DNA of 64,000 bases, taken from Psammoneis japonica. Its lineage: Eukaryota. The notes under the pieces were generated by a model, which searched no databases, had not been told where the DNA came from, and worked only from the letters and a program-made list of their open reading frames with translations. The position numbers were made by a program, and so were the translations under genes. Each line of letters starts with the position of its first letter. Position 1 is the first letter of the stretch. Location: the NCBI GenBank assembly GCA_008632985.1, contig QPGO01000301.1, forward strand, positions 1 to 64,000, in the 5' to 3' direction. Positions 1 through 64,000 of this stretch are shown one piece after another.

Positions 1-259
1 GGGGGAGTTGAAGACTCGATAAACGAACTAACTTCTTAGGCTCCGCTTCAACATCAATGCTGTCTTTGATTTCCTGGGGCTTTACGTTAGAAAGGCTTCG
101 ATAGGATCCACCAGGTGTCCATGAAAAGTACCCATGGTCAGACACGGGCGAGAATATCGTAAATTCTGTCTTGTTCAACTCGCTTTCAAATGGGGCAGTG
201 GTGCGTTTCGCACTATCCAGCGTAAGATCTTGAAGCAGGTTCTCAAGTGTTGCTGTCAT
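1..259 (-). CDS. 5' part of a hypothetical protein running off the window start
   Basis: ATG at 259 opens a frame (MTATLENLLQDLTLDSAKRTTAPFESELNKTEF...) with no stop down to base 1; normal TA/CG content; no recognisable domain. Confidence 0.35.
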   Translation of the reverse strand, partial: MTATLENLLQDLTLDSAKRTTAPFESELNKTEFTIFSPVSDHGYFSWTPGGSYRSLSNVKPQEIKDSIDVEAEPKKLVRLSSLQLP

Positions 260-329
260 GGCTTCTCTCTATGATGTGAGACTGCACACAACCGGAAAAA
301 GCGAACGAGTTTTGAGATTTATGATTGGC

Positions 330-3300
330 TACTGAAAATTTTGACACGGCAGGTTTTGCACATGCGCCGGAGCGATGGGATGACTGTCTCTCCAACTCGA
401 GCCTGCCCACAATGGTTGTTGGCACGAAGGCGAGAGAGTGTGTGAGACAGAGCACCACTGTTCTCTATGAGATGCTGCATGTCACCATGATGCCACCACA
501 CTCTGCTGTCCAACTCTTGATGCTGAGGCAGGGACTCTGCGTGCTTCAAGGGGCATTTAATTTGGTGGGCAGCATGCAGTGCACAGGTTGTGTGGCATTG
601 GCAAACAACCCAGAAGAGAAGAGCAATTAATGGAAGTCTTGGATGGCAATGAAACAGCAGATGCATTGTGGAAGAGGCATGGCCAACCAGAGACACCATG
701 TGGTGAATGGGCTCCAAAGACACCAAAGAGCAACAAGTCAAGAAGCAAGATGCATGTCTGAGGATCGTCCCATCACAGCAAATGTGTCTGGCCAACCAAC
801 CATGCAGCATCCCCAGTGGTGTGTGCACAGCTAGATGGAATTGTGTGGCCTTGCAAAGCAATGCCTGAGTGGAGGACAGAGAGAAAGAAGGTGATGGGGC
901 CATTGGCGTCTTTGAGAAGTGGGCTGAAGACAAATTTGGCACAGAAGCCAGCAGCTCACAAATCCCAGCAGGCATGAGTGGCAGTGAGTGGAGTTTTGCA
1001 GTGGCAGTGCTGTGTTGGGATTGTGCAGGAATGCAGCACAGATGGCAGAGTTCACAGACACTGGGGCTTGGCTTGTTGTTGGGATTGTGAAGAAGGAATG
1101 TGGCGCAGATGGCAGAGTCCACAGATGCCAGGGCTTGGCTTGTGGGTTGGCTGCTTTGGGGTGCAACATCCACAAAAGAAACATTGAAAATTGTCAAAGT
1201 CACAAAGCATTGTGGCCAGCACAATTGAATTTTCTTGGCAGCAACCATGGAGAGCAGTGACCCACTGGCATTGTCAGTTTTGATGCCAGCAGGAATCTTG
1301 CATTGCCAACACATGATTTTCACTTTGCTTTGCACTCAAGTTGGGCTTTGCAATTTTGTGTGATGTTTTCCAAACTGTCCCCAGATTTGTGTTGGTGACG
1401 GGACTTTGCAAATCATCAGCACACTTGGAGAGAGAACTGGCAACATCTTTTGGAAAGCATCTGTGCAGTGCATCGGGGCTCGGATCTGCATGGGATGCAA
1501 CAGCAGCTGGGTGGGGCACAGCATGGCTTGACAGCTTGTGGCACTGCAGCAGCAGTGGTGCAGCATGATGCTGCCTGCTGTGGCTGTGCAGAGCGATGTG
1601 GTGGCATCATGGCAACACCATGAGCTCCTGTTGCTTGGAGTGGCACAAGCTTGTGCATGCACACAGGACAGGTCATGTCTGGTGACCCACACAGATCACA
1701 GAAATTGTTCAGCACACTCCTGCATGCACTGGTGATGAGGTGAGTGCAAGTCATGTCAAGAAGGGTGGTGGTGGTTTGATGAAAAGCTTCTTGCATTTTA
1801 AAAAAGCCTCTGGCATGCCAGGAGAAGCAACAGCAAGTGATCTCAATTCTCCCAAGAGCTTGTGACAATCATTGGCAGCAACATGGCAGCAGCATGTGCA
1901 GGGGCAGTTCTTGAAAAGGGCATCTTGGAGACAGGTGTGCAGTGCTGTGTGGTGAGCTGCATCATGACAGCCGGGCAGATCCTGTGCACACCAGGCCATG
2001 TCTCCCTTGTGCAACTTGCCTCTTTCCATGCTGGAACATGGTTGGAGTTGCAGGGATGAAATGCATCAGCAGCAGCATGGAGCAAATTGTGGCAGATGTT
2101 GAGCCATGCTGCCTTGAAGCTTTGGGCTGCTCCTGCCTAAATTGTTGACATGGGTGTCAGTGCAGCCAGGTGTTGCAACAGCGCTGGCCAGGGTTCAGGT
2201 GCAGGTCCAGTGCTGGCAAAGTGGTGTTGCAACATCCCTGGCTGGTGGAGTGCAGTGGGAGTTGTTTGGTTCTGAGAGCTGTTGTGCAGATGTTGAGCAG
2301 ACCAGGCAGTGCCAAAATGTCAATTTGTCTGTCTGTCCACCAATCACACATCATGTGAGCAACAACTTCTCTGGAAATCAATTGAAATGCCATCTGACCA
2401 AAGACACTGATCAAAGACATGATTTCAGCTGAATTTTCACACAGCCATCAGCTCCAATCAACCTCTTGCATGACACCATGTGCGAATTTCTACATGATTT
2501 TGTGGCTTTCGTCTTCACATGTGAAAAATGTCAGCTCTGTGACTGTTGAGACACTTTTGGGTTGCTCCTGTTGCAGGTGGCTTGTGTGTGTGCTTGGGGA
2601 CTTTTTCATTGGGAGGCAGAGATCCAAGCAAATGTGGCAGTGGCATGGCTGATTTCACCAAGGGGAGGTGGCAGAGCACTGAAACACAAGACATGGCAGC
2701 AAAGAATTTGCCCCATCACACAGGCAGAGAGTTGTGTGCTGGGTGTCCTGACCAACAGAGGCTCCCCTGGCAAACCAGAGGATGCTGCTCCAAGCATGCA
2801 AGCACCCACAAGATTCAACTGCATGTGGTGGAATGTGTCAGCCAGATCTGGCTGCTTCATCAGATGGATTTGGGGCCATCCATCAGGTTTGCTGGGAGGA
2901 TCTGGTGTGCTCTCGAAGACAGTTTGTGGCACACAGTGTGGCTGGTTGGGTGACATCATCCTTGGCACCACAGGAACATTTCTGGGTTGGCAACCATGCT
3001 GGGGCATGACACACTGGCAGGTCTTGGGTGCAGCCATTGTTGTTCTTGCTGCTGGGCTTTGGCTCCTCCATGGCCACAGCAGCTGGCACCAATTGAGATC
3101 TCCTTTGGCACATCTTGCTTTTTTCTTGGCTTTGCTGCAAGTGCAAAAGACAATGTGGTGAGCAACAAGTCTGCTTGCCAGCCCAGCCCCTGAATCACCC
3201 TGACTCAGTGCCCCTTCCCCTCTTCTCAAACCAAAGGGAGAGCTCTTTGTCTGGGGCTTTGGTGCTCCGCCAAGAAGCAGCAGGGTGTGGTGGCACATCT

Positions 3301-3760
3301 GGGTGACGACCAAACATTTGTTTTGATGACAAAGACCCAGACCAGCCAAATCTTTGGTGACTCTTTTGTGATCCTGGCATGGAGAGCCGTGCAACTGGGG
3401 TCTGTTGCAATGGTGAAAGGTGGGAGGGTGAAAACCCACCACCGCCCACAGAGCAGGAACAATTGTTTTTGTGAAACAATGATGGGTTCAAGCATTCCAC
3501 CTCAGTCTGATGGTTGCAACCGTGCCACAGATTCAAAATGCAATGTTCACATTTTACAACAGAAAAGTGTGTGGCAAGAAACTGCTGCTTCCCCTCTGTT
3601 TTCATCGCACCGGTCGTGCAAGCATTGCCAATGCTTGAATGCACACCGATTCCCGATTCGATGTCTCGCGCAGCCGCGGAGAATTCCGCGGAATTCCGAG
3701 GCGCGAGCGGCATCACATCGTCGCGCGTTGATCACGTCTTGAAGAATCATCGCATCTTGA
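330..3760. other. TpA-depleted (mostly also CpG-depleted) degenerate domain A
   Basis: TA nearly absent, TG/CA in excess; overlapping Cys/His-rich, Tyr-poor ORFs in all frames; boundaries approximate. Confidence 0.85.
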
Positions 3761-3919
3761 GCGCTTATGTATTGTTGAGCGCGATGATGATTCTGTGAGT
3801 CAGGGCGAGTTTTCCGGGAACTTCACAGCTAACCAAGCTACAGTAGAGAGGCAAACACTCGGCATCCCTTAAACCCCCCTCAACGCAACGACAACGCCAG
3901 CGGGGAGCAGAAGTTGCGA

Positions 3920-5533
3920 ATGATGGACATGAGCTCCTTCTTTGTGATTGCCGGTCATGTGCTTGTTGCGCTTGTTCTTGTCGTTGCGTTCCTTATTTTT
4001 CGACAATTTCGTAGGTGGTATTTTTCTCCGCTGCACCAACTTCCTGGTCCAAAGGAAAACAAGTCGTTTTGGTTGGGTTCGTTTCAGCAAGTCCGGAAAG
4101 AGCCCTTCATGGAACCGCATAAACGGTGGTTTAAGGATGCTGGCGAGAACACAAAAATGATTCACTACACTACCATGGTGGGTCGATCTTCGGTCATGAT
4201 TTTGGATAAGGAAATTGTCAAGACTATTCTTACGTCGCCCCCAGCAACCGACGGAAAGCGCGATCGCTTCCATAAACAAGCCGCGTTTATCCAAGGAACT
4301 ATTGGTGACGGACTAGTCACGTTGGAGGGCGTGGATTGGACCAGACATCGTCGCATTTTGCAGCCGTCTTTTCATACAAGTTTTGTGAAGGCAACATTGA
4401 ATGCTGTGGTGCCGGAAAAAGTTGCCAGATTCACCGAATGCTGGACCCGAGCTGCCGACCATTCACGAGAAATTGACGTTACTTCTCACCTTTCAGCTTT
4501 AACCCTGGATATTATTGGAGCCTCCGGTTTCTCCCATGATTTCAATGGGCTTCGTGTCGTGGAGGATTGGTCACTCAAAGAAACCAATGGAGACGACGAG
4601 CTCGCAGAAGTCGACGACCCATTGATATCCGCCATCACGGATTCCCTCAAGCCCCGTCTTGTTTCAATTGTCCTCATCATTCTTGGTCTTGCCAGTTGGG
4701 ACCGAATTCTCAATCCCAAAAGCCGCCGCTTGCGAAACGTGTTGAACCAAGCCGCAGAAAGAGTCATTGACAATGCCAGGAAGAGATCAAAGATGAATGA
4801 CAAGAATGATGATTCTTCCAAACTGTCTTCTAAATCTCTGTTGCAGTTGATGCTTGAAGCCGAAGATCCTACTGTGGATACGAAAGGAAGGACGCTCAAC
4901 GCGTTGGAATTGCGGGAAGAAACAAAGCTCTTTGTTGTGGCGGGTCACGAAACCACCTCGACGTGGCTCTACTGGACAATGTTTGCACTGGCAAAGTATC
5001 CAGATATACAAGAGAAGGTTTACCGAGATGTTCTCAAGCACGCTCCACTCTCCACGGCAGAGATTGGCGTGGAAGCTGTTGAGAAAATGGAGTATTTGAA
5101 TGCGTTTATGCAGGAAGTACTTCGTTTCTATTCGCCCATCGGTTTCATGGTTCGCGCCAATACCTATCGAGAGAATTTTGCGGGGCAGGACATACCGCCT
5201 CGGACTAGACTGACTATCCCAATTTTCTTGTTGCATCGTCATCCGCTGTATTGGGATGACCCCGAGTCCTTTCTGCCGGAACGTTGGATAAATGTGTCTG
5301 AGAAAGACGTGGAACGCCGTCGCTTTGCGTTTTTGCCGTTTTCTGCAGGATTCAGACACTGCATCGGGTACAGGTTTGCAACCATTGAAGCGCTCATGAT
5401 TGCCGCGCCGCTGATTCGAACCTTCTCCATTGGCGTCGCGCCGTCCCAACGTGACGCGGACTTTACCTTTTCAACCTTCATTACCATGAAGAGCAAACCT
5501 CAGCTCAAGATTGCGGTAAAGAAGAGAACCTAG
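3920..5533 (+). CDS. Cytochrome P450, intronless
   Basis: N-terminal TM anchor followed by LPGP; I-helix AGHETT; K-helix EVLR; PERW; heme motif FSAGFRHCIG; first ATG at 3920. Confidence 0.95.
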   Translation: MMDMSSFFVIAGHVLVALVLVVAFLIFRQFRRWYFSPLHQLPGPKENKSFWLGSFQQVRKEPFMEPHKRWFKDAGENTKMIHYTTMVGRSSVMILDKEIVKTILTSPPATDGKRDRFHKQAAFIQGTIGDGLVTLEGVDWTRHRRILQPSFHTSFVKATLNAVVPEKVARFTECWTRAADHSREIDVTSHLSALTLDIIGASGFSHDFNGLRVVEDWSLKETNGDDELAEVDDPLISAITDSLKPRLVSIVLIILGLASWDRILNPKSRRLRNVLNQAAERVIDNARKRSKMNDKNDDSSKLSSKSLLQLMLEAEDPTVDTKGRTLNALELREETKLFVVAGHETTSTWLYWTMFALAKYPDIQEKVYRDVLKHAPLSTAEIGVEAVEKMEYLNAFMQEVLRFYSPIGFMVRANTYRENFAGQDIPPRTRLTIPIFLLHRHPLYWDDPESFLPERWINVSEKDVERRRFAFLPFSAGFRHCIGYRFATIEALMIAAPLIRTFSIGVAPSQRDADFTFSTFITMKSKPQLKIAVKKRT

Positions 5534-5598
5534 AGAGAAAGCAGTGCGCTTCTTACATTTAGATGAATTTAGTTAAGCAAACTTGTCCTTTCACCACA

Positions 5599-6537
5599 TC
5601 AACAAGGAGTGTCATTTTTATTGTCCCCGTTTGTCGAACTTTTCTTGTCGGAAAAGGAATGCCATTTCTTCACCATGAGGTCCAACGGCTTCATGAGAGT
5701 GGTATAAATCGATGGATCATCTTCAATCGCAGACACTATCCATGCAATACATTCTGCTGTGGACAAGTGATTGGCACTCGGCGGAGTCCGGATATCGAAT
5801 CGACGGGGTTGAAACTCCCTGTTAAGTAGTTGATGTGTCATTTGATTCACGCCAGAAGCCGACGCCTTCTGTTGCTTTTCTGTTTTGTCAAGCTCCTCGT
5901 CTTTGCAGTCGTCGTCATTTGCTTGTGGTTGGATTGAAACTCGAATCATGTGCATTGGGTATTGTTTTGCGGCAATATTTGCTTGTTCCATTTCACGCGC
6001 ATACTTCCATGTTGCATCCAGAACAAGGACTGTAATCTTGCTGTCTTGCGTATCCTTGCTACTAGTAGTAGCCTGTGCGCTCATTGAGCGTCGCCGTCGT
6101 GTCGTTTCCAAAGCGTCTTGCAAGGGTATGGCATCACTGCTAGGAAACATCAAGAGAAGATCTCGTTCGGGATCTTGAATTTGTTTCATAATGTTTGAAT
6201 CCACCTTGTCGCCTAGTCTTCGAGCAACGACAGTATGCAACTGCTTGGGTTCTGCACACGAATCGCCATCACCTCGCTTCTCTGCTTGATTCAAACACAG
6301 TTCGACCAGGGGCAAACTACGATTCTTTCGTCGGGCTTCATGGGGGTGTTGCAAGACAATTACCTGGCACTTCTTCAACACGATTGGTGACGATGGCAGA
6401 GCCTCACAAACACATGCGCGTTCTTGAGGTCGGTGGCATGTTTCGCAAATCTGTCGATTTGCCTTTTTCTTGGGAGGAGACGGTGTTTTTGCGCTTGGCT
6501 CGTAAATGCCATCGCTTGCTGCATCAGAGGACGACAT
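5599..6537 (-). CDS. DTW-domain tRNA-uridine aminocarboxypropyltransferase (DTWD2/TapT-like)
   Basis: CxxC...CxC knuckle (CETCHRPQERACVC), LQHPHE, VLDATW, LSTAEC. Confidence 0.88.
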   Translation of the reverse strand: MSSSDAASDGIYEPSAKTPSPPKKKANRQICETCHRPQERACVCEALPSSPIVLKKCQVIVLQHPHEARRKNRSLPLVELCLNQAEKRGDGDSCAEPKQLHTVVARRLGDKVDSNIMKQIQDPERDLLLMFPSSDAIPLQDALETTRRRRSMSAQATTSSKDTQDSKITVLVLDATWKYAREMEQANIAAKQYPMHMIRVSIQPQANDDDCKDEELDKTEKQQKASASGVNQMTHQLLNREFQPRRFDIRTPPSANHLSTAECIAWIVSAIEDDPSIYTTLMKPLDLMVKKWHSFSDKKSSTNGDNKNDTPC

Positions 6538-7724
6538 TGTCGAATGGGTACGGGATGGGAGTTGGAGATGAAACCAGAGATTGCATTTATGTTCGCTTCC
6601 AGGTTGAAAAGAGAGTCAAGAGTAGCATTAAGAGCGTTGGGCGTTGGAGTGATTGCGACGCGAGAATTTCAAAAATGGGCGTTTCTTTATTTTGTTATCA
6701 TCGATCCCGTCTGACCGTGGCCACCAAAAAATTTTCACCGCGAGAAAAATCTTTTTTTTTTGTGAACGCCACATCCACCATGGCGACATCTTGATCTCAA
6801 GCAGGTCTAGTGGGCCGTTGCGGCCTCTCCATGAACCAACATGGAGCGCACTTAAAGAATGACACTTCGTGCAGAGTTGCCAAGAAGACGGAGGTTGGTG
6901 CTGTTTTCTGTCGACTCAAAACTCCCGGTCACCATGCTTTTGTCCGGAAGCCCGCACACAAAACACGCCAAAGTGGCCCGAGGTTTTGCAAACAATGCAA
7001 TCGATGAAATAGAACAAGGGTGGTCAACGGATCCTTTGAAGACACTGAAGCAGTCTGGGGGTGTTGACTCTTGGTTCTTTGAGAAGACAGACGAGCTTGT
7101 TTTCTTGTTGGAACAATTGCGCCGCGAACAACCAACCAACCGCAGCCTTTGAAGCTGTCGCAGGCAGCTTTTCGGCACGCAGGAACACTGGCATCGGAAA
7201 TGATGATTTTCATTGCTGGTTTTTCATTGATTTATGCATGGCAAGAGGATGTCTCCGATGTGGAGATGTGTTGGCACTCGACAGTGCGTCGACTCACCTT
7301 TGTCAATCTCTCGACATGAGTGGCTTTTCAATGAATTTGTCGTTTTGCTTCTATTTTTACTGTGCCAACTTGCTCCCCCAAGTTAAATCCCACAGAGAGG
7401 ATGTGGCACATGCCAATGCCCACTCGGTGCAGGGGGGGGGGGGGCACAGAGACCACTGTCTCCTGTTGGTCTGCCTGTCTCTGACAGATCTGCACCAAAG
7501 TTTCTCACTCACTCCTGAAATCCATGTTGGAGCTCTGCAAAACACCCATGGCTGGAGAGCTCCTGGCTTCATTGCACCTCCTGTCTTCTGCTTCTTGTTG
7601 TGGCCAGCAGCAATCAAGGAGGTGAGAAAGGAGCAGAGTGCAGGCAACCCAACGGCAGAAACAATGCAGCGCCGGCTGAAGGTCACACCTGCCCACCCCC
7701 CCCCCCCCCCGGTCCACCAAGGCA

Positions 7725-8355
7725 GCCAGTTGATTGCAGCTCAAACCATGTGTTTTGGGTGCTGGTTTGTGGCTTGTTTGCTTGCTCCATTCCATGGGCA
7801 TGCTTCCATGTTGCACCCACCCAGAGCAGGGGCTGCAATCTTGTGATCTTGTTTCTTGTTTGTCCTTGCTGCTGGCAGCCTTTGCACACAACGAGCATCT
7901 TTGTTGTGTCATGTCCAATGCTTCCTCCAAGGGAATGGCATCATTGCTTGGAAACACTCATGAAAATGTCTTGTGCAGGATCTTGAATTTGTTTCATCAT
8001 GTTTGAATCCACCTTGTCACCTGATCTTTGAGTGGTGACAGCGCGGCTGCTTGTGCTCTGCACTCAAATTTCTGTCACCCTGCTCTTGCAATTGTCTCAA
8101 ATGCAGTTTGACCAAAGGCAAGCTGCAACTCTTTTGCCAGGCTTCATGGGGGGGCATTGCAAGACAGTTGCCATGGTGCCTGTTGTGAGCACAATTGGTT
8201 GTGATGGCAGAGCTTTGCCACAAACACATGCACACTCTTGCAGTCAGTGGCATCATGTGTCACAAATCAGTCACTTTGCCTTTTTTTGGCAAAGACAATG
8301 TTTTTGTGCATGGCTTGTGAGTTTCATTGCTTGCTGCATTGGACAATGGCATCTC
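7725..8355 (-). pseudogene. Degenerate partial duplicate of the DTW gene
   Basis: Aligns by eye to ~5925-6540 (tcttgaatttgtttcat-atgtttgaatccaccttgtc; ATWKYAREMEQAN>ATWKHAHGMEQAN; MFPSSDAIPL>MFPSNDAIPL); frameshifted. Confidence 0.88.
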
Positions 8356-8559
8356 TGAACAAGCATGAGATGGGGGGTGGGGAGGGGCAGTGCTGAGTGT
8401 GTTGCACTTTGTTTGGTGTTTGGGCATCTTGCACTTTAGATTGTTGGCAACCCTGTGTTTCATGTGACTGCAGGATCCTCTCACAAACATGCTGTGGTCA
8501 CACATGGCACCTGTCCAGACAGAAATTCACTGTCAATGTTAGACATGGCTTTGACCATT

Positions 8560-9050
8560 TTGGCAAGGACAGCTGGTCTTCTGACGCAAGACTTCACAAT
8601 GTCTCTGCTGCTGCCAGAAACTTTGGGTCATGGGTGTGGCCTTGAAAGCTTTTTTTGTCCTTCTGCTTGGGGCATTGAGCACAGCTCTCATTGCATCAGC
8701 AAGAATCATGTGCATCTCACACCTGTGCTCTCGGCAGTTTGGAGAGCACACACATCTTGGCAACCTTGAGCAGAGCAATTGGTCAGTTCTTGGTGTTGGC
8801 CTCAAAGTTGGACCTGGTGAGCAAATGTTGTTCTTTGTGGCCTTGGAGCACCTTTCCCAGAGCAAGGCATGAGCCTCAATGAGGTCATTCTCACAGGTCT
8901 GAGTCCTCTTGATGTGAACAATGTCACACTCTGTCTTGAGCTCAACATCAGCAAACTGCTTGTTCTCAGCTGTGGCAGTCATTTCCATTGTCATGAGCCT
9001 TCTCTTGATGTGGTTGACAATCAATGGAACAGCAATCTAACAATCAGATG
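8560..9050 (-). mobile_element. Degenerate gag remnant of an LTR retrotransposon
   Basis: EAHALLWERCSKATKNNI...NCREHRCEMHMILADAMRAVLN resembles diatom Copia gag (AYALLWExCxKAMQNKI...NYQExRYEM) once Y>H/C is allowed; recalled similarity, not searched. Confidence 0.55.
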
Positions 9051-10712
9051 CTTGGCAGAGCCAACACATGCTGGCAGGCACAATTCTTGATGCCCTTCCT
9101 CTTGGCAGTGGCAGACTTGCCACTCTTGCTTTCCTCTTCCAACAAAGGATCCTTTTCCTTGGCTTGTGCTTCCATTTCTCTGTCTTCTTCTTCTTCCACT
9201 CATGATGGATTGATGAGACAGGAAAAACACCTCACCAAAATCTGTGAGGCGACTCTCATTTGCTCTGTTTTGTGGACTTCTCACAGCTTCAAGCTGGACC
9301 TGTGTCTTTCATCTGTTGAAATCTCCTCCCCCTTCTGTGGCCATTCCAAAACCACTTTCAGTCCTCTGAGGCTGATCCTGGGGGGGGGGGGGGGATGGAC
9401 AAGATTCAAACAAGATCAATGGCTGTTTCCAAGCATCAGATCACGTGCCTTGTGGGTGATGTTGCAACACGAGCATGTTTTTCCTTCTTCCACATCACAC
9501 TGTCTCTCTTGGGTGGCTGAGCTTTTGGCCCAACGATCAATGAGCAAGCAAGCAGAGACTGTGAGCGATGGCAAAAACACCTTGAACCTGTCACACTGTG
9601 CCAGGTGCAGCATCCAGGCAGATCCCAACTTGAACCCTTGTGATGCACCTTGGTCCAAAGATCTTGAAGAATGGCCCAAACTGTCAGATTTGAAGGCTTC
9701 TTGTGTGTGGCATGACAATCGCTTCCGCAGTTGATTGCCATGAGAGGAAACAAGTCCAAGGCCACATGGGCAAGAGCGGCAAGCCAGCAATCACAAGCTG
9801 CTGAAGCATGCTGCCATTTAATTGCAACATTTGTGACTTGGGGAACCACTGGATGAGTGGCAGCGTTGTTTGCAGGAGGGTTGTCAGGGAAGGGAGAACC
9901 AGCGGGCATGCCACAATCCAGTTGCTTTTTGATGGGCTTGACAAAAAGGCAACCAAGATCAATGAGACCGGCAGCAACAGTGATGCTGGGGCCCAGAACT
10001 TGAGGATTCAACATCTAAAAGTCCATGGTCAGAAAGAAGAGAGTTTGAACAGGAAGCAAAATTGAAGAAGCATTGCAAGAGACATTGCAATTTGTGACAT
10101 CTGTGCATCATGGATGAATGACGGAACCACACTGCCATCACAATGCTGTCTTCCATGATGCACGATGTGAAAGAACAAGAAATGGTCGACACCCATCACA
10201 TCTGCCCTTTGCCGTCAAAATGGATGCAATGCTCCAACATGTGCGCAACAAGCTCACATTGTGGGGGCTGTTTTGATGAGTCCATGTGTGCACCACTGAT
10301 GGAAGACATTGGGCACCTCTCTGCCAGATGACACCACATCACAATCTTTGCTCGAACAGATTTTCAATCTAAAGCCAACCAAGTGGCAGGTAAAATCTTA
10401 CAAAAATGTCCTGGACCTGACAATCCAAATTTAGTTGGGGACAAGCGGATGTGCAGGAAAATGGCTGGCTTGGCCAATCTAACCCTGACTGGCACTCTAA
10501 CTGGAGGCAGTCACTTGCACCACCACCGCCATTGTCAAGAGAGTGCTGCAATGTCCCCAGATTGCTGTGGGACTGCACAGACTGGGAGCCAACACAAGTG
10601 CAATTTGCAACAACAAGAGAGCATTAAATTTGGTGTGGCATTGTTTCCTGATGGTTGAGTCATCACTTGGCACTTTGTGCTTGGTTGTCTTCAACAATGG
10701 CGACAACAACAC

Positions 10713-11090
10713 TCAGAAACTGGTGCACTCCCACCACCACTTGCTGACCTTGACATGTTTGCATCCATCGGTGGCACAAGGTTGGTCATTTGGGACATCA
10801 CCAAACATGCCATCAGTGGCCGCATCAACGATGGTTTGAGCAGTGTCATCACCAACAGCATCGCACATGCATGGGTTGAACTTGGTGTCTTGCGTGCAAT
10901 CCCATTCTGGACTCATGCCATCAAAGGGATGAGGTCCACAAGGGAAATCATCAAAATCCTCCCCAGTGGGGACCAATGTCCCATCCGCCACTGTGTTGGC
11001 ACAAGGAATTCTGTGCTGGCCCCGGACCAATGCCAAAGGAAGAAGTGCAGCCACAAGTGCAAAGAGAAGAGAGTTCTTGATCATTGTCAT
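10713..11090 (-). pseudogene. Remnant of a secreted-protein-like gene
   Basis: Signal-peptide-like MIKNSLLFALVAALLPLALVRG followed by a Tyr-free acidic/Cys-rich segment inside the mutated domain. Confidence 0.4.
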
Positions 11091-14000
11091 CATTGTCAAC
11101 AACAAATGAATGGCAAAAGAGAATGTAACCAACAATGCCAAGAGGCACTAAAGTGTGTCTTGTGAAGACACAGCATTGTCAGCAGAATGAGGGGCTTGCC
11201 GGTCAATGATCTGTTTTGACACTGGCCACACGTCAGCAATCCACATCAGCACTGTGCACCACAGACCTGCTGCACAGCAGATGCATCACTGCACACACGC
11301 ACAGCAGCATCACTTCCTGACATTCTTTTTGTCCATGACGTGTCATGGTGCAGATGCCGGCTTCTTTGCATGTGCCCATCTACAGCAGCTGCTTGTGCAG
11401 TGCCAGCAGCAGCAGCTGGCCAGAGCAGCAGCAGCAGATGGAGGGCCCCACCAGCACACACCTCGTGTGGTGCAGCACTGTGCATGGCATGCTGCACCTG
11501 CAAATTCTTCATCATTTGAGACATGGATTTTTGGGTCTTGAGGAGCTCACAACATTTGTCTTTTTCTTGGCCAATGTTCCATTGGATGGAATGAAGATGA
11601 CCTGTGCATTGAACATCTGCCACATTGTTTGCTGTGCAGTGTGTCTCATGACACAAACTTGCTCAACAGAAGAACAATCTCAAACCTGTCTCAAACAAAC
11701 ACAAAAATTCTGATGTCATCACTTCCAGGAATATCGTGCATGATGTTGTGATGGTTTTGACAGATGTTGTTCTCATGGCAACAGCCCAGAGACATCTGAG
11801 CACAGAGTTTTGGGAACAAGCCATGTCAGGATTTTTGCAAGAGCACTCTGAAGTTTGAAGCTCCCCACAACTCTTTTTTGCCAGCTCACTGCAACAAGCT
11901 CAGCCATCTTCATCATGTCTCAAGAGCTCACAACCAGTGCTCAGCTGGCTGCTCAAGGAACATGAGAACATGCACTTTTTCAAAACAGCATGATGCTCAA
12001 TTGCCCGCCAGTGGGGGCAAGTGGGGCAAGGTTGCCAAAAACCACCATGCTGGTGGCTTTGATGGCCATGCTCCTGTTCACGCTGTTGAGTCAATTGCAA
12101 GCATTTTCAGCTCCATCACAAGAAAGTCAGGATGGTGTCAAGTTTTCAAAATGGTGGGTTGAGCACACAACCAGCCAAAGGGCAGACATTGGCAATGGTG
12201 CGGAAAGGTTTGACCTTGTTTGTGGGCAAAAACCCAGCAAGTTGGATGATGTTTGTGGTGTGCTCAGCATGGGTCTGCCTGCAAACAAGCCAGCCTCTCC
12301 AGCTGAAGACAACAATTTTCTTCCTCAGCCAGACAAGGAAGGAAGATTTGGCTCCTGAGTTTGAAATGCCACCCCTTCCCAGTGAGGGCCATGTCATGGG
12401 TGCTCAAGCTCCTGCACCACCCCCTCAAGAAAAACCAAGAAGACCATGTGCCACTGGGCATCTGGCAAATCTTGCCAACACAGCTCCACATGCCAATGCA
12501 TGCAAGAGAGTGGTGCTGGCATGCCCAGCGGCATTGGCTCAGGGCATGGCATTTGCTCTTTTGGAGGTGTCTGTGGGGCAACCTTCTTCACAGCAGCACC
12601 CCTCAAGGCAGTGGCTTGGCACATCATGGTGCCAATTCCTTCAACTTGTGCACCCACCTCCTCTCATGTCCTTCTGCATTGTCAGGTGATTGCAGGTGTG
12701 CTGCAGCAAGTCCGGTGAGTGAGATGTCCAAACTTTTCCAGAAGCATCAGATGCATGTGGAGAAAGAGCATGGATGTCACAAGGAGGAGTGTTGCAAACA
12801 TGGTCAGATGACCAACATGTTGACTGGAGCAATTGCTGGTGCTCTTGTGACATGCATGCACTCCTCCTCTTGCTCTCATGATGATGATGAGCAAAAGCCA
12901 ACAAGTGTGTGTCATTGGGGCTGGGACTCAATTGTTGCAGTTTCATTTCAACAGTTTGCCACTGCCATTGTGTCAGCATCAGTTCACCAGGCAGTTTCAA
13001 CAGCAACTGTTGTGACCAACTGTCATGAGAGCTGTCTTGCTGCATTGTTTTGCATTGTTGTGCTGGCACAGCACAGTTTTCACAGCAAACCACACAAAAG
13101 ACTGTCATGGTCATGATGACAAGAAGTTGAAAAGTCATGCAGAGCAGAACCATCAGATGAATTGTGGTCCTGCACTCTCCCTGTTCTTTGCAGACAATCT
13201 TTTCTGTAATTTGTTGGTTGCTGCCTTGAATGGCCTGTGCATGCCCCGCTCAGAAAGCTGCCACACAGGTGTGGCATCTCAGCCAATGAGAAGGTCTTTG
13301 GCATTCATGGCATCTTGTTGAGATGATGTGATGAAGTGCTTTTTGTTGCTCAAATTTAAAGCAGAGTCCACCACTGCCTTTGCACCTGTTTCCGTGCACA
13401 CTTGCTCACACTTGTGGCAAATGAGGCCATTGTCAGCTTGCGCTGAGTCATGCCACACACTCCAGGGGATTGATGTGCTCTGCAAGTGAGAATCTTCCCT
13501 TTTGCACCAAAAAGAAAAACATGCTGTTCAAACAATGACCATGCATCCATCTGTCATTGAAAATTGTGCTCTGCATTCTGCCATCCTTGGAGGCTTCCAT
13601 GGGTGACTTGAGGCCATCAACCATCAGCCCAGACACCTTTGGTTTTCAGGAATGGGGCACTTTGGCTCTGTTGTGGTGATGCACCTCAACACCCTTGCTG
13701 CCAGTGAACTCTCTGCCTTTGTGTCAGGACAACCTTGCAAAGCAAAAAGAAGCACCATCATCCAAACTGTGAAAAGTCACACAAAACTGTGTTGCAGTGC
13801 TGGTCATTGTGCGAAGACCAAGAAACAGCCCCTTTTGTCCAACACCAAGCATCCAACAATGTGTCAATGGAATGTGACCTTTTGGGCAGTTCTTTGACAA
13901 ACCTTGCAGCAGTGCATGGTGTGTGCATGTCATGCAATGGTTGGAATGCATCCAATGGAGCCTCAAAGGCATCATGATGATCACGTCCTGCTGCTGCAGC

Positions 14001-16664
14001 AATGAGAGCTTGGTCATTGTTAAATTCATGCAAGTGCTGAAAGGTGGACGAACTCAGGCCCTGAAGACATGGGTGTGTGGGACATGCTTGTCTGTGCCTG
14101 CATCAACCCTCCATGGACAACATGCTCCTGAGTGAAACGCTGTTGTCCTGGTTTCTCACATGCTCCCCCATGATGAAAAAGGGTTGAGATCATTTGCAGG
14201 GTCAAGCATCGTTCATGCTGGCAACAACAATGGCACATGAGTGATTTTTGTGCCACACACCATGCAATTTTTCAGATGTCTGAGTGAAAACAAAGATTCG
14301 CTCTAAAGGTTTGTGTGCTCTGAAAAAGATTTAGATTGGTGGCCCAGGTGGGCAGCTAAAAATCTGTCAAAAACACACAAATCTGTGCATTTGTGCATTT
14401 GTTTTTCAGAGCAGCCCAGTGCTGCACATGCATGGCCCTGTCACAACAGGCCCTGCTTGTCAACTGCCAGGTCATTGTGACAATGAGCCAAGAGGAAACA
14501 TTCAGGACAATGCAATGGATGGACCAGGTCAGTGGCAAAGTTCGGGTTGTTTGGCTGGTGGCTGGTGGTGTCCATTGTGTTGTGAACATGGAGCCTGTCC
14601 ATGACACACTGTGTTGTTTTGATTGCAGTTGTTGCATGCCAAGCACAACTGTGCTCCAAATGTGGTGGTTTGCTTTGTGTCAGTTGTTTGTTCTGCCTTG
14701 TTGTTGTTGTTGTCTGCAAAGCAAAATGCAGCAGCGGCAGCATCATGTCAGTCATCAGAAGGAAATGTCAGGGAAGCACCATGTGGTGGTTCTTGTTTTT
14801 GCTTGGCACTGACTGCACTGACTGCACTGCTGCTGTTGCTGCTGTCATCATGGCTGTGGTGCAGTGGGTCATTCTTCTTGTCATGACAATGTGCGTGCAT
14901 CATTGTCTCCAAACCAACAACATTGGAGTGCATGACATCGCAACATCTGCACACATGACAAAAATGTGTTGCTGCATTATAAAATCTACTTGTCCACACA
15001 TGACGGTTTTTGTCATTTAGTTGATCATCAATCTCCTGCTGTTCTTCATGTTTGAACACAGATGTTTTTTAATTTTTGTGCTCTGCCTTTTTCACAACAA
15101 CCAACGATCTTCAACGACAAGCCAAACATTGCAGTTGCATGCAATGGCATTTTCATCATGTGAAGTGTGCACCAATTGTTCAATCAACAACTGTGCTCCA
15201 ATTTGCCTGGTCGTCCGCATCGTCCTCTTCATTCCACATGTCTTGTCCGCTCTCTTGCAAGAATTTCAAATGTGCCGCTGCCGCGTTGGATGTTTCCTTG
15301 TCACCGTTCCAAAAAAGCCACACTGCATTTCTTGCATTTGGGTGAACATCATCGAGAGGAAGAGGTCCCTCGAAATGCAGAATCGCATCACTGCTCCCCT
15401 CTTGACGCCGTGTCATCTGCTTCTTTTTCTCTTTCTTCATTTTGCCCGTCCCATTTTTCTCTTCCTTCTTCGTCTTGGGCGCCGCCTGTTTTCACCGTCT
15501 CCGGCGTCTTTCCATCCGAATCCTTCTTTTTCATCGATCCCGTTGCCGTCACCTTCATTGTGTGTCACTTTGTTTTGGATCCATGTTTCTGACTTCTCTC
15601 CATGCTGTCTCCATTTCCGAGTGTTTCTTTGTGATTGTTCGCATGCGTCACTTGAAGGCACCCACATGTTCTTCACGCACCTTAACGCGCATGCAGAAAT
15701 CCATGTTGTTTTCCAGCACGTGCACCCTTTCTCCTGATGCATGTTTGCACAACATTTTCTTCCATCAATTCTACACTCCGCATTGCCCTTTCCCGGTGCA
15801 ATCTCACGCAGGATTTCTCTGGGAGAAGTTGCATGTGCGTCTGGCAGGTTTTTGTGTTTGAAACTCCACATCCCACCAGGTGCGCATGTGACTTCTCCCA
15901 CGCACCACTCTGGCACATTTCTGTAGAAACCAGAATTTTGTGACTGACGCACGACCAATCTGGTGAATGCAATGGCGGACCCACGACCACAACAATCAGA
16001 GCATTGGAAGAAAACCATGTCAGATGAACTCTTTCTGTCCACTGATGAGGATTTCCATTGCCGGATGATGGAGACAGTTGATGGTTTTGTTCACGCTGAC
16101 GCTGCTCGTTGTTCGGAGGAACAGAGAGCAAAGGATGCAAAGGCTGCTGTGTCAAGATCGGCAGAAGCAATGGCAGAAGCCCGTTGTGCCGTTGTGGCTG
16201 CAACGACCACACTTGAGAGTGCTTTGTCAAATCAAGCAACAACCACTCGCAAATTTAAGCACATCCATGCGCAGTGCATCAAGTCATCAATCCAGACACA
16301 CTGTTCAGACAATGACTGTGTTGTTGCAGTGGAAAATTGCAGCGAAGCGGAAATGAGTTTCCAACACTTTCTTCACGGCAATGCATTTGACGCAAAAGAG
16401 CTGGGGCTCCCAATCTCCATTGCAGGACATCAAAAATCAGAATGCAGGCTAAACATGCTGCACAGCTGTGACTCGACCTTGCTTCTGAGAAGCCTCAGGG
16501 CAAATTCTGACACAGATGCCACAAGAGCAGCAGAGAGGGAGTTTTCTGCGATTGACAGCATCAACAAATCCATCCACCACCGTGCCGTGCCACTCCTTCG
16601 AAGGCGACATCTAACACATCTGCAGTGCGTCCTGAAGGACACAATCACGTTGCTCCACGAGGCC

Positions 16665-16942
16665 TGACAGGATTTGAACAGGATTTGGGTGCGCGCGAAA
16701 TGTCGCGCGCTGTTTAGTTTTCCGCGTGCAGTTTTGTGTGCTCTTTAGTTCCGCGCGCACGCGCGCGATGTAGTTTGCTTTCGAGCCACACGGCTCACAA
16801 GAATGATGACAGCAGCCCGATTGCACCGACTTGCACATCTTTTGGCTCCTGTGACGGTCTCTGAGCGGAGACTCATCTGCCATTTAGACAGCAGCAAGGA
16901 GTTGTTGTTTGAATTCTTGCCATTTGCCTTCAATTTCTGTCA
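16665..16942 (+). repeat. 5' LTR (278 bp)
   Basis: Direct repeat of 19580-19857; inverted termini TGACAG/CTGTCA. Confidence 0.92.
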
Positions 16943-17894
16943 GATTGACAGTCTTGCTCATTGTCAACCCATTGAGCAACCGTCATTGTCGTCGTTGATT
17001 TGCCGACGACGCTGTTTCAATTCTGCGTGGACCTCCGCATGTGTTCTGCGTACATCGGCAAGTCTGCGTGCATTCAATGCCAGGCATCGGCAGGAATTTA
17101 ACGTCACCGTCAAGTCTCCTCACCGCTGGACATCTGGATTGATTGTGCCACTTCTTGTCGCTGAAGACACACATTCAACGGTTGCATCCAAGTCCATCCT
17201 TGATCCTCATCCCTTGACACACCCGTTCAACGGTTAACGGTCAAGAACCCTGCATGTTCAAGGATCTTTGTTGCTGAAGACATGCACACATGTGTCTTCA
17301 CGGCCAAGGACTTGAACCCACTCTTTGGACTGCGGCTTTGCTGCCACTCTACAAGCACACCGAGTCCATTGCACCTGAACTGCCCCGGACTGCTGGTGCT
17401 CCACAGTTCCACTGGGTCCACGAGGACGACTGTGAGAGCAAGCAGCCGTGATTGCAGCCTGCGTTGGGGCGAGGGTGTTTTTCCCGCGTTTGTTCGTTCG
17501 TCCACAGCGCCTGACGCCTGCGTCAACTGGCCAGCCTGATCAGGAAATCCAACCAACATAAAATGAGAACGGTTCGGGGGTCTTGTTCACCTCTGGTTGG
17601 CTTGCCTGCAGGGGTTTACAACCCGCTGCTCCGCTCGCAAGCAACCCAAAGCGCCGCTGGCTGCGGGTTCGGACGTGCCGGCACAACTCTACGGACCGGA
17701 CAGGAAGTTTGGCACTCAACAACGAACAGGACAACACAACCCAGCGACTTCTGATTTTAAGACAATTCAAGATTTCAAGTCAAGTCTGTTTCAAGTCAAG
17801 TCTTTTCCAAGCCAAGTTGCGAGTCAAAACTCCGAGTCAAGACCGCACTCTAGATTGGTTCCTGTCTTTTGTTTCTGCTGCACCATCCTCCGTC

Positions 17895-19436
17895 ATGGTT
17901 CTCACGCGACAGCAACAAACCGAAAGCTTCAAATGCATTCTAGGCACTGTGCTCAATCAAGACGATGACAGCCCTCTTCGTTCTGCCCTGTCCATCAATG
18001 GGATTGAATCATGTGAGGAATTGTTCACGTTCTCACCCACCCAAATTGACGCCCTCACTTGCAGAGACGGCACCAATGTAGTTCCTTTGCCACGGACCCA
18101 CAGAAACCTCCTGGCAGCTTTGATCAGCTTCTACTTTGTCAAAGTTTGCAACAGTGATGATGTGACCAATGAACCCCAGTTGCTCACACCCGACGAATTT
18201 TGCAACTACCGCCTTGGTCCGGACTGCTTGACCTCTCCAGCCACTGGCGCAGCACCCTCCGCACCTGTGCCGAGTCCCTTGCCATCCAAACCAGGTGAAC
18301 CCAGCGCCATTTTGACACCAGCCTTGCACTGTGCCGCCACTCAGGTGCCCCCAAGAAGTGGTGTCAGTCGCGCCCCGCATGTCTTGACCAACCCGCCTGC
18401 AAGCAAACTCGGCCCAGTGCAGGATTGCAGCCCTTGCGCAGGCCCGCACTTCGAAACCAGTTGGGGCACTCCACCCATGGCTTCCAAAGCCGCAGCCTTT
18501 GCACCCCGCAAACCACGTGCTGCCGACCTCCACGTGTTGACCGCTGTCACCCTTCACGACCTTCATTTGGGAAGTGATGGAGATGACAACTTGCTTCTCG
18601 TATCTCCTGATGGGGAGCCTCCTTTTCCCATCATTGAATCTGTTCACAACAGTTCAACCGGTTCATCAGATGGGGAGTTCAGGACACCCAAGCAGCTTCG
18701 TTGTTTTTGGATCCTCCAAGCATCGCACCACGAGACGAGGCCTCCTGATTGGATGCCCCAAGTCTCGCACCTTGAGACTGGGCCTCCTGACTGGAAGCCT
18801 CAAGTCTCGTGCCTCGAGACCAGGCCTCCGGATTGGATGCCTCAAGTCTCATGCCTTGAGATCAGGCCTCCTGACTGGATGTCTCAAGTCTCGTGCCTCG
18901 AGACTGGGCCTCCTGGTTGGATGCCTCAAGTCTCGTACCTCAAGACCAGGCCTCCTGACTGGATGCCCCAAGTCTCGTACCTCGAGACCAGGCCTCCGGA
19001 TTGGATCCCTCAAGTCTCGCACCTTGAGACTGGGCCTCCTGACTGGATGCCTCAAGTCTCGTACCTCGAGACCAGGCCTCCGGACTGGATGCCCCAAGTC
19101 TCGTGCCTTGCCTCCAGTTGCCCCAAGTCTCGCACCTCGAGACCAGGCCTCCAGATTGGATGCCTCAAGTCTCGTGCCTCGAGACTGGGCCTCCTGGTTG
19201 GATGCCTCAAGTCTCGTGCCTCGAGACTGGGCCTCCTGACTGGATGCCCCAAGTCTCGTACCTCGAGACCAGGCCTCCGGACTGGATGCCCCAAGTCTCG
19301 TGCCTTGCCTCCAGTTGCCCCAAGTCTCGCACCTCGAGACCAGGCCTCCAGATTGGATGCCTCAAGTCTCGTGCCTCGAGACTGGGCCTCCTGGTTGGAT
19401 GCCTCAAGTGTCACACCTCGAGACTGGGCCTCCTGA
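17895..19436 (+). CDS. gag-like N-terminus, Pro-rich linker and 14-aa repeat ORF
   Basis: MVLTRQQQTESFKCILGTVLNQDDDSPLRSALSINGIES... resembles diatom Copia gag N-termini (recalled); runs into ETRPPDWMPQVSxL repeats. Confidence 0.5.
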   Translation: MVLTRQQQTESFKCILGTVLNQDDDSPLRSALSINGIESCEELFTFSPTQIDALTCRDGTNVVPLPRTHRNLLAALISFYFVKVCNSDDVTNEPQLLTPDEFCNYRLGPDCLTSPATGAAPSAPVPSPLPSKPGEPSAILTPALHCAATQVPPRSGVSRAPHVLTNPPASKLGPVQDCSPCAGPHFETSWGTPPMASKAAAFAPRKPRAADLHVLTAVTLHDLHLGSDGDDNLLLVSPDGEPPFPIIESVHNSSTGSSDGEFRTPKQLRCFWILQASHHETRPPDWMPQVSHLETGPPDWKPQVSCLETRPPDWMPQVSCLEIRPPDWMSQVSCLETGPPGWMPQVSYLKTRPPDWMPQVSYLETRPPDWIPQVSHLETGPPDWMPQVSYLETRPPDWMPQVSCLASSCPKSRTSRPGLQIGCLKSRASRLGLLVGCLKSRASRLGLLTGCPKSRTSRPGLRTGCPKSRALPPVAPSLAPRDQASRLDASSLVPRDWASWLDASSVTPRDWAS

Positions 19437-19545
19437 CTGGATGCCCCAAGTCTTGCATCTCGAGACCAGGCCTCCGGATTGGATGCCTCAAGTCTCGTGC
19501 CTTGAGACTGGGCCTCCTGACTGGATGCCTCAAGTCTCGTGCCTC
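18732..19545 (+). repeat. 42-bp tandem array, 20 units (2 shortened)
   Basis: Unit gagac(ca/tg)ggcctcctgactggatgcctcaagtctcg(ta/tg/ca)cctc. Confidence 0.95.
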
Positions 19546-19579
19546 GATGTTTCTGTGACTCCTCAAGCAAACTGGGGAG

Positions 19580-19857
19580 TGACAGGATTTGATCAGGATT
19601 CAGGTGCGCGCGAAATGTCGCGTGCTGTTTAGTTTGCCGCGCACAGTTTTGTGTGCTCTTTGGTTCTGCGCACACGCGCGCGATGTGGTTTGCTTTCGAG
19701 CCACACGGCTCACAAGAACAACAACAGTGGCCCGATTGTGCCAACTTGCACGTCTTTCGGCTCCTGCAACGGTCTCTGAGCGGAGACTCATCTGCTGTTT
19801 AGACAGCAGCAAGGAGTTGTTGTTTGAATTCTTGCCATTTGCCTTCAATTTCTGTCA
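19580..19857 (+). repeat. 3' LTR (278 bp)
   Basis: Direct repeat of 16665-16942, followed by TSD AGGCC. Confidence 0.92.
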
Positions 19858-20482
19858 AGGCCCTCGACGATTTGACAAGGAAAGACATTGCCTTGCAGTG
19901 ACAGTGGCAAGCTTTGTATGATCTGAGGCCAGGCACAGATCAAATGCGGGGAGGGACATGGACCACGATCCGGGCTGTGGACAAAGAAGCTGTGGCAAGA
20001 GAAAGGGTCCTGCAGTTGGCATTGCAAGTCAAGGCACAATTGGTGGCTGTCAACCAGCCTGACCACAGCACCGACTTTCAGCAGGTGATTGTGGCTGCCA
20101 GGGAACATTTCATGGCACAGGATGACCAAATGGACCGTGCAAGTGGACACTGCATAGAATCCATGAGGAAGCAATTTCTCCAAAACTGCACACATCTGAC
20201 TTTGCCAATTCTGAAAGGATCAAATTCATCATGTTTGCAAGAAAGAGTGAGGAAATCACTGTGAGTGAATGACAGATTGACACACGCATCCTGTTTTAGA
20301 AACAAATCTGACCAGCACTTCCTTCTGTCCTGTGCAGCCCAAACAAACAGGGCCTTTTCTTGCACTTCTGCTGCTCCTGGACATTCTTCATAAACCAAAG
20401 CATTGTCCCCAATTGCTTCGACAGGGACAGTGCATAACTCAGGTGAGTGCTGAGTCTTCTCAGGCATTGAAAGCCAGTTGTT

Positions 20483-23400
20483 TCATTTGTGATCAAGCTG
20501 CCAGCAACCAACCAAGTCTGCATGCTGATGCCGTTGCCTCACAGTTCTCTGGTCAGCTTGACAAGCAGTTGGATGGACCACTGCAAAAATCGATCCTGTG
20601 TCTTCCTGCACGAAAAAACACAGCAAATGGGAGGGAAACTGTTGATCGCCCTTTTGTGTGCCAAAGGTCACACAGGCAAAGTCATGCCATGGTCCTTTGC
20701 TTTTGCAATTGGGGTGCGCACGGCACGCATCCCTCCCATTTGCATTGCAAAACTCTGTCTTGCAAGTCAGGTGTGTGTTTTCACTGTCTTCACCAACACA
20801 ATCCTCCCACTTTTCCGACATGAAGTTCAGCAACACAGGATGAACTTGGCAACGAGCGTGCAAGCTGTTCCACACAAACGTCACAGCGCTGATCCCTTGG
20901 TTGCAGGTGAGAGTGGACACACTTCCTCCCAGCATGTGATTGTCCGTCCTGACTCTTGATGATTCCTTTTTCCCATTTGGCAAAATCCAGCCATTGGCTG
21001 AAATTGCGGCGTTGAGCCTCATTTGGTCCTCCACACATGACACGACCTGCTTCAGAAAACTGTTGAGGTTGCATTGTTGTGTGGCAGATGACGGCAGTTT
21101 GAAAAAGTCTTTCAAGAGACATTCCCCCAAGCCTGCGTCAAAGTTCATCGCATGTCGGCAACAACAAAGAAACACTGGGAGATGGAGTGTTTCATGAAGC
21201 TTTTGAAGCTTCCACCCGCACCCTTCTGTTCGCGGGACAAATTGCACCACCCGGTCAATGAGGAGACGGATTTTCTTGTTCATTTTCTGAACAGATGAAC
21301 TGGGAGTTACGCTTGTGATGGGTGGATCGCCTGGCCTGTGCCATGCGTGGAAGACAAGAAGGTCCTCGAGCAATTAAATGAATTGCCGGACGCTGCAGTC
21401 AAGTCTTTTTCCCTTGTGTCCTCAGCCTCACTCTCCTCTTTCTCATCCTCATTTTCGTCCCAGTCACCCTCTTCGGACTCCTCCGACCTTTCATCGTCAG
21501 AGTCGTCCAAGCACTCACCAGGTTGGCAGCAACTCTGAAAGTTTGCTTTGGGTGTCTTGCGATTCTCTGGAACAATGGGTTCGTCTGCGTCCTCGTCAAG
21601 GAAGCATGACTCACATGCGTTTCGTCCCTCGCTGGCCAACAGGAGAAGGTAGAAAACAAAAGCCATTCCAGCCCAGCAGTGAGAGTTGAGGAAGGCAAGC
21701 GATGTTGCTCCTCCTTTGAAGTTTGTTCGCAAAAAGGATGCTTTGTAAGTTGACCGGTGATTGCTGAAAATCCTTTCCACTGTGCTGTCCACCTCACTTG
21801 CGACCACAGGTGTCATGCTGTCTACAAATGAATTGATTGCCCTTTTCAAGGTGCCGTTTTCAAAGAGATGCATCATGTCGCTTGCTGTCGCAAGGGCAAT
21901 GCCCCATGGTTGTGCGCCAAAGTCTGCCTCAAAAAGACAGTTGGCAGGTGCGTTGTGTTGCTTGAGGCAATGCAAGATGCCCAACCAGTGCTTCCTTTCT
22001 TGGTCTGATCTGTTGTTGTTGTTGGCCTTGGTTTGCACTTGGTGGAGATCCAGTCCTCGGATGAACTCGCATTCAATCCATGGGTCGTCCAGTTTGTTGA
22101 AGCCAGTGAGGCAAAAACAACAGCAACGTTGACGACAGTTGTGACCTCCGTGTCGTCCGACAAGACAGTCGCCGCTTTTTGCGTCTCCTATGATCAGAAC
22201 GATCAGCGGGATTGCATGGAGGTGTTGCATCTCATCCCCTCGTTGCACGCATGTTTTCATGCCTCCTTTTCTCATGACTTCCAAAAGTGGCTCCAAAATG
22301 ACACGCAAGCAAGTGTGGCAGTCTCTTGACGAGCGTCCCTTCTCCGCCTTGCGATTGTTTGAGAGATTCTTTGCCGCAGATGACGACATCTTTTCCAAAT
22401 CCGGGAGACAACCAATTGGTTTCCAGACACTCTTGTCCGACCATTTGTTGAAGGCAACATGCGCAGAGGTCATGATCACTGGTTCTCCGCAATGTGATCC
22501 CATCCCTTGTGTCCTGCCAGTCTTGTCGAGGTGAATGACATTGCACTCAAGAAATTGTTTCTCCGGGTCAGTTGTCCGTTCTTCGTGACTGCGCCTGCAC
22601 CACTCACCCGCCAAAAGGCACTTGTCATCCGGTCCCTTTGCTTTGCACTTCCCAAAAGAACAGTCTGGATTGGCCATGTTCTCTCTGCTGCACCGCAGGT
22701 GAGGATCGAGCAAAAACTGTTCCCAAACCTTTGTGAAATCCCATCTTGGCACTGACACTCGTTTTGGCAAACCGGTTTTGAAATTTTTGGTTTCTAGAGT
22801 GACAGGAATGGACTCGCTGGGTGGAAGAGGGAAATGCTCAGTTAAGGTGCGCATCAACTCTTTTCTCCTTGGCAGAACTGCACCAAGCTCAATGTTGCTG
22901 TTGCCAGTGTGCCTCTCAATGAAATCAACAATGCAGTCACACAATTCCAGGGGAGCACCACGTGTGTCCATGAGCTTCTTGCACAACTCTGTGCAAGCTC
23001 CATCAAGATTTGTCAAAGAGGGAGCAGAAGCCAAGGCCTCTTCTGCAGGAGCATCATGCCTGATCCCCAAACGTTGATCCTCATCATCAATGTCCTCTTC
23101 CTCCTCCATTGTCACGTCCAACACTGCAGCAAAGGATTGACCACCGCCAACATCCAAATCGTTCATTGCCAAAAGTTCAACTCCTTGCATGCTGTGGTTT
23201 GATGAAATGGAGGACATGTCGTCCATTCCGTGCGGCGCGTCATCCAGGGAGGGGAACAAGGGGCTGCTGCTTGGATCACTCGTTGAAGATCTTGGGAATC
23301 TGCTGTGAGTGGATCGCCTTGGATGGGATTTGTCATCATCAGAGGACAAAGAGGAAGAACCACCGCTTTCTTTGGGTGGCCCCTCCATTGTGGCAGGAGT

Positions 23401-23487
23401 GTCACTTTGATCTGGGATCAGATCTTGGGTTTGCAACTCTTGGGCAACTGAGTGACACGTTGGTGAGTGTCTCCAATGGCAGGCCAT
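20483..23487 (-). mobile_element. Plavaka-like transposase, frameshifted near 21.37 kb and hypermutated
   Basis: IHLDKT...GEPV...WKPIGCLP...CHTCLRVILEPL...LIIGDAKSGD...SDMMHLFENG...WKLQKLHETLH...NFDAGLGE...CRAHPNCKSKGPWHDFACV follows the Plavaka motif order, with Y>C/H. Confidence 0.72.
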
Positions 23488-23990
23488 TCACAAAAAACTT
23501 TGGCCACAACCGGGGCAGAGAAGAGGGTTTCCGTCCATTGTAAATCAGACAACATTGACAGGGCCTTCATCAAGACTCATGCTTGTTGTCCTTGTCTTGT
23601 GGATGAGAAGGGAAAAAAAGAACAACACGCAAAAAATGGCGGGAAATTGGCAAACATTGCATCATCTTGCAGATTTGGATGATTCTCACAGGCATGACGT
23701 GTCTGCATTTTGACATTTTATCTGGCATCCACAATGAATGTTGTGCTTTTCATTCACTGTCAAAATGCAGGATGTCATCTCCGTTGAAATGCAATGACAG
23801 CCATGTCAAAAAGCAAGTTGGACCATTCGTTGTTGTGTGCAAATACATTTTCAAATTTCAATGTTGCTGACAACAATTTGTGCAATGTCACAGAGAAAAA
23901 TAGAGTGCCTGGCTGTCTCAACATGACCCAAACGACGGTTGCACTGTCGAACAGTGCCACTCCTCTCATTGTTGCCGTGAAAAGATCAAG

Positions 23991-25294
23991 ATGTCGTCTC
24001 CAGCACAACTGGCAAAGAAGAGAAAGAAAAATGAGACCATTGAGCCAATGAGCCCGAGACTTCAGGCAGTGTTGAAGAGAACAGGTGCGCAGGCAGCGCA
24101 TGGTGCATTGAAATCTGAAGCAGAGAAGGTGGCTGGAAATGATCTCTTTCCACAGGTGAAGTTTCTCAGTCCATCAGAATTGGCAAGCAATGGGAACATC
24201 TCAATGTTTGTCAAGAAACAGATTGCCAGTGGCAACATGGACACTTCAAATTGGTCAGGAACTTGGGAGGAATGGGCAAAAAAGGTGGTAAAAAGGCAAA
24301 TTGACAATCGCAGAAACACGGTGTGTTCGGCCATTGGGGCGGAGGCAATGGCCCGTAAGCCAAGTGACCAATGTGTGTGATTCGAGAGTTGCGCACATCT
24401 CACAAGAAGATGACGGTGATGCTTTGTCTGTGCAGGCGTTGTCACTGAGGAAGAGGGAAAGGAAAAAGAAAAGAAACTCAAGGCGGCAGACAGGAGGAAA
24501 AAGCAAGGCAGGAAAAAGTCAAGCCGTGACAAGAATGAAGAGAATGACATCCCGTTTGTGCCGACATGGGATCCGTTTAGCCTGGACACTGTCACCGGCA
24601 GCAAACGAAGGTACAAGCAGGCACACAAGTGGTTCTGTGATCACATCCTGCCTCAAACCAAGCAAAAGCAGGCATGGAGCAGCACCGTCAAAACTGGGAA
24701 CGCACAGGTCTCACAGTTGTTTGTGGTCGGTGACGAAGCTTTGGCGCCATTGGCTGTGGAGAATCATTGGCAGGTTTGGGCACACAGGAACAAGGAGGAG
24801 GCGGTGGAAGAATTGGGTGAGGAAATGGAGCCCAAAGAAACAAGGCCTGCCCCTCGTGCACGAAGCCAAAGAAACAACGAGTGTCTTGGGGAGACGACGG
24901 AATCAATCGGTTCAACGATTCACACAAAGAGGTGACGAAAGATGGAGACTCCAAGGAGGGCAAGGAGTTTGAAAAGTGGCACGCGGAGATCAAGAAAAGC
25001 GAGTGCGAGAAGTCTGGAGAAGCAAAAAAGAAGAAAAAGAAAGCACCGGCCGGTGACACGGATGAGGTGAAGGCAATGAACAGCCCAATGGTGGAGAGCA
25101 GCAGGGATGATGACAGTGATGACAATGAGCAGGAGGAAGGTGCAAAAGGCAAAACGGATGACGGAGGAGACAAGTCCAATGGAGATGAGTCTGATGATGA
25201 TCGTCAGCTCAGTTTGAGAGTGTTGTGGCAAGAAAATGTGCACACAGTTGACATGGCACTCAGTCATTGCACTGCAGACGTAACAAGGGATTGA
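23991..25294 (+). pseudogene. Fragmented accessory ORF divergent from the Plavaka-like transposase
   Basis: Consecutive frames (LFPQVKFL...WEEWAKKVVKRQIDNRRN; KWFCDHILP...DEALAPLAVENHW; SWGDDGINRFND; acidic tail) with the same TA-lost/CG-kept state as the transposase. Confidence 0.5.
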
Positions 25295-26124
25295 CCCAAC
25301 CGATGAAATGCTTTTCTCGTTTAAAATGATGTTTACGAAAATTGACAAACCAAGGATTGTGCGGCAATGCAATCACGCATTGGCATGTGGCAACAAGGTG
25401 GAGGCAGACACAGTGATGTGGACACAGTGAAAAATGGCACACATGATTCTCAACAAGTTGTTGCAATGTTGGCACAGCAAACTTGCAACCAGAGGTTGGC
25501 CTTTCATTGCACAACAACAATTTTTTGCAACATTTTGACAAATTGTCATCATGCAAATCTACACATTTTTAACATTTCGTGCACTCTGATGAACAAGCCT
25601 TGCCAAGCAGCAGCAACACTGATGTTCACGACCATGTCCTTTTGGCACCTTGCAGCAACAACAAGATTTAGAACACCCCAACAAAAAGAGCAAACAAGAC
25701 ACCTCACAAGATGCCAGTCCTTGGCATTTTTGGGATGATCAAGAAGATGATCAACCCACCCAACTAGATTGTGCTGCTTGTGATGTCCTGTCAGCAGAAG
25801 GCTGTGGTGTGACATGATGTGGCAAATCAATGCCGTTTTCATCAACGACACTCAAGATGCCAGACAAGACATGATGAAACAAGTTCAAGAGGTGTGCCAT
25901 TTCTGTCAAATGTGGATGTGCATGTGCCCAACATTTGGACATGGCAAACATTGCACAACAAAGTCAAATGTTCAAGTGGGAAAAAAGAGAAAGCAGCAAC
26001 CAGCAGTGACCAGCCAAGCCAGTTTCCTCTAAGGCGGATGCATGACTGAATGAAGCATGGCTGGCTTGGAACAAGGATTGCTGCATGTGCCATCATGGTG
26101 AATGATGAATTTGTGGCAGGCCAT

Positions 26125-26155
26125 CATGTGTGTGTGCATGCATGTGTGTGTGTGT

Positions 26156-26188
<33 letters not shown>
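26125..26188. repeat. TG/CA mosaic microsatellite followed by a G33 run
   Basis: catgtgtgtgtgcatgcatgtgtgtgtgtgt then 33 G. Confidence 0.85.
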
Positions 26189-26191
<3 letters not shown>

Positions 26192-27511
26192 CAGCTGGCA
26201 CAGGAAATCTCTTTCAACAATCCAATGCCATGCAAATGCGTCATGTCATGGCACTTGTCTTGGCCTGTCTGGGAGTTAAATTGACAACACTTGACCTGAC
26301 CAATGTGCTGCCATGCAGGATTGGTTGCCATGAGATTGGCCAAGATGCAGGGCAGTGCCAGTGCAGAAACTGACTTGATGGTTTGGGGCATGAGACATGC
26401 TGAACACAGCCAATGCCTAAAGGATTTGTTCTTGCAACAGGCACTGCTGCAAAGCACCAATGGCAAAGCACCCATTGTCTGGATGTGTGGACCCAAATCA
26501 GACTGGAGCTTCTTGTTGCAAATGACGACACAAGTTGTGGTGGTGGATGCTGTCCCATTGTGATTGCAGCTTGCAACATTTGAGGTGTGTTGACATGCTC
26601 CTGATGAACATCATGCCTGCTGTTGGATCAACCACATGGATGTCCCCATTTCCAACATGTGCTTTCCCAATGTCACACAGGCAAAGCACAGCATCGCACC
26701 AGTTTGAGTGGAAACCAGGTTGGCACCAATGTCAGCAAATGGGGCAACTGCCTCCCCACATCTTGCTCAGTGCCTCACAGGCCAAGATGCTCTGCAAGTC
26801 TTCATGAATGGAGCCATGGTTGGGCTGCCCTTGGGTCCCTGTGATTGGCACATGACAGAATGCCACCAAATCATCCAAGCCAAGTTGGTGACTTTTTGTT
26901 GGAGCCCACCACCATGGATGGTGCACCAAATGGCAAGGCATGCTTCCTGCATGGGTCTGCACTCTGGCATTGCAGGGAAATGAAAAAGTGCGTGCAGCTG
27001 GCATGCCAAAGCATTGCCAACCTTGTCAAGCCAGTGGTGGGTGTGGCAACATTCCCGCCAATGCTGAGTCCTCCCTGAAAAGGACACGTGCACATGGAAG
27101 GACACAACATGCATGTGATGCTTGCTTTGACAATCCAGGCTGAGGGTTGCCCAACACCTGACATTGTCAGCATCATGTCAGGACAAAGACACCTCACATC
27201 ATCAGAGGGCAATGTTGATGATGAAGAGGATGCTCTTATCAAGGACATGCCACTGGCACTTTCACAGATCCACTTCTTGTTGCTCTTCTTTTTGTCCTGG
27301 CACTCCCCATGTTTTGACATGGAGAGGAGTTGCAATTGCTTGGCAATGTCTTTGAACCACTTGCCAAGGCTGGCCTTGTTGGCAACATCATTGTGGGTTC
27401 AAGATTTTGCCAGTGTGAGCTGGACTTTTCAGCAGAGTCCAAGGCAATGCATGGTTTGCCCTTGCCAATGACAGCACTGGAAGTGACAATGCTGCACAGT
27501 GAAGCAAGAGT

Positions 27512-27538
27512 GGCCTGTTCCAGCTCCAGGTGCTCCGC
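27512..27538 (+). repeat. Left TIR
   Basis: ggcctgttccagctccaggtgctccgc is the exact reverse complement of 43113-43139. Confidence 0.95.
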
Positions 27539-28199
27539 TTTTCATCACGCTGGATTTTCCACGCAGTTTTCAGCACCAGACATTTTTGTCTCCACCCGGC
27601 AGAGCTCGCACTTTTTGGCTTTGTGCAAACATTGATCATTTTAATGACGCAATGTGTTTGTGATGTCAACGCTCATGCACAACAACTGAGGTGCATGATG
27701 CGTCACAGGAAGAATCGTGTCAGTTGGCATTCAATGTTTTTCTGGCAATGCGCAGAACAATGCTGACTTCTACGAACACGTGCCGTCCACCCCACACACA
27801 CCAGCCACAATGCAGCACACCGCTGTCACCGCTCCACAACCCCCTCTTTGCCCTTGCGGTTGCATGGAACTGCCTGTTCCTTTCATTTCAAAGTTGCGTC
27901 ATTGTTGTCGCAACACGATTGCGGCTCTAAAGAGTTGCTGTTGTTGCGGACAACACCATCTCTTTGCATTCTCTCGTTTCGAATTCGGCAAGTCATTCTG
28001 TCATGTTTTTTTTTTAACGCGTCACCGCGTGCGTGCATTTTTCTGGTTGCTTCTCACGTGTCGTTTTATGGCTGTTTTGCACCAGGGCCTTTGGAATTTC
28101 TACAAAACTCAAGCATTCGCCTGAGCGTTCTCCGAGTGACAGTTGCTGCTGGAACAAACTTGTCTTGGTTTGTTTTCACTGTGACGCTTGCTGTTTGTA

Positions 28200-28441
28200 C
28201 TTTTCAGCATCTGGAACTGCCTTGGAGGCTGCCTCTGTTCATCCATGTCACTTTCGCAGCAACTGACGTTGGCCCCCTCTCTGGAGTGCATTTGTCGTAC
28301 AAGCGGGAGTGCAGCTCACTGTTTGACACTTTTCAGCATCTGGAACTGCCTTGGATGCTGCCTCTGTTCATCCGCATCACTTTTGCAGCAACTGACGTTG
28401 GCCCCCTCTCTGGAGTGCATTTGTCACACAAACAGGAGTGC
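28200..28441 (+). repeat. 129-bp-period tandem duplication upstream of the cargo gene
   Basis: cttttcagcatctggaactgccttgga...ggagtgc occurs at 28200 and 28329. Confidence 0.9.
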
Positions 28442-29801
28442 AAAAGCAGTGCATTCGCCATGGACACGTTGGCCAAAGTAGCCTCCCAGCAGCATCCCGT
28501 TGGTGGCAGTTCTCCTCAAGCCAATGATGACTCTTCCAGCACCTTGAAGGTTTCCTTTTGCATCCAGCGTTGCGTCGAGGCACTCGCGGAACATTGCCCA
28601 CCGCAGGGCAAAGCCAAAACTTGGTGCACTGTGCCTCTCCAAGATGCAGTTGATCCTCTTGAGTGCCCTCAAGGTCTTGTAGATTTTAGCATCTTGACCA
28701 CAGAAGATTGTGGAACAAAGAAGACGAGCCCTCTCTTTCATGTTCTTCATCACAAGAATGGCTTGGATGGGTTCAACAGTGCCAAAACACGGAACATGTT
28801 CCGCAACACTGTTGTCGATTGGTTTTGTGAAAAATTTTACTCCGAGAATCGACCGCAACTAAACCAGTGCATCAAGGACAAGAACCAGCACCTCTTGATG
28901 TTGGTTGTGGTGCCATCAGGAATGTCGATGAGGGACGCCGTGAAGGACAAGCAAAACATTGCTGCTGTTTTGATGCACCATGTCAAGACAAACATTGGCC
29001 TGCTTGTTGATTGCGTCCATGTGACAGAGTCTCTGGTTGTGTCAGTTGGGACGGGCGATGAGAGTCAATCGATCGCACCGTCAAGTCGAGGTGCATGTCC
29101 TTTTTTGATTGGACTTGCCCAAGCCATTTGCTGTGGTGTTGTCAAGAAGATGGGTGCACATCTTCATTGTCAGAAGACTTTGAAGTCTCATCACATGGGA
29201 GTGATGGGTTTTGAGGACATCACGGACACCATGAGTGATCGTTCCGATCTGGCGGACATCCGCAAGCACTGGGGCTGGGATGATCTCATGATGAATGATC
29301 AAGGCAACACTGTTGCCCTGTGTGCAAAGGAGAGGATTACTCCAATGAGCTCTGCAATTGTTTTGGCCTTTCCTCGTTCCAGCGCCAAGCATCAGAATGT
29401 TGCAACAGAGATCCGCAAGGATGAAGACTGTTGGGAGGAACCGCTTGTTGAAGGAGGATGCATTGCTGATCATTCGTGCATTGCCAAGCGCCGATTCCAC
29501 TTGGCATCTTTGGTCAACATTCAAAACCTAGAAACGTGCGATGATGAAAAGTCGACCAAAGATTTAAAGACGCATGCGTGGCTGCCTTTTGGCAAGGTCG
29601 TGTTTCAAAGTTGGCAACGAATTAAGTCTCCAAAGGGGGTGAAGAACAATTTTGAAATGTTGGCTTTGAAGGGGTTGGACGTCAAGTTCAAATGTGAAAC
29701 AAGATGTCCTGTTCTATCTGCAAAACAGCACTGGGGTTCAATCTGCAACCATTGCTCTGTTCGAAACAAAATCGCTCAGAGGAAGCAGGTGGACGAAAAG
29801 C

Positions 29802-29985
29802 TGAATAAATGCTGCCATGACAGCTGAGAATTGGGTGCAAGACAAGACAGAGTGTTGAACAGCATCAACAGGTTCTAGAATTGTGAGATGTTGCGCTGCT
29901 GGGGCCACTGAATGAGCGACAGTGGACCAATTGCCAACAGTGCATAAACTGCCTACATCTGTGACAGTGCATCAGCATTTGTTCA
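29802..29985 (-). repeat. Copia 3' LTR
   Basis: Direct repeat of 36315-36498. Confidence 0.95.
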
Positions 29986-30136
29986 GTCCCCTCGAACTGA
30001 CACTGGCTCCGCTCGGGTCAAATCGACAGACAAATGCAACCTGATGCTGCCCTGTTCCAGGGCAGCAGTCATGTTTTGGGGGTGGGAAAAGCTGCACCTA
30101 CGCGGCAAACCCGTTTGGTTTGTCCCCTTTTGGGAC

Positions 30137-33100
30137 TCACCACAGGATGTGACTTATGATTTCCCGGAGCTTCGGTCCAGGCAACAACTTGGTCAGTGCG
30201 TCCGCCAGATTCGTGCGTCCGTCTTCCCAAGCAATGCGCACTGTTCCAGCGGCTTGTGCCTCGCGAGTCCTGTGACAGGCAATTGCATTGTGCTTCTTCT
30301 TCAAAGTGGACTCTGGTTTGGTTGAGTTCTTGAAGACAGCTTCATTGTCACAGAAAACGTTGGTGGCCCCATCCATGGGGATTCCGAGCATCCGAAGCTT
30401 GCAGCGCAAGGCTTCGATTTGCTCCACTGCAGTCTTCATAGCCACGAACTCTGACCCAAAAGTAGAGGACTCTGCGGCATTCTGCCGCTTGGAGTGATGC
30501 AAGATGGGCGCTCGTTGGACAAATGTCAGGATCCCAGTGTGAGACCTGCATGTCACACGGCATCCGGCGTGATCAGCATCGACAAAGCAAGCAGCAGTCA
30601 CGCTGTTCCCACGTGCCTCCAGCATGTTCAGCGGCATTGGTTCAGCCGCGCCAGGGCAGTGTTCTTCCCAATCACACTTGGTGAAGCAACTCTTGTCAAA
30701 GACGGGCTCAGTGTCGTCGAACACTGGCGCAGACTCAGAGTGAGCCTTCAAGCATGCAAAGACATGGAGCACCTCGTCCAGGTGTCCAACTCATGGTGCT
30801 GCCAAGCAGGAGGACACAAGTGAGACAGCGACAAAAATGTCCACTCACCCCAGTTCAACTGCCCACCGCAGCACACCAATGAGACCTTGACAGCAGTTGG
30901 CCGTTTTGGCATTCAACTCAGGTGAACCGTCCAGTTCAGGCCTGCATCCCGAGCTCAAGGGCGTTGACGCCTTCATCGGAAGACGCCTGTCAGTTTTCTT
31001 AAGCTCTAATTCAACGTCAGCCAATGCCCTTTTGACACAAAGGTCAGAGGACACAGCCCAGCATGTCTTGCCATCCGAGTCAGACAGCTGGCACTTTCTG
31101 ATCTGGGCGCCCAAGTGCTCTTCTGGTTCGCAGACACTTCCGTCCTTGAGTGTGTGCCCAGAGCTCACACAATCCATGACCTTCTGAGGTTCATGGGAGA
31201 CGCACAACAAGTCGTCCACGTAGACAAGTGCACACTCCCAGTGCTTGAAGCCATCCGGCTTAACCGCAGCCCGCATCCAGACATCTGGGTCAGCCTTGCA
31301 AGACTCGAACCCAGCATCCCGCAGAGCAGCTGCCACATGTTCCCTAAATCTTGCACCTGAAGACTTGAGACCACACAAGGCTCGGACAATGATCACCGGC
31401 CTTCCCTCGTTCTGCTTCCCAAATTCCAGGCCAGCAGTGGTGCAACACTTTTCCCCAGTGTGTGCGTTCAAGCAGGCATTCTGAACATCAGCACTCAGGA
31501 CCTCCAGGTCATTCAGAGCTGCCACAGTGAATGCCATCCTAACACTGTCACGCGACACCACACTGGAATGTGTCGATTCCTCAGGTGGATCGGTTTGATG
31601 GCCTCCGGCCACGAACCTCGCTTTACGTTGGAGGGTGCTCTTGATGTCAAAGATCACATGACAATCAACATGTTTGCACCCGACCGGTGCAGTGTCGTCA
31701 TCGCGGAATTCGAACGCAGGCATGACGTCACGCATTTCCTTCTCAACAGCCTTGAACCAGAAGTCGGTCCCCGTTCTGTCATCTGTTTCCACAGCTTCCT
31801 CAACAGATTTCGGGAGTTCAATTCTGAACTCATGCGCACGTTTCCAGCAACGCGACTTGACTTTCTTCAGGATCCTTGATCTGCGACGCAAGACGTCTCG
31901 GACCCACCAATTGAAGGCTGGTTCACTGGCTGCTTTGTTCGCTGCAGCGTGCTCAGCAACCTCGACTGGATTGGACTCCTTCAAATCCTTGAGAGGAACC
32001 CAGGATGCAGTCCCTTCCTTCCACTCGACTTGTGGGTCCCAACCTGCGGTCGTCCTCCTGGGAGCACGCCTGCCAGTCTCAGTTGTTGTGCACCCGTCAT
32101 CGGCCGTTACGGCACGGGCATCACGTCGGTGATCGACTGTTTCCTTCATGATCTGGTGGGCATTCCCTTCAGAGTCGATCTGAGCGAACAGGTTCTCTGC
32201 AATTACGTTGGCAGTGTAGGAATCAGTGGATCCGTCAGGGAATTCCACGTCGCACATCCTCGAGTCTGGGACAGGGTTGTCGTTCCTGGCACCAACAGGA
32301 ACCCCGTCGCTGTCTTGCTTGCGTGCAATGACCCTAGCATGAGTCAGCTCGCCTCCTCGTGGCAACATGACTTGAGCTGTGAGATGTTCATCTAGCCCTT
32401 CCGGGGTGTGCTCATCAGCTTCCGGTTTGGAAGCATCGGGTTCCACGGGTTCAACGGCATCGTCCCATTCATCCATGAAGTCGTCAGGGAGTTCAGGGAA
32501 GTCAGCACTGGCACCCTTTTCTGGGATGCTAAGCCGTTTGATCAAAGCTTGATTGACCGATGCAAGATCCATCTGGATCACCGGAGTTTTAAGGTCATCC
32601 TCTGGCATGGCCCATGCATCCTTCCGAATGATGGGTTTGCCTGATTTGGGCAAAACAATGAATGCCATGTCGTCAGTGCAGTTGTCAGCTGCTCCGAGCC
32701 AACGGCCAATGCACTTCTTTTCGTGTGGGAACTCCGCCACAGGCATGCAGTGACAAACAGGTTGACACCAATCAAAGAGAGAGAGGGAAGAGATGTCGGG
32801 TGTCGAACCTGTCACCTCCTCTTCTGGGACTCGTCCTCCCATGTCCGATGTGCCAGTCGCAATGATGCGTTGGATGTCACACATCCATTTGGCGCTGTGA
32901 GACCAAAGTTGCCTGTGAGCGCCAGTCCGGCGTAGAGTCACACGGGCTCTTTTCTTCAACTCATGAATGGATGCCTCGGCTGGGTTCTGCCAGGGGCTGC
33001 ATGGGGTGGACACCTCCTGGTGTGTCCTGCATTCCTTGCAGATCTCTTTGGTCTGGCCTTCTGCCATTTCCGGCGCGCCATCCGACACAAGGACCTGCGG

Positions 33101-34248
33101 TGCGCCAACGTCATGCACAAATGACATGACGGCATCCGGGTGGTCCTGTCTCCTCTTCCAAGGACAGAACCTGTCATGCCCTCTTCTGTTGGTAAATGCG
33201 CTTCCTCCCATCTCGCCATGTGTCGATTTGACCTTTGAAAACATCTGGTCGGAGTAGAATCATCCCTTGACAGCAGGGAACTTAAGCCAAGGGGCTTTCT
33301 TCCAGACTTTCTGTTCGGATGGTGTGCAGACATTACGGACCCCTGCCTGGGTCGTCACTCTGAGGGCATTCTCAGCGGCTGTCAGGCCAATGTGCCACCT
33401 TTTAGAGAGTGTCTTGGGCATGATGGTCGATGCACGACTCGAGGTCGACAGTGCATGCACCCGTTTCCGCTCGGCACAATCCGGGTGGACATCTGGGTCA
33501 CACCGGTCGTGTAGCCCGTCTCCCTCAGTGTCTTTGTGGGAGACATTTGCCTGAGCAACCAGGCGGTGATACAAAGAATCGTCGTCATTGGCATCCATGA
33601 TGACATTCTCGTCATGATGGGATGTTTGGCATGAATGAATGGAAGCGACACACCTGGTCGCATTCATCATCGTCGACCATCCGTCCGACTTTGCTGATCC
33701 TTGGCGCACACTGGCACATGCACGCGCTTCCTCCTTTTGCGCCAGGGCATCAGCAGAAGGCTCCCATCTCAGGGGTGATGCAAGTTCCAGCCGGGGGGAG
33801 GTTCTCCAGATCCTCCTTTGTTGGCTTGTGTGAATCAAAGACTGGGGCAACACCTCGCATTCGCAATGGCACCCTGATCTTTGAGTCAGGAAAAGAAATG
33901 GAGTGCGTGCCAGTCGGATCAAACTGGCGAGGGGCATCGTGGACAATCAGCCCATTCGCTCGCAGTTGGTTGGGGCATGGGAGGGTGTCAGTCATCTTGT
34001 CCCCGAAAAAACACAGCCTCGTGGACCAGCAGCAGGTGTGGTTGTCCATCAGTTGGATCAACCCACACAGTGGCAGCCGTGCAAATGGGAACATTCTCCA
34101 TTGGTGCATGCTCTTCGGAGCAGGGGTGTACCACGACAGTTCTGTCGATGTCAGAGTGCATCACAAAATTGGACCCAACAGCACACGTGTCAGCGTGCGA
34201 GTCCAAATCAGTGGTGGCTTCATCATCTGAATTCCCAGCAGATGACAA
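30137..34248 (-). pseudogene. pol: Copia pol: protease, integrase, RT, RNase H
   Basis: DLDSHADT; SKRWHIG; LVSDGAPE...PWQNPAEASI; RKARFVAGGH, ADVQNACL, RALCGLKSSG, LVYVDD; FVDADHAG, ESSTFGSEF, FCDNEAV, NLADALTK; several frameshifts/stops. Confidence 0.95.
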
Positions 34249-34347
34249 AGAGATGTGTGTGTCCTTTGAGAATCGCCCAGAGAAACAAACAGTGCCAGCA
34301 GGTTTAGCAACATTTGGTTCTGTGCCTTTTGGTGCTGGCGCAACTGT

Positions 34348-35811
34348 TCATTCCTCATTCTGAGGTTTCTCATGTGTGCTGCGTCCAAACTGGGCACCTG
34401 CATTGGCGGCAGGTTTGTCAGGCTCTTCGGAGTCTTTCGGCGCATCAGCAGGTTGAGGAGCAGGCTCGGCAACAGCCACTTTCTTCACAGTGCGAGTTTT
34501 GGTGTCGACCGACTCAGCTTCCGAGGACGCAGCAGCAGCTTTGCGTTTCTTTTCGGCCTTCTTAGCATCGCGGAGCTTTTGGACTTGCTCTCGTTTGGGA
34601 CTGCAAAGAGCTTTCCACTCTTCAACAGGACAATGGCCTGCCCAGATCCTGGGCTTGTCCTTCTTAGGTTGGTGCTTCCCACCAGGGTTGCTGCGCCGAT
34701 TGTTGCGGCGTTGGATGGATGCGATCCCGCTAGTGTCAGCATTGCGGTTCTTGGCATTCTCGACCAGAGTTTTCACACACTGCTGGCATGCCTTGAAGTC
34801 CGCTAGCTTCGTTGGGTCTCCATCCACTGCGCTCTTGCCAGTTTCCAACCTGGGGTCAGAGATGCCCTTCAGAAAGTCAGAGACCTTCTTGGCCTCGGCC
34901 ACCAGTTCATCAAGCTCAGACAAGTCATTGTGAGCCTTTTGATGACACTGGGTGCACTGGTCAAAGGTAAATCGACCCCATCCGGTGTGCTTCGCGGCAG
35001 CAATCTGTGCACAAGCACGGTTCTTTCAGGCAGTGGTGGCAGCCGATCCTTCCGCCTGCCTCTCAAGTGCGAAGAAAGCAGTGCGACCATCGCGGTTGCG
35101 ATTGGAAGGTTTGACAAAAGCCCATCCGGGCCCCCCTGTCACTGACTTCTTCAAGAGATCATACAGACGTTGCCTGTCCTGCACACACTGAGCTCCTGCA
35201 AGGCGGGCAGCAGCAATGGGGCACTCGTCAATGGCAGTGCAGGTGGCAGCCAACATCTCGGTGGTGACCTCTTCATGTTCCCCAGCTGGGTGGATGAGGG
35301 GCACTCCAGCAATGGCACTGCGGTGGTGACGTAGTTTGGTCTCCAGCAGCTCTTGGAAGGCAGGCCAGTCGCATGGGTTCTTGAGCTCCACGGCCATTTT
35401 GGTGGCCAATTCGTCATCTGAGTCAGCGGACTTGAATTGCTCCAGTTCCGTGAGACGTGCCGTCCATGTTCCAATGACGTCGCCAGCAAAGAGAGCAGCG
35501 GTCGGCTCTTGGTTCCGGGCTCTGCGGTGGTCAATCCATGCACGCAGTGCCTTGAGCTTGCGATTCGCCAGGTGTGGGAAGCGGACTTGGGGGTCAGCGG
35601 CGGTGTCCACGCTCTTCACAATGCCCTTGGTCATGTCGGCAATTTCCGTCAAAGGGACCTGTCCAGGTCCTCGATCGCAGCAAAGCCTTGGCGGGCCATG
35701 TGGGTGCGCGTCTGCGCATTGTATCCACAATGCGCAAGACAGGCGGTAAAGGCTGCGGCAGCGGCCATGGTGCATCAGCAGTTGTTCGCGTTTCGACGCG
35801 TGAGCATCCAC
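34348..35811 (-). pseudogene. gag: Copia gag
   Basis: Between the 5' LTR and the protease; KLKALRAWI...GPGWAFV...DGRTAFFAL; KKVSDFLKGISDPRLE. Confidence 0.8.
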
Positions 35812-36314
35812 TTGTGTGAGTGGAGGAAAGTGAGAAAAATGTGTGGTTCTCGTGCCGATTTGGCGGTTTCTACTTAGCGAACCCGCGAGCAGGCGGTGTT
35901 ACCCCCAAGCAACAATGTCCAACAGACATGCATCCACATGTGCAGTGTCCAAACAATTTGACAACGTATTTTGATTTATGAAATGCATGTGATCAAATGA
36001 CAGACCTCAATGCACAAATCATTGTGTCACACACATCACGCATGTTTACATGCCTTAGCCAACATGTTCCATCCACGAGATCAAACATTCCGTCCACTGA
36101 CGTCATGTTTAACGGATCACAGCTCTGGTCTCCAAGAGCATGTCGTTCACATCCATCAACATTGACACACATAAAGGACTCAGCGATTGCGCGAGCAACC
36201 ATGGGACCAACATGGCGCTCACCGCAAAAATCGATCGATCGCAACGACACCGTCGCACCGTTCGCGATGCCTGTTCCAGGCGATGAACATCATGGCGTGT
36301 TGGCTCTGATAAAG

Positions 36315-36498
36315 TGAATAAATGCTACCATGATAGCTGAGAATTGGGTGTGAGACAAGACAGAGTGTTGAACAGCATCAACGGGTTCCAGAATTGTGAG
36401 ATGTCACGCCACTGGGGCCACTAAACAAGCGACAGTGGACCAATCGCCAACAGTGCATAAACTGCCTACATCCGTGACAGCACATCAGCATTTGTTCA
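36315..36498 (-). repeat. Copia 5' LTR
   Basis: Direct repeat of 29802-29985. Confidence 0.95.
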
Positions 36499-38832
36499 AA
36501 GCTACGTCGAAAACCACGCATCAGCTGTGAGAAGTTGAAGAAGCCCATTGTGGACCACAGCAATGATCATGTTTTTCATGACGAGCATTGCAAAAGGGAG
36601 AAGCTTGAACAGTCGGATGATGACATGCAGGAAGATCCCTGCATTCCCAAACTTCCCACCAACGTGCCATGCAAAGTGCTCATGAGTTGCGCGAGTGGCT
36701 GCCGGAGGATTTTCTCATTTGGGCCATTCGACCCCGATGACAGACTGCCATCCGAGGCCTTGTTTGACATCATTGCAGGTTGGTGGTACAACCATGTGTT
36801 GCGGATTGCCTCTGATGGTGAGTGCAGAGGCAGCACTTGTCTGCCGGACCAGTGGTGCAGGCCTTTCAAGCCGCAACGACACTCTGAGCTGGTGGAGACT
36901 GTCACCGAAGACAAACAAATGGTTGAAGTTCACTTCCCTGCCGGACCAAGCAGGAAGGATCATTTCAAAGAGCCGCTTGCTCACCTTGCTGATTGGTGCA
37001 GGGCAGCTCCTGGACTTGCATGGTGCAAGTTTTGTTGAAGGATTCGTCACCATCGTTGCATGCATCACGCCAGTGCCCATGATGCAGGGTTGAAGGAAGA
37101 GGTGGAGGAGGAGGAAGAGGAAGAGGGGAAGGAGGGCACTGAAGAGACGGATGACCTGCAAAAGGCCGAGGCTGGCACTGCAAGGTTGCAACCAAGACAA
37201 AAACCAGGAGGAGGAAGATGGGGCCATGGATCAATCGGCTGAGGAAGATGAGGAAGATGGGGCCATGGATCAATCGACTGAGGAAGAGGAGGAAGAGGAG
37301 GAAGATGACGGTGTGCAAGACGAAATCCAGGAGGAGCAAGATCCAGAGGAAACTGAGGACGAGGAGGACAATGAACACAAGGAAGAAGTTTCTGCGGCTG
37401 CAGAACAGAAGTGAGAGAAATCCAAGACTGCCAAAGAGATGAGGGAGAAAGCCAAGGCTGCAAAAGAGAAGAGGAAGAAAGCCCCGGCTGCAGAAGAGAA
37501 GCAGGAGACAGTGGGAGATGCTGGACGCAGACGTTCGCATCAGACCTTGAAAGAAATCACTGGAGTGCACAAGGATGAGGATCTCATTGGCCTTTGTAGC
37601 TCTGTCCCGAAACCAAGGGCAAAAGGAGACACTTCATGGCGTCGGTTGACCAAAGCGCAGCAATGCCAAGAAAGGGATCGACTCGAGCGTGAGTGCGAAG
37701 ACGCTCAAGTGATGTTGCAGGTTGCCAAACTCATTTGGATTGATCCAAGCAAATGGAGCAGCAGGCATCAGCGTCCTGGCGATTCCAAAGGAGACGTTCC
37801 TCACTTGTTTGATTGCTTTGAAGGGAAAAACAAGGGCGTCATGTTGTGCAAACCATGGTTTGACATGCGGTGCAATGAAATGAACGGCCATCCCATGAAC
37901 ATGTGTGCGGGCCTCATTTTACGTGCCAAACACAAACCAAACGTTCCCCAGCAACTCAATCGAAAATGCAGGGACGAGATCAAGAACAAGGTGGAATTGA
38001 TCTGCAACCCACCACAGATTGCCAAACTGAAGAGATTGACTGAAGCGGAGATTCAAAAACTTCCACCTGTTGGGCAGGGAGCTGATTTCATTGGTTGCAG
38101 CTTGGAGGGGAACCGTCCTGTGCATGCAACCCTGGATTGGGCTGAGTGCAATTTTAAGTTTCGGCTTCCAGATGTGTGGAAAGATTTGAAAGAATTGAAC
38201 CCATCGGATGGTTGTTGCTCCTTGCCAGAAGGAAACGTGTTGATGCCATCGAACAGCAACTTGCCAACGAGCGGTCCACCCGTGAAATTCCTGCAAGGAC
38301 AAAACAACACTTGCATTTTTTCCTCCCTGGCCAGTGTTCTTGATCATGCTGGCAACGTGGAAATGAGAGACTGCATTGCTTCTCACATTCAAACATCTGC
38401 CAACTATGCCGACACTGACAACAAGCACATGTTGTTTGCAAAGAACATGTTGAATGGTCGTTTGAAGGGAAAATTCCCGCCTGAGAACTCAAACATGAAG
38501 TTTTGCGGCAGTGTGGATCGAACGAGTTCCCTTGCAGCAGGTGGTGAATTTGACGTGACGACCTGCAATGATGACTTCACAACTTTGTGCCATCTTGTGA
38601 ACAACCACTGCATTGCCTTGCACCATGGATGGATCTTTGATTCCAACCACCCTTTTGCATTGCCAGCAAAGGACATTGAGTGTTTCAATTGGTGTCTTGG
38701 GAACGAGGAACATGAGGTGAAATGCATGGCAAAAAAGCATCTGCAACAAGTGTTCATGGTGCACCAGTTCGAACTTCCTGGGGCGGTGCAGCAGAAGTTG
38801 CATGCAAAAAGGAAAGCTTTTGTGTTGGATGG

Positions 38833-41800
38833 TTAATCTAGTTGCATGACATTGCCATTTTGTTTGTCAGAATTGTCGCTGTCACTGTCCCCTGCCGCGC
38901 TCTCATCATCCTCCACAGTGTCTTCCATGTCGTCATTCTCTCCCCCCCCCCACTCACCAGTTTCAATGTCTTGTTCCTCCACCTCGTCCAAAGAGTCCTC
39001 AAAATGATCCATTGCCTCCTGCTGTCGGATGGCATCCAGAATTCCTTCATGCTCGTCATCACTCAAATGACGTGGATGAAGAAGTGAAGCCTCATTCCTG
39101 TTGCACGCACTTGGCAGTTCCAGATTGGCTGATGGTTCATTGAGCTCAATGTTGGCAGCTGCAATTTGCTTGAGCAACACTCTTGTCTTACATTCCTCAG
39201 CATCACCGGGAGTGTGCCATCCTCTGGCCCGTGGAACAGGGTTAAGATGCATTCCCTTGCAAACCCATTCACCGGCCTCAACAGTTGTGGGTGGGTCAAA
39301 CTCTTTCCAAACCTCATCCTCCTGTGCTTTGTGGGGGGGTTCATCCCATTGCAGCAGATGGAATCCCTCCTCAGATTCACAAGACAATGTGGCACAGCTG
39401 TTTGGAACAATTTCCTTGGCCATTTCCTCAGTCAGGAAGTCCAGCACAGATTTGTGAACAAACTGCACCTCGTTGGCGTCACTCTTGTCTGTTTGAATCA
39501 CCTGACACACTTGCCAATCATTCAGTCCCTCAAAGATGGGCCACAGTTTGCAAGCTCGGTTGCCACCTGCATGTCGTGGCTGCTCTGTTGGCTTGACATT
39601 TTTAACCCAAGGCCGTTTCAGCTGATCCAGGCAGGCTTCACAAGCACAAGGAATTCTTTGCATCGCAACCCAACCAATGGGGAAAAGAGGTTCAAATTGG
39701 AAATGGCGCAAGGCTCCAACGCCACAATGGCGCGTGTGCACTTGCACCAATCCAATCAACTTGACTTTGATTGAAGAGCCAAGAACTTTGTCAGCTTCCT
39801 GCAGACAATGCACCCTTTGAATTGACTTTTGAAGGGACTCCCTCTTGGCATGTTTTCTGTCACCAACTGTGCCAAAAGCATTCTTGTTCTTTGTGAGCAT
39901 TTTGCAACATTCCTTTGCACAACTGTGTGCGGCTACAACACTGTTGTCATCCATGACCAAAGCTTCAGGTCTAATTTTCCCATCCTTGTCATTGACTCCT
40001 GCAACAGTTGTGGACTGCATTTCTCAATGCATGGGTGATTCAATGCAGGCTCCAATGCCATCAACCTCTCCTTTGCCATGTCCAGGTGCTCCAATGGCAC
40101 GGTCAAACACAATGTTGCATTTGTGCGCAAAGACAGACAACAAGCACAGTGCCAAAGCACATTGGCATTGTTTGGCACAACCATCAGTGTGATCCCAAAT
40201 CACAAGCCACGCCTTGTGCAGGTTGCGGTTTTTTAACCAGGTGACAAACTTTTCCAAGTGAGCATTGGCGGTGGTGGCATCTTGCTTGGAAGAGTCAGAG
40301 AGATGCACATGATGTGTTTTCTGAAGCTCGTTGTCAACCATTGCATCGCAAACTCTTCCTTTGATTGACAATGTTCGGTTGTTGCCATGATGGTCACCCT
40401 GAACTTGGTTGTTGAACTCTGCCTTCTGATGCTCGGAGCAGTCATGAGACGTGAACAGGCTGTTGGGTGTTGACTCAAATGCTTTGCGATGCATTTCCAT
40501 GCAATGATTTTTCCCAAGAATGACCACATGGGGAAGGTGGCAGCGGAGCTTCTCTAAACTTGGAATGCAGTGCTCTTTTGTAAAGACACCGACTGGATTT
40601 CGGAACCTTGTCAACAAGGTCCTGCATTTCACCTTTGCGTCCTTGTTCCCATCTGGATCTGCCTCACAAACAGGACATGCTTCCATGTGCACACCATGCT
40701 TGGAACAACTTTTTACAGTCAAACAACATTGAAACAAAACTTGGGGCGCACTGGGACTTTCATTCTGTTCCAACAATGGAGTTGGGCAGGATGGGCAATG
40801 CTCACATTCACCCAAAACGCATTTCCAATGAGGATGATCCTGACCATTGACATTGCCACAAATGATGGTTGCAGCTGCATCTCGGGCTTTGGGATGAAGG
40901 TGATGGCCGTTGGGGCCAAACGCTTCCTCTTGACAAACACGCATTGTTTCCTCCAATTTGCCAAGGGCACTGTCATGGTTCTCCAAGTTCTCAGGATCCT
41001 CACTTGCAAGCTTCAGCCGATTTTGCTCCACCTCCATCTCTTTTAAAAGCTTCCTTCGAAACCTGTTCAATGCATCTTGTAGAAAATTGGCATTGGTGCA
41101 ATTGCTGCATTGACACATGCTGCATTGACTTGCGTTCATTTTTCGACACTGCTTGGGAATCAAAAATCGAAACATCGTGTCACTGATGAGGGTCTTGCCA
41201 TTGGCATCACGTGCATGTTTGAATCCGCCAACAGACACAGGCTTCAACATGTTGTTGTGCAGCTCACGCATGGACACATTGCGCAACCATTTGTTCACTT
41301 GTTTCTTGTTTCCATCTTCATCTTTAATGAGAATCATGTCTTGTGTGTTGGGAGACTGCACTGTGTCGGGATGATTCGACAACCAGTGCACAAATGCCTT
41401 TCGGATCTCAGGGGAAACTTTGTGAGGACGCCGACGGGGTTGCACTGAAGACCACATGACATCGTCAGTGTTTGAAAGCAATGCCTCTCTGGCAATCTTT
41501 CCCTTCTTCATTTGGCAACAAACAGTGCTCCATCTCAGGCCAAGTGCCTTGGCGCAGTCATGGGAAGACAACTTTTCCTCTTCAGCAGATTTTTCTGGTG
41601 AACTGGAGATTCCAGTTGCAAGAGCACGGACAAACGATTTTTTGTCGTCGGCGAGGTGTTGACCATTGCTGGTGTCATTGGCACGTGCCCACATTTTGCC
41701 CAACTGCTTGGCAATTTGCAAGGCCGCAGCATTTGTTTTCGGCAATGTCAAGCTGCAAGCCTGAAGAAATGGGGCCATTTCGGGAAAATGCAAAGCACAC

Positions 41801-42795
41801 ACAAACGCACAGATTTGTTGTTCTTGAGTGGCGGCGCAAGATGACACTCCTTCTCTCACTTTAACTGCTGCACGATGAAGTGCCTGTTGGGGATCTTTGT
41901 GGGTTGCTTCAACTGCATGAGGATTAAAAGTGGGGCAACCTTGGGAGGCGGTGAGGTTGACAGCAGTTTGGTTGGCCGAAGCGACAGAGGGAGTGACGGC
42001 GGCATTGTCAGAGTTGGGGTTGGAGGGAGTGGCGGCCGCTCCTGCAGTGTGCATTTGGGAGGGGGCTGGCTGTCTTGGCAAGGACGACCCTGGACAATGA
42101 GTGGGGTGTTCCTTGGAGGTGTTCAGGTTGAAAGCAGCCAGGTCGGCGGGAGCAACGGAGGGAGTGACGGCGGCATTGTCAGAGTCAGGGTTGGAGGGAG
42201 TGGCGGCCGCTCCTGCAGTGTGCATTTGGGAGGGGCCTGACTGTCTTGGCAAGGACGACCCTGGACAATGAGTGGGGTGTTCCTTGGAGGTGTTTGGGTT
42301 GAAAGCAGCCAGGTCAGTGGGAGCAACGGAGGGAGTGACGGCGGCATTGTCAGAGTCAGGGTTGGAGGGAGTGGCGGCCGCTCCTGCAGTGTGCATTTGG
42401 GAGGGGCATGGCAGTCTTGGCAAGGATGACACTGGACAATGAATGAGGTGTTCTGTGGAGGGGTTCGGGTTGAAAGCAGCCAGGTCGGTGGGAGCAACGG
42501 AGGGAGTGACGACGGAGGCAGCAGAGCTCGGGTTGTTTGGATTGAAGGGAGTGGCTGCAGCTGCTTCAGCTGCAGCAACGACATGGTCGGAGACCGTGGA
42601 GTGTGTTTCAAGTTCACAACAAGGCTTCTTGTTTTTGCTGTTGCCAGTCCCTGACTTGTGTCGATGGCCAACTCCATTTTGCTTCTTCCTCTTGTTGCCC
42701 ACGATGCACTGGAAATTTGATTGAAAGTGTGCGTCGAGAGGGCGCTGGTGGGTGAGACGGATGGCAAGTCGAGAGGACACATTTTTTTGGCACAC
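38833..42795 (-). pseudogene. Sola2-like DDD transposase, frameshifted at ~40.03 kb
   Basis: CQCSNCTN, CVLGECEHCP, HDCSEH (DYSE-like), HLSDSSKQD, HTDGCAKQC (DGCAxQY), APGHGKGEVDGIG. Confidence 0.78.
41985..42560 (-). repeat. 171-bp (57-aa) coding tandem repeat, ~3.3 copies, in the transposase N-terminus
   Basis: SQMHTAGAAATPSNPDSDNAAVTPSVAPTDLAAFNPN... repeated; anchors at ~42158, 42329 and 42500. Confidence 0.9.
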
Positions 42796-43112
42796 TCAAT
42801 CAAATTAACTGTGTTGTGTCTGTAGAAATGATGCATGTTCGGACGTCAGTTGAGTTGAAGAAGACCAAACACACGAGCTCCGAAAAATGAAAAAGTGAGT
42901 GATCACGAGCATTTTTCACGTAGAATGGGACACCAGCCGAAAATCACATTTAGCACAATTGACTCCTTCATTTTTGATCATTTCGAAAATCGAAAGGTAA
43001 GTGTACACCCGAAAACACATGTAAAGTGTACACTTGCCCTTCGATTTGGCAAAAAACGGATTTTGAAAAAGTTGTTTGCGCCAAACCTAAAAATGATGGG
43101 AATCGAACCCAC

Positions 43113-43139
43113 GCGGAGCACCTGGAGCTGGAACAGGCC
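43113..43139 (-). repeat. Right TIR
   Basis: gcggagcacctggagctggaacaggcc. Confidence 0.95.
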
Positions 43140-46100
43140 GAATGTCTGTCAATGAATTTTCTGAAGAAAGGACAAAAAACCAGTGACACCCTCTGGCCTG
43201 GTCTCATGTGGAACACCCCACATCACAAATTCTTGGATGTGTGATCCTGTGTGGTGTTTGCTTTGGCATGCTCACAAGTGGATCAAGAGCGCATTTTGTG
43301 CTTTTGAAAGGGGGCACAGTGAATGATCAGTGACGCGTGTTTCACCAGGCAGGAAAGTCACCTCCCTTCACATTTTTGAGAGCTGGATGCTGGAATTTGT
43401 TCTCGCTGATCTGCTTCATCACAAGACAACTTGTCTCTTTCATTGTCCAGAACTTTCTTGTTGCCAAAACATCAGCGGCACATTTCTCTTTTGACCTGGT
43501 CATTCAGTCAGCTGCTCACCACCACAACCTGAAATGGCCTGGTCCAAGGTGCAAGTGCTGCATGGGCAGAAGCAACTGAAGATGAAGGAGCCACAAAATG
43601 CATTGGATGTGCAACTTGCATCAGGCAGGGCCACACACATCATTGTTTCATTTGCAAATCATGTTGTCTGTGAGAGCTGTGGTGCTGGGGAAACAATGTT
43701 TGCTCTCTTCAGAAGCGCTGCAGCACTGGCACCTGGATCATCCAAAGAAGTGCCGGCATTTTTTGGCATCACTTCAACAATTTGAATGTGTGTTGCATTG
43801 CCAAAAAAGCACGCTGTCTTTCAGTCTGGCCGGGCCTTCCTGTGTGGGGCAAGATGATGTTCAAAAGGAACAAACAGATGATGATGGATGGCAAGCAAAA
43901 ATTGGCTCCTCCTTTGTGGTGGGAACCCTGGACACAGCAAAAGGAGGTGTGAAACCTGGGATGGTTTGTGCTGACATGCACACAAGTGTCAACTTTCTGA
44001 GCTTTCCCCTTGACTTGCCACCAACCAAATTTAAAAAAATTGCGTTGTCAACTGACAAGTTTGCTGTCAATTGAAGTGCCGTCAAATGCGTGCACACAGA
44101 GTGGCACACAACACATGAGTGGAGTTCTGTGATTTAATTGTTTGGGCTTTTCTTGCACTGAACAATGTGGAGGCAACATCATGATGATCTGTGCACAAAT
44201 TTCTGCTGTTGTCATGATGAGATGACTGGGGTCTTGAGTTTGGTTGCATTCTGTGTTCTCAAATCATTTTTTGTCCTGACTGTTCTTTCCTTGGTGGATC
44301 ATGCTCTTTGTTTGATGGAGCAATGACATGCAACATGCAAGGCACAATTTGCAACATGCTGGTTTTGTTGCAATTGCTGTGGTTCACACCCACAATGCCG
44401 GTTGTGTTGCACGTGCTGCACAGTTTGCAGAGAGGATTGTGACATGGGCAAGCAGATGCAGGCGGCATTTGTCTGTTGTGTGGTGGCACTGTGGTGGGAA
44501 ATAGAAAGAAGTGCCTTGCAATCAGAGACAAAATTTCAAAAATTAGAACAAATGCTCAGAAGCAGCTTCTTTTCAGTGTTGTGTCATTTGCCAGATCCCA
44601 ACATCTTGTTGCACTGCTCTTTGGTTCCATCAACTAGAGCAGGGCTTTACACCCATCCAGCAGCATGCACAGATTTGAGCTTCTCTTCAGCAGCTGTTGA
44701 AGATGCAGACCATTTCTGGTTTTAACCCCAGAGAGCATGACATGCACCCAGTTTTTAGTGTGGTTCCAGCTGTGCACAAAAACATTGTCTGAACCACTTT
44801 CTTCTTGTGGCTTTTGTCCAGTTGTTGCATTGTTTGTTGCAAAGGGCACTTGGCTTGCTTTCAGGGACAGCGCACGCTTCTCTCTTTCATTTGCAATCAT
44901 GTCTTGCATTGGGTCTTTGATGCAGGCTTCCAATGTGGTTGATTTGAGCTTGAGCAAAAAGGTTGGTGCAGGTCAATGCTTTTGTTGCTGTGGTTGAGCA
45001 CTGCATGATCCACCTGGGATGCTGTCACACCTGGAGTAGATGCCCCACAGTCTAAAACAACTGGTGACAAACTCTTTCACAGTTTCAGCATGACTTTTGC
45101 TGTGGTTGCCTGTGTTTTCTGTTTGCAACGCCACTGGCCACATTGTTGCTGTGCAGTGGCTGTCATCACTCTGCACCCTGTGTGTGTTTGCAATGACACT
45201 GGATCAAGTCTTCCCAGCTGCATGACCACCTGCTCTCTCCACAGTTCTTCCAGAATGTTTTGTGCACAGGAAGAGGTCCCACCATGCATCCAACACTTGA
45301 CAATGTCAATGTGAGTCTGCTCGCTTGCCAGCCCCCCACCAACATTTGTTGTGGCTCCAAGCAAGACCCGTTGTCGCACAGCAAAGGCAGCAGCATGCAA
45401 ATGACAACAGATCATTGTTCCACATTGGTTTGCACTGCACACCACTGAACCATTGTCAACTGCACTCCATTTGGCAGCAGAGCATCAGTGTCATCACCCC
45501 GGTGGCAACATTGACAGATTTGAGGATGAACACAAAGATGCTTGCATTGGATTTGAAGATGACACCAGCTCTAAAACACAAATGCTGCAATTTCATTCAA
45601 GGAAAACTTGTCTGATGAACCCCGTGAGCAGACAAAAAACAACAACGCTGACATCTTTCACCAACAAGCAGACTTGCCATTGCCTTCCTGCTCTCCCTTG
45701 GTGGAAAAAGCTGCTGCATAGATTTGAGATGTGGGGACAATTTGCAATGACATGAACGTGATGCTGGTGGAAAATGCCATTCTTTTCAACACCTTGACCA
45801 AGGTGGGTGCACATGTGCAAAATGCAAAACAGCCATTTGCAGTGCAGTCTGTCCCTTGGAACGTGCTGCAGACTTAAAAGGAACACTCAGAACACACACC
45901 ATTGCACTGCAAAAATGTGTGCTTTGTTTTGAGATTCCGAGATGATTTGTCTCAAGTGTCTGGCACTGCATTGGGTTTGTTTGGAAAGCAGTTGTTTTGC
46001 CATTTGCAATCCCTGCACACCACTCAAAATGGCTGTGGCAAATCCTGTGGCAATTCCTTGTTTTTGAGTGGTCATCCTTCAGACTTGGAGATGTCATCCA

Positions 46101-46949
46101 AGGCGTTTTTGAGGCTGCCCCTGCTTGTCAATGTCAACAGATCATTTCAAATTGGCAAACCATGATGCACAGAGCTCCAAGATGAGATGAGGACATTTGC
46201 ATTGTCATTGAGCAGTGCTTGTTTCACATGTGCAGCCGGCTTTTTGGAAACCATGGAGACATCCCAGCAGGACAACTTTGCAAGTCCACAGCATTGTGCA
46301 GCGTTCGAGTGACATCAGGCATGGTCTCCTGTGCTGTCAGCAGGGTCTCAACTCATTGCATCTTGCATCTTGCTTGCTTGCTCCAAGGGGCCAAAGGAGA
46401 AAGGGGAAGGTGACCAACCATGGGAGACACTCCTGATGCTGACATCCAGACCATTGCCAGTTTCTGTCATTTCTTCATGGAACACAGTGATGACAGAATT
46501 GTCCCAACTTTGGATTTGTCTCATCAACAGGATTCAGGAATCCAAAAAGACAACCACAGGGATGTCATCCTTGCAAATGACAAGGTTGTCAAGCATGAGG
46601 AATGGAAAACCCAAAAGCAGCAGATCAAATCACATTGTTGTCGACATCCATTGTTGCAAGATGAGCTGACACAGGAGGAAGTTTTGGCTCTCCATGTTGC
46701 TGTGCTCCATGTCTCCTTGCAGACTCAAGACTCCACTTCATTTTGCAGCCCACTTTCTGATTTTTGTGCAAATTGACACTGTCCAAAAAGAGTTGAATTT
46801 TGGAATGAGTTTGAGCCATCTGTCAACAATTCTTGTGCTGGCCAAGAGCAAAAAATCATTTCAGTTCTAGATTCCACAATGATGGACAGCACGGGCGATC
46901 TTGGGAGATGCATGGAAGAGAAAGATGAGAAGAAATGCATGGATGACAG

Positions 46950-47330
46950 AGTTTTCCAACCCCTCAAAAAAGCTGGTCTCATTGGCACTGCAACAAGAGG
47001 CTCAAGATTTTGCCAGGGCAACCCCAACTTTTCAGTGACAGTGCCAAACAACAAAACAAAAACAGTTGGAAGGGCCAAGAAGGCAATGCATGGTTTGCTC
47101 TTGTCAATTGCTGCATGGGAAGCAGCAGTGCAGTGCAATGATGTGAGGGCATCTGTTGATGAATTGGATGACGAGAGGTCAAACCACCAGTGCAACGCCC
47201 TCCAGCCTGGTCTCATGCACGGCACTCTGCATTACAAATTTTTGGACACATGGTCCTCAATGGTGTTTGCTGTGGCGTGCTCACAAGTTGATCAAGAACA
47301 CATTTTGTGCTTTTAAAGAGGGGCACCTTG
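46950..47330 (+). repeat. Diverged, uninterrupted paralog of the sequence split by the Sola-like element
   Basis: Matches ~27350-27511 joined to 43144-43315 (tcaagattttgccag; aaggcaatgcatggtttgc; gcctggtctcatg; gctcacaagt-gatcaaga). Confidence 0.85.
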
Positions 47331-48169
47331 ATGGGTGAAAAGAGGAAGTGTGCGCCAGTGATGCACAGTTCATTGGGCAAGAAAGTTGCCTCCATGCGTG
47401 GGCCTTCTTCTGCTTGATTGCACGCAACAATGTGCAACCACACCTTGACAAAAATGGGCTTGCTCAGGAATGGCCTAAAGGAAAACCAGATGAGCTGAAG
47501 AAGAGACCCATTTCTGGGTCCGATCAAGGGATGTCTAAAAGAACACTTTGTTTTAAGTGTGGTGGCTTTGATGTGGGTGAAAGTCAAGACAGTTCAAAAT
47601 CTTGGAAGCTCATGATCTGCAATTGTGGCATGAAGACACCAGTGACAAAATGCTCTGCTGGTTGAAACATCTTCATTTTTGAACACTGTCTCACCCTGGT
47701 GCTGCACTGAGTTGTTTGCATTCCTGTCCATTTTGACTGTCACATGGAGATTGAACATGCAGTCAATTAATTGGCACACACGATGATTTGCAGAAAGCAA
47801 TTGCCAATTTGGCTGGGACCTCCACCTCCAAAAGTTGGACCTGTCACTTCAAAAAGTTTTTTGATGTTGACAGACAGAAAAAGAATTTTTGTGGAAATTT
47901 GAGATCAATGCTGCACATGTCCCACTGCATCGGCATTGGTGTTGCTGATCAATGAAGCAAGAAAAGACACGCAAGTGCAACTTTGGGACACATGACTGAA
48001 AATCATGTCCCCGCTCATTTATTTAATTCGGGAAAAGTAATAAGGCGCTGCCAGACTGGCTGACTGACTCGACGGAATAGACCAGATTGAACATCAACTT
48101 GCCCGCTGCTCCTGACTCGATCGCATATTACGTTTGAGTCTTGAGCAATTTCAATGCCGAAAACTGGAT

Positions 48170-51058
48170 TCATTTTTTAGTGTTGACAATCTGTCCACGG
48201 AATCGTTTGATCCTTCCATCCTTTTTGTCCAAAACCAGGTCCACAAATTTGGATGCTTTGTAAACGCGTCGGGGTGTACCATCTTGCGCTTCTTCTCCGG
48301 GTGGCAACATGGGGACATCGATTGTTGTGTTTCGGGAGAGAAAATACATTTCTTTGCCTGCGTCATAAAAGACTTTCACCTTGACCAGTGTTTCGACGCC
48401 CTCTTTCACGGCGTCCCCTATGCGTCGGAAGTCACCCTGAACATTGGCCCTGAAATACATTCCTGGCGGCAAAGCAACCGGGTCCTGTCTTACAACTGCT
48501 TTACCGTTTCGCCTCAATCGTATTTTAACGAGCACCGGATCTTGAAGATACATGTATTTGGTGGTATCAACAATGGCATCAAAAGGCATTGACGATGACT
48601 TGATCTGGAGTGCCGAATCATTCTCATAGTTTGCTGTACCGTATCGTTGATAATCGTTAGTCTTGCAGTAGTCGTTGAGGTGGTTGGGAGACACATTGAA
48701 AACTTCGCAGTACTTCGGGAAAGCTTTTGTAAGCGAAAGGTACGTGCAGCATGAAAAACGTTCGTTCACTGCCCCCACAGTCCCACTCAAATCTTGCATG
48801 TATGTTTTTCCTGATACAAAGTATTTGCTTCCTTGGCAGCCTGGAATGCACCTGACCTTGTCGTATCCTGCGGGTGTGTTCCCAACTAGGTCAGCCCATT
48901 TCTCGCATGAGCTCGTGACAGAGCAGTTAGGATCATCGCCACTTCCATCTCCATAGGTATATTCATCATTCAATTCAAATAACGAGTGACCGAGCTCATG
49001 TACTGCAACGAGGGCTCCTGCTGGATGGGTAGACATAGTGGCAATGTTTTTCGATGGATAGCCAGCGCCCCCATATCTGGCATCATTGTGGATTGCAACG
49101 ATCTGTAAATTGGCACCAATTGAAAAACACTTGCTCGCAAGGGTTTCAGTAATCTCAATATCGCAACACCTGCGAGTGAAAAATATTCATTTAATTGGAC
49201 GTTCCCTTGAAGCGCAAGAAAAAGTCCTGTTGTGACCAAAAACTTACAGTAGACGATCAATACCGGCACATCCGTAATCACAGAAAGATCCGCTCATTTC
49301 AGGGGGGTCGACATAAAACACATTCAGCTGATCTACATCTTTCCCAAACATGTTGTAGTTCCCGAAAAAGTGAGTTGTCTTCATAACGTGTTCACGCCAG
49401 GCCTCGTGCGTGCTCGAGTTGAATGCAGATCCAACAAACACAACGTTAATCGCGTTGGTGTGAAATGGAGTCCCGTAGTGGTGCTTAATTGGGTGGCACT
49501 CAACCGAGGCCATGCAGACTCCACTACGACATGTTCTTGAAATGCATTCCTTGTTTGAAGAACATGTCATTCCTGTAGTTTTTGGGGTTATTTCTTGAAT
49601 CGAAATCGTAGGGGTATGTGTTGGCGCCTCCGCTTTGGAAACCGGCGGATGAGGACGCTTGAGCATCGACTCATGTATTTGTTCAGTGGCAGATAACGAT
49701 GGGGGGTCCGTTGGTACTAGACTAGCGGTAGGAGTAGGCATCAGACTACGGCTCAGCGTGGATTGCGCGGTGGGGAGTTGTGTTGTTCCCCTGGTAGGTT
49801 CAGGAGATGGCGCCAAAGATTTAGAAGCAGTAGGTAGCTCTGTTCTTGGTCGTGTTGGTTTGGAAGAAGGCGAACTTGTCGGAGCCGGTGATGGCCGCAA
49901 TGTAGGTGAAGTGGTGGGTTGACCTGATGGATATTTTGTGGGAGTTAATGTTGGCACCGCTGACGGAGTGGGGGTTGGCTTTGACGTTGGGGAAAAAGTT
50001 GGTGAGCGTGATGGCGTTCTAGTTGGTGATTGCGTAGGCAACACCGTAGGAGAAATCGTCGGAGACCCGGTAGGAGTGACAGTTGGCCGCAAGGTGAGCG
50101 AAATAGAGGGATGTTGTGTAGGCGAGTGACTCGGATTCTCAGTAGATATCAGCATGGGTCGCAAAGAAGGTGTTGGATCCAGCTTTGCAACCCGTTGGCC
50201 ACCGCCGCATGCACAACAGGCTTTCGCTGCAACGGTGCCTTTGTTTTCGAAAAAATCTCCATACTGCCGACAGTTATCGTCCTCTCCATACCAATCGCAG
50301 TCGTACTGCTCACCGTCACCGTCATACCAGCCTGCAGGAGAATCACTACAAAACAATTCGATTTCATCTATTGTTGGCTTGGCGCTCGGTGACATGGTCG
50401 GCTCGAAAGTTGGGAAAGCGGTTTGTTCAACAATCGGAGGTGGCAAAATGCAAGTGACATCCAACAAGGGCTCTTTCCCTCTTTCCTCTTTCGAATAGTA
50501 CTTTATCATCCAGTTCCCATCACTGGATTCGTCTGTTGTAAGAGCAAAAGAAACTACAGAATCTCCTTCTTTCACCTTTGCGTCAATGTAAGACGTGACA
50601 TCAAACAAAACATAGTTCTCTTGATCACGAAATACTGTTTGGCTGTCAATGACATGGCCAATGGGTGGTTTATTCTCCCACGTTATTGTTGATTCATCCC
50701 AAGAATCATCGTTCACGGCGTGAATGTGATGCAACACCGGGATATCTCGATCTCGGAATACCTTGAGCATCACTTTGGCCTCCGAAACTTTGCCATTAAT
50801 CCTTCCTAAATTAAATTTGAGAAAAGAATGGCGGGTTCGCCCTCGTTGCCGCATCACCTGTAGTATTTTCACGTCTCTGGCATATGGTGGAGACACGCCA
50901 TTTCTAACCGTAGGATATTGCTCGTTCGTAAAAGCGTCATCGATTGGCATTTCAACGAATTCCCTTAACGAGCATGTAATAGGAACAATCAGATGCGTGG
51001 CTAGTAAAAGAAAGAGAGAAACAGCTGCCTGGCGGATTGTGCATTTTGCTTGCAGCAT
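48170..51058 (-). CDS. Secreted modular metallopeptidase: CBM96/DNRLRE-like, Cys-rich module, P/T/S stalk, M64-like peptidase; intron 49170-49247
   Basis: Signal peptide; SFLKFNL...SWDESTITWENKP...FDVTSYI; CSDSPAGWYDGDG...ACCACGG; NVVFVGSAF; HELGHSLFELNDEY; a GTAAGT...CAG intron restores the frame. Confidence 0.85.
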
Positions 51059-52869
51059 TTTCGTTACCTACTTCGAAACTTCGACTTGTGTGTACATACA
51101 GTATTTCGAACACAAAGAAATATCCAGCAGGAGGAGTCTCTCAACTGCGATGACCGATGATAATGTGGTCGCAGCGTAGCGCGGGAAGCTCAAGCACCCA
51201 ACAGGACTCCCACTGCTCGAGTGTGAGGGGGCCTAAGTAATTCTAAAAACCGTTAACGGCCGTTACTATGTAATTTGGTAGTATTTTGGTACTCTATATA
51301 TGAGGCATTTATGTAGAAATTACGTACGTACAAACATAAGGGGAAACGAGCGTGGAGAAGAGACGACGCGAGCGAAGCACGAGCGAAGAGACCGACAATG
51401 ATGGATGCAAGTGCCGGAGAGAGACGCAAGGAGAGCAATCCAACGATATTGCAAGGGCGCAAAAGAGAGAAAGATCTATTTGAGTTAGTGCCATATCTTC
51501 AATAAAAAGAACAAAGCAAGAAGACATTGGCATGCACAAAAACTTACACAAAGAAGCACGGCACCAGCGCCTGCAGAATGACCACATCTGCGGTGACATG
51601 GAACAACACAAGGAGGTGAGAACATACTTTTCTACAAATACAACGCAACAACGAGCAAACGACCAATAGAAACTCACCAGTAGGGTCAAAACTTGGGGTG
51701 CCTGGATCGTCAACGGCGGGAGGAACGACAGATGAAAGAGAGTCTGCTGGTTCCACGGAGCAGGACGACAAAAGCAGGCGGTAGATCGGCATGAGCAATG
51801 GTAGAAAGTTGGCACTTGGGATCGAGTGACTCGTCCAGTCCATAAAAGTCGTGGTAGTAGCTTGGAGAACGGAGGCAGCGCCATGGTGGGACGGCGTGGA
51901 CCGGGACAGAAGCAGCACGCCATGGTGGAACGGTGACGGAGCCAAAAACGGTGACGGCGACGGTGCACACCCATGGACTTCGATATCCCCATCTTCGAGT
52001 CCTATACATCAAGATGCGGGACAAGGAGGTTCAAGGTGAGCGCCATTGCGAACGAGAACGGGGGAAAACGAGACCTGATTCCGTGAGAATCAGAACTCAC
52101 CACATTTTGAGTCATTCTGACCCATTCTAGAGCCGTGGCTCACTCACATGGCACGACCCAATGGCGTACAACACTATCAAGCAAGGTAGGGGTCGGGAGG
52201 CGGTGTCGTACCGGTCAAATCGGCCAAAAGCGCCATTGTCGGAGGGAGCGGTGGTTGTCGATCGGCCGCTCGGAAAAATTATGAGCCATCAACTCGACCG
52301 CGCACCGTTCGGAGTCGAACAAAATTTCTCGGTACAAAATGTACACAAATGTACGTCAGTATAAAAATCGTGTAGAAGGGTTGTAAGTAGAACCGTTACT
52401 CTCTCTATGTAGACTACAAGGATTCTGCCGTTAAACTATACCAATATGTATAATTCTACGTGGTCGATTTGAATCAATCCCACCAACGTTTTTGAATTTC
52501 GATCGTAATAACGGCTTTAGGTGCTGAGATGAATATAATATATAAGTTTGAATTAAATATCATATATAGCGTTAATAATTTTGAATGATTGCGCGACTGC
52601 CAGTCGGCACCAAAAACCGTCGCCAATAAGTAAACCTGCAGTACAAAAGTACTCTTTGCAATACGTTGGTACTTCAGTCTTGCACATGAAAGCGCTCCCT
52701 AAGTATTTAACGGTCGAACTATATATATAAAATCCTCACAGCGGGAGACCCTATATACGCTCCCGTGTGCACTCAACGCGCCTCGGTTACGACCTTCTCG
52801 TTGGGTTGCACAATGGCGAGAACGACCCCAGCGAGGAGGGTGGACGACGAGGAGGGCTACCTCGTCGGT

Positions 52870-55760
52870 CTCCACCTCGTTGCTTGGACCCTTCTCGTCG
52901 GGTTCGGCGGGGCCGAACCCTCCTCGTCAGGCTCCATGAGTGCGCAGGGCGCGCACCCACAGCACTTCAGGAAACACCAACTCCAACAAGTCCAAGGATG
53001 GCGATCGTGGAGACCTTCTCGGCATGAGATTTTGGGACAGAAGGACAGACATGGTGACGGACATTCGCATCCCCGACACGGACGCGAAGTCACACCCATC
53101 CAAAACACCAGAAGAAGTCCCAGCAAGCCACGAACGTGAAAAGAAGTGCAAGTGCCTCCAGCCTTGTCTGGAACAATGCCATCATTTCACACCATTCGTT
53201 GCATCATGCAACGGGCTTTTCGGCAAAGAAGCCAAGGCGATGCTCCACAAGATGGCGTCAAAACTTTTGGACAAGTGGCAAAAGCCACATTCTGAAGCAT
53301 GCGGCTGTGTCAACGCGAGGATGAGTGTTGCCACAGTCAGGGCAACCCACCATTGCCTCAGGGGATCCTGCATTCCTGCCTCTCAGATCAGCTCCAGGCA
53401 ATCCCAGTGGGAAGATGGTGCAGGTCTGTCCCTCTGCAAACACCAAAAGACCCGGACACAATCGACTGCCACCTGCCCAGACCGCATGCCAAACGACAGT
53501 CCACAGAGCACACTGACACCATGCCTGGAAGACAACAAAAACCCACCATCACAATGGAACATGGCGCCAGAATCAGTTCAAAATTTGCTCGCACTGCCTG
53601 CGGAAATGCACGCGTCAACTGCCCCTCATTTGCGCAACTGCGCTGGCTGCACAGTGTCCATTTTCACCATGTGTGCCCCGCTGCAATGACACCAAAGGAA
53701 TGAACCCTGTGGCGGCTCTGAATGATTTCAAATTGGGAACCAATCAGATGTGGTTGTCATGGGATGGCATTTAGAGGGGGGTGAAATGGGGAAGTTGTCG
53801 CGCTCAAACTCTTTGACACTCACAAGAACAGTGAAAGGGACGTGTTTGAGCAAGAGACAAAGGCTTTCGAGCATTTGAGAAAGGCGAGGTTTTGTGTGAA
53901 AAATTCAGCAGACTGACCATGCTGCCCACATTTCACAACCCACTTGCAGAGCTGTGTTCAAGGAAAATTGACAAACATTGCAGGGTGATGTTTAAATTTC
54001 CTGCACTCTCTTGCTCAAACTGTGTTGTTTCTTGTCCTTGGAACATTGGCGTGGTGACACCATGGTGCTTGTGTGTTTTGTGTGTCTTGTGTGAAGAACA
54101 ATGACTGGGATGCAAACAACTCACAGTCTTTTGCTGACCCTGAGTGGTGGCAAGTTATCTTGAAAGGTGTGTGCAAGATTGCTTGGTCAAGCTGCTTTCG
54201 TCATGTGAAATCTTTGAGAGGCTCTTGCACAGCGTGGGGCTCTGTGACATGCAATGCCAGGTCATTCTTGATGTGCTTGTCCCCAAGTCTTGAGCGTGTG
54301 CTGGCGCACCATCCTTCACACAGGCGTGGGATGTCATCATGTGCAGGTCACTGGCAGAACTTCCACACAGCAGTGTTTTGTCTTTTTGCTTGTCAAAGAG
54401 ATTGGTGGCAGGGTTCTATTGGAGGTCAGAGATGGTGTCACACATCACTCTTTGTCATTGGTCAACTTGTGGTCAAGGACAATGAGCTGAAGGCCATTGG
54501 GCACCTTGACTCATTTTGGGATTTGTGCCAACAACACTTCATTGTGGGAGAGCTGTGACAATGAACAAAGGATGAAATCATTGTGTTTGTTGTCAAAAAG
54601 CAAACATGCAAAGTGCCAGCAGCAATTGTGCAATGACTGAAATGAACTCCTTGAGGTTGTGGCCTGTCAATGTTTTCTGCAAAGCACTGGGGGAGGTGCA
54701 TCATGACAAAAACAAAAGGGGGGCTGACTCAGACATGCTGTGCTGTGGCTCACAGGGCTTTGAGAGCAAGCCCATGCTTTGGTGCTGCAGCGTTGCATGT
54801 GACACAACATGGAAAAGGCACTGCTCACTGCTTCTCTTCAAATTGGAGCAAAAGATGTTGCACAAGACTGGCCATTTCACCGCAATTTTCTGCAGAGATG
54901 ACAGTCATGTTCTAAAAGTTTCCTCTCATTCCAGCACTTTTAACCAGCTGCTGTTGCCATTTCCACAATCCAAGCACACAAAACCAAATTCTGACAAACA
55001 CCCAGATGTGCAGCATTTCCTGGCTGTGGGCATTTCTGGACCAAGAAGAAGCAGGGTGGAGTGCAGTCTCTGTTGCAAAAGCAAACAATGACTGTGCTGC
55101 ATGAGATTTGGGGGGACACATGAATGGCAATGCTTTTGTGCTCTTGCTGTGGGTGCCATTGCTGCCACTGCCACAGGTGATTTGGAGACCTTGAGTCAAA
55201 TGATGTGCCAGCACCTCATCTCAACCCTCAGATCAAGAAGCCAGCGCGCAGCACCGCACACTTGACAGCTGATTTTTGGGGTGCAGGTGCTGCCATGCAA
55301 GATGTGGCTCACCTCAGTTTGGTCATGGTGCTGGTGGGTCATGGACATGATTTCTTGGAGGGCACCAAGTGCCACAGCAGTGGAGTCATGGAAAGCACGC
55401 AGAGTCGAGGCATCAGCACCTCTGCGACATTTTTTGGCCTTTTTTGGCAGAGTCGCTGGCAAAGAAACCTTTGCACCTGATGCAATGAAGGAGTGCTTGC
55501 ATGGCTGCATCCACAATTGGGTTCACTGTTTCTTTGCAGTTGAAGCACTGGACAGCCCAGCTTGAAAACAAAAGCAGCCAAAAAGGCAAGTGAGAGGAGC
55601 AGCTCTCGCATGACTTCTGCTCGAGAGATGCACACACAGGCTCAAGGACACCTGCCAAAAGCCACCAAAGAAGGCATCCATCTGTTCTGTTGGAAAAACT
55701 CAGAGAGTCACAAGAGACTGTTTGAAAGCAGGAAAGGAACAAGAAATGCAACAATCATTG
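52870..55760. other. TpA-depleted domain C
   Basis: Abrupt change from TA-rich intergenic DNA (52.4-52.76 kb) to nearly TA-free DNA. Confidence 0.85.
52990..53445 (+). mobile_element. 3' fragment of a CRE-like non-LTR retrotransposon (restriction-like endonuclease region)
   Basis: RGDLL..FW...DIRIPDTDAKSH...EREKKCKCL..CLEQCHHFTPFV...KWQKPHSEACGCVNARMS...RATHHCLRGS...QWEDGAGL, with Y>H/C. Confidence 0.8.
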
Positions 55761-56007
55761 TGTTAACTTAAAACTTTAGCCTGTGCATTGTGCTGGCAAA
55801 ACCCAAACGCACAGACGGACAGAAATTACTTGCGCAAAAACATCATAAATCAGCATAAATCCATCAGAATCATCCTCCAATCCTCAACGGACGCGACACG
55901 CGACGCCACACAAGACTCGACATCACATGCATGATGGCAACAGATGCCACATAATGCCAAGGCGGAGAGACGTCGAATACCGGTATTGACTTGCAAGACG
56001 TCAAACA

Positions 56008-56770
56008 ATGAAGCTACTTCCATTCTTGCTTGCCTCACTGTTTGGACTGGTAGTTGTGAACGCTAGCAGTAGCGCTTCGACATCCGTGCCGACAAGCTTG
56101 AAGCAAGTATCGGCACAATCTCCAGCTGACACCGTCGAACTTCAGTCGATTGATCGACGGGGCTTTTGGGAAAGAAGGACCAAACAGTCCTTGAATGGTG
56201 GAGCCCAACAAGGCAGTGAAGCAGTCGGCAAGCCGAAAAGTAGTTTGGGAGAAAAGTTGCAAGCCGTGGTGAAGAGGATTTTCAAACCAATCTTTTTGCC
56301 GTCGGTCGATGAGATTCATGGCAAGGCACGAGGAGCTGTGGAAACCTTTCTTGAACAAACTCTTTATAGCAAAGAGAATCAACCCGAATCAAACAGACAT
56401 GCCGAATGGAATGGCTTTCTTAGCGCATGGCTGCTTGTTGCCATTCCCGTACCTTTGCCGATTCTTGCGGCTGCGCTGAGTCTAAACGTGGCAATTCTGT
56501 TAGCATCGAGCTGGGACGATGCAATCAAAAACAAGTTTTTGATTGGGCTTTCTCACGGAACCATGGTGTTTTTTGGTTCTTCTGCGAACACTGGAGGACA
56601 TAGTTGAGCCTGAGGCCTTTCTTGTCTCTCCTCGTGTTGCTGCGATTGGCCTTAACTTGGGAACGAATCTATTCTTTGGTCATGCCGGGAGCTATAGGAT
56701 CACAAAGTACCTGATGGACTCTGCTATCTGGGCAGCGATGTTTTACATTCTCTTCGAATACTTACGCTAG
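56008..56770 (+). CDS. Hypothetical membrane protein with signal peptide (two overlapping frames; intron or frameshift unresolved)
   Basis: ORF 56008-56607 with signal peptide and hydrophobic segment; overlapping hydrophobic ORF to 56770; normal composition. Confidence 0.5.
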
Positions 56771-57144
56771 GGGTCCGGGGTACGGCATCGTCGTTGTATC
56801 TTCTGCTAGGGCTACAGATTGCAGTGGATGGAACGCCGGGCTAACATATGTTTCGGCGCATGCTTTCTTACACCGGCATAGTCGTAGTTTCATTATAATG
56901 TGGTATTGTTAAGGTCGCACATCATGCCAGAGCAGTCGAAATCTGTATCTAGTCTAGCTTTGTTCGCGTCTTCAGCAGTTTTGGGTTGTTGTTTTCTCTC
57001 ACAAGCGGCTTAACAACAGCGATTGTATGACTGGTAGACCAGATAGTCGAAGATGCTGACTTAACCAAGGCTAAAAGCATTACAGATCGACGTAATCGAT
57101 TCGAATAAAAGCGCCTCTTTCTATTTATTTTTAATTCGCCGACA

Positions 57145-60100
57145 CTACTCATCAGCAAGAAAATGCTTCGTAGCCTTTCCAATCTGAACTCGACGCATCT
57201 TGGACGCAAACTTGAGTGCGCAAGCCGTTTCTTGCACATCCTTGGGATCAGAACTGACGCACACTACCATTAACACCTTTGTGTCTGCCTGAAGGCTGTC
57301 CCGAAGCAAATGTGTCAGTGTCGAATTTCTATAGGGGACGGATTGATGAAACTGCACTTGTGCATTTACGACATCACTCAAAGCTGCCAAGGACTTGTTG
57401 GCAAACTTCCACTCTCTGTTGTTGCCCACACCAGCAAGCATCCCGTCCCCGGACGATTGCTTCGTTTTGCTGCTGCTCGGTGGTTTGCGTGGCAGCTGGA
57501 CGAGATCCGCTGCAGCAAGATCAGCAAATTGAATCTTACCCTCGGTAGCAACGCCGGTAGCAATGTTTGTTGAAGTGACCTTCAAGGTTGCAATGACATG
57601 GCTTGCTGCTTCGTGGCTTTCTTGGCTAACGCCATGTTCTGTCAACCTAGCTGCACGATGAGCAAGGCATTGCTCCCATACTTTTCGAACGTCGTCAAAG
57701 CTCTTGACCGGAACAGACACTAATCCCTGAACGACAATATCGCCATCGTGGCCGGTCCGGATTTCTAATTTGTTTGGTCGGCCACTTCTGGAGCAAGCAC
57801 TGGTTCCCTGATGCGAGAAGGAACTCACGTCGTCTTCTGTGTTTGATCTACTTCGACTCCGGCTGCCTCCCTTTTTAGAGCCACCACTGGTGGCTTCTTC
57901 TAGAAGTAGCTGGCCCCGTTCCTCGCCAATCTTGGTTCCAGCAATCAGATCATTGAGGCGCTCATTATGCACCTCGACAATTGTGAGACAAAATACGTCT
58001 ACATACCGCGCATTACGGTGCTCTGAAACCGTGAAGAGTTGCTGCGCTGCCTGTAATTGAATACCGTGGTCACAAATTTCGATACGGGGTAAGTCTGCAC
58101 CAGGTGTAGTCTTGACCTCTCCCAGCAACGTAAAAGTTTTACCGCTATTGGACTGTCCATACGTCATGAGACACACATGGTATCCATCCAAAGCACTCAA
58201 CACAAGTTCCTCCGCTTCAGAGTACACCTCTGATTGCTTTACATCTGGTTCGAACACCCGGTCAAACTCAAAGCTCAACGGCCTGCTATTATCCGAGCCG
58301 TCCCTTTGTAAGGCGATAGTTTCTTGTGACGGAAACGAAACCGCGGTGCTGGAGCCGCCAAAAGCGCGAGGGCGACAATACACACGAACCGTTCCTCGAA
58401 GATCTTGCACCTCATGCAACAGCTTTCGTCTCGCTGCCGATTCCAGCGCAAGCTTTTCTCGCAAGCGCTTAACTTCTGCTTGAGACGAGTTCAATTCTTC
58501 GGATGCTTGATCGGCCCATTGAGTAGCAGTATCCGGTAGCGTCTCCAATTCGTCTACCGTGGCGCGACGCAAAAGCTCAAACTGTTGCCGAACTGCAGAG
58601 GCCTCAGCGTGCAGCTTCAATACACTCTCGGCATTAACTGCTTCCAAGGTGCCCGACCCGGATTCTTTAATGTCAAGCATGTGATTGCTTGAAGAGCTTC
58701 CCTCGCTACTACCTAGCAACGACGTGGAATCTCGATCACCCGCCTGGTATTTGGCATTTTTGCGTCCCATAAAGCCCAACTTCTTTCGGTTGGATTGGTG
58801 GTGCTTGTCACTACTGCTGCAATAAGTTACGATAACGGAAGGGTGAGCAAGACCTACTTAAACGATTTCACACGACTCCACAGGAAGAAGACTCACATGT
58901 CAGCCAGCGTTTCTCCAAGATACTTGGCCTCTTCATGTTTGGACTCCAAATCCCGTCGGGTCCCATCCAATTCAATTTCCAAAGCCCGATTCCGCTCCAT
59001 GGCCGCCTCCAACAATTCTCGTTGATTGGATTCGGCCTGCGTAAAACGCTGTTTGAGTGAAGCCGCATATACGTTTGCCTTTTTCCGTTCCGATTCCAAC
59101 TCCTGCGACATGCTCGCGCGCTGCACTTCGGCGGCAGCCGCACGGGTTTGCAAGACACCCGCCTCCTCTTCTGCAGCTTCGGCCTGTCTTCGCCAAAACT
59201 CGGCATTCTTGCGTTCTCCCGCAAGCCGTTCTTCGGCGACTCGTTGCTTGGCAATGGCTTCGGCGGATCGTTTTTGGGCTTGTGCGGCCGCTTCGGCAGC
59301 CTTGTGTGTGACAGTATTGTTCCAGTCACTTGCATTGCTCTTTTCAGCGCTCTGAATGGCTTGTTCCGCCACCTTGACGGCACGGGCAGCTTCCGCGCGG
59401 CTCGATTCCAGCTCGGCTCTCAGCTCTGTTAGAGCCTGGTGCAACTCTTCCACAATCTCTTGATCAAAGCCAGCACCCGTCAATGACGATACGACAGTAC
59501 CTTCTTCAATTTCATGCGACGTATTATTTTTGTCGGTGGATACACGAGAAGTAACAGCGTGTTGTGACGTCTGTTGCGATGACGGCATGTTGAGAGAGGT
59601 ATTGGCAGACGGCCTGGCTGCAGATGCGACAACCGCCGACTGAGACGCCATCATCAGCAGAGATGTGGGTTCATGCTGGGAGTCCACCTTAAGCTCGAGC
59701 TGCTGACCAAGGCTTGCCGATGCAGCAGTCAAAACCACGGGGGGTGACTTGAGTGGTGCTATCCTTGAATCATGCTTATCGTCCATGATTGTGTTTGGTA
59801 CATCCAGACTGGCCGACATCAGATTCTTTGGTGCTCCAGCCGGTTTGCTATCTGTGAAACGATTGAAAATATCGCGAGAAAGAAGCGTTAGATGTGCATC
59901 AAAAGCAACAGAAAAGCAGGAGACAAGTATTCTCACCTCCAGCACCCTCTTCAGTTTCTAAAGGAACATTCAAAAAGCGTGCAAAGGCTCTGGCAAACTT
60001 GTCTCGGTCCAGCGTCGTCGGTGCCTCAATATCCAACGAGCTGCCATCGTGTGTCACGAGCGACAGCAATCGACACGCAGGACTGGAATTCTTGACGGTT

Positions 60101-60939
60101 CGCTCCGTAGTTTTTCCCTTGCGAACACTGGCAAATCTTTCCAAGCTAATTTTGGTGTCCTTCTTTTTTCCCCACGATAGTGCTCGTTTGCGCGTATTTA
60201 AGGAACTGTTGATAAGATGACTGCGATCATCGCTTTTGCGAAAACTCCGAACCAAACTCCCAACACTCTTGTTGGACAGGCTCTTGCTGGAACGGACGCT
60301 CCACCCATCCTCGTCGAGAGGAACACACTTCACGTAGCGTAAGGTAGATTTGCCATTTTGATTAATTTTCCTCACCGCCACGCCATAGGCATCCTCACAA
60401 AGGCGTTGTTCAAATAGAGCTTGTTCTTGTGCATCGGGATCCGATTGTTGAATCCACTGCAAATCCGCTTGTTGTTGTTGCTGCTGCGGAGTGGTCGTAC
60501 CGGATCGACTCGTTCGACCCGATCGTAAACTCCCGATGCTTGTCGATGCGGAAATGATTTTGTGTTTGTTGCGTCGCTTGGGAGATGACGATGTCGTATC
60601 TCGTGGATTCTTTGGAAACGGACGTTGATCGAGTGGTGGTCGTTGCTTTTGTTCCAAATGATTCTCAGTCGACGACGCCATGCTCCCATTGGCGTTTGGT
60701 GGGAGCAGACGGGGCGGCGTGGACCTCGTCGTAGAATCTGTACCAAGCCTACGGTCGGACGACGTCATGTTGCTGTTGTCGTTCTTGTACACGCCCACAA
60801 TGCGTTCCAGCGATTGAGCATTGGCGTGATTCTGTCTTTTGAGATTGTTGTTATCACCCGCAGCAAGAGCATCGGCGGATCGCATGGTTAATGGTTTTCT
60901 CGATGTTTCTGCTGCTATCATAACGTTGTTTTCACTCAT
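57145..60939 (-). CDS. Kinesin-14-like protein with N-terminal PH-like domain, coiled coil and C-terminal motor; introns 59852-59936 and 58817-58896
   Basis: Neck RRKLLHEVQDLRGTVRVYCRPR; FEFDRVF; YGQSNSGKT; VPYRNSTLTHLLRDSL; two GTGAG...CAG introns join three ORFs in frame. Confidence 0.9.
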
Positions 60940-61946
60940 TGCGTTTTTTGTAGCGTAAGTTTTTTTAGCCGGATTCACGAGCCGAGGAAACCGCAAACCA
61001 CGATCCAACCGAAAGATATATGTGTCCTGTGTCTTCGGCCGGATTCTTATGACGATTTCGAGGTCTGTTGATGATTACAACACAGCTAAGGACCTCTTTT
61101 GCCGATGAAACAAACAAGCTCCTGCTCCGGGTTATTCTGTGAAAATTGGGAAAGGTAACTCCACTACACGACGTTGTTTTGTAGCTTATTTCTTTCTTCC
61201 GTACAAAGAATCCCAGCACTCGTTATACTTTTGTTCTTCTTCTTGTCAATACTGTTGTTGTTGCCATAGAGCATATCGTTTTCTGTCTTTCTTGTGCGTG
61301 TTGGCTTGTGCGCTGTGTTCTCATCGAAAACAAGACGACGATGATGCGCACACTGCCTGGCGCTGAGTGCGTTCAAACACACACTGCCCCATTGGGTTCT
61401 TGCACATAATAATCTATTTAACAAACTTTTCAAACTGACCGTTGAGGAAGTATTCTAATATTGACACTTTAAGCTAACTTTTATGTTCTTTCGAGCCCGT
61501 TCCGCGATTCAAACAAAATGTAAATAAGATTGAATATATATATTCCCTCGGAGTCGCCATTCAAGATTATGTCTATACAAATCCAAATAAAATAATTCTA
61601 GCTTTCGCACGATTGCAGGTGCGCCACCAATATTTATGAGATAGGAACTTGTGCTGTATCGTCACTTTTCTAAGTTGTACTCGAGAACCTTCAATCAGAA
61701 TGCGACGTGCCTTATGAAAGTTGGTGACAATCTTTTTCCTATAGCAAGCTTGTTATGCGAAATGTGGGCATAGCATTTGATTGACAAACTCAAGAATGAT
61801 AGGCATGAGTTTAGGCAACAAGCTTTACGTAATAAGATACCGGTATGACCCTATCACAGACTGATGTGTGATTTGACCAAACGAAGATGGAGGAATTGTA
61901 ATCATTTAAGATAATGAGGAAAGCCGCTGCAGGGTGTCACTACTAA

Positions 61947-63716
61947 TTATGGATGATCGAATCTAGTATTGCCACGCATTGATATGCATCTTTGTTGTTT
62001 TCTAGTCAACATTGCAGGCTGCAGGATAATGCACCGCCAGCATCTCAGGCAGGACCACTTCTCCAAAGGCTGTGAGCACATCTTCCTGTAGGTCCAAAAG
62101 TCGGCTCTCAGATAGCGCGGGAATTCAATTTGAACGCCATCAATCGAACCTCCATACTGACTTCCATGAGTTTCAATGTTGTAGCCACCTTGAAAATACG
62201 ATTCTCCTTCCGCCGGAGCGCCGACCTGGGGTGATGGGACAGACAAGTATCCAGTCGCATTTGCAGCCGTCGGCATCTCAAACAACGCCCCCATACTCGA
62301 GCTGCCACGGACGACACTTGAAAAGGAAGCGCTCTTGTGCGTGGGCATATTCTTGATGGAGCTCGTATAAGCCAGACCGTCAACAGACGAGTCATCTTGG
62401 CGCAGTTGGCTAGAACTGATCTTGTATCCCAGCTCAATACGTGCTTCGGGATGAGTGTCCCATGAAAATCGACAAGCAGACCTGCACCACATAGGTGGTT
62501 TTTCGATGTAAGCTCGGGCGGTTGCGGTAAAGTTGTGGAACTCGTTGTAAGCATCAATGGCCGTTTGGTCAAATTGCGCTGCCTCTTCGACTTCGCGGTT
62601 GGGATCGAGTTTGATTCGACCAAACGGTTGACCACTAAATGACACGTTTTGTTTGTATAGGCTTCAAAGATATCGTTTGCCCTGCGGGCCATATCTTGGG
62701 TGTTTTCGTCGTTTGCGGTAACGGCACGACATTCATCCGGATCCTCTGGTGCACACGTTTTGCTCCAGTCACAGCTTGAACCATCCCAGCATCCGTGGGT
62801 ACGGTCGTCAATGTCACTGGATAAACATCGCCGTCGTGACCCGTGAGAATGATACAAGCAGCCGTTCCGGGGATGTATTCAGTGTACCCATTTGCTCCGC
62901 GCTGACCTGTGCGAATAACAAAGGGAGTTGACGGTGCTTGGTAGTCAGAAAGACGAGTTGTACGGGAAGATGTTGTCTTGAAGCGTTTACGATTGACCAT
63001 CCACTCCTTGAGGGTTTCGAGTGTGGCAGACTGCAAGCAACACAAAGAGGAAAGAGCGACAAAATGGTGAGAGAAATAATTTCTATAGAAGCTCGTCTCT
63101 CGTGTATTGGTTTAATTTTCGTTTCTTACCTTGGCATACCAGGGTCGGTACCAAAAGCTATCCGAATGAGAGAATGAAACCGCGGATACTCCATCCACGA
63201 GACCCGTTGGCAGGGCGCTCTGATCGTAACTCGTAGCGCTTGCACAATCTTCCCAACCTCCAGTCGAGTCAAACGCAAAAATCAAGCTGGGATTCGTCGT
63301 GCTACCTTGATAGACAATGAGCTGGTCGCCATTTCCAGTGGAAAACGAGACGGAGCCAGACAGAACCTCCCACTCCGGTCCTTGAGTGCTGCCGTCGTCG
63401 ACAAATTCAAAAACGCTTCCGGCCGTTACGGTCGTTTGGGCGGTGAATTTGATGACAGATTCACCGGATTGAAAGCCAGTGCAAGTCCATCCTTTGTCGG
63501 TAAAGAAGATTTCCGTTCCTGCATCGAGTGCCACCCAAGTCACGAATGCAAAAGCGTCAGGGTTGTCCGACGCAAACGCGACAATTTGAATGTCGTTGGA
63601 GAAAGGACTGTCGCAGCGTTGCAACAGATGGATCGATTCGAAGATAACAGCAACGCCGCTACTACTGTTAGAGCGGCGTTCGAAAAACGACGAATAAGCG
63701 GTGCTAAGCCAACCAT
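61947..63716 (-). pseudogene. Secreted N-formylglutamate-amidohydrolase-like protein with an N-terminal beta domain; several frameshifts
   Basis: Signal peptide; FAFVTWVALDAGTEIFFTDKGW; EYIPG...GHDG; RIKLDPNRE; GLLVDFHG; IELGY; YFQGGY...DGVQIEFP spread over shifting frames; 3' end uncertain. Confidence 0.6.
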
Positions 63717-64000
63717 GTCTGTGAAAAAAGTGAACTAATATGGCTTAGAGCTGAAGATGAGTATGAACGGATACGCGGGAGACAAACGAGATGGCGTCGT
63801 AGTGAGCCACGTATTCCGATCACGACTAAGAATGCGCGGAAGACAAAGGATATGATGGAATGACGTCGTTGTAGGGCCCTATTCCGATAACGAGTGGCAA
63901 ACAACGACAATGAAGAGTGATGATGACTGATGAAAGAGAGAGAGAAAATAGTAATAGAGTCGATCATCGATCACGAGTGGAGAAGATCGAGTGAAGTCAT

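Follow-up and report, generated by a model that had tools for sequence, protein, structure and literature searches.

The window analysed here, a 64-kb stretch of diatom DNA, comprises three blocks (A, B and C) in which the dinucleotide TA is nearly absent, together with the genes that lie beside them (Table 1). About 46 of the 64 kb are transposon-rich DNA in which TA has almost wholly been turned into TG or CA. TA content is expressed as the TA count relative to the expectation from base composition (o/e). It is 0.03-0.08 in the blocks versus 0.42-0.59 in the gene stretches (0.42 at positions 3700-6700, and 0.59 and 0.56 in the other two), in agreement with the contrast drawn by the first-pass annotation of this DNA. 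The closest named relatives of the kinesin are from the diatoms Attheya (51%) and Epithemia (48%).

Table 1. Features of the window, in order of position.
Feature	Position	Strand	Remarks
Block A, TA-depleted	500..3600	.	7 TA vs 187 expected, o/e 0.04; CpG o/e 0.09
Cytochrome P450 gene	3833..5533	+	PF00067, E 5.6e-69; TA-normal, flanks block A
DTW-domain gene	5599..6615	-	PF03942, E 1.1e-31; TA-normal, unmutated copy of duplicate
Transition zone, left of block B	6700..7400	.	0-3 TA and 2-8 CG per 100 bp
Block B, TA-depleted	7400..47990	.	215 TA vs 2531 expected, o/e 0.08
Mutated DTW gene fragment, inside block B	7732..8383	+	aligns to 5932-6568, inside the DTW gene
Unit with 278-nt direct repeats	16665..19857	+	repeats 16665-16942 and 19580-19857
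42-bp tandem array within the preceding unit	18628-19589	.	18 units
Plavaka-type (KDZ) DNA transposase remnant	20300..23520	-	one frameshift near 21415
Copia-type LTR retrotransposon	29795..36498	-	LTRs 29795-29985 and 36308-36498
Copia polyprotein	34302-30140	-	two frameshifts
923-codon open frame without any Tyr	40024..42795	-	holds 171-bp tandem repeat 41929-42560
Older unit, diverged direct repeats	43145..47331	+	repeats 43145-43322 and 47152-47331, 76% identity
Two TA-normal genes bounding block B	48170..51067	-	TA o/e 0.59
Peptidase M64-like gene	48170-49186	-	TA-normal
CBM96 protein gene	49244-51067	-	TA-normal
High-copy TA-normal element adjoining block C	51200..52958	.	TA o/e 0.89
Block C, TA-depleted	52960..55690	.	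6 TA vs 172 expected, o/e 0.03
Kinesin gene	57145..58857	-	PF00225, E 3.4e-59; TA-normal

Block B, 40.6 kb long, is made up of nested transposons and repeats, and its sub-blocks have TA o/e values of 0.05-0.11. TG and CA are in excess in the depleted blocks (o/e 1.6-2.1), CpG is low yet variable across sub-blocks (o/e 0.09-0.61), and o/e of the remaining 12 dinucleotides ranges from 0.81 to 1.32. The GC content of the TA-destroyed DNA is 0.50, and the TA loss is no weaker where CpG o/e is still 0.6. Counts per 100 bp show that the block edges are less than 100 bp wide. TA rises from 0 to 5 at 48000 and from 0 to 3 at 55700, and at 52700-52900 the successive counts are 12, 1 and 0. On its left side block B begins less abruptly: between 6700 and 7400 TA is already low and CpG still normal. 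The depleted span had first been placed at 6780-48000; depletion does hold over that interval (TA o/e 0.09), but its start is better placed near 7400, where depletion becomes full. Depletion runs unbroken over element borders, and the blocks are contiguous and sharp-edged beside expressed genes, with no regard to element outlines. A spliced, RNA-like contig (run X2) extends down to 48027.

All identifiable content of the blocks is repeated or duplicated DNA, namely transposons, tandem arrays and a gene duplicate. The Copia polyprotein shares 57% identity with a homologue of 1428 residues. The transposase remnant matches the Plavaka profile with an E value of 1.5e-5, under the curated cut-off; it has 819 relatives, and four of the best seven exceed the Plavaka cut-off. 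The frame at 40024..42795 (Tyr 0%, Cys 4.8%, His 5.7%) has no Pfam match; it is possibly a DDE transposase remnant, for which links to DUF7869 / DDE_Tnp_ISAZ013 clusters in the Atlas give no more than a lead. LTR, non-LTR and DNA transposons had all been named as targets. The LTR (Copia) and DNA (Plavaka-type) classes are indeed hit, as is a host-gene fragment, but a scan of 59 open reading frames in these blocks, each of 140 codons or more, found no non-LTR element.

The element adjoining block C differs from the blocks in TA content and copy number. The summed word depth of bins 51006 to 53807 is 1027-3959, versus about 53-122 elsewhere. Altogether 977 contigs of the read set X1 match the window, mostly at this element, and 537 of the 977 are at least 95% alike to the window. 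Spliced X2 contigs also lie on the element. One contig connects 51199 directly to 52959, and the element has probably inserted recently and differs in presence between haplotypes.

The direction of the change, TA to TG or CA, was read from LTR and repeat pairs, the tandem array, the gene duplicate and conserved tyrosine codons, and all agree with the direction first proposed. At 29 positions where Tyr is conserved among relatives, the Copia polyprotein has 19 TGY and 7 CAY codons and keeps two, so that Cys or His is present in 26 of the 29. Other residues are maintained (Cys 5/5, His 14/14, Trp 19/21). The seven conserved tyrosines of the Plavaka-type transposase have become three Cys, three His and one Arg, and its conserved His (9/9) and Asp (12/12) are all kept. 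In the DTW fragment, compared with the gene over 632 aligned columns, TA has been lost at all 17 sites (10 to TG, 3 to CA, 4 by transversion) and CG at all 38, of which 33 became TG or CA; TG was retained at 41 of 54 sites and CA at 38 of 47. The working copy retains its TA and the 652-bp copy has lost 17/17, although selection could account for the intact copy.

The repeat pairs date the change. Differences between young repeats are nearly all transitions at Y-R steps: the Copia LTRs differ at 12 such steps and three other sites, and the 278-nt repeats at 16, of which eight are TG/CA doublets, and two other sites. Over the three young pairs (602 columns) there are 15 TG/CA doublets, with about one expected from CpG, as well as eight TA-versus-TG/CA sites, 13 CpG sites and nine other positions. 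These differences imply that about 79% of TA copies have been converted. One unit position of the 42-bp array reads TG in ten units, CA in four and TA in four. Since one repeat copy often has TG where the other has CA, the change was made in the chromosome after insertion. The older unit at 43145..47331 sits in a CpG-poor sub-block. Strand-coordinated runs, the mark left by processive deaminases, were not found (24 runs versus 26.2 +/- 3.4 expected, P = 0.31), and from one site to the next the strand appears to be chosen at random.

The substitution spectrum was obtained from nonsynonymous transition opportunities at 642 conserved codons of the Copia polyprotein. A>G is confined to TpA, with 34 of 43 opportunities used after T versus 2 of 235 after other bases (A 1/54, C 0/70, G 1/111). 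T>C occurred at 20 of 24 sites before A and otherwise at 1 of 194 (before C, 1/68), so that on the sense strand T>C is as complete as A>G and both strands are hit equally. Changes at CpG reached 13 of 125 (C>T 4/51, G>A 9/74), a decay about 15-fold slower than the TpA process, and C>T before A was absent (0/54); the process is thus distinct from RIP and from decay of 5-methylcytosine, as had been argued. Overall, the conserved codons carry 57 A>G or T>C changes versus 16 C>T or G>A and 17 transversions. From the Copia spectrum and the repeat pairs, the TpA process exceeds other substitutions by about 200-fold or more, an indirect ratio. The process strictly requires T at -1. R-T-A-Y appears to be favoured over Y-T-A-R: the residual TA share of Y-R steps is 0.002 for ATAT, 0.005 for ATAC/GTAT, 0.039 for CTAA/TTAG and 0.059 for TTAA, a comparison with gene DNA that is confounded by ancestral composition and by new TA from mutation. 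The TpA specificity in the codon spectra and the post-insertion timing given by the duplicate and the repeat pairs support the region-targeted mutator of chromosomal DNA proposed by the first-pass annotation, and we consider it highly probable that a TpA-targeted mutator acts in situ in these blocks.

Several other explanations were weighed. Modified bases that are miscalled, or elements that are TA-free by nature, are hardly credible sources of the pattern. Heavily modified DNA can give systematic errors in some long-read base callers, and the X1 library type is not on record; X1 is probably from the assembly's own sample and not fully independent of it. Raw noisy reads, however, could not yield the near-exact long matches of X1 contigs in single-copy genes at a word depth of about 60, and the same contigs are TA-free: one, at depth 61, matches 53525-56271 and carries block C, with one different letter and one gap over 2746 nt. 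At the end of block B, the 38 listed differences between X1 and the window represent 34 events, four of them TG/CA doublets, and two haplotype-like versions have TG versus CA at the same sites. Had miscalls been deterministic, the two LTRs would read alike, whereas one has TG where the other has CA. As for intrinsic composition, none of the 197 homologues among the matches listed is Tyr-poor (2.3-5.2% Tyr, versus 0-0.8% in the element frames of the window), and none of 79 related Copia loci has a TA o/e below 0.48 (whole-locus range 0.48-0.98, lowest 1-kb value 0.33), in searches that both favour intact copies. A TA-free coding sequence cannot encode Tyr, and Cys or His exactly where these TA-normal relatives have Tyr therefore counts against it. 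With TA-free contigs and TA-normal relatives, both artefact and TA-free elements are excluded. Together with the confinement of A>G to TpA, these results decide in favour of the proposed mutator all three conditions that the first-pass annotation had set for its refutation. It is likewise very improbable that transposon transcripts underwent ADAR- or ADAT-like RNA editing and were reverse transcribed, so that elements arrived already mutated. The DNA transposase remnant and the host-gene fragment are converted equally, sense-strand T>C in Copia (20/24) matches A>G (34/43) in completeness, depletion is uninterrupted across element borders, and LTRs, tandem units and haplotype-like versions carry TG versus CA at the same sites; this outweighs the facts that the largest element is a retrotransposon and that a preference for U at -1 is described as typical of RNA adenosine deaminases. 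Error-prone patch repair in heterochromatin by a Y-family polymerase had been suggested with polymerase eta in mind, the signature of which is WA>WG and peaks at TA. A WA mutator that converts about 80% of TA should leave many AA>AG changes, but A>G was found at 1/54 in the AA context versus 34/43 in the TA context, and this candidate too is strongly disfavoured.

Two further readings are unlikely but deserve more weight. The target could be thymine, if the T of TpA were modified or oxidised (for example by a TET/JBP-type enzyme to 5-hydroxymethyluracil or 5-formyluracil) and then mispaired with G or were misrepaired, giving T>C. As TA is palindromic, T>C and A>G look alike in our data. In dinoflagellates, TpA and TpC are the preferred sites of 5-hydroxymethyluracil, and 5-formyluracil is able to pair with G. 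Block B also holds a Plavaka/KDZ transposon, a type that in fungi is reported to travel often with TET/JBP genes (PMC12730594). Yet there is no TET/JBP gene among the 59 scanned frames, the scarcity of T>C before C leaves no TpC component, and near-complete conversion would require a very mutagenic lesion; modified thymine is the less probable of these two readings. The other, to which we give only slightly more credence, is that repetition and not chromatin is the trigger, a homology-sensing, RIP-like pathway directing the TpA mutator, perhaps at sexual cycles. The repeated or duplicated nature of all identifiable block content fits such a trigger, and near-single-copy depth today is no argument against a repeat origin, since hypermutated copies diverge fast. 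The process in the alga Bigelowiella natans, discussed below, is moreover episodic. However, B. natans has a hypermutated NCLDV region that is single copy; the blocks are contiguous and end sharply at expressed genes without following element outlines; and the high-copy element at 51200-52958 has a TA o/e of 0.89, although its bins have a summed word depth of 1027-3959, against about 60 in single-copy neighbour bins. The working DTW gene keeps its TA as well, though selection could explain this.

We therefore return to a mutator acting in place on TpA. Sequences already in the chromosome underwent a conversion of TpA to TpG or CpA, in which, on one strand or the other, the A gave way to G (an A:T>G:C transition). 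The change spans contiguous blocks in which a strayed piece of a host gene is hit together with tandem repeats and with transposons of the LTR and the DNA type, and it halts less than 100 bp from neighbouring expressed genes, alongside a slower, variable CpG>TpG/CpA decay. The blocks may represent silent chromatin, in which an enzyme would deaminate adenine in DNA to hypoxanthine, read as G. Such a deaminase may be directed to foreign DNA that has been silenced and serve to defend the genome, the process being the one measured in B. natans mutation-accumulation lines; the link to heterochromatin or genome defence had likewise been put forward as an inference. TA is its own reverse complement, so that A>G on one strand is indistinguishable from T>C on the other, and adenine deamination is favoured as the chemistry by a narrow margin over even. 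The whole statement, in which an in-situ TpA mutator is combined with silent chromatin and a recruited DNA adenine deaminase serving defence, we hold to be probable on balance. As noted before, the window encodes no candidate enzyme: domain scans of the 64 kb found no candidate deaminase gene.

The pattern can be compared with known systems. Like fungal RIP, it strikes transposons and duplicated DNA heavily within the chromosome, by transitions only and at a specific dinucleotide, and it destroys coding capacity and leaves sharp compositional blocks. RIP, however, is C>T at CpA and creates TpA and AT-rich DNA, whereas here TpA is destroyed and CpA and TpG are created; and where RIP mutates all copies of a duplicated sequence, one DTW copy, possibly kept intact by selection, and the high-copy element, perhaps very young, are spared. 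Deamination of 5-methylcytosine gives the same products, TpG and CpA, and CpG loss is present in the same blocks, but its action is restricted to CpG and could not have removed TpA. APOBEC/AID enzymes also impose on invaders a context-specific deamination that disables them by hypermutation. They convert C to U (G>A) in single-stranded DNA, in strand-coordinated runs, in contrast to the window, where A:T is changed on both strands without runs and in elements beyond retroelements too.

The TadA and ADAT2/3 tRNA adenosine deaminases, with the family fold HxE...PCxxC, change A to G via inosine, as do editors derived from TadA. They act on A34, always after U33, and T at -1 therefore fits this family. 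Early TadA-derived adenine base editors had a preference for YAC, similar to the leaning towards T-A-Y in the window. The natural enzymes differ in acting on RNA loops. To our knowledge, deamination of chromosomal adenine on such a scale is not an established activity of any natural enzyme.

TpA-targeted mutation itself is already described, contrary to the impression of a new phenomenon, in a 2026 preprint on one unrelated alga, B. natans. Two viral insertions in B. natans lines gained 231 mutations, of which 230 are A>G or T>C, and the authors place all GC-biased mutations at TpA (Mettrop et al., bioRxiv 10.64898/2026.01.13.699255). The de novo rate, measured directly, is given there as about 6e-7 per site per generation, about 1000-fold over background and episodic between lines, and TpA-poor, CpA- and TpG-rich clusters are reported to be enriched in RT and DDE domains (10.64898/2026.01.13.699255). 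The two cases share changes that are almost exclusively A>G/T>C, occur at TpA alone and yield TpG/CpA, in blocks of foreign DNA beside a normal genome, a lasting loss of TpA with gain of CpA and TpG, enrichment in RT and DDE sequences, and suspicion of an adenosine deaminase. They differ in host, B. natans being a rhizarian alga and the present organism a diatom (a stramenopile), and in targets: those reported for B. natans are giant-virus and virophage insertions with TpA about halved (rho 0.45), whereas here two transposon classes and a gene fragment have been converted almost to saturation (o/e 0.03-0.08 over 46 of 64 kb). The rate reported for B. natans comes from direct measurement, and that of the window is deduced from sequence. 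CpG decay in parallel and a preference in flanking bases are visible in the window. For diatoms, full-text literature searches found no report of TpA hypermutation, in line with the first-pass annotation.

Taken further, diatoms may have a natural enzyme that deaminates chromosomal adenine at T-A(-Y) and is sent, as a heritable defence, to transposons and viral insertions that have been silenced, shared with Bigelowiella and perhaps with much of the stramenopile-alveolate-rhizarian assemblage, a tentative proposal that we rate somewhat below an even chance. If true, this DNA adenine deaminase would be the functional mirror image of fungal RIP and the natural counterpart of laboratory adenine base editors.

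The window, of GC content about 50%, contains three transposon-rich stretches, blocks A, B and C, in which the dinucleotide profiles confirm a TpA to TpG/CpA footprint. Across these 46 kb, 92-97% of the expected TA is missing. TG and CA are raised to 1.6-2.1 times expectation, CpG varies by sub-block with observed/expected (o/e) ratios of 0.09-0.61, and the remaining 12 dinucleotides stay between 0.81 and 1.32. The near absence of TA in transposon domains beside TA-normal genes, reported by the first-pass annotation, is borne out by o/e ratios of 0.03-0.08 in the blocks versus 0.42-0.59 in the gene stretches that separate them. Two edges are abrupt, with TA counts per 100 bp rising from 0 to 5 at 48000 and falling from 12 to 1 and then to 0 at 52700-52900. 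Block B has a more gradual left edge, with low TA and normal CpG in 6700-7400; the start proposed earlier, 6780, falls in this transition zone. Precisely where block A gives way to the P450 frame, the interval 3600-3800 is dense in CpG (12-13 CG per 100 bp) and is possibly a promoter island free of methylation.

TA-depleted blocks and principal elements of the window
Feature	Position	Strand	Details
Block A	500-3600		TA 7 vs 187 expected, o/e 0.04
Block B	7400-47990		TA 215 vs 2531 expected, o/e 0.08
Block C	52960-55690		TA 6 vs 172 expected, o/e 0.03
DTW gene fragment	7732-8383		652 bp; partial copy of the neighbouring DTW gene, in block B
Plavaka-type DNA transposase remnant	23520-20300	-	819 relatives; Pfam cut-off passed by 4 of the top 7
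Copia-type LTR retrotransposon	29795-36498	-	191-nt LTRs, in block B
Copia polyprotein	34302-30140	-	57% identical to a 1428-aa homologue
High-copy element	51200-52958		1.76 kb, TA o/e 0.89

The flanking genes are ordinary and include a P450, a DTW-domain gene, an M64-like peptidase, a CBM96 protein and a kinesin, as identified by a Pfam scan of 32 long frames from the whole window. The best named relatives of the kinesin come from the diatoms Attheya and Epithemia (48-51%) and the database maximum is at most 59% identity, which indicates a diatom-like and poorly sampled lineage. Named relatives of the Copia polyprotein come from Fragilaria and Nitzschia. Upstream of the polyprotein match, two adjacent frames of 290 and 225 codons share one reading frame within the Copia element (34348-35898, minus strand); neither is matched by Pfam, and they may represent a gag-like portion or an insertion nested in the element. 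Block B also has tandem arrays of 42 bp and 171 bp, besides more repeat pairs. For a frame of 923 codons, an Atlas look-up pointed to DUF7869/DDE clusters, a lead only. The Pfam scans of the 32 frames and of 59 frames from the depleted blocks revealed no non-LTR reverse transcriptase, viral hallmark, deaminase or TET/JBP domain. Of the transposon classes named in the first-pass annotation, the LTR (Copia) and DNA (Plavaka-type) elements were therefore recovered and the non-LTR elements were not, among the 59 frames, while its statement that the window encodes no candidate enzyme agrees with the lack of deaminase and TET/JBP domains.

The direction of change was established from three sources. 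A mutated duplicate of the DTW gene lies inside block B, and the working copy of the gene served as reference over 632 aligned columns. All 17 TA of the reference are lost from the fragment (10 to TG, 3 to CA, 4 by transversion), as are all 38 CG (33 to TG or CA), with TG retained at 41 of 54 sites and CA at 38 of 47. Second, we considered 642 Copia codons conserved with at least 70% agreement among at least 10 homologues. The 29 conserved Tyr codons now encode Cys (19), His (7), Tyr (2, one of them the Y of the YVDD motif) and Phe (1), and lost NTA codons are marked by Val>Ala (GCA), Ile>Thr (ACA) and Leu>Pro (CCA). Other residues are largely retained (Cys 5/5, His 14/14, Trp 19/21, Phe 25/26, Gly 48/51). 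Third, the seven conserved Tyr of the Plavaka-type transposase have become three Cys, three His and one Arg, with His (9/9) and Asp (12/12) fully retained. All three sources agree with the direction first proposed, TA to TG or CA.

These changes alter the coding appearance of the blocks. From 7000 to 48000, TAA and TAG are lost in all frames, and TGA is nearly the sole remaining stop codon. The blocks abound in long frames that overlap one another on the two strands; those with 120 codons or more that overlap 7000-30000 number 66. Tyr makes up only 0-0.8% of the long frames, and Cys and His are raised. None of the 59 frames scanned in the depleted blocks met the curated Pfam cut-off, the best E-values being 0.0013-0.043. 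Hypermutated elements lose TAA, TAG and all Tyr codons; they therefore display long false open frames and are missed by Pfam, and gene callers would be misled by such blocks.

The specificity of the process was measured on nonsynonymous transition opportunities in the conserved Copia codons. A>G changes are found at 34 of 43 opportunities after T, against 1/54 after A, 0/70 after C and 1/111 after G, and T>C changes at 20 of 24 before A, against 1/194 in other contexts. At CpG, C>T affects 4/51 and G>A 9/74 sites; outside CpG the two together affect 3/491. Conversion thus reaches about 81% at TpA, 10% at CpG and less than 1% elsewhere, which puts TpA roughly 250-fold above background and 15-fold above CpG in rate. 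The substitution spectrum against relatives, a check suggested with the original claim, therefore confines A>G to TpA (34/43 versus 2/235 elsewhere). Residual TA is rarest in RTAY contexts (ATAT, 0.002 of Y-R steps) and commonest in YTAR contexts (TTAA, 0.059), which suggests a mutator preference for T-A-Y or R-T-A, and hence the more frequent conversion of Tyr to Cys than to His. The tetranucleotide excess of blocks over genes is confounded by CpG-derived TG/CA and gives no clean +1 preference.

Several explanations of the footprint were weighed. A transcription-strand bias could be read from the 19:7 ratio of TG to CA outcomes at Tyr codons, but this ratio is 11:2 with Y before the codon and 8:5 with R, so that it derives at least partly from the flanking base, and per-opportunity rates in Copia are equal on both strands. 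Outcomes form no runs of TG or CA along Copia (24 seen versus 26.2 +/- 3.4 expected, P = 0.31). The WA signature of polymerase eta, one of the candidates put forward initially, is disfavoured and was rejected, AA>AG changes being nearly absent. Fungal RIP was set aside, as it had been in the first-pass annotation, because the present process runs in the reverse direction. Decay of 5-methylcytosine, also judged inadequate there, covers the CpG part only: TA depletion is equal where CpG o/e is 0.6 and where it is 0.1, and the TpA process is faster than CpG decay and not simply its by-product.

An origin in miscalled bases or in the elements' own composition was rejected as well. Short-read chemistry reads known modified bases as the parent base. 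Three read runs from one sample were available, and contigs built from run X1, whose independence is partial since it is probably the assembly's own sample, have a word depth of about 60 and match the single-copy genes near-perfectly (1 difference in 2128 nt). An X1 contig over 53525-56271, including most of block C, carries the same TA-free sequence with 1 difference in 2746 nt; noisy long reads could not yield contigs of such match. Diversity between blocks is very uneven, that single letter comparing with about 1% over 44001-47100. There, the sole X1 contigs are about 1% off the window at a depth slightly under the single-copy level, and we take them for a second haplotype that was retained when the contigs were built. 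The 38 listed differences (137 more exist) represent 34 events: 12 CpG-related, 4 TG/CA doublets, 1 TG/TA, 8 other transitions and 9 transversions. Regarding composition, relatives are TA-normal: all 197 listed homologues contain 2.3-5.2% Tyr versus 0-0.8% in the element frames of the window, and the 79 related metagenome loci all fall within a TA o/e range of 0.48-0.98. No hypermutated relative was seen among the listed homologues (77 longer ones and 120 of similar length) or the 79 loci, retained from 411 confirmed relatives, although searches of both kinds favour intact copies and are weak evidence on the spread of the process.

Young repeat pairs (16665/19580, the Copia LTRs and 28181/28309; 602 columns) indicate when the mutations arose. 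Their differences comprise 15 TG/CA doublets, 8 TA-versus-TG/CA sites, 13 CpG sites and only 9 other positions. CpG decay predicts about 1 such doublet, so the 15 observed represent ancestral TA converted independently in each copy after duplication. Ancestral TA sites in the pairs would number about 43, with conversion in 79% of the copies and a background divergence per lineage of about 0.75%. Likewise, at one site of the 42-bp array, 10 units have TG, 4 have CA and 4 have TA. Sequences never copied from RNA are converted equally, which excludes RNA editing before integration; together with the independent conversion of copies, this indicates a chromosomal, post-insertion process.

The blocks run unbroken across different elements and end beside expressed genes. 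Run X2 reads as RNA-like, with skips of 78-99 nt bounded by CT..AC ends; its contigs were placed on gene stretches only, which makes their absence from the depleted blocks uninformative on expression there. One spliced RNA-like X2 contig extends down to 48027, and TA depletion starts at about 48000. The bins in which the high-copy element lies have a summed X1 word depth of 1027-3959 versus about 60 in neighbouring single-copy bins. It looks recently inserted, since it is TA-normal, has spliced RNA-like paralogue contigs in X2 (skips of 90 and 99 nt, CT..AC ends), and is bridged by a contig joining 51199 directly to 52959, as though another copy or haplotype lacked it. Pfam gives no match to the element's frame of 230 codons (51309-52001, minus strand). 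Most of the 977 X1 contigs on the window fall in the high-depth stretch, and 537 of the 977 share 95% identity or more with the window; many unmutated copies of this element therefore exist. These copies favour targeting of a silent state over simple repeat sensing, although a sexual-cycle trigger may play a part; we infer that the silent state is the targeting signal. The first 850 bp of block C (52960-53807) are TA-free yet fall in bins with a summed depth of 1027-1969. This sequence therefore exists in numerous copies of 90% similarity or more, which were either amplified after mutation or mutated alike.

The same signature was described in mutation-accumulation lines of Bigelowiella natans in a 2026 preprint (bioRxiv 10.64898/2026.01.13.699255). 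In the portion available, A>G or T>C accounts for 230 of the 231 mutations found in two viral insertions, and the authors place all those GC-biased mutations on TpA, at about 6e-7 per site per generation and in only some lines. TpA-poor, CpA+TpG-rich clusters are enriched in RT and DDE domains, and ADAT2/3 is put forward as candidate enzyme. With the Phaeodactylum rate of 4.77e-10 as stand-in, our repeat pairs put the rate, as a rough estimate, in the 1e-7 range per TpA and generation, an order shared with B. natans. Mutation accumulation in Phaeodactylum is itself biased towards GC>AT, and the available part of that study (PMC6604790) reports no hotspot at TpA. Diatoms do not occur in the available preprint text, and the freely accessible literature searched yielded no report of TpA hypermutation in diatoms. 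The first-pass annotation, which knew of no diatom description, holds in this respect, with B. natans (2026) as a precedent elsewhere. In contrast to B. natans, the window represents a different eukaryotic lineage, with transposons rather than viral insertions affected, close to saturation.

The hypermutation reading is thus supported, and the finding joins a kind of hypermutation that was described only very recently and whose mechanism is unsolved. Adenine deamination seems, by a modest preference, the probable chemistry. This is only the second organism with the footprint, from a different major lineage and with a far stronger signal than the first, a sign that eukaryotes more widely may defend themselves against invading DNA by TpA-targeted hypermutation, and that the process is not one alga's quirk. 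A comparison of deaminase-fold and repair genes across species that do and do not carry the footprint should make the enzyme findable. Should the agent prove to be a DNA adenine deaminase, no earlier natural example is known to act on chromosomes, and the finding would be relevant to mutation biology and base-editing technology.

Follow-up and report, generated by a model that had tools for sequence, protein, structure and literature searches.

TG/CA swaps between the LTRs of a non-autonomous retrotransposon: a case for fast TpA loss after insertion

The two LTRs of a 3.2-kb non-autonomous retrotransposon, at positions 16,665 to 19,857 of a 64,000-nucleotide stretch of Psammoneis japonica DNA (hereafter the window), have diverged since insertion almost exclusively by transitions among CG, TA, TG and CA dinucleotides, and 16 of these 24 transitions form eight adjacent swaps in which one LTR reads TG and the other CA. 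The explanation that fits best, and that we consider probably correct, is a single insertion followed by hypermutation, with fast loss of TpA and slower loss of CpG. The changes are restricted to particular regions of the window, where TA is lost faster than CG. A TA origin of most swaps is favoured by the rates rather than by a direct view of the ancestor, and we infer TA at insertion for about 6-7 of the 8. An earlier note on this DNA had read the swaps as ancestral TAs that the two LTRs resolved in opposite directions. That reading is partly supported: it is the best-supported account of most swaps, but not of the one at 16727-8, which came from CA.

The element lies within a transposon-rich block and is a true single insertion, as its 5-bp target-site duplication, its TG..CA ends and the LTR limits that it has in common with other copies attest. 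The duplicated bases, AGGCC, abut both element ends (16660..16664 and 19858..19862; these and all element features below are on the + strand). The 5′ LTR (16665..16942) and 3′ LTR (19580..19857) are direct repeats of 278 nt, 91% identical, with ends TGACAG...CTGTCA. Altogether 4790 contigs were matched to the stretch, representing a dispersed family with shared LTR limits; contigs of other copies part from the element precisely before 16665 and after 16942, and CTGGGGAG also precedes the LTR start in one contig of another family copy. The internal region (16943..19579; TA O/E 0.14, CG O/E 0.64) has no RT or integrase and ends in a polypurine-tract-like purine run, GGGGAG (19574..19579), adjoining the 3′ LTR. 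A Pfam search of the internal 624-codon frame matched no family, gag-pol, RT and integrase included, so that we class the element as a non-autonomous derivative. An ORF starting at ATG 17895 (17895..19436) encodes a protein whose N-terminal 120-150 residues place it in an unnamed family: an exhaustive protein search gave 76 representatives at E<=1e-3, most of the alignments beginning at residue 1 of both proteins. A word-based search with the internal ORF returned 1847 candidates, none at E<=0.01. When 12 longer relatives were compared with Pfam, 11 were left without a family and the last had a weak, below-cut-off match to Tugs. Within the ORF, a 14-residue repeat is encoded by an array of 20 units, mostly of 42 nt (18759..19560). 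We take the element to be akin to LARD/TRIM-type non-autonomous LTR retrotransposons, with which it shares LTRs, a target duplication, a purine tract, high copy number and the lack of RT and integrase; it differs in keeping an ORF, in which a conserved N-terminal domain is followed by the 20 repeat units.

The LTRs align without gaps over 278 nt each and show 26 differences, of which only two are transversions (16678 A/T and 16721 T/G); written in a purine/pyrimidine alphabet they are 99.3% identical. The TG/CA swaps lie at 16686-7, 16727-8, 16804-5, 16807-8, 16813-4, 16824-5, 16852-3 and 16881-2 (left-LTR coordinates), six of them clustered, without regard to strand, in 16804..16882. All LTR strings quoted in the earlier note are present where it placed them, and the seven swaps that it listed are real; its count was one short, the swap at 16727-8 having been overlooked. 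The remaining eight transitions all set CG or TA against TG/CA. Six are CG singles (16708, 16752, 16757, 16828, 16837 and 16843), and the other two (16747 and 16772) are TA singles with the TA in the left LTR, just as had been noted for ctttagtt/ctttggtt and atgtagtt/atgtggtt. Not one of the 24 transitions falls outside the CG/TA/TG/CA system and, with only two transversions besides, ordinary LTR divergence must be below 1%. The two LTRs share an intact CG at 17 sites and an intact TA at two, the latter both in TTTAG. In 200,000 trials that placed 24 random transitions on the left LTR, 0.34 swaps arose on average and no trial gave more than 4, compared to the eight observed.

The LTR pair alone cannot settle whether the swaps began as CG or TA, since single-rate models fitted to it predict 0.26 (CG) or 0.25 (TA) swaps, vs. 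8 observed. A TA origin works only if TA is lost at a high rate, for which the measurement comes from another element, a copia of the same composition 10 kb away, with protein conservation as outgroup (368 columns, each with 15 or more homologues and conserved in at least 80% of them). TA loss in this block approaches saturation: only 1 of 17 conserved Tyr codons is kept in the copia element, 11 now being TGY and 5 CAY. Six of 20 conserved CGN Arg codons are lost, and His, Gln, Cys and Trp columns are kept in 28 of 29 cases. The 47 changed columns, classed by reading their sequence contexts, comprise 29 of TA type, 8 of CG type and 10 others. CG loss thus amounts to about 30% in the copia element, and it is about 15% per LTR in the LTR pair; by our own calculation from O/E values and codon counts, CpG loss is 4-8 times slower than TA loss. 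With a per-site loss of p=0.94, the eight swaps correspond to 18-21 ancestral TAs. The number of TA singles expected is then 2.0-2.3, in line with the two observed. The same model puts the ancestral LTR at a TA O/E of 0.68-1.01, exceeding the 0.57 of gene islands, and a CG origin would require a CG O/E of 1.54-1.74. An argument from composition is consequently weak, as on either origin the ancestral LTR would have held more of the dinucleotide than gene islands do.

The interior of the element points the same way. In the ORF, a conserved Tyr56 is now Cys (TGC) and conserved CGN Arg codons are kept in 3 of 3 cases. Position 10-11 of the array unit reads TG in 10, CA in 6, TA in 4 and CG in none of the 20 units, a TA site resolved in 16/20 units and in both directions; among the 17 full units, the CG sites at 8-9 and 15-16 are still CG in 14 and 12, respectively (26/34). 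Position 21-22 has TG in 8 units and CA in 9.

On the scale of the window, TA is depleted (O/E 0.21) and CA/TG enriched (1.5-1.6). A 1-kb profile gives a TA O/E of 0.04-0.22 and a CG O/E of 0.29-0.84 for the block bearing the element, and has sharp borders with the gene islands (P450, CBM96/M64 and kinesin), where the TA O/E is 0.35-0.94. By cluster look-up, the P450 is closest to fungal and the kinesin to chordate clusters. Fully mutated 1-kb windows reach 0.00-0.14 for TA and 0.06-0.26 for CG, and in older parts of the window CG is lost too (O/E 0.06-0.18). The TAs that survive in hypermutated DNA are TTAG and TTAA, TTAG/CTAA being the most over-represented (3.3-fold); ATAT (0.05-fold) and ATAC are nearly absent. 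A duplication of about 600 nt is also informative: the copy at 5932-6524 is untouched (17 TA, 35 CG), while that at 7732-8339 has been stripped (0 TA, 3 CG). Changes between these paralogues include 12 TA-to-TG/CA, 4 CA-to-TG and 1 TG-to-CA.

Contigs from other members of the family bear on individual sites; they were compared through 40 listed letter rows (lowest listed share 0.58 of depth), above a further 92 rows of lower share. At 16727-8, 84177 of 84195 depth units (51 contigs) read CA like the right LTR and no other-copy contig has TA or CG. The left-LTR TG must then have come from CA, and this swap is not a pair of resolutions of an insertion-time TA. At 16807-8, the one swap for which other copies give a hint of TA, A is found at 16808 in 58% of family depth and no equally supported C is listed at 16807, suggesting a TA ancestor. 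For the other six swaps, none of the 40 listed rows gives TA or CG a share of 58% or higher. The earlier note had named CG in other copies at the swap sites as the finding that would overturn its reading; among these rows, CG is the majority at none of the eight. Against the family majority, the rows listed contain 9 TA-to-TG/CA and 8 CG-to-TG/CA changes in the element, and 14 CG-type differences when 6 in the flank are included. Both LTRs read CA at 16758-9, minority subfamily letters at a site where 96-97% of family depth is TT. Searching the window in a purine/pyrimidine-collapsed alphabet revealed no other LTR or internal-region copy above background, Y/R-degenerate LTR motif scans of metagenome and viral contigs gave 0 matches, and a protein search for translated copies with the open LTR frame gave 1 candidate, none being scored.

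Two other chemical histories could generate the swaps. Had the element been inserted with methylated CGs that were later deaminated on one strand in one LTR and on the other strand in its partner, the same TG/CA pairs would result, and swaps by themselves cannot separate CG from TA. CG-to-TG/CA change is real here, as the six LTR singles, the 14 differences from the family majority, the lost copia Arg codons and the CG-poor older parts of the window all testify. The 17 CGs kept in both LTRs and the six singles, however, set the loss rate at p=0.15 and yield the 0.26 swaps given above. A CG origin would thus need the high ancestral CG content already mentioned and two classes of CG, one nearly untouched and one about 85% lost. 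Other copies, in the rows listed, supply no swap site with a CG majority, and the array site that has TG and CA also has TA, never CG. We consider this origin very unlikely. The earlier note had excluded CG on the grounds that CG runs survive in both LTRs; the survival is confirmed by the 17 shared CGs, but the conclusion is valid only if CG decay is uniform. Alternatively, the ancestor may have been TG or CA, both letters then having changed in a single LTR (for the most part the right), by two steps in quick succession via TA or CG or by one enzymatic event deaminating the C and the A of 5′-CA. The history of 16727-8, where TG is private to this left LTR, is probably of this kind, and so may be that of the internal sites 17183-4 and 17598-9, at which 85-90% of family depth is CA, the window has TG and no contig has TA or CG. 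The left-LTR letters would make up at least 42% of family depth at the other swaps, to judge from the lack of rows for them among the 40 listed, the old paralogue pair has its five CA/TG exchanges, and editing of both A and C in DNA by ADAT2 is cited in a preprint on Bigelowiella natans (bioRxiv 10.64898/2026.01.13.699255). Against direct flips as a general account, true CA and TG codons of the copia element are almost all intact while 16 of 17 Tyr are gone, and our own estimate from the LTR-pair counts is of less than one two-step flip. Ordinary first steps must be rare, given that no LTR transition lies outside the four-dinucleotide system, and the creation of TA or CG from CA or TG must be far slower than their loss, since both are almost absent in fully mutated DNA. 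We therefore regard direct flips as an unlikely source of the swaps as a whole.

The LTRs might never have been identical, the element being a recombinant of two diverged copies, for which so abundant a family would offer partners. The matching 5-bp target duplication, the restriction of all 24 transitions to hypermutation types with only two transversions, and the minority CA at 16758-9 common to both LTRs make this highly improbable. A modified base in TA or CG, misread according to strand, with the consensus taking one strand in each LTR, would yield precisely TG vs. CA at these palindromic steps. We give such an artefact almost no credence: a separate contig build carries the private TG at 16727-8, albeit at low depth and from a public run that may be the assembly's own sample, the gene islands of this window have normal TA, and the changes amount to Tyr-to-Cys/His replacements and stop codons within a dead element, with neighbouring genes intact.

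Our preferred reading, hypermutation after a single insertion, would work as follows. The host would hypermutate the transposon-rich block holding the element by a fast process that turns TpA into TpG or CpA (A-to-G on either strand) and a slower one that turns CpG into TpG or CpA. TA loss would be near saturation, at about 0.9 per site per LTR, so that most insertion-time TAs would be resolved in both LTRs. Resolution on opposite strands would produce a TG/CA swap, and resolution in the same way would be invisible, about eight more such sites being implied. The favoured chemistry would be adenine deamination at 5′-TA in DNA by an ADAT2/TadA-like enzyme, with CpG loss presumably due to deamination of methylated C, and the swap at 16727-8 would be a rare two-step change from CA.

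A precedent exists in B. natans. The preprint reports TpA-only A:T-to-G:C hypermutation in mutation-accumulation lines, directed at integrated giant-virus and virophage DNA, gives a Rho of 0.45 for a viral region and proposes a DNA-acting adenine deaminase (Mettrop et al., bioRxiv 10.64898/2026.01.13.699255). Both systems convert TpA to TpG or CpA, depending on strand, in foreign or mobile DNA, leaving clusters poor in TpA and rich in CpA and TpG beside normal genes. They differ in that the targets here are retrotransposons and other repeat DNA rather than viral inserts, in a far deeper depletion (TA O/E 0.00-0.14 vs. Rho 0.45) and in the additional, slower loss of CpG, where the changes reported for B. 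natans are almost only A:T-to-G:C. Moreover, hypermutation was read here from the sequence of another eukaryote, and there from mutation-accumulation lines. The CG-to-TG/CA (G:C-to-A:T) changes here may stem from a second process.

The repeat-induced point mutation (RIP) of ascomycete fungi makes TpA from CpA/TpG and hits both copies of a duplication. Like RIP, the process described here is a dinucleotide-specific transition hypermutation that kills transposons and spares genes. Its direction is opposite, TpA being destroyed and CpA/TpG made, and only one of the two duplicates was stripped. CpG decay in silenced transposons, caused by deamination of 5-methylcytosine, resembles the CG-to-TG/CA singles in the LTR pair and relative to the family majority, and opposite-strand changes in both copies would give the same swap. 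It cannot yield the TA-to-TG/CA changes, however, and is the slower component here.

The data point to a process directed by where the DNA lies, duplication in itself not being what draws it. With them, a kind of genome defence so far described for one alga, in a single preprint of 2026, would extend to the transposons of another eukaryote. The preference for TA context among survivors could be used for testing candidate deaminases, and the swap signature is in effect a read-out of saturation, as swaps outnumber TA singles only when per-copy loss is near 0.9. Doubtful, though worth stating, is the idea that one ADAT2/TadA-like DNA deaminase, hitting both A and C, erases the two self-complementary steps from pyrimidine to purine (TpA fast, CpG more slowly) on either strand in silenced chromatin domains and saturates insertions before ordinary substitutions reach 1%, flips like that at 16727-8 being tandem double hits. 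If true, the process would mirror RIP, with the domain and not the pairing of repeats deciding what is hit, and a non-autonomous family would still be amplifying despite hypermutation. For the element itself, the naive LTR divergence is 9.4% (26/278), vs. 0.7% (2/278) outside the hypermutation classes, so that LTR dating would overstate its age about ten-fold. If new insertions are indeed rewritten this fast at TA, the LTR pair would no longer be a clock.

The two LTRs of the 3.2-kb element, direct repeats of 278 nt at 16665-16942 (left) and 19580-19857 (right), align without gaps and differ at 26 positions by pairwise alignment (24 transitions and 2 transversions); in a purine/pyrimidine alphabet they are 99.3% alike. 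Sixteen of the 24 transitions form eight adjacent swaps, with TG in one LTR facing CA in the other (left-LTR coordinates 16686-7, 16727-8, 16804-5, 16807-8, 16813-4, 16824-5, 16852-3 and 16881-2). The remaining eight consist of six sites with CG facing TG or CA and two with TA (left) facing TG (right), and none of the 24 falls outside CG, TA, TG and CA dinucleotides. Seventeen CG and two TA steps are intact in both LTRs. When 24 transitions were placed at random in 200,000 simulated trials, swaps averaged 0.34 and did not exceed 4, and the excess of swaps therefore stands. The swaps described in the earlier note are thus real, but it gave seven of the eight, overlooking 16727-8.

The LTR termini read TGACAG...CTGTCA, AGGCC adjoins the element on both sides and GGGGAG lies directly 5′ of the right LTR. 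A total of 4790 contigs from a public run containing the window's DNA, which may be the assembly's own source, align to the stretch. Contigs pile up there and their alignments end exactly before 16665 and after 16942, marking the element as a single insertion of a very abundant LTR family. The left flank (16300-16664) is also repetitive, covered by about 15-22 contigs at a depth of about 6000. Contig depth is about 3-fold higher over the final 105 nt of the left LTR (16838-16942), and 12 contigs break off just before 16838; this end seems to be common to another, more abundant repeat family. No reverse transcriptase or integrase was found in the 2.6-kb interior. Its ORF starts at ATG 17895, and its first 120-150 residues are shared with 76 representative proteins (E≤1e-3), most of the alignments beginning at the first residue of query and match alike; 11 of the 12 longer relatives scanned had no Pfam family, and one gave a weak match below the cut-off. 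Towards its 3′ end the ORF enters an array of 20 units of a 42-nt repeat. We read the element as a non-autonomous LTR derivative.

The earlier note had proposed that the swaps come from ancestral TA resolved in opposite directions, rather than from CG. Single-rate models built from the kept and single sites of the LTR pair predict 0.26 swaps if their source is CG and 0.25 if it is TA, so the pair alone cannot decide and outside evidence is required. Five lines of it were found, the first in the neighbouring copia element (29795-36498, minus strand), a dead copy with two in-frame stops (codons starting at 30847 and 30793), both TGA where homologues carry Arg. The best 40 of its 76 long homologues were aligned to the window, and 368 columns conserved at ≥80% among ≥15 homologues were scored. 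Of 17 conserved Tyr columns, 1 still has Tyr, 11 now have TGY and 5 have CAY; conserved Arg is kept as CGN in 14 and AGR in 7, and changed to CAN or TGN in 6. True CA/TG codons almost never flip, with His kept in 9/9, Gln in 5/5, Cys in 2/2 and Trp in 12/13 columns. Classed by reading their sequence contexts, the 47 changed columns comprise 29 TA-type, 8 CG-type and 10 other changes. These counts yield a loss of 0.94 for TA and 0.30 for CG, with CA/TG nearly stable. The copia LTRs (~29797-29985 and ~36311-36498) show 17 differences, all transitions, including five TG/CA swaps, four TA singles and three CG singles (the step kept in one LTR only).

With p=0.94, the eight swaps would correspond to 18-21 TAs when the element inserted, about 8-11 of them resolved in the same direction in both LTRs and so hidden, and 2.0-2.3 TA singles are expected (2 were seen). 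Both TAs kept in the two LTRs sit in TTTAG, and TTAG is over-represented among the TAs that survive in hypermutated DNA of the window (see below). Within the element, position 10-11 of the array reads TG in 10, CA in 6, TA in 4 and CG in none of the 20 units, and the two CG positions of the array are kept in 14/17 and 12/17 full units. In the ORF, conserved Tyr56 is now TGC, as is codon 14, for which 61% of family depth has TAC, and conserved CGN Arg is kept in 3/3 cases. Among the 40 differences from the family majority listed, each with a share of ≥0.58, the element shows at least nine TA-to-TG/CA and at least eight CG-to-TG/CA changes; the flank 16300-16664 shows, against its own family majority, at least six CG-to-TG/CA changes and no TA change among those listed. 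The TA sites have lower family shares (0.58-0.94) than most CG sites, which fits a loss of TA in other copies as well.

One swap speaks clearly against a TA origin. At 16727-8, CA is found in 84177 of 84195 depth units (51 contigs), as in the right LTR, and no contig of other copies has TA or CG; the left LTR changed from CA to TG. The family also has CA at 17183-4 and 17598-9 (85% and 90%), where the element has TG and no contig has TA or CG; these two may reflect early resolution in separate sublineages, an explanation that cannot apply to 16727-8. A CA-to-TG flip may pass through a TA intermediate, a path that ORF codon 14 (17934-17936) seems to trace: 66 of 75 distant relatives carry His there, the family majority (61% of depth) has TAC (Tyr) and the element has TGC (Cys). 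With no transitions outside the four dinucleotides, and TA and CG nearly gone at saturation, we estimate that less than one such two-step flip is expected in the LTR pair; one is acceptable, eight are not. At 16807-8, A makes up 58% of family depth at 16808, and 16807 is absent among the differences listed. This points to TA, or failing that to a mixture of TG and CA, although this is the lowest share listed and may be a tie. None of the other six swaps is listed at a share of ≥0.58, neither TA nor CG being the family majority. Among the differences listed, CG is therefore not the family majority at any swap site, but TA is positively seen at one site at most.

Over the whole window, O/E is 0.21 for TA, 0.59 for CG and 1.5-1.6 for CA/TG, and three grades of DNA can be told apart by their dinucleotide profiles. 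Gene islands at ~4-7 kb, 48-53 kb and 56-64 kb (P450, CBM96/M64 and kinesin) have TA at 0.35-0.94 and CG at ~1. Old blocks (1001-3000, 8001-15000, 26001-27000, 44001-48000 and 54001-55000) have nearly lost both TA (0.00-0.14) and CG (0.06-0.26), with TG/CA at ~2. The younger block (15001-44000), which holds the element, the copia element and a Plavaka-like frame, is TA-poor (0.04-0.22) yet has CG at 0.29-0.84, indicating that TA is lost faster than CG; from the O/E values and copia codon counts we calculate a 4-8 times faster loss. At 1-kb resolution, mutated DNA gives way abruptly to gene islands. The Plavaka-like frame (21307-23487, minus strand, 726 codons) weakly resembles a Plavaka transposase, scoring below the Pfam cut-off (E 1.5e-05), lies in TA-poor DNA and is probably another dead transposon. 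At 41929-42560, a 171-nt unit occurs three times in tandem within a 923-codon open frame, and differences between its copies include nine CG singles, two TG/CA swaps and 11 transversions.

These data show that the changes of TA and CG to TG/CA arose after insertion and are limited to non-genic blocks. The process also has a context preference. Among 238 TAs surviving in the hypermutated parts (1001-3000, 7001-48000 and 53001-56000), TTAG/CTAA (3.3-fold) and TTAA (3.1-fold) are over-represented relative to gene islands, and ATAT (0.05-fold), ATAC (0.23-fold) and ATAG (0.45-fold) are nearly gone, suggesting that TAs followed by a pyrimidine are preferred. On the sense strand, TA-to-TG outnumbers TA-to-CA by 6:3 in the element (against the family majority, 17002-17935) and by 11:5 in copia, counted as Cys against His (17:8 in total), which may reflect a bias toward the non-template strand. 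The chemistry that we favour is adenine deamination at 5′-TA on either DNA strand, which would turn TA to TG or CA, with deamination of methylated CpG acting in addition. To our knowledge, tRNA A34 deaminases always see U33-A34.

A ~600-nt duplicate pair bears on targeting. The copy in a gene island (5932-6524) has 17 TA and 35 CG and the other, 1.8 kb away (7732-8339, 73% identical), has 0 and 3; site by site, the latter shows 16 CG-to-CA, 14 CG-to-TG, 10 TA-to-TG and 2 TA-to-CA changes. With one duplicate intact and the other stripped, duplication in itself does not direct the process. RIP, by contrast, hits both copies of a duplication and mutates in the opposite direction. The most similar process known is the TpA hypermutation that viral inserts undergo in B. 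natans, for which Mettrop et al., in a single preprint, propose adenine deamination at 5′-TA on either DNA strand (bioRxiv 10.64898/2026.01.13.699255). Full-text literature searches returned no other account of TA-erasing hypermutation, either in diatoms or in other organisms. Our analysis adds the swap signature of saturation, the contrast between TA and CpG rates within one element, and one clear exception.

Follow-up and report, generated by a model that had tools for sequence, protein, structure and literature searches.

We examined a stretch of 64,000 nucleotides, referred to below as the window, which contains two LTR elements, several genes and long blocks of DNA with few TpA dinucleotides. 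One of the two elements is a Ty1/copia LTR retrotransposon, degenerate and in minus-strand orientation, and is called here the Copia element; the block of transposon-like DNA in which it sits spans about 41 kb. The features are given below in window coordinates, with the strand where one was assigned and the basis of each in brackets.

361..3812: TpA-poor block, 2.9 TA per kb (composition)
6750..47929: main TpA-poor block, 3.6-5.3 TA per kb, holding both LTR elements (composition)
7732..8339: diverged duplicate of part of a DTW-domain gene (5932-6524), within the TpA-poor block (sequence comparison)
16665..16942: left LTR of a second, non-autonomous LTR element (16665-19857), 278 bp, TG..CA ends, duplication AGGCC (LTR comparison)
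19580..19857: right LTR of the second element (LTR comparison)
29797..29801: target-site duplication AAAGC, 5 bp (flanking sequence)
29802..29985, minus strand: 3' LTR in the element sense, 184 bp, TG..CA ends (LTR alignment)
29986-29993, minus strand: PPT-like GAGGGGAC (sense), adjoining the 3' LTR (sequence)
30140..33796, minus strand: degenerate pol, 1219 codons with 3 in-frame stops, with the Copia-type RT domain RVT_2 (ORF and Pfam)
34159..35898, minus strand: gag-like frame upstream of pol, 580 codons with 2 TGA stops (ORF)
36300..36314, minus strand: primer-binding-site-like stretch (sense ..TTTATCAGAGCCAA), adjoining the 5' LTR (sequence)
36315..36498, minus strand: 5' LTR in the element sense, 184 bp (LTR alignment)
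36498-36502: second AAAGC copy, its first A being the last LTR base (flanks)
52925..55778: isolated TpA-poor island, 3.2 TA per kb, flanked by normal DNA (composition)

The assignment to Ty1/copia is based on the RVT_2 domain (PF07727, E 1.1e-10, 42 bits against a Pfam cut-off of 31.6), which was carried by 397 relatives, and on a direct pair of 184-bp LTRs with TG..CA ends and a 5-bp duplication. Since the element lies on the minus strand, 36315-36498 is its 5' LTR, which corrects an earlier note on this DNA. The stretch next to that LTR presumably resembles a primer site of the initiator tRNA-Met type. Pfam detected no integrase domain in the read-through pol; relatives were collinear with pol over 1240 residues, and PF00665 was found in 1 of the 120 relatives listed. 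There was no Pfam match to the gag-like frame, which contains 2 Tyr against 18 Cys and 22 His residues, and all three in-frame stops of pol are TGA. Protein searches brought up relatives but none from the same family: the highest identity was 61% at near lengths and, among shorter proteins, 72% along 20% of the query. In the metagenome contigs there were 0 matches to a degenerate 30-nt LTR pattern that matches both LTRs of the Copia element in the window. The Copia element is a single insertion, as seen from the AAAGC duplication and from contigs of run X1 (library type unrecorded) that join 29796 to 36498 with 5 shared letters, the joint of an empty site.

The distribution of TpA along the window was very uneven. 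When counted in 1-kb bins, 47 of the 64 bins had a TpA observed/expected ratio (o/e) of at most 0.22 together with a mean TG/CA o/e of at least 1.34, and these bins were contiguous in three blocks. The depleted blocks had a TpA o/e of 0.00-0.22 per kb over about 48 kb of the 64 kb and a TG/CA o/e of 1.3-2.1, while the gene-bearing blocks had a TpA o/e of 0.35-0.94. The value for the Copia element was 0.16, and that for 80 related Copia loci was 0.46-0.89 (median 0.69). CpG was also scarce in places, with a CG o/e as low as 0.06 in some kb. The normal blocks hold P450, DTW, M64/CBM96 and kinesin genes; a protein search with the kinesin recovered generic kinesin clusters, which were uninformative as to taxa. 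The depleted blocks hold the Copia element, the second LTR element and a weak match to a Plavaka transposase, and much of their DNA is unannotated; no terminal repeats were detectable in the 2.85-kb island at 52925-55778. Finally, depletion depended on the flanking bases of the dinucleotide (among tetranucleotides, ATAT 1 against 52, TTAA 48 against 38), which shows an extended preference and is silent on which base is hit.

The LTRs of one element are identical at integration. The MAFFT alignment of 29802-29985 with 36315-36498 comprised 184 columns with 0 gaps and 17 differing bases, all of them transitions, which group into the 12 sites, free of indels and transversions, that the sequence-only reading had counted. 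Its breakdown was also recovered in the alignment: 5 adjacent CA<>TG doubles, referred to here as swaps (LTR positions 37-38, 91-92, 96-97, 112-113 and 167-168), 3 sites with CG in one copy and CA or TG in the other (positions 69, 131 and 159, CG always in the 36315 copy), and 4 sites with TA against TG or CA, for which all four pentamer pairs it had named were found in the LTRs. TA was in the 36315 copy at positions 13, 20 and 109 and in the 29802 copy at position 75, so each LTR does keep a TA that the other has lost. All 17 differing bases fall within pyrimidine-purine (Y-R) steps, which cover 104 of the 184 LTR bases. When 17 positions were placed at random 200,000 times, all of them landed in Y-R steps at a frequency of 2e-5, and 5 adjacent Y-R doubles were never reached (maximum 4, 47 times). 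The arithmetic of a further observation, that the terminal inverted repeat becomes perfect after reversion of TG to TA, was right: TGAATAAATGCT and the reverse complement of AGCATTTGTTCA differ only by T/C at position 5. TpA loss has been uneven, because TpA survives in both LTRs at 3 sites and the LTRs are denser in TA (4 and 6 per 184 bp) than the internal region (47 in 6329 bp).

The second LTR pair repeated this pattern, with 26 differing bases that comprise 8 CA<>TG doubles, 6 CG-type sites, 2 TA/TG sites and 2 transversions. Seventeen CpG were intact in both of its copies despite the 8 swaps, and for this reason these swaps are best read as one TpA lost twice, on opposite strands. Both pairs, which have separate site duplications, differ almost solely at TA and CG-type steps. 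The terminal-repeat pairs of 20 related loci, when summed, had 131 transversions, 62 other transitions, 30 CG-type differences, 25 TA-type differences and 1 swap. As for copies of the Copia element itself, 7615 contigs of run X1 matched it at 80% likeness or more, and the family is very abundant in those contigs. Variable places among them comprised 1383 transitions and 169 transversions. At least 21 listed places, mostly not of the Y-R type, had every X1 contig unlike the window; they look like subfamily markers and give no direction of change.

We then considered the direction of change in coding columns. For this, 120 related Copia proteins were aligned to the element by tblastn, and consensus columns were defined as those with at least 80% agreement among at least 40 relatives, which gave 470 codon columns; the element matched the consensus at 406 of them. 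At the 20 conserved Tyr columns, Tyr was kept in 2 and replaced by Cys (TGY) in 13 and by His (CAY) in 5. Other residues were mostly kept (Phe 17/17, His 12/12, Cys 4/4, Gln 6/6 and Trp 16/17). None of the 39 conserved His, Cys, Gln and Trp columns had moved toward TA or CG, and at most 1 of the 39 could be assigned to a single-step swap process. The inferred single steps had a narrow context: T preceded A in 26 out of 28 A>G steps, A followed T in 12 out of 13 T>C steps, and 11 out of 13 C>T or G>A steps were in CpG. The Tyr share of pol was 0.33% against 3.63% in the relatives (range 2.51-5.15), and the Cys share was 3.86% against 1.25%. Losses in the coding region amounted to 18/20 for TA and 8/27 for CpG (conserved CGN Arg codons). 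A runs test for strand clustering of the events along pol was not significant (P=0.13). Part of the TA loss may predate the insertion, because the coding-column test spans the whole lineage down to this copy.

A gene and its duplicate provided another comparison. The DTW gene part has 17 TA and 35 CG, against 0 and 3 in the duplicate, and the aligned steps from gene to duplicate were TA>TG in 10 cases and TA>CA in 2, with 0 in the reverse direction. The conserved Tyr codons, this duplicate and the TpA depletion of the blocks agree on TA as the ancestral state, which was then lost. The sequence-only reading had proposed the same; its support comes from these three comparisons and not from polarisation of the LTR sites. 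TA at 36324 was the minority among the X1 contigs (6 contigs, depth 534 of 3133), which could mean a gain of TA there. Taken over the window, the data show that TA was lost and never gained, that the changes are limited to TpA and CpG, and that they occurred on both strands, after integration and in sharply confined blocks.

The origin of the swaps was evaluated with a two-hit model. A TpA origin was favoured by 15.8 log-likelihood units for the second pair and by 16 for both pairs jointly (pTA 0.76, pCG 0.17), whereas the model was non-discriminating for the Copia LTR alone. When the losses in the Copia coding region were used, a TpA origin was favoured by 6.6 to 17.5 units. The estimated loss per copy was 0.17-0.30 for CpG against 0.76-0.90 for TpA. 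We infer that the five swaps in the Copia LTR descend mainly from TpA. An indirect rate was obtained by setting pTA of 0.76 per copy against the 2 non-YR differences in 462 aligned bp, roughly 300-fold, and suggests that TpA may change at a few hundred times the background rate.

The reading that we prefer, with a probability of about 0.8, is that the block of about 41 kb of transposon-like DNA has been subject to TpA-targeted mutation at the DNA level, with a slower loss of CpG alongside. The A of a TpA, or the T through the other strand, would undergo a transition that turns TA into TG or CA, while a slower and ordinary loss of CpG, as from deamination of methylcytosine, would convert CG into TG or CA in parallel. 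The two LTRs, identical at insertion, would then be hit independently. If a TpA site is hit in only one LTR, the pair would show TA next to TG or CA. Hits in both LTRs would give a CA<>TG swap when they fall on opposite strands, and would leave no visible difference when they fall on one and the same strand. As for the chemistry, our candidate is the one proposed for Bigelowiella natans: an enzyme would deaminate adenine, and the resulting hypoxanthine would be read as G. We infer this here by analogy.

A different target base is the alternative that fares best, although we consider it unlikely. The T of TpA would be the target; if an enzyme oxidised it, for example, to 5-hydroxymethyluracil or a further modified base, the product would mispair with G to give T>C on either strand. 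In dinoflagellates, hydroxymethyluracil replaces thymine at TpA. Thymine and adenine targets lead to an identical sequence outcome, because TpA is palindromic, and the flank-dependent tetranucleotide depletion is compatible with either. The sequence gives no preference for thymine over adenine deamination, and the sole study of the signature proposes an adenosine deaminase, likewise without experiment.

We regard it as highly improbable that a modified TpA was misread as TG or CA by the base-caller and that there was no mutation. The assembly platform and the X1 library are not on record, and X1 holds only 0.38 of the sampled words of 28500-37500, which leaves some room for such an artefact. 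Against it, 1053 of the 7615 X1 contigs match the stretch at 99% likeness or more, and the X1 contigs themselves vary between CA, TG and TA at the same sites (e.g. 36293-4 and 36248-9). Moreover, the two LTRs carry different fixed outcomes of a conversion that is close to complete, and the degree of CpG-type and TpA-type change varies between elements, as expected of history and not of chemistry at the time of reading.

There is very little probability left for a process on cytosine only, similar to fungal RIP, in which all changes are C>T, the swaps are CpG hit in both LTRs and TA derives from CA or TG. CpG decay is itself genuine (the 11 polarised CpG events, the 8 of 27 conserved CGN Arg codons lost and the CG o/e reaching 0.06), the swap counts of the Copia LTR alone fit a CpG origin better by 1.3 log units, and CG is the family majority at 36272-3 among the X1 contigs, with CA and TG as minorities. 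However, TA is nearly absent and not enriched in the element and the blocks, 18 of the 20 Tyr columns were lost whereas no Tyr or TA stop arose in any of the 39 His, Cys, Gln and Trp columns, the pol stops are all TGA, and the second LTR pair has its 8 swaps beside 17 CpG kept in both copies. As the main process, RIP-like gain of TA is refuted by the conserved columns, the block composition and the DTW duplicate.

Changes before integration, by RNA editing of the transcript or by reverse-transcriptase errors copied into DNA, are scarcely credible and are refuted as the sole cause: A>G is commoner on the sense strand (Tyr>Cys 13 vs Tyr>His 5, only suggestive at P=0.096; sense-strand o/e of TG 1.69 vs CA 1.37), an excess with which some contribution from such changes would agree, but the LTRs differ and each keeps a TA lost by the other, both strands were hit, and depletion is just as strong in the DTW duplicate and in tens of kb that lack any retroelement signature. 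The sequence-only reading had argued on the first two of these grounds for changes after integration and against one-off editing or reverse-transcription error, and the second LTR pair and the depleted duplicate now add to its argument. GC-biased gene conversion was rejected, as the changes are limited to TpA and do not involve all A:T pairs, and so was selection against TA, as conserved Tyr of the catalytic domain were destroyed.

Returning to the reading of TpA-targeted mutation, the only account so far of such A:T>G:C hypermutation is a 2026 preprint that deals with a chlorarachniophyte. The literature searched, diatom genome papers included and most subscription journals being outside its scope, yielded no report of a TpA-loss signature in diatoms. 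A tentative extension, to which we give somewhat less than an even chance, is that diatoms, or else a close relative among the stramenopiles, possess a dedicated genome defence, one that acts directly on the DNA of transposon islands under silencing and edits the adenine of TpA there. If true, this defence would mirror fungal RIP with A>G in place of C>T, and its occurrence in Rhizaria and in a stramenopile would imply that it either goes far back in the stramenopile-alveolate-rhizarian (SAR) lineages or has evolved more than once. It would erase TAA and TAG stops, Tyr codons and TATA-like motifs while LTR pairs are otherwise unchanged by ordinary mutation. A saturated footprint in a diatom-like genome would extend the phenomenon to another major algal lineage, and the targets of the process would include ordinary transposons besides integrated viruses. 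For its rate and context, a simple genome-wide assay would be available in LTR pairs and gene/duplicate pairs. In such genomes LTR-divergence dating, ORF calling and repeat detection would be badly biased; with TAA and TAG nearly absent, long false ORFs abound.

In fungal RIP the changes are C>T, for the most part at CpA, with a gain of TpA and a fall in GC. The process in the window is like RIP in being transition-only, in inactivating repeated or mobile DNA in place, in its dinucleotide preference and in its sharp regional footprints. It is unlike RIP in that TpA is destroyed and GC rises; the TpA excess characteristic of RIP was looked for and was absent. CpG decay of methylated transposons through deamination of 5-methylcytosine resembles the CG>TG/CA changes in both LTR pairs, the Arg codons and the gene duplicate, and covers a minor part of the changes (3 of the 12 LTR sites for certain). 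The ADAR/ADAT A-to-I deaminases act on RNA and have a 5' U preference. The outcome here is similar, with A>G and T/U before A, but the change is heritable, in DNA, on both strands and after integration. The 5' U preference is also cited in the B. natans preprint (bioRxiv 10.64898/2026.01.13.699255).

The closest comparison is with B. natans itself, a chlorarachniophyte (Rhizaria), for which the same preprint (bioRxiv 10.64898/2026.01.13.699255) describes TpA-restricted hypermutation of integrated giant-virus and virophage DNA, with new mutations scored in mutation-accumulation lines, a modest depletion (Rho 0.45 in the virus region; 124 clusters of at least three 1-kb windows), and an enrichment of RT and DDE domains among TpA-poor coding sequences. 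The process here is alike in being confined to foreign or mobile DNA, in combining TpA depletion with CpA/TpG enrichment in clustered windows, and in a rate, estimated here indirectly from LTR pairs, that would be orders of magnitude over background. As in that account, A>G and T>C fall on TpA (26/28 and 12/13 steps, and 12/12 TA to TG or CA in the duplicate), and mobile DNA is hit while host genes are spared, with much of the depleted DNA unannotated. Some features differ from the same account. The mutations of B. natans were measured, whereas the process here is deduced from the sequence; the depletion is modest there and near saturation here (0-5 TA per kb over about 48 kb); the window shows it on LTR retrotransposons through LTR-pair divergence, coupled with CpG decay; and the closest named relatives of the genome studied here are diatoms.

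We aligned the two 184-bp LTRs of the Copia element (29802–29985 and 36315–36498, the latter being the 5' LTR in the element sense) over 184 columns without gaps. They differ at 17 bases, in each case by a transition, and these fall into 12 sites. Five sites are swaps, i.e. adjacent CA<>TG doubles (LTR positions 37–38, 91–92, 96–97, 112–113 and 167–168), three oppose CG to CA or TG (69, 131 and 159, with CG always in the 36315 copy) and four oppose TA to TG or CA (TA in the 36315 copy at 13, 20 and 109, and in the 29802 copy at 75). The sequence-only reading had described 12 transition sites without indels or transversions, this same split into three types, and a TA retained in each LTR that the other had lost; the alignment bore out all three. 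Pyrimidine-purine (YR) steps cover 104 of the 184 bases and contain all 17 changed ones. When 17 positions were placed at random 200,000 times, all of them landed in YR steps at a frequency of 2e-5, and five adjacent Y-R doubles were never reached. Such a pattern is genuine and well beyond what chance would give.

The main features are the following.

29802–36498, minus strand: Copia element
30140–33796, minus strand: pol frame with three in-frame stops, all TGA
30845–33259, minus strand: frame with the Copia-type reverse transcriptase domain RVT_2 (E 1.1e-10)
adjoining 29985: purine-rich tract
16665–19857: second, non-autonomous LTR element, with 278-bp LTRs (16665–16942 and 19580–19857), TG..CA ends and site duplication AGGCC
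57145–58857: kinesin gene, closest named relatives Epithemia and Attheya (48–51% identity)
normal blocks: host genes, namely a P450, a DTW-domain gene, an M64 peptidase/CBM96 gene and the kinesin

The stretch adjoining 36314 may resemble an initiator-tRNA primer site. The motif AAAGC is present in both flanks, and two contigs of X1, a sequencing run whose contigs we compared with the window, link 29796 straight to 36498 with five letters shared; the Copia element is thus a single insertion, flanked by a site duplication of 5 bp. Many X1 contigs match both flanks too, so the insertion site DNA is itself repeated, and the host sequence seems to be another repeated, TpA-poor element. On the plus strand, a 686-codon open frame (27767–29827) enters one LTR and another frame (36478–37038) exits the far one. 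The element is collinear with 120 related proteins over sense coordinates 2236–6359, with two frameshifts, and a protein search gave Fragilaria crotonensis and Nitzschia inconspicua as the closest named pol relatives; the best other protein matches reached only 55–61% identity. With the kinesin relatives, this marks the source organism as diatom-like, and it makes Bigelowiella natans, whose proteome is expected among the public databases, an unlikely source. About 2.1 kb separate the 5' LTR from the start of this homology, and within them a 580-codon minus-strand frame (34159–35898), without a Pfam match, ends in a protease-like DSHAD motif and is probably a long gag.

TpA is strongly depleted in the Copia element (observed/expected 0.16; 57 TA over 6697 bp). 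Of the 64 one-kb bins of the window, 47 are likewise depleted (0.00–0.22), and in them TG and CA stand at 1.3–2.1 and CG at 0.06–0.84. These bins cluster in three blocks (about 361–3812, 6750–47929 and 52925–55778) with 3–5 TA per kb, and the intervening normal blocks have TA at 25–53 per kb and a CG ratio near 1.0. In these normal blocks, non-coding DNA retains its TpA: bin 52001–53000 has a TpA ratio of 0.94 and includes a TA microsatellite, the (TA)n run at 52720–52756, which survives about 170 bp outside a block boundary. As a control, 80 related Copia loci from metagenomes gave 0.46–0.89 (median 0.69). The depletion is therefore specific to these genome blocks and not general to Copia. 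A first reading as CpG decay plus CA>TA changes like those of fungal repeat-induced point mutation (RIP) was rejected, since it would enrich TA, which is depleted.

The 2.85-kb island 52925–55778 is surrounded by normal DNA; its boundaries are sharp on a scale of about 100 bp, and terminal repeats were not detectable in it. CpG ratios of 0.06–0.26 were found in TpA-poor 1001–3000, 8001–15000, 26001–27000, 44001–48000 and 54001–55000, and CG is still at 0.6–0.8 in other TpA-poor stretches, both LTR elements included; this uneven loss fits TpA loss outpacing CpG loss and blocks of different ages. Stop triplets in the window number 258 TAA, 204 TAG and 1385 TGA. With TAA and TAG rare, stop-to-stop ORFs are abundant in all six frames (within 29500–36800, 48 ORFs of 80 aa or longer overlap the Copia element), and over-prediction by gene callers is to be expected in such TpA-poor DNA. 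A 726-codon minus-strand frame (21307–23487) matches the Plavaka transposase weakly (E 1.5e-5), its 24.9 bits falling short of the curated cut-off of 26.3, and 33 G form an unbroken run at 26156–26188.

The direction of change was examined in 470 conserved codon columns, those in which 80% or more of at least 40 related Copia proteins agree; the window matches 406 of these columns. Only 2 of the 20 conserved Tyr columns are still Tyr (13 are Cys, TGY, and 5 are His, CAY), and other residues were kept (Phe 17/17, His 12/12, Cys 4/4, Gln 6/6, Trp 16/17); a shift towards TA or CG was seen in none of the 39 columns of conserved His, Cys, Gln or Trp. By nearest-codon steps, T precedes 26 of 28 A>G changes, A follows 12 of 13 T>C changes, and 11 of 13 C>T or G>A changes lie within CpG. 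Conserved Arg columns kept CGN at 19 and have CAN or TGN in its place at 8. The Tyr share of pol is 0.33% against 3.63% in relatives (range 2.51–5.15), and that of Cys 3.86% against 1.25%. Part of the DTW gene in a normal block (5932–6524) has a 73%-identical duplicate in a depleted block (7732–8339), with 17 TA in the gene part and 0 in the duplicate, and 35 CG against 3. Aligned steps from gene to duplicate comprised 10 TA>TG and 2 TA>CA with no reverse, and 30 CG>CA/TG with 3 reverse. Three independent tests (codon columns, gene and duplicate, composition) agree that TA is the ancestral state, since lost, as had been proposed from the sequence; at the 12 LTR sites themselves this direction is probable. 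Part of the coding-region loss may be older than this Copia insertion.

The second LTR pair has 26 differences, made up of 8 CA<>TG doubles, 6 CG-type, 2 TA/TG and 2 transversions, the same spectrum as in the Copia pair. A 42-bp tandem array (18708–19547) takes up most of this element's interior and lies inside a 624-codon open frame without a Pfam match. The 8 swaps of the second pair cannot be explained as CpGs hit twice independently; 17 CpGs are intact in both copies. In a model whose classes were kept, single, opposite-strand double and hidden same-strand double, a TpA origin of the swaps was favoured by 15.8 log-likelihood units in the second pair and by 16 in both jointly (per-copy loss 0.76 for TpA and 0.17 for CpG). 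The Copia LTR counts alone do not discriminate (CpG origin ahead by 1.3 units); with the Copia coding-region losses (TpA 18/20, CpG 8/27) TpA origin was favoured by 6.6–17.5 units. A direct one-step CA>TG process was not supported, such a change being seen in at most 1 of the 39 conserved His/Cys/Gln/Trp columns. The implied ancestral Copia LTR, with 12–17 TpA per 184 bp, is dense and not unusual; terminal repeats of related loci have 11–117 TA per kb. Twenty control pairs, many of them contig-end overlaps or possibly different copies and used as a spectrum control only, differed in total by 131 transversions and 62 other transitions, with 30 CG-type differences, 25 of TA-type and 1 swap.

At the family level, 7615 X1 contigs matched 29500–36800 with a likeness of at least 80%, 1053 of them with at least 99%, and there were 1383 transitions against 169 transversions at variable places. 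The family states given here are those of the few readable sites near the LTR. The family is divided between CA and TG at 36248–9, with no contig carrying a single change only. At 36293–4 the second base is A in at least 88% of X1 depth, so CG makes up at most 12%, and TA makes up at least 22%. About 86% of the family has CG at 36272–3, an ordinary CpG site, and TA is the minority state at 36324, which can be read either way.

Over 462 aligned bp the two LTR pairs together show only 2 differences that are neither TA- nor CG-type, and about three-quarters of TpA were lost per copy in the same time; we infer, with wide uncertainty, rates of about 300 times background mutation for TpA and about 40 times for CpG. 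The sequence comparisons point firmly to a transition process on DNA that is restricted to TpA and strikes both strands, with CpG decay alongside. It acted after integration and is confined to blocks with sharp boundaries, which consist of mobile or unannotated DNA; the LTR pairs upheld the earlier claim of post-integration change on both strands. ATAT occurs once in depleted and 52 times in normal DNA, TTAA 48 and 38 times (depleted/normal per-bp ratios: ATAT 0.007, ATAC/GTAT 0.034, TTAA 0.43, CTAA/TTAG 0.46), and this flank-dependent survival may reflect an extended mutator preference, given small numbers and an assumed equal starting composition. Tyr codons changed by A>G 13 times and by T>C 5 times on the sense strand (P=0.096), and strand clustering of changes was not significant (P=0.13). 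By analogy with the proposal made for Bigelowiella natans, the adenine of TpA would be enzymatically deaminated and then read as G. A modified T of TpA mispairing with G is a possible alternative, with an identical outcome in the sequence; miscalled bases at modified TpA are an unlikely explanation.

No report of a TpA-loss signature in diatoms was found in the literature searched, the coverage of which is incomplete. In the B. natans study (bioRxiv 10.64898/2026.01.13.699255), mutation-accumulation lines acquired A>G and T>C changes in an integrated giant virus and a virophage; these fell at TpA exclusively and arose at a rate about 1000 times that of the genome. TpA-poor clusters rich in CpA and TpG are described in that genome, adenine deamination is proposed, and an ADAT2-like enzyme is the candidate. 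B. natans is the only comparable case found, and we class the present finding as the same kind of process; new mutations were measured there and a sequence footprint is read here, which, unlike in B. natans, lies on LTR retrotransposons, is near-saturated and belongs to another lineage.

Follow-up and report, generated by a model that had tools for sequence, protein, structure and literature searches.

Probable TpA hypermutation of transposable elements in a 64-kb window of a diatom genome

Several known processes leave directed transitions in selfish DNA. RIP, which operates in Neurospora and other fungi, causes C>T changes, mainly CpA>TpA, thereby creating TpA and stop codons and lowering the GC content. 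In silenced transposons, methylated CpG decays by deamination to TpG or CpA. In animals, ADAR and APOBEC enzymes act on RNA or on single-stranded cDNA prior to integration, leaving a bias toward one strand. Accounts of how diatoms, which are major primary producers, control their transposons have centered on methylation and small RNA. A process of the opposite direction to RIP was described for Bigelowiella natans, a chlorarachniophyte (rhizarian), in which integrated giant-virus and virophage DNA undergoes TpA-specific hypermutation (Mettrop et al., bioRxiv 10.64898/2026.01.13.699255). In mutation accumulation lines, two viral inserts acquired 231 de novo changes, of which 230 were A>G or T>C, and the GC-biased changes all fell at TpA, at a rate that the authors put at about 1000 times the background (10.64898/2026.01.13.699255). 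The signature is also reported to be enriched in reverse-transcriptase and DDE-transposase genes, and RIP is named in the discussion of the preprint.

Here, we describe a 64-kb window (the whole stretch of DNA analysed, 64,000 nucleotides of one assembly of Psammoneis japonica) whose repeat DNA carries a pattern that matches the B. natans process. As in B. natans, the changes are confined to foreign DNA and the long-term result is a depletion of TpA with a gain of CpA and TpG (10.64898/2026.01.13.699255). The two cases differ in that the host here is a diatom (a stramenopile) and in that the depletion is near saturation, with TpA odds of 0.0-0.2, as opposed to 0.45 in the B. natans viral region. 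The targets are LTR, transposase-like, and unclassified repeats together with a captured piece of a host gene. Furthermore, the window shows a preference for the 3' neighbor and a co-located decay of CpG, neither of which is mentioned in the main text of the preprint. De novo events were counted in B. natans, whereas in our case none were observed and the pattern is read from the sequence of this one window of one assembly. Our literature search for TpA hypermutation in diatoms found no report, only the B. natans preprint. The process would therefore have been described previously only in an unrelated alga, and the diatom appears to be the second lineage. We consider it probable (roughly 0.8) that TpA has been hypermutated to TpG or CpA after integration, by a process that works on DNA and is confined to repeat chromatin, which is probably silenced.

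Across about 47 kb of repeats in the window, TpA is nearly erased (odds of 0.00-0.22 per kb bin); host-gene stretches of the same window show odds of about 0.35-0.94. The depletion falls into three tracts: a repeat tract at positions 400-3700 (odds 0.02-0.29, boundary taken from a 100-bp map), the main tract at 7000-48,000 (odds 0.00-0.22), which holds a Copia element and other degenerate elements, and a tract at 52,800-55,700, delimited by the odds and the 100-bp map. The tract borders are sharp (about 100 bp): at position 48,000 the number of TA steps rises from 0 to 5 per 100 bp, and at 52,700-52,900 it drops from 12 to 1 to 0 per 100 bp. Where TpA is depleted, the odds of TG and CA reach up to 2.1, but ApT stays near 0.9 throughout the window, so there is no general drift from AT to GC. 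The counts of TG and CA are about equal in each 2-kb bin, i.e., both strands are hit equally, and a strand asymmetry between TG and CA was looked for in these bins and not found. Within the Copia element, 57 TA steps remain as opposed to 350 predicted from composition, and 335 CG steps as opposed to 492 predicted.

The loss of TpA also alters the stop codons. From host DNA to the depleted tracts, the six-frame density of TAA falls from 8.4 to 2.2 per kb and that of TAG from 7.8 to 1.4 per kb (about four- to six-fold), and TGA remains at 23 per kb. The window shares with RIP the dinucleotide-directed transitions in genomic repeats, the fairly sharp borders, and possibly some leakage. In contrast to RIP, however, TpA is here the substrate, stops are removed, and genes are killed by missense; in place of the excess of TpA and the new stops typical of RIP, TpA, TAA, and TAG are all depleted. 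That inactivation proceeds by missense and removes TAA and TAG had been proposed in a first-pass annotation of this DNA, and the stop densities bear this out. The same tracts also carry CpG>TpG/CpA changes, as expected of methyl-CpG decay, with CpG odds of 0.06-0.8. The CpG-poor tracts are all TpA-poor, and several TpA-poor tracts, including the one with the Copia element, retain CpG odds of 0.6-0.8. The CpG decay is a separate and slower layer, distinct from the TpA loss, and is the source of the in-frame TGA stops.

The Copia element lies on the minus strand between two LTRs of 184 nt, the 5' LTR at 36,315-36,498, detected in a direct-repeat search, and the 3' LTR at 29,802-29,985, assigned by direct-repeat comparison. 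The LTRs have TG..CA ends, which could be read exactly, and are flanked by an AAAGC target-site duplication. A single reading frame at 30,137-33,946 covers the putative integrase, reverse transcriptase, and RNase H region of pol; it matches the Pfam family RVT_2 above the cut-off (E 1.1e-10) and, by tblastn, P0001 with 57% identity over 1238 amino acids. The protease region, with a DSHADT motif and matching tblastn segments, forms an ORF of its own at 33,988-34,347, which is offset by frameshifts near 33,795 and 34,006-34,010; copies in the sequencing run X1 have one base fewer at 33,793 and at 34,005/34,006. The upstream ORFs at 34,351-35,898 are presumed to be gag by their position, as no Pfam match was found for them. 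The element is collinear with intact polyproteins of 1410-1430 amino acids. On the basis of the RVT_2 match, the collinearity, the LTRs, and the duplication it is a Ty1/Copia LTR retrotransposon, and it is dead. The pol frame contains three internal stops (at 33,260, 30,845, and 30,791), and every one of them is a TGA.

The first-pass annotation had pointed to conserved tyrosines in this frame that appeared as cysteine or histidine. All six motifs it had named (NACLNA, RALCGL, STHSSV, KHWECAL, LRCKLR, and IACHR) were located on the minus strand between 30,269 and 31,576, and at these places 20 intact relatives have the consensus NAYLNA, RALYGL, STYSSV, YWEYVL, LRYKLR, and IAYHR. An alignment with 70 intact relatives yields 284 conserved columns (at least 80% agreement), and the window agrees with the consensus in 252 of them. 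The replacement of tyrosine is systematic: 12 of the 13 conserved tyrosine columns have changed, nine to cysteine (TGY) and three to histidine (CAY), and the only one kept is the tyrosine of the YVDD motif (codon TAC). Non-tyrosine columns were kept in 251 of 271 cases (Fisher p = 6e-12 for 1/13 against 251/271). At the replaced columns, 60 to 70 of the 70 relatives carry tyrosine, and the cysteine or histidine of the window occurs in none or one of them, so that the replacements are not shared with active homologs and the proposal stands. In total, the frame has four tyrosines in 1270 residues (0.31%), compared with a mean of 3.53% and a minimum of 2.28% in 77 relatives; cysteine stands at 3.94% (relatives 1.40%) and histidine at 3.86% (relatives 2.63%). 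None of 120 further Copia relatives has less than 2.51% tyrosine. Among all 197 relatives from the protein collection (77 and 120, copies from three named diatoms included) no tyrosine-depleted Copia element was found, so that the process is seen in no second named diatom.

Tyrosine codons as such are not what is targeted. The 32 changed conserved columns comprise 18 single TpA>TpG/CpA changes, six CpG changes, and eight others that neither a TpA nor a CpG step explains. All 18 A>G or T>C changes at these columns have a TpA ancestor, and they include I>T, I>M, I>V, K>E, and T>A (twice), some of which span codon borders. The CpG changes include R>C, R>Q, and P>L, and the two TGA stops that fall on conserved pol columns replace arginine through CGA>TGA, which is likewise a CpG change. 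The range of replacements predicted beforehand was partly recovered: Y>C/H and I>T/M/V were observed, and the conserved Copia columns show neither V>A nor L>P/S. What is hit is the TpA dinucleotide, on either strand and in coding and non-coding DNA alike.

The same loss is found in other elements of the window. A second transposon ORF, tentatively called Sola-like, encodes 923 amino acids without a stop (40,027-42,795, minus strand) and contains no tyrosine at all. It has 1057 relatives in our library, and in comparison with the 55 of at least 500 amino acids all five conserved tyrosines have become cysteine; no Pfam family was found for this ORF or for six of its relatives. An ORF of 726 amino acids (21,310-23,487, minus strand; 0.3% tyrosine) weakly matches a Plavaka transposase (PF18759, E 1.5e-5, 24.9 bits with a cut-off of 26.3). 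Of the names given earlier to these elements, Copia is supported by the RVT_2 match, and Plavaka has this sub-threshold Pfam match only. The CRE-like ORF (52,940-53,686, plus strand) in the third tract has no Pfam match. Across 29 long ORFs from the depleted tracts, Pfam returned the Plavaka match and one weak match to DUF6057, the latter taken as chance. Three of the motifs reported for these other proteins were found as well (DGCAKQC at 40,165-40,185 and CRAHPNC..PWHD at 20,681-20,725, both minus strand, and KPHSE at 53,282-53,296, plus strand).

The direction of the change, TAY to TGY or CAY, which had been deduced from protein conservation, is borne out by the conserved columns, and a captured fragment of a host gene provides independent confirmation. 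A diverged copy (73% identity, plus strand, 7732-8339) of part of a host DTW-domain gene (5932-6524) lies inside the main depleted tract. The host piece has 17 TA and 35 CG steps, and the copy has no TA and three CG. All 17 TA steps were lost; 15 of them could be aligned, of which 10 are now TG, two CA, and three something else. A host cytochrome P450 gene with diatom homologs (3923-5533, plus strand) served as unmutated control and has kept five of five conserved tyrosines. Named matches to this P450 and to the Copia element place the window in a diatom; a kinesin query against a protein atlas yielded generic kinesin clusters. The hypermutation is confined to foreign or selfish DNA and host genes are spared. 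The TpA odds of the host island at 3.8-7.0 kb are somewhat low (0.35-0.48), and there may be some leakage into it. One part of the main depleted tract (43.7-48 kb) has single-copy depth in contigs from run X1; therefore, either present-day repetition is not required or an old repeat lies there.

The bases around TpA influence its fate. Relative to host DNA, which serves as baseline in place of the ancestors of the elements themselves, the survival of TA in the depleted tracts is 0.007 for ATAT, 0.034 for ATAC, 0.41 for TTAA, and 0.44 for CTAA. Viewed from one side, survival by 3' base is 0.045 for T, 0.106 for C, 0.174 for G, and 0.258 for A, and a two-strand model with roughly multiplicative effects describes the two-sided contexts. 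Among 30 events whose direction is known, the 3' base was a pyrimidine in 25 on the mutated strand and in 17 on the unmutated one. The adenine is preferentially hit when a pyrimidine follows it, in the order TAT > TAC > TAG > TAA.

We infer from these features that an enzyme drives the changes, most likely a DNA adenine deaminase that would be guided by a chromatin or small-RNA mark and serve as genome defense, in line with the proposal made for B. natans. The same TpA targeting could also arise through another chemistry, in which thymine is enzymatically modified in silenced chromatin (for example to 5-hydroxymethyluracil by hydroxylation, or by glucosylation) and T>C results from mispairing with G or from misrepair. 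A TpA step reads the same on both strands, which makes T>C and A>G inseparable by sequence, and in dinoflagellates 5-hydroxymethyluracil is enriched at TpA and TpC. On the other hand, 5-hydroxymethyluracil usually pairs faithfully with A, and no base of this type is known in diatoms. The authors of the B. natans study favor adenine deamination (10.64898/2026.01.13.699255). We regard the thymine route as unlikely and adenine deamination as the preferred reading.

It might further be asked whether any hypermutation has occurred, as such families could be natively TpA-poor through selection (e.g., to evade a TA-reading nuclease), or could have been shaped by an AT>GC bias or biased gene conversion. 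TpA-poor but intact elements do exist, since the related metagenome element L063 has an intact ORF of 1423 amino acids at TpA odds of 0.14 and uses no TTA, GTA, or ATA codons. The other 79 of the 80 related metagenome loci, however, show odds of 0.48-0.98 (0.16 for the Copia element of the window). Moreover, tyrosine has given way to cysteine and histidine, and not to the conservative phenylalanine, at columns where nearly all relatives have tyrosine, and the Copia frame carries stops and frameshifts. The LTRs have diverged at YR steps only, every TA is gone from the host-derived fragment, and ApT is near 0.9. Native TpA poverty or a general bias is accordingly very unlikely.

The LTR pair dates the changes relative to integration. 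The two copies are identical in 167 columns and differ in 17, and all 17 differences are transitions at TA, CG, TG, or CA (YR) steps. They correspond to 12 events, namely five TG<>CA doubles (each of which may go back to either CG or TA), four TA<>TG/CA, and three CG<>TG/CA. Because the divergence between the LTRs of this insertion is limited to YR steps, the changes took place post-integration, in genomic DNA, and at a far higher rate than background mutation. A second direct-repeat pair (16,665-16,942 and 19,580-19,857, 90.6% identity) shows eight TG<>CA doubles, two TA<>TG, six CG<>TG/CA, and two transversions. These observations bear on ADAR-like A-to-I editing of retrotransposon RNA, fixed by reverse transcription before integration. 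Such editing, too, would be a hypermutation of selfish elements by transitions of the deaminase type, the flagged element is a retrotransposon, and the preprint points out that A>G changes preferring a 5' U are reminiscent of ADAR (10.64898/2026.01.13.699255). Yet RNA editing predicts identical LTRs, a strand bias, and a restriction to retroelements, and none of the three was found: the LTRs differ at 12 YR-step events, the strands are hit equally, and the host-gene fragment copy, the transposase-like ORF, and non-coding DNA are equally depleted. The 3' preference of T > C > G > A is, in addition, the opposite of that of ADAR, which prefers G. RNA editing is therefore an extremely improbable source of the pattern.

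The contigs of run X1 suggest that this Copia family has many copies in the genome. Copies in X1 differ by 359 transitions and 55 transversions; of the 418 variant places, the 40 listed are for the most part of the CpG type, four are TG<>CA doubles, and one is of the TA type, and they speak neither for nor against the TpA reading. A systematic miscalling of bases that are modified in silenced repeats (A read as G and C as T), for which both dinucleotides are plausible sites and the pattern does stop at repeat borders, is hardly credible even though the three sequencing runs found, none of them listed as RNA, stem from one sample of one study, on which the base calls rest: X1 contigs over the depleted single-copy region at 43.3-48.9 kb differ by about 0.3-3% per listed piece and therefore contain the same TpA-poor sequence, miscalls on two strands would not yield clean per-site TG-or-CA outcomes or 90-99% conversion, proteins with 0% tyrosine and high cysteine and histidine also occur among unrelated public metagenome predictions, and the B. 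natans result was obtained from Illumina-sequenced mutation accumulation lines (10.64898/2026.01.13.699255).

In contrast to what ADAR and APOBEC do, the changes seen here are strand-symmetric and arose in elements already in the genome. Once an element has entered, adenines in 5'-TA-3' would be converted to G on one strand or the other, near saturation and at a rate at least about 100-fold that of other substitutions. Each TpA could be hit only once, so the process cannot create stop codons; TAA and TAG would be removed. Genes would be killed by missense, mainly Tyr>Cys/His with some changes of Ile, Lys, and Thr, and TATA-like motifs would be erased as well. On the same tracts, the slower CpG>TpG/CpA decay, as expected in methylated repeats, has added the in-frame TGA stops.

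A broader proposal, which we put forward tentatively and at somewhat under even chances, is that diatoms have an active, chromatin-targeted editor that turns 5'-TA-3' in double-stranded DNA into TG or CA, prefers TAT and TAC, and acts on whole transposons soon after insertion. Such an editor would mirror fungal RIP in the A:T>G:C direction, would be shared with chlorarachniophytes, and for that reason might be ancient in SAR; some lineages (such as L063) may have evolved TpA avoidance to escape it, and the activity would reside in a natural DNA adenine deaminase. If this is true, a natural enzyme for A:T>G:C changes in DNA with a TA(Y) context would be of interest for base editing. Since such tracts have lost two of the three stop codons, gene finders would return long but false ORFs there. 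A second lineage with TpA hypermutation would argue for a widespread system and not an oddity. Diatoms would then have a second, mutational defense against transposons, and their repeat landscapes, the ages of their pseudogenes, and the dating of LTR insertions would have to be read differently, the last because LTR divergence is here entirely due to hypermutation.

The DNA of the window is eukaryotic, and the interval at 30137-33244, for which the first-pass annotation had claimed the replacement of conserved tyrosines by Cys/His, is the pol part of a minus-strand Ty1/Copia LTR retrotransposon. This assignment is based on a match to the RVT_2 reverse-transcriptase family in a profile search (E 1.1e-10), on collinearity with intact polyproteins of 1410-1430 aa (top identity 57-58%), and on a pair of minus-strand LTRs (29802-29985 and 36315-36498; 184 nt each, with 5'-TG and CA-3' termini) bordered by an AAAGC duplication. 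The pol frame (33946-30137, minus strand) is open but for three internal TGA codons, and there are two frameshifts, near 33795 and 34006, where one base is missing in other copies from the same sample. In some of the sample's contigs the element is bridged (6831 bases skipped; 29803/36635), and others return from one LTR to the other (36401/29895), which is consistent with solo-LTR or empty-site alleles, or with tandem or circular forms of the family elsewhere in the genome.

All peptide strings quoted by the first-pass annotation were found in the window, and its Cys/His positions correspond to Tyr in the consensus of intact relatives. Columns with the same residue in at least 80% of 70 intact relatives were considered conserved, and the window agrees with the consensus in 252 of these 284 columns. 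Only 1 of 13 conserved Tyr columns is kept, nine having become Cys and three His, versus 251 of 271 for the other residues (p = 6e-12), including Phe (11/11), Asn (9/9), and Lys (12/13). At the 12 changed Tyr columns, no more than one of the 70 relatives has the window's residue; active homologues do not carry the same Cys/His, and the observation stands. The whole pol frame contains 4 Tyr among 1270 residues (mean of 3.5% in relatives), the missing Tyr being roughly matched by surplus Cys and His. None of 120 further Copia relatives, including copies from Fragilaria crotonensis and Nitzschia inconspicua, was depleted in Tyr (all at least 2.5%). The sole surviving conserved Tyr is that of the catalytic YVDD (codon TAC, 31223-31225; residue 908 of the pol frame); that this most essential one survives may be chance.

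The underlying feature is the loss of the dinucleotide TpA, of which Tyr is just the most visible victim. The TpA odds (observed/expected per 1-kb bin) are 0.00-0.22 in tracts at about 400-3700, 7000-48000, and 52800-55700, versus 0.35-0.94 in the three host-gene stretches, and the tract borders are sharp (TA per 100 bp rises from 0 to 5 at 48000 and falls from 12 to 0 at 52800). TG and CA reach up to twice their expectation, while ApT stays at about 0.9. The Copia element contains 57 TA, versus 350 predicted from composition. In each 2-kb bin TG is about as frequent as CA, so both strands are equally affected. Counted in six frames, TAA drops from 8.4 to 2.2 and TAG from 7.8 to 1.4 per kb between host and depleted tracts, whereas TGA is unchanged at 23 per kb in the latter; owing to this loss of TAA/TAG, the depleted tracts contain many long empty ORFs with 0-0.8% Tyr. 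The stop-free frame at 27767-29824 (plus strand; 686 aa, 0.4% Tyr, without Pfam family) is probably no gene but a by-product of stop-codon erasure, and such frames would mislead gene finders. Two degenerate elements contain tandem repeats, at 18707-19547 (self-match offsets of about 170-250 bp; within a GC-rich (57%) 624-aa ORF without family match) and at 41939-42515 (about 172 bp).

Three independent lines support the direction TpA to TpG/CpA. First, the 32 changed conserved Copia columns comprise 18 single TpA>TpG/CpA steps (12 Tyr changes, T>A twice, and one each of I>T, I>M, I>V, and K>E, several across codon borders), six CpG>TpG/CpA steps (R>stop twice, and R>C, R>Q, P>L, and G>R once each), and eight others, mostly at columns of lower conservation. 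Second, in an unrelated element with a 923-aa ORF (40027-42795) devoid of Tyr, Cys occupies each of the five positions at which Tyr is conserved in 55 relatives; the host P450 of the window, used as control, keeps 5/5 conserved Tyr. Third, part of the host's DTW gene (5932-6524; 17 TA, 35 CG) has a diverged copy inside a depleted tract (7732-8339; 0 TA, 3 CG), in which the 15 alignable TA have become TG (10), CA (2), or something else (3). With TpA odds of 0.35-0.48, the small host-gene island (3800-7000) that carries the P450 and DTW genes, flanked by depleted tracts, lies below most other host bins (about 0.5-0.9); this could be mild leakage into flanking genes or the genes' own composition.

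CpG is lost as well (odds 0.06-0.8 in the depleted tracts), through the decay usual in methylated repeats, and this loss created the stops. Several TpA-poor tracts, Copia included, retain CpG odds of 0.6-0.8, and no CpG-poor tract has kept its TpA; TpA loss is therefore faster than CpG decay.

The two LTRs of a retrotransposon are identical at integration. Those of the Copia element differ in 17 columns, representing 12 events (five TG-versus-CA doubles, which may derive from a TA or a CG ancestor, four TA-versus-TG/CA, and three CG-versus-TG/CA), and the other 167 columns are identical. The changes were thus made in integrated DNA, far faster than ordinary substitution. The same spectrum, with two transversions in addition, is seen in another repeat pair (16665, 19580).

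Surviving TA is non-random by context. Relative to host DNA, a baseline that differs from the elements' ancestors and makes the figures approximate, survival is 0.7% for ATAT, 3% for ATAC, 6% for ATAG, 9% for ATAA, 11% for GTAC, 13% for CTAC, 16% for GTAA, 18% for CTAG, 41% for TTAA, and 44% for CTAA. These values roughly fit a model in which each strand contributes an independent factor that depends on the base 3' of its adenine (survival T < C < G < A) and the two factors are multiplied. Among 30 events of known direction, this base is a pyrimidine in 25 on the mutated and 17 on the unmutated strand, the former figure being inflated by Tyr codons (TAY), in which a pyrimidine always follows the adenine. 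This preference explains the excess of Cys over His (14 to 3 in Copia and the 923-aa ORF).

Taken together, the results show a post-integration, strand-symmetric conversion of TpA to TpG/CpA at the DNA level, near saturation, with 3' pyrimidine preference and limited to repeat tracts; CpG decay overlies it. Our confidence in this process is about 80%. The conversion would be enzymatic and targeted, serving as genome defence. The adenine of TpA would be deaminated to inosine on either strand, a chemistry that we slightly favor; alternatively, the thymine may be modified, a route indistinguishable from adenine deamination by sequence alone. Specific results contradict each of the rival readings: RNA editing before integration, a TpA avoidance native to the elements or a general drift towards GC, and a base-calling artefact.

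The best named relatives of the P450 are all from diatoms (Epithemia, Amphora, Seminavis, Thalassiosira, Skeletonema, and Bacillariaceae; 43-50% identity), with no near-identical protein in the protein collection, and the named Copia relatives are also from diatoms. We therefore assign the window to a diatom, and not to Bigelowiella. TpA odds are 0.48-0.98 at 79 of 80 metagenome loci that code for related Copia proteins, versus 0.16 in the window's element. One metagenome contig (L063:1574-5845) carries an apparently intact 1423-aa Copia ORF (43% identity to the window's Copia) with TpA odds of 0.14 and CpG odds of 0.27. Codons TTA, GTA, and ATA are absent from this ORF, and Tyr codons number just 19 (1.33%); of 47 positions where its best intact relative has Tyr, 14 are Tyr, 12 Phe, 5 His, and 4 Cys. 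The L063 element looks like a still-coding lineage avoiding TpA rather than a dead hypermutated copy, possibly as an adaptation to the same process. Five predicted proteins from public metagenomes that are related to the 923-aa ORF (P0289, P0346, P0238, P0297, and P0326) contain 0% Tyr but elevated levels of Cys (3-6%) and His (4-8%); they may represent hypermutated copies from other samples. The contigs of the one sample that contains the window come from sequencing runs that do not constitute evidence independent of the assembly. They accumulate on 29.7-43.7 kb to a summed depth in the thousands (about 54-94 on 43.7-48 kb), which is consistent with a multi-copy family, summed depth not being copy number; relative to the window they carry 359 transitions and 55 transversions. 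The stretch 43674-48000 (TpA odds 0.01-0.11, CpG odds 0.13-0.31) is depleted yet of single-copy depth in these contigs, so depleted DNA need not be repeated today at at least 90% likeness.

A precedent is described in the main text of a preprint on Bigelowiella natans (Mettrop et al., bioRxiv 10.64898/2026.01.13.699255). There, mutation-accumulation lines show exactly the TpA signature as de novo events, at a rate about 1000-fold over background, the events being limited to some lines; 230 of 231 changes in an integrated giant-virus region and a virophage region are A>G or T>C, and according to the authors all of these GC-biased changes fall at TpA. Reverse transcriptase and DDE endonuclease are overrepresented among the genes depleted in TpA, and an ADAT2-like adenine deaminase was proposed. 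That main text makes no mention of diatoms, sequence context, or CpG, and our literature searches found no report of TpA hypermutation in diatoms. Compared with B. natans, the window, from a diatom, shows much higher saturation. The first-pass observation of Tyr-to-Cys/His replacement and its interpretation were essentially right. A kind of hypermutation known from one alga, and described only this year (2026), is found here in a new major lineage.
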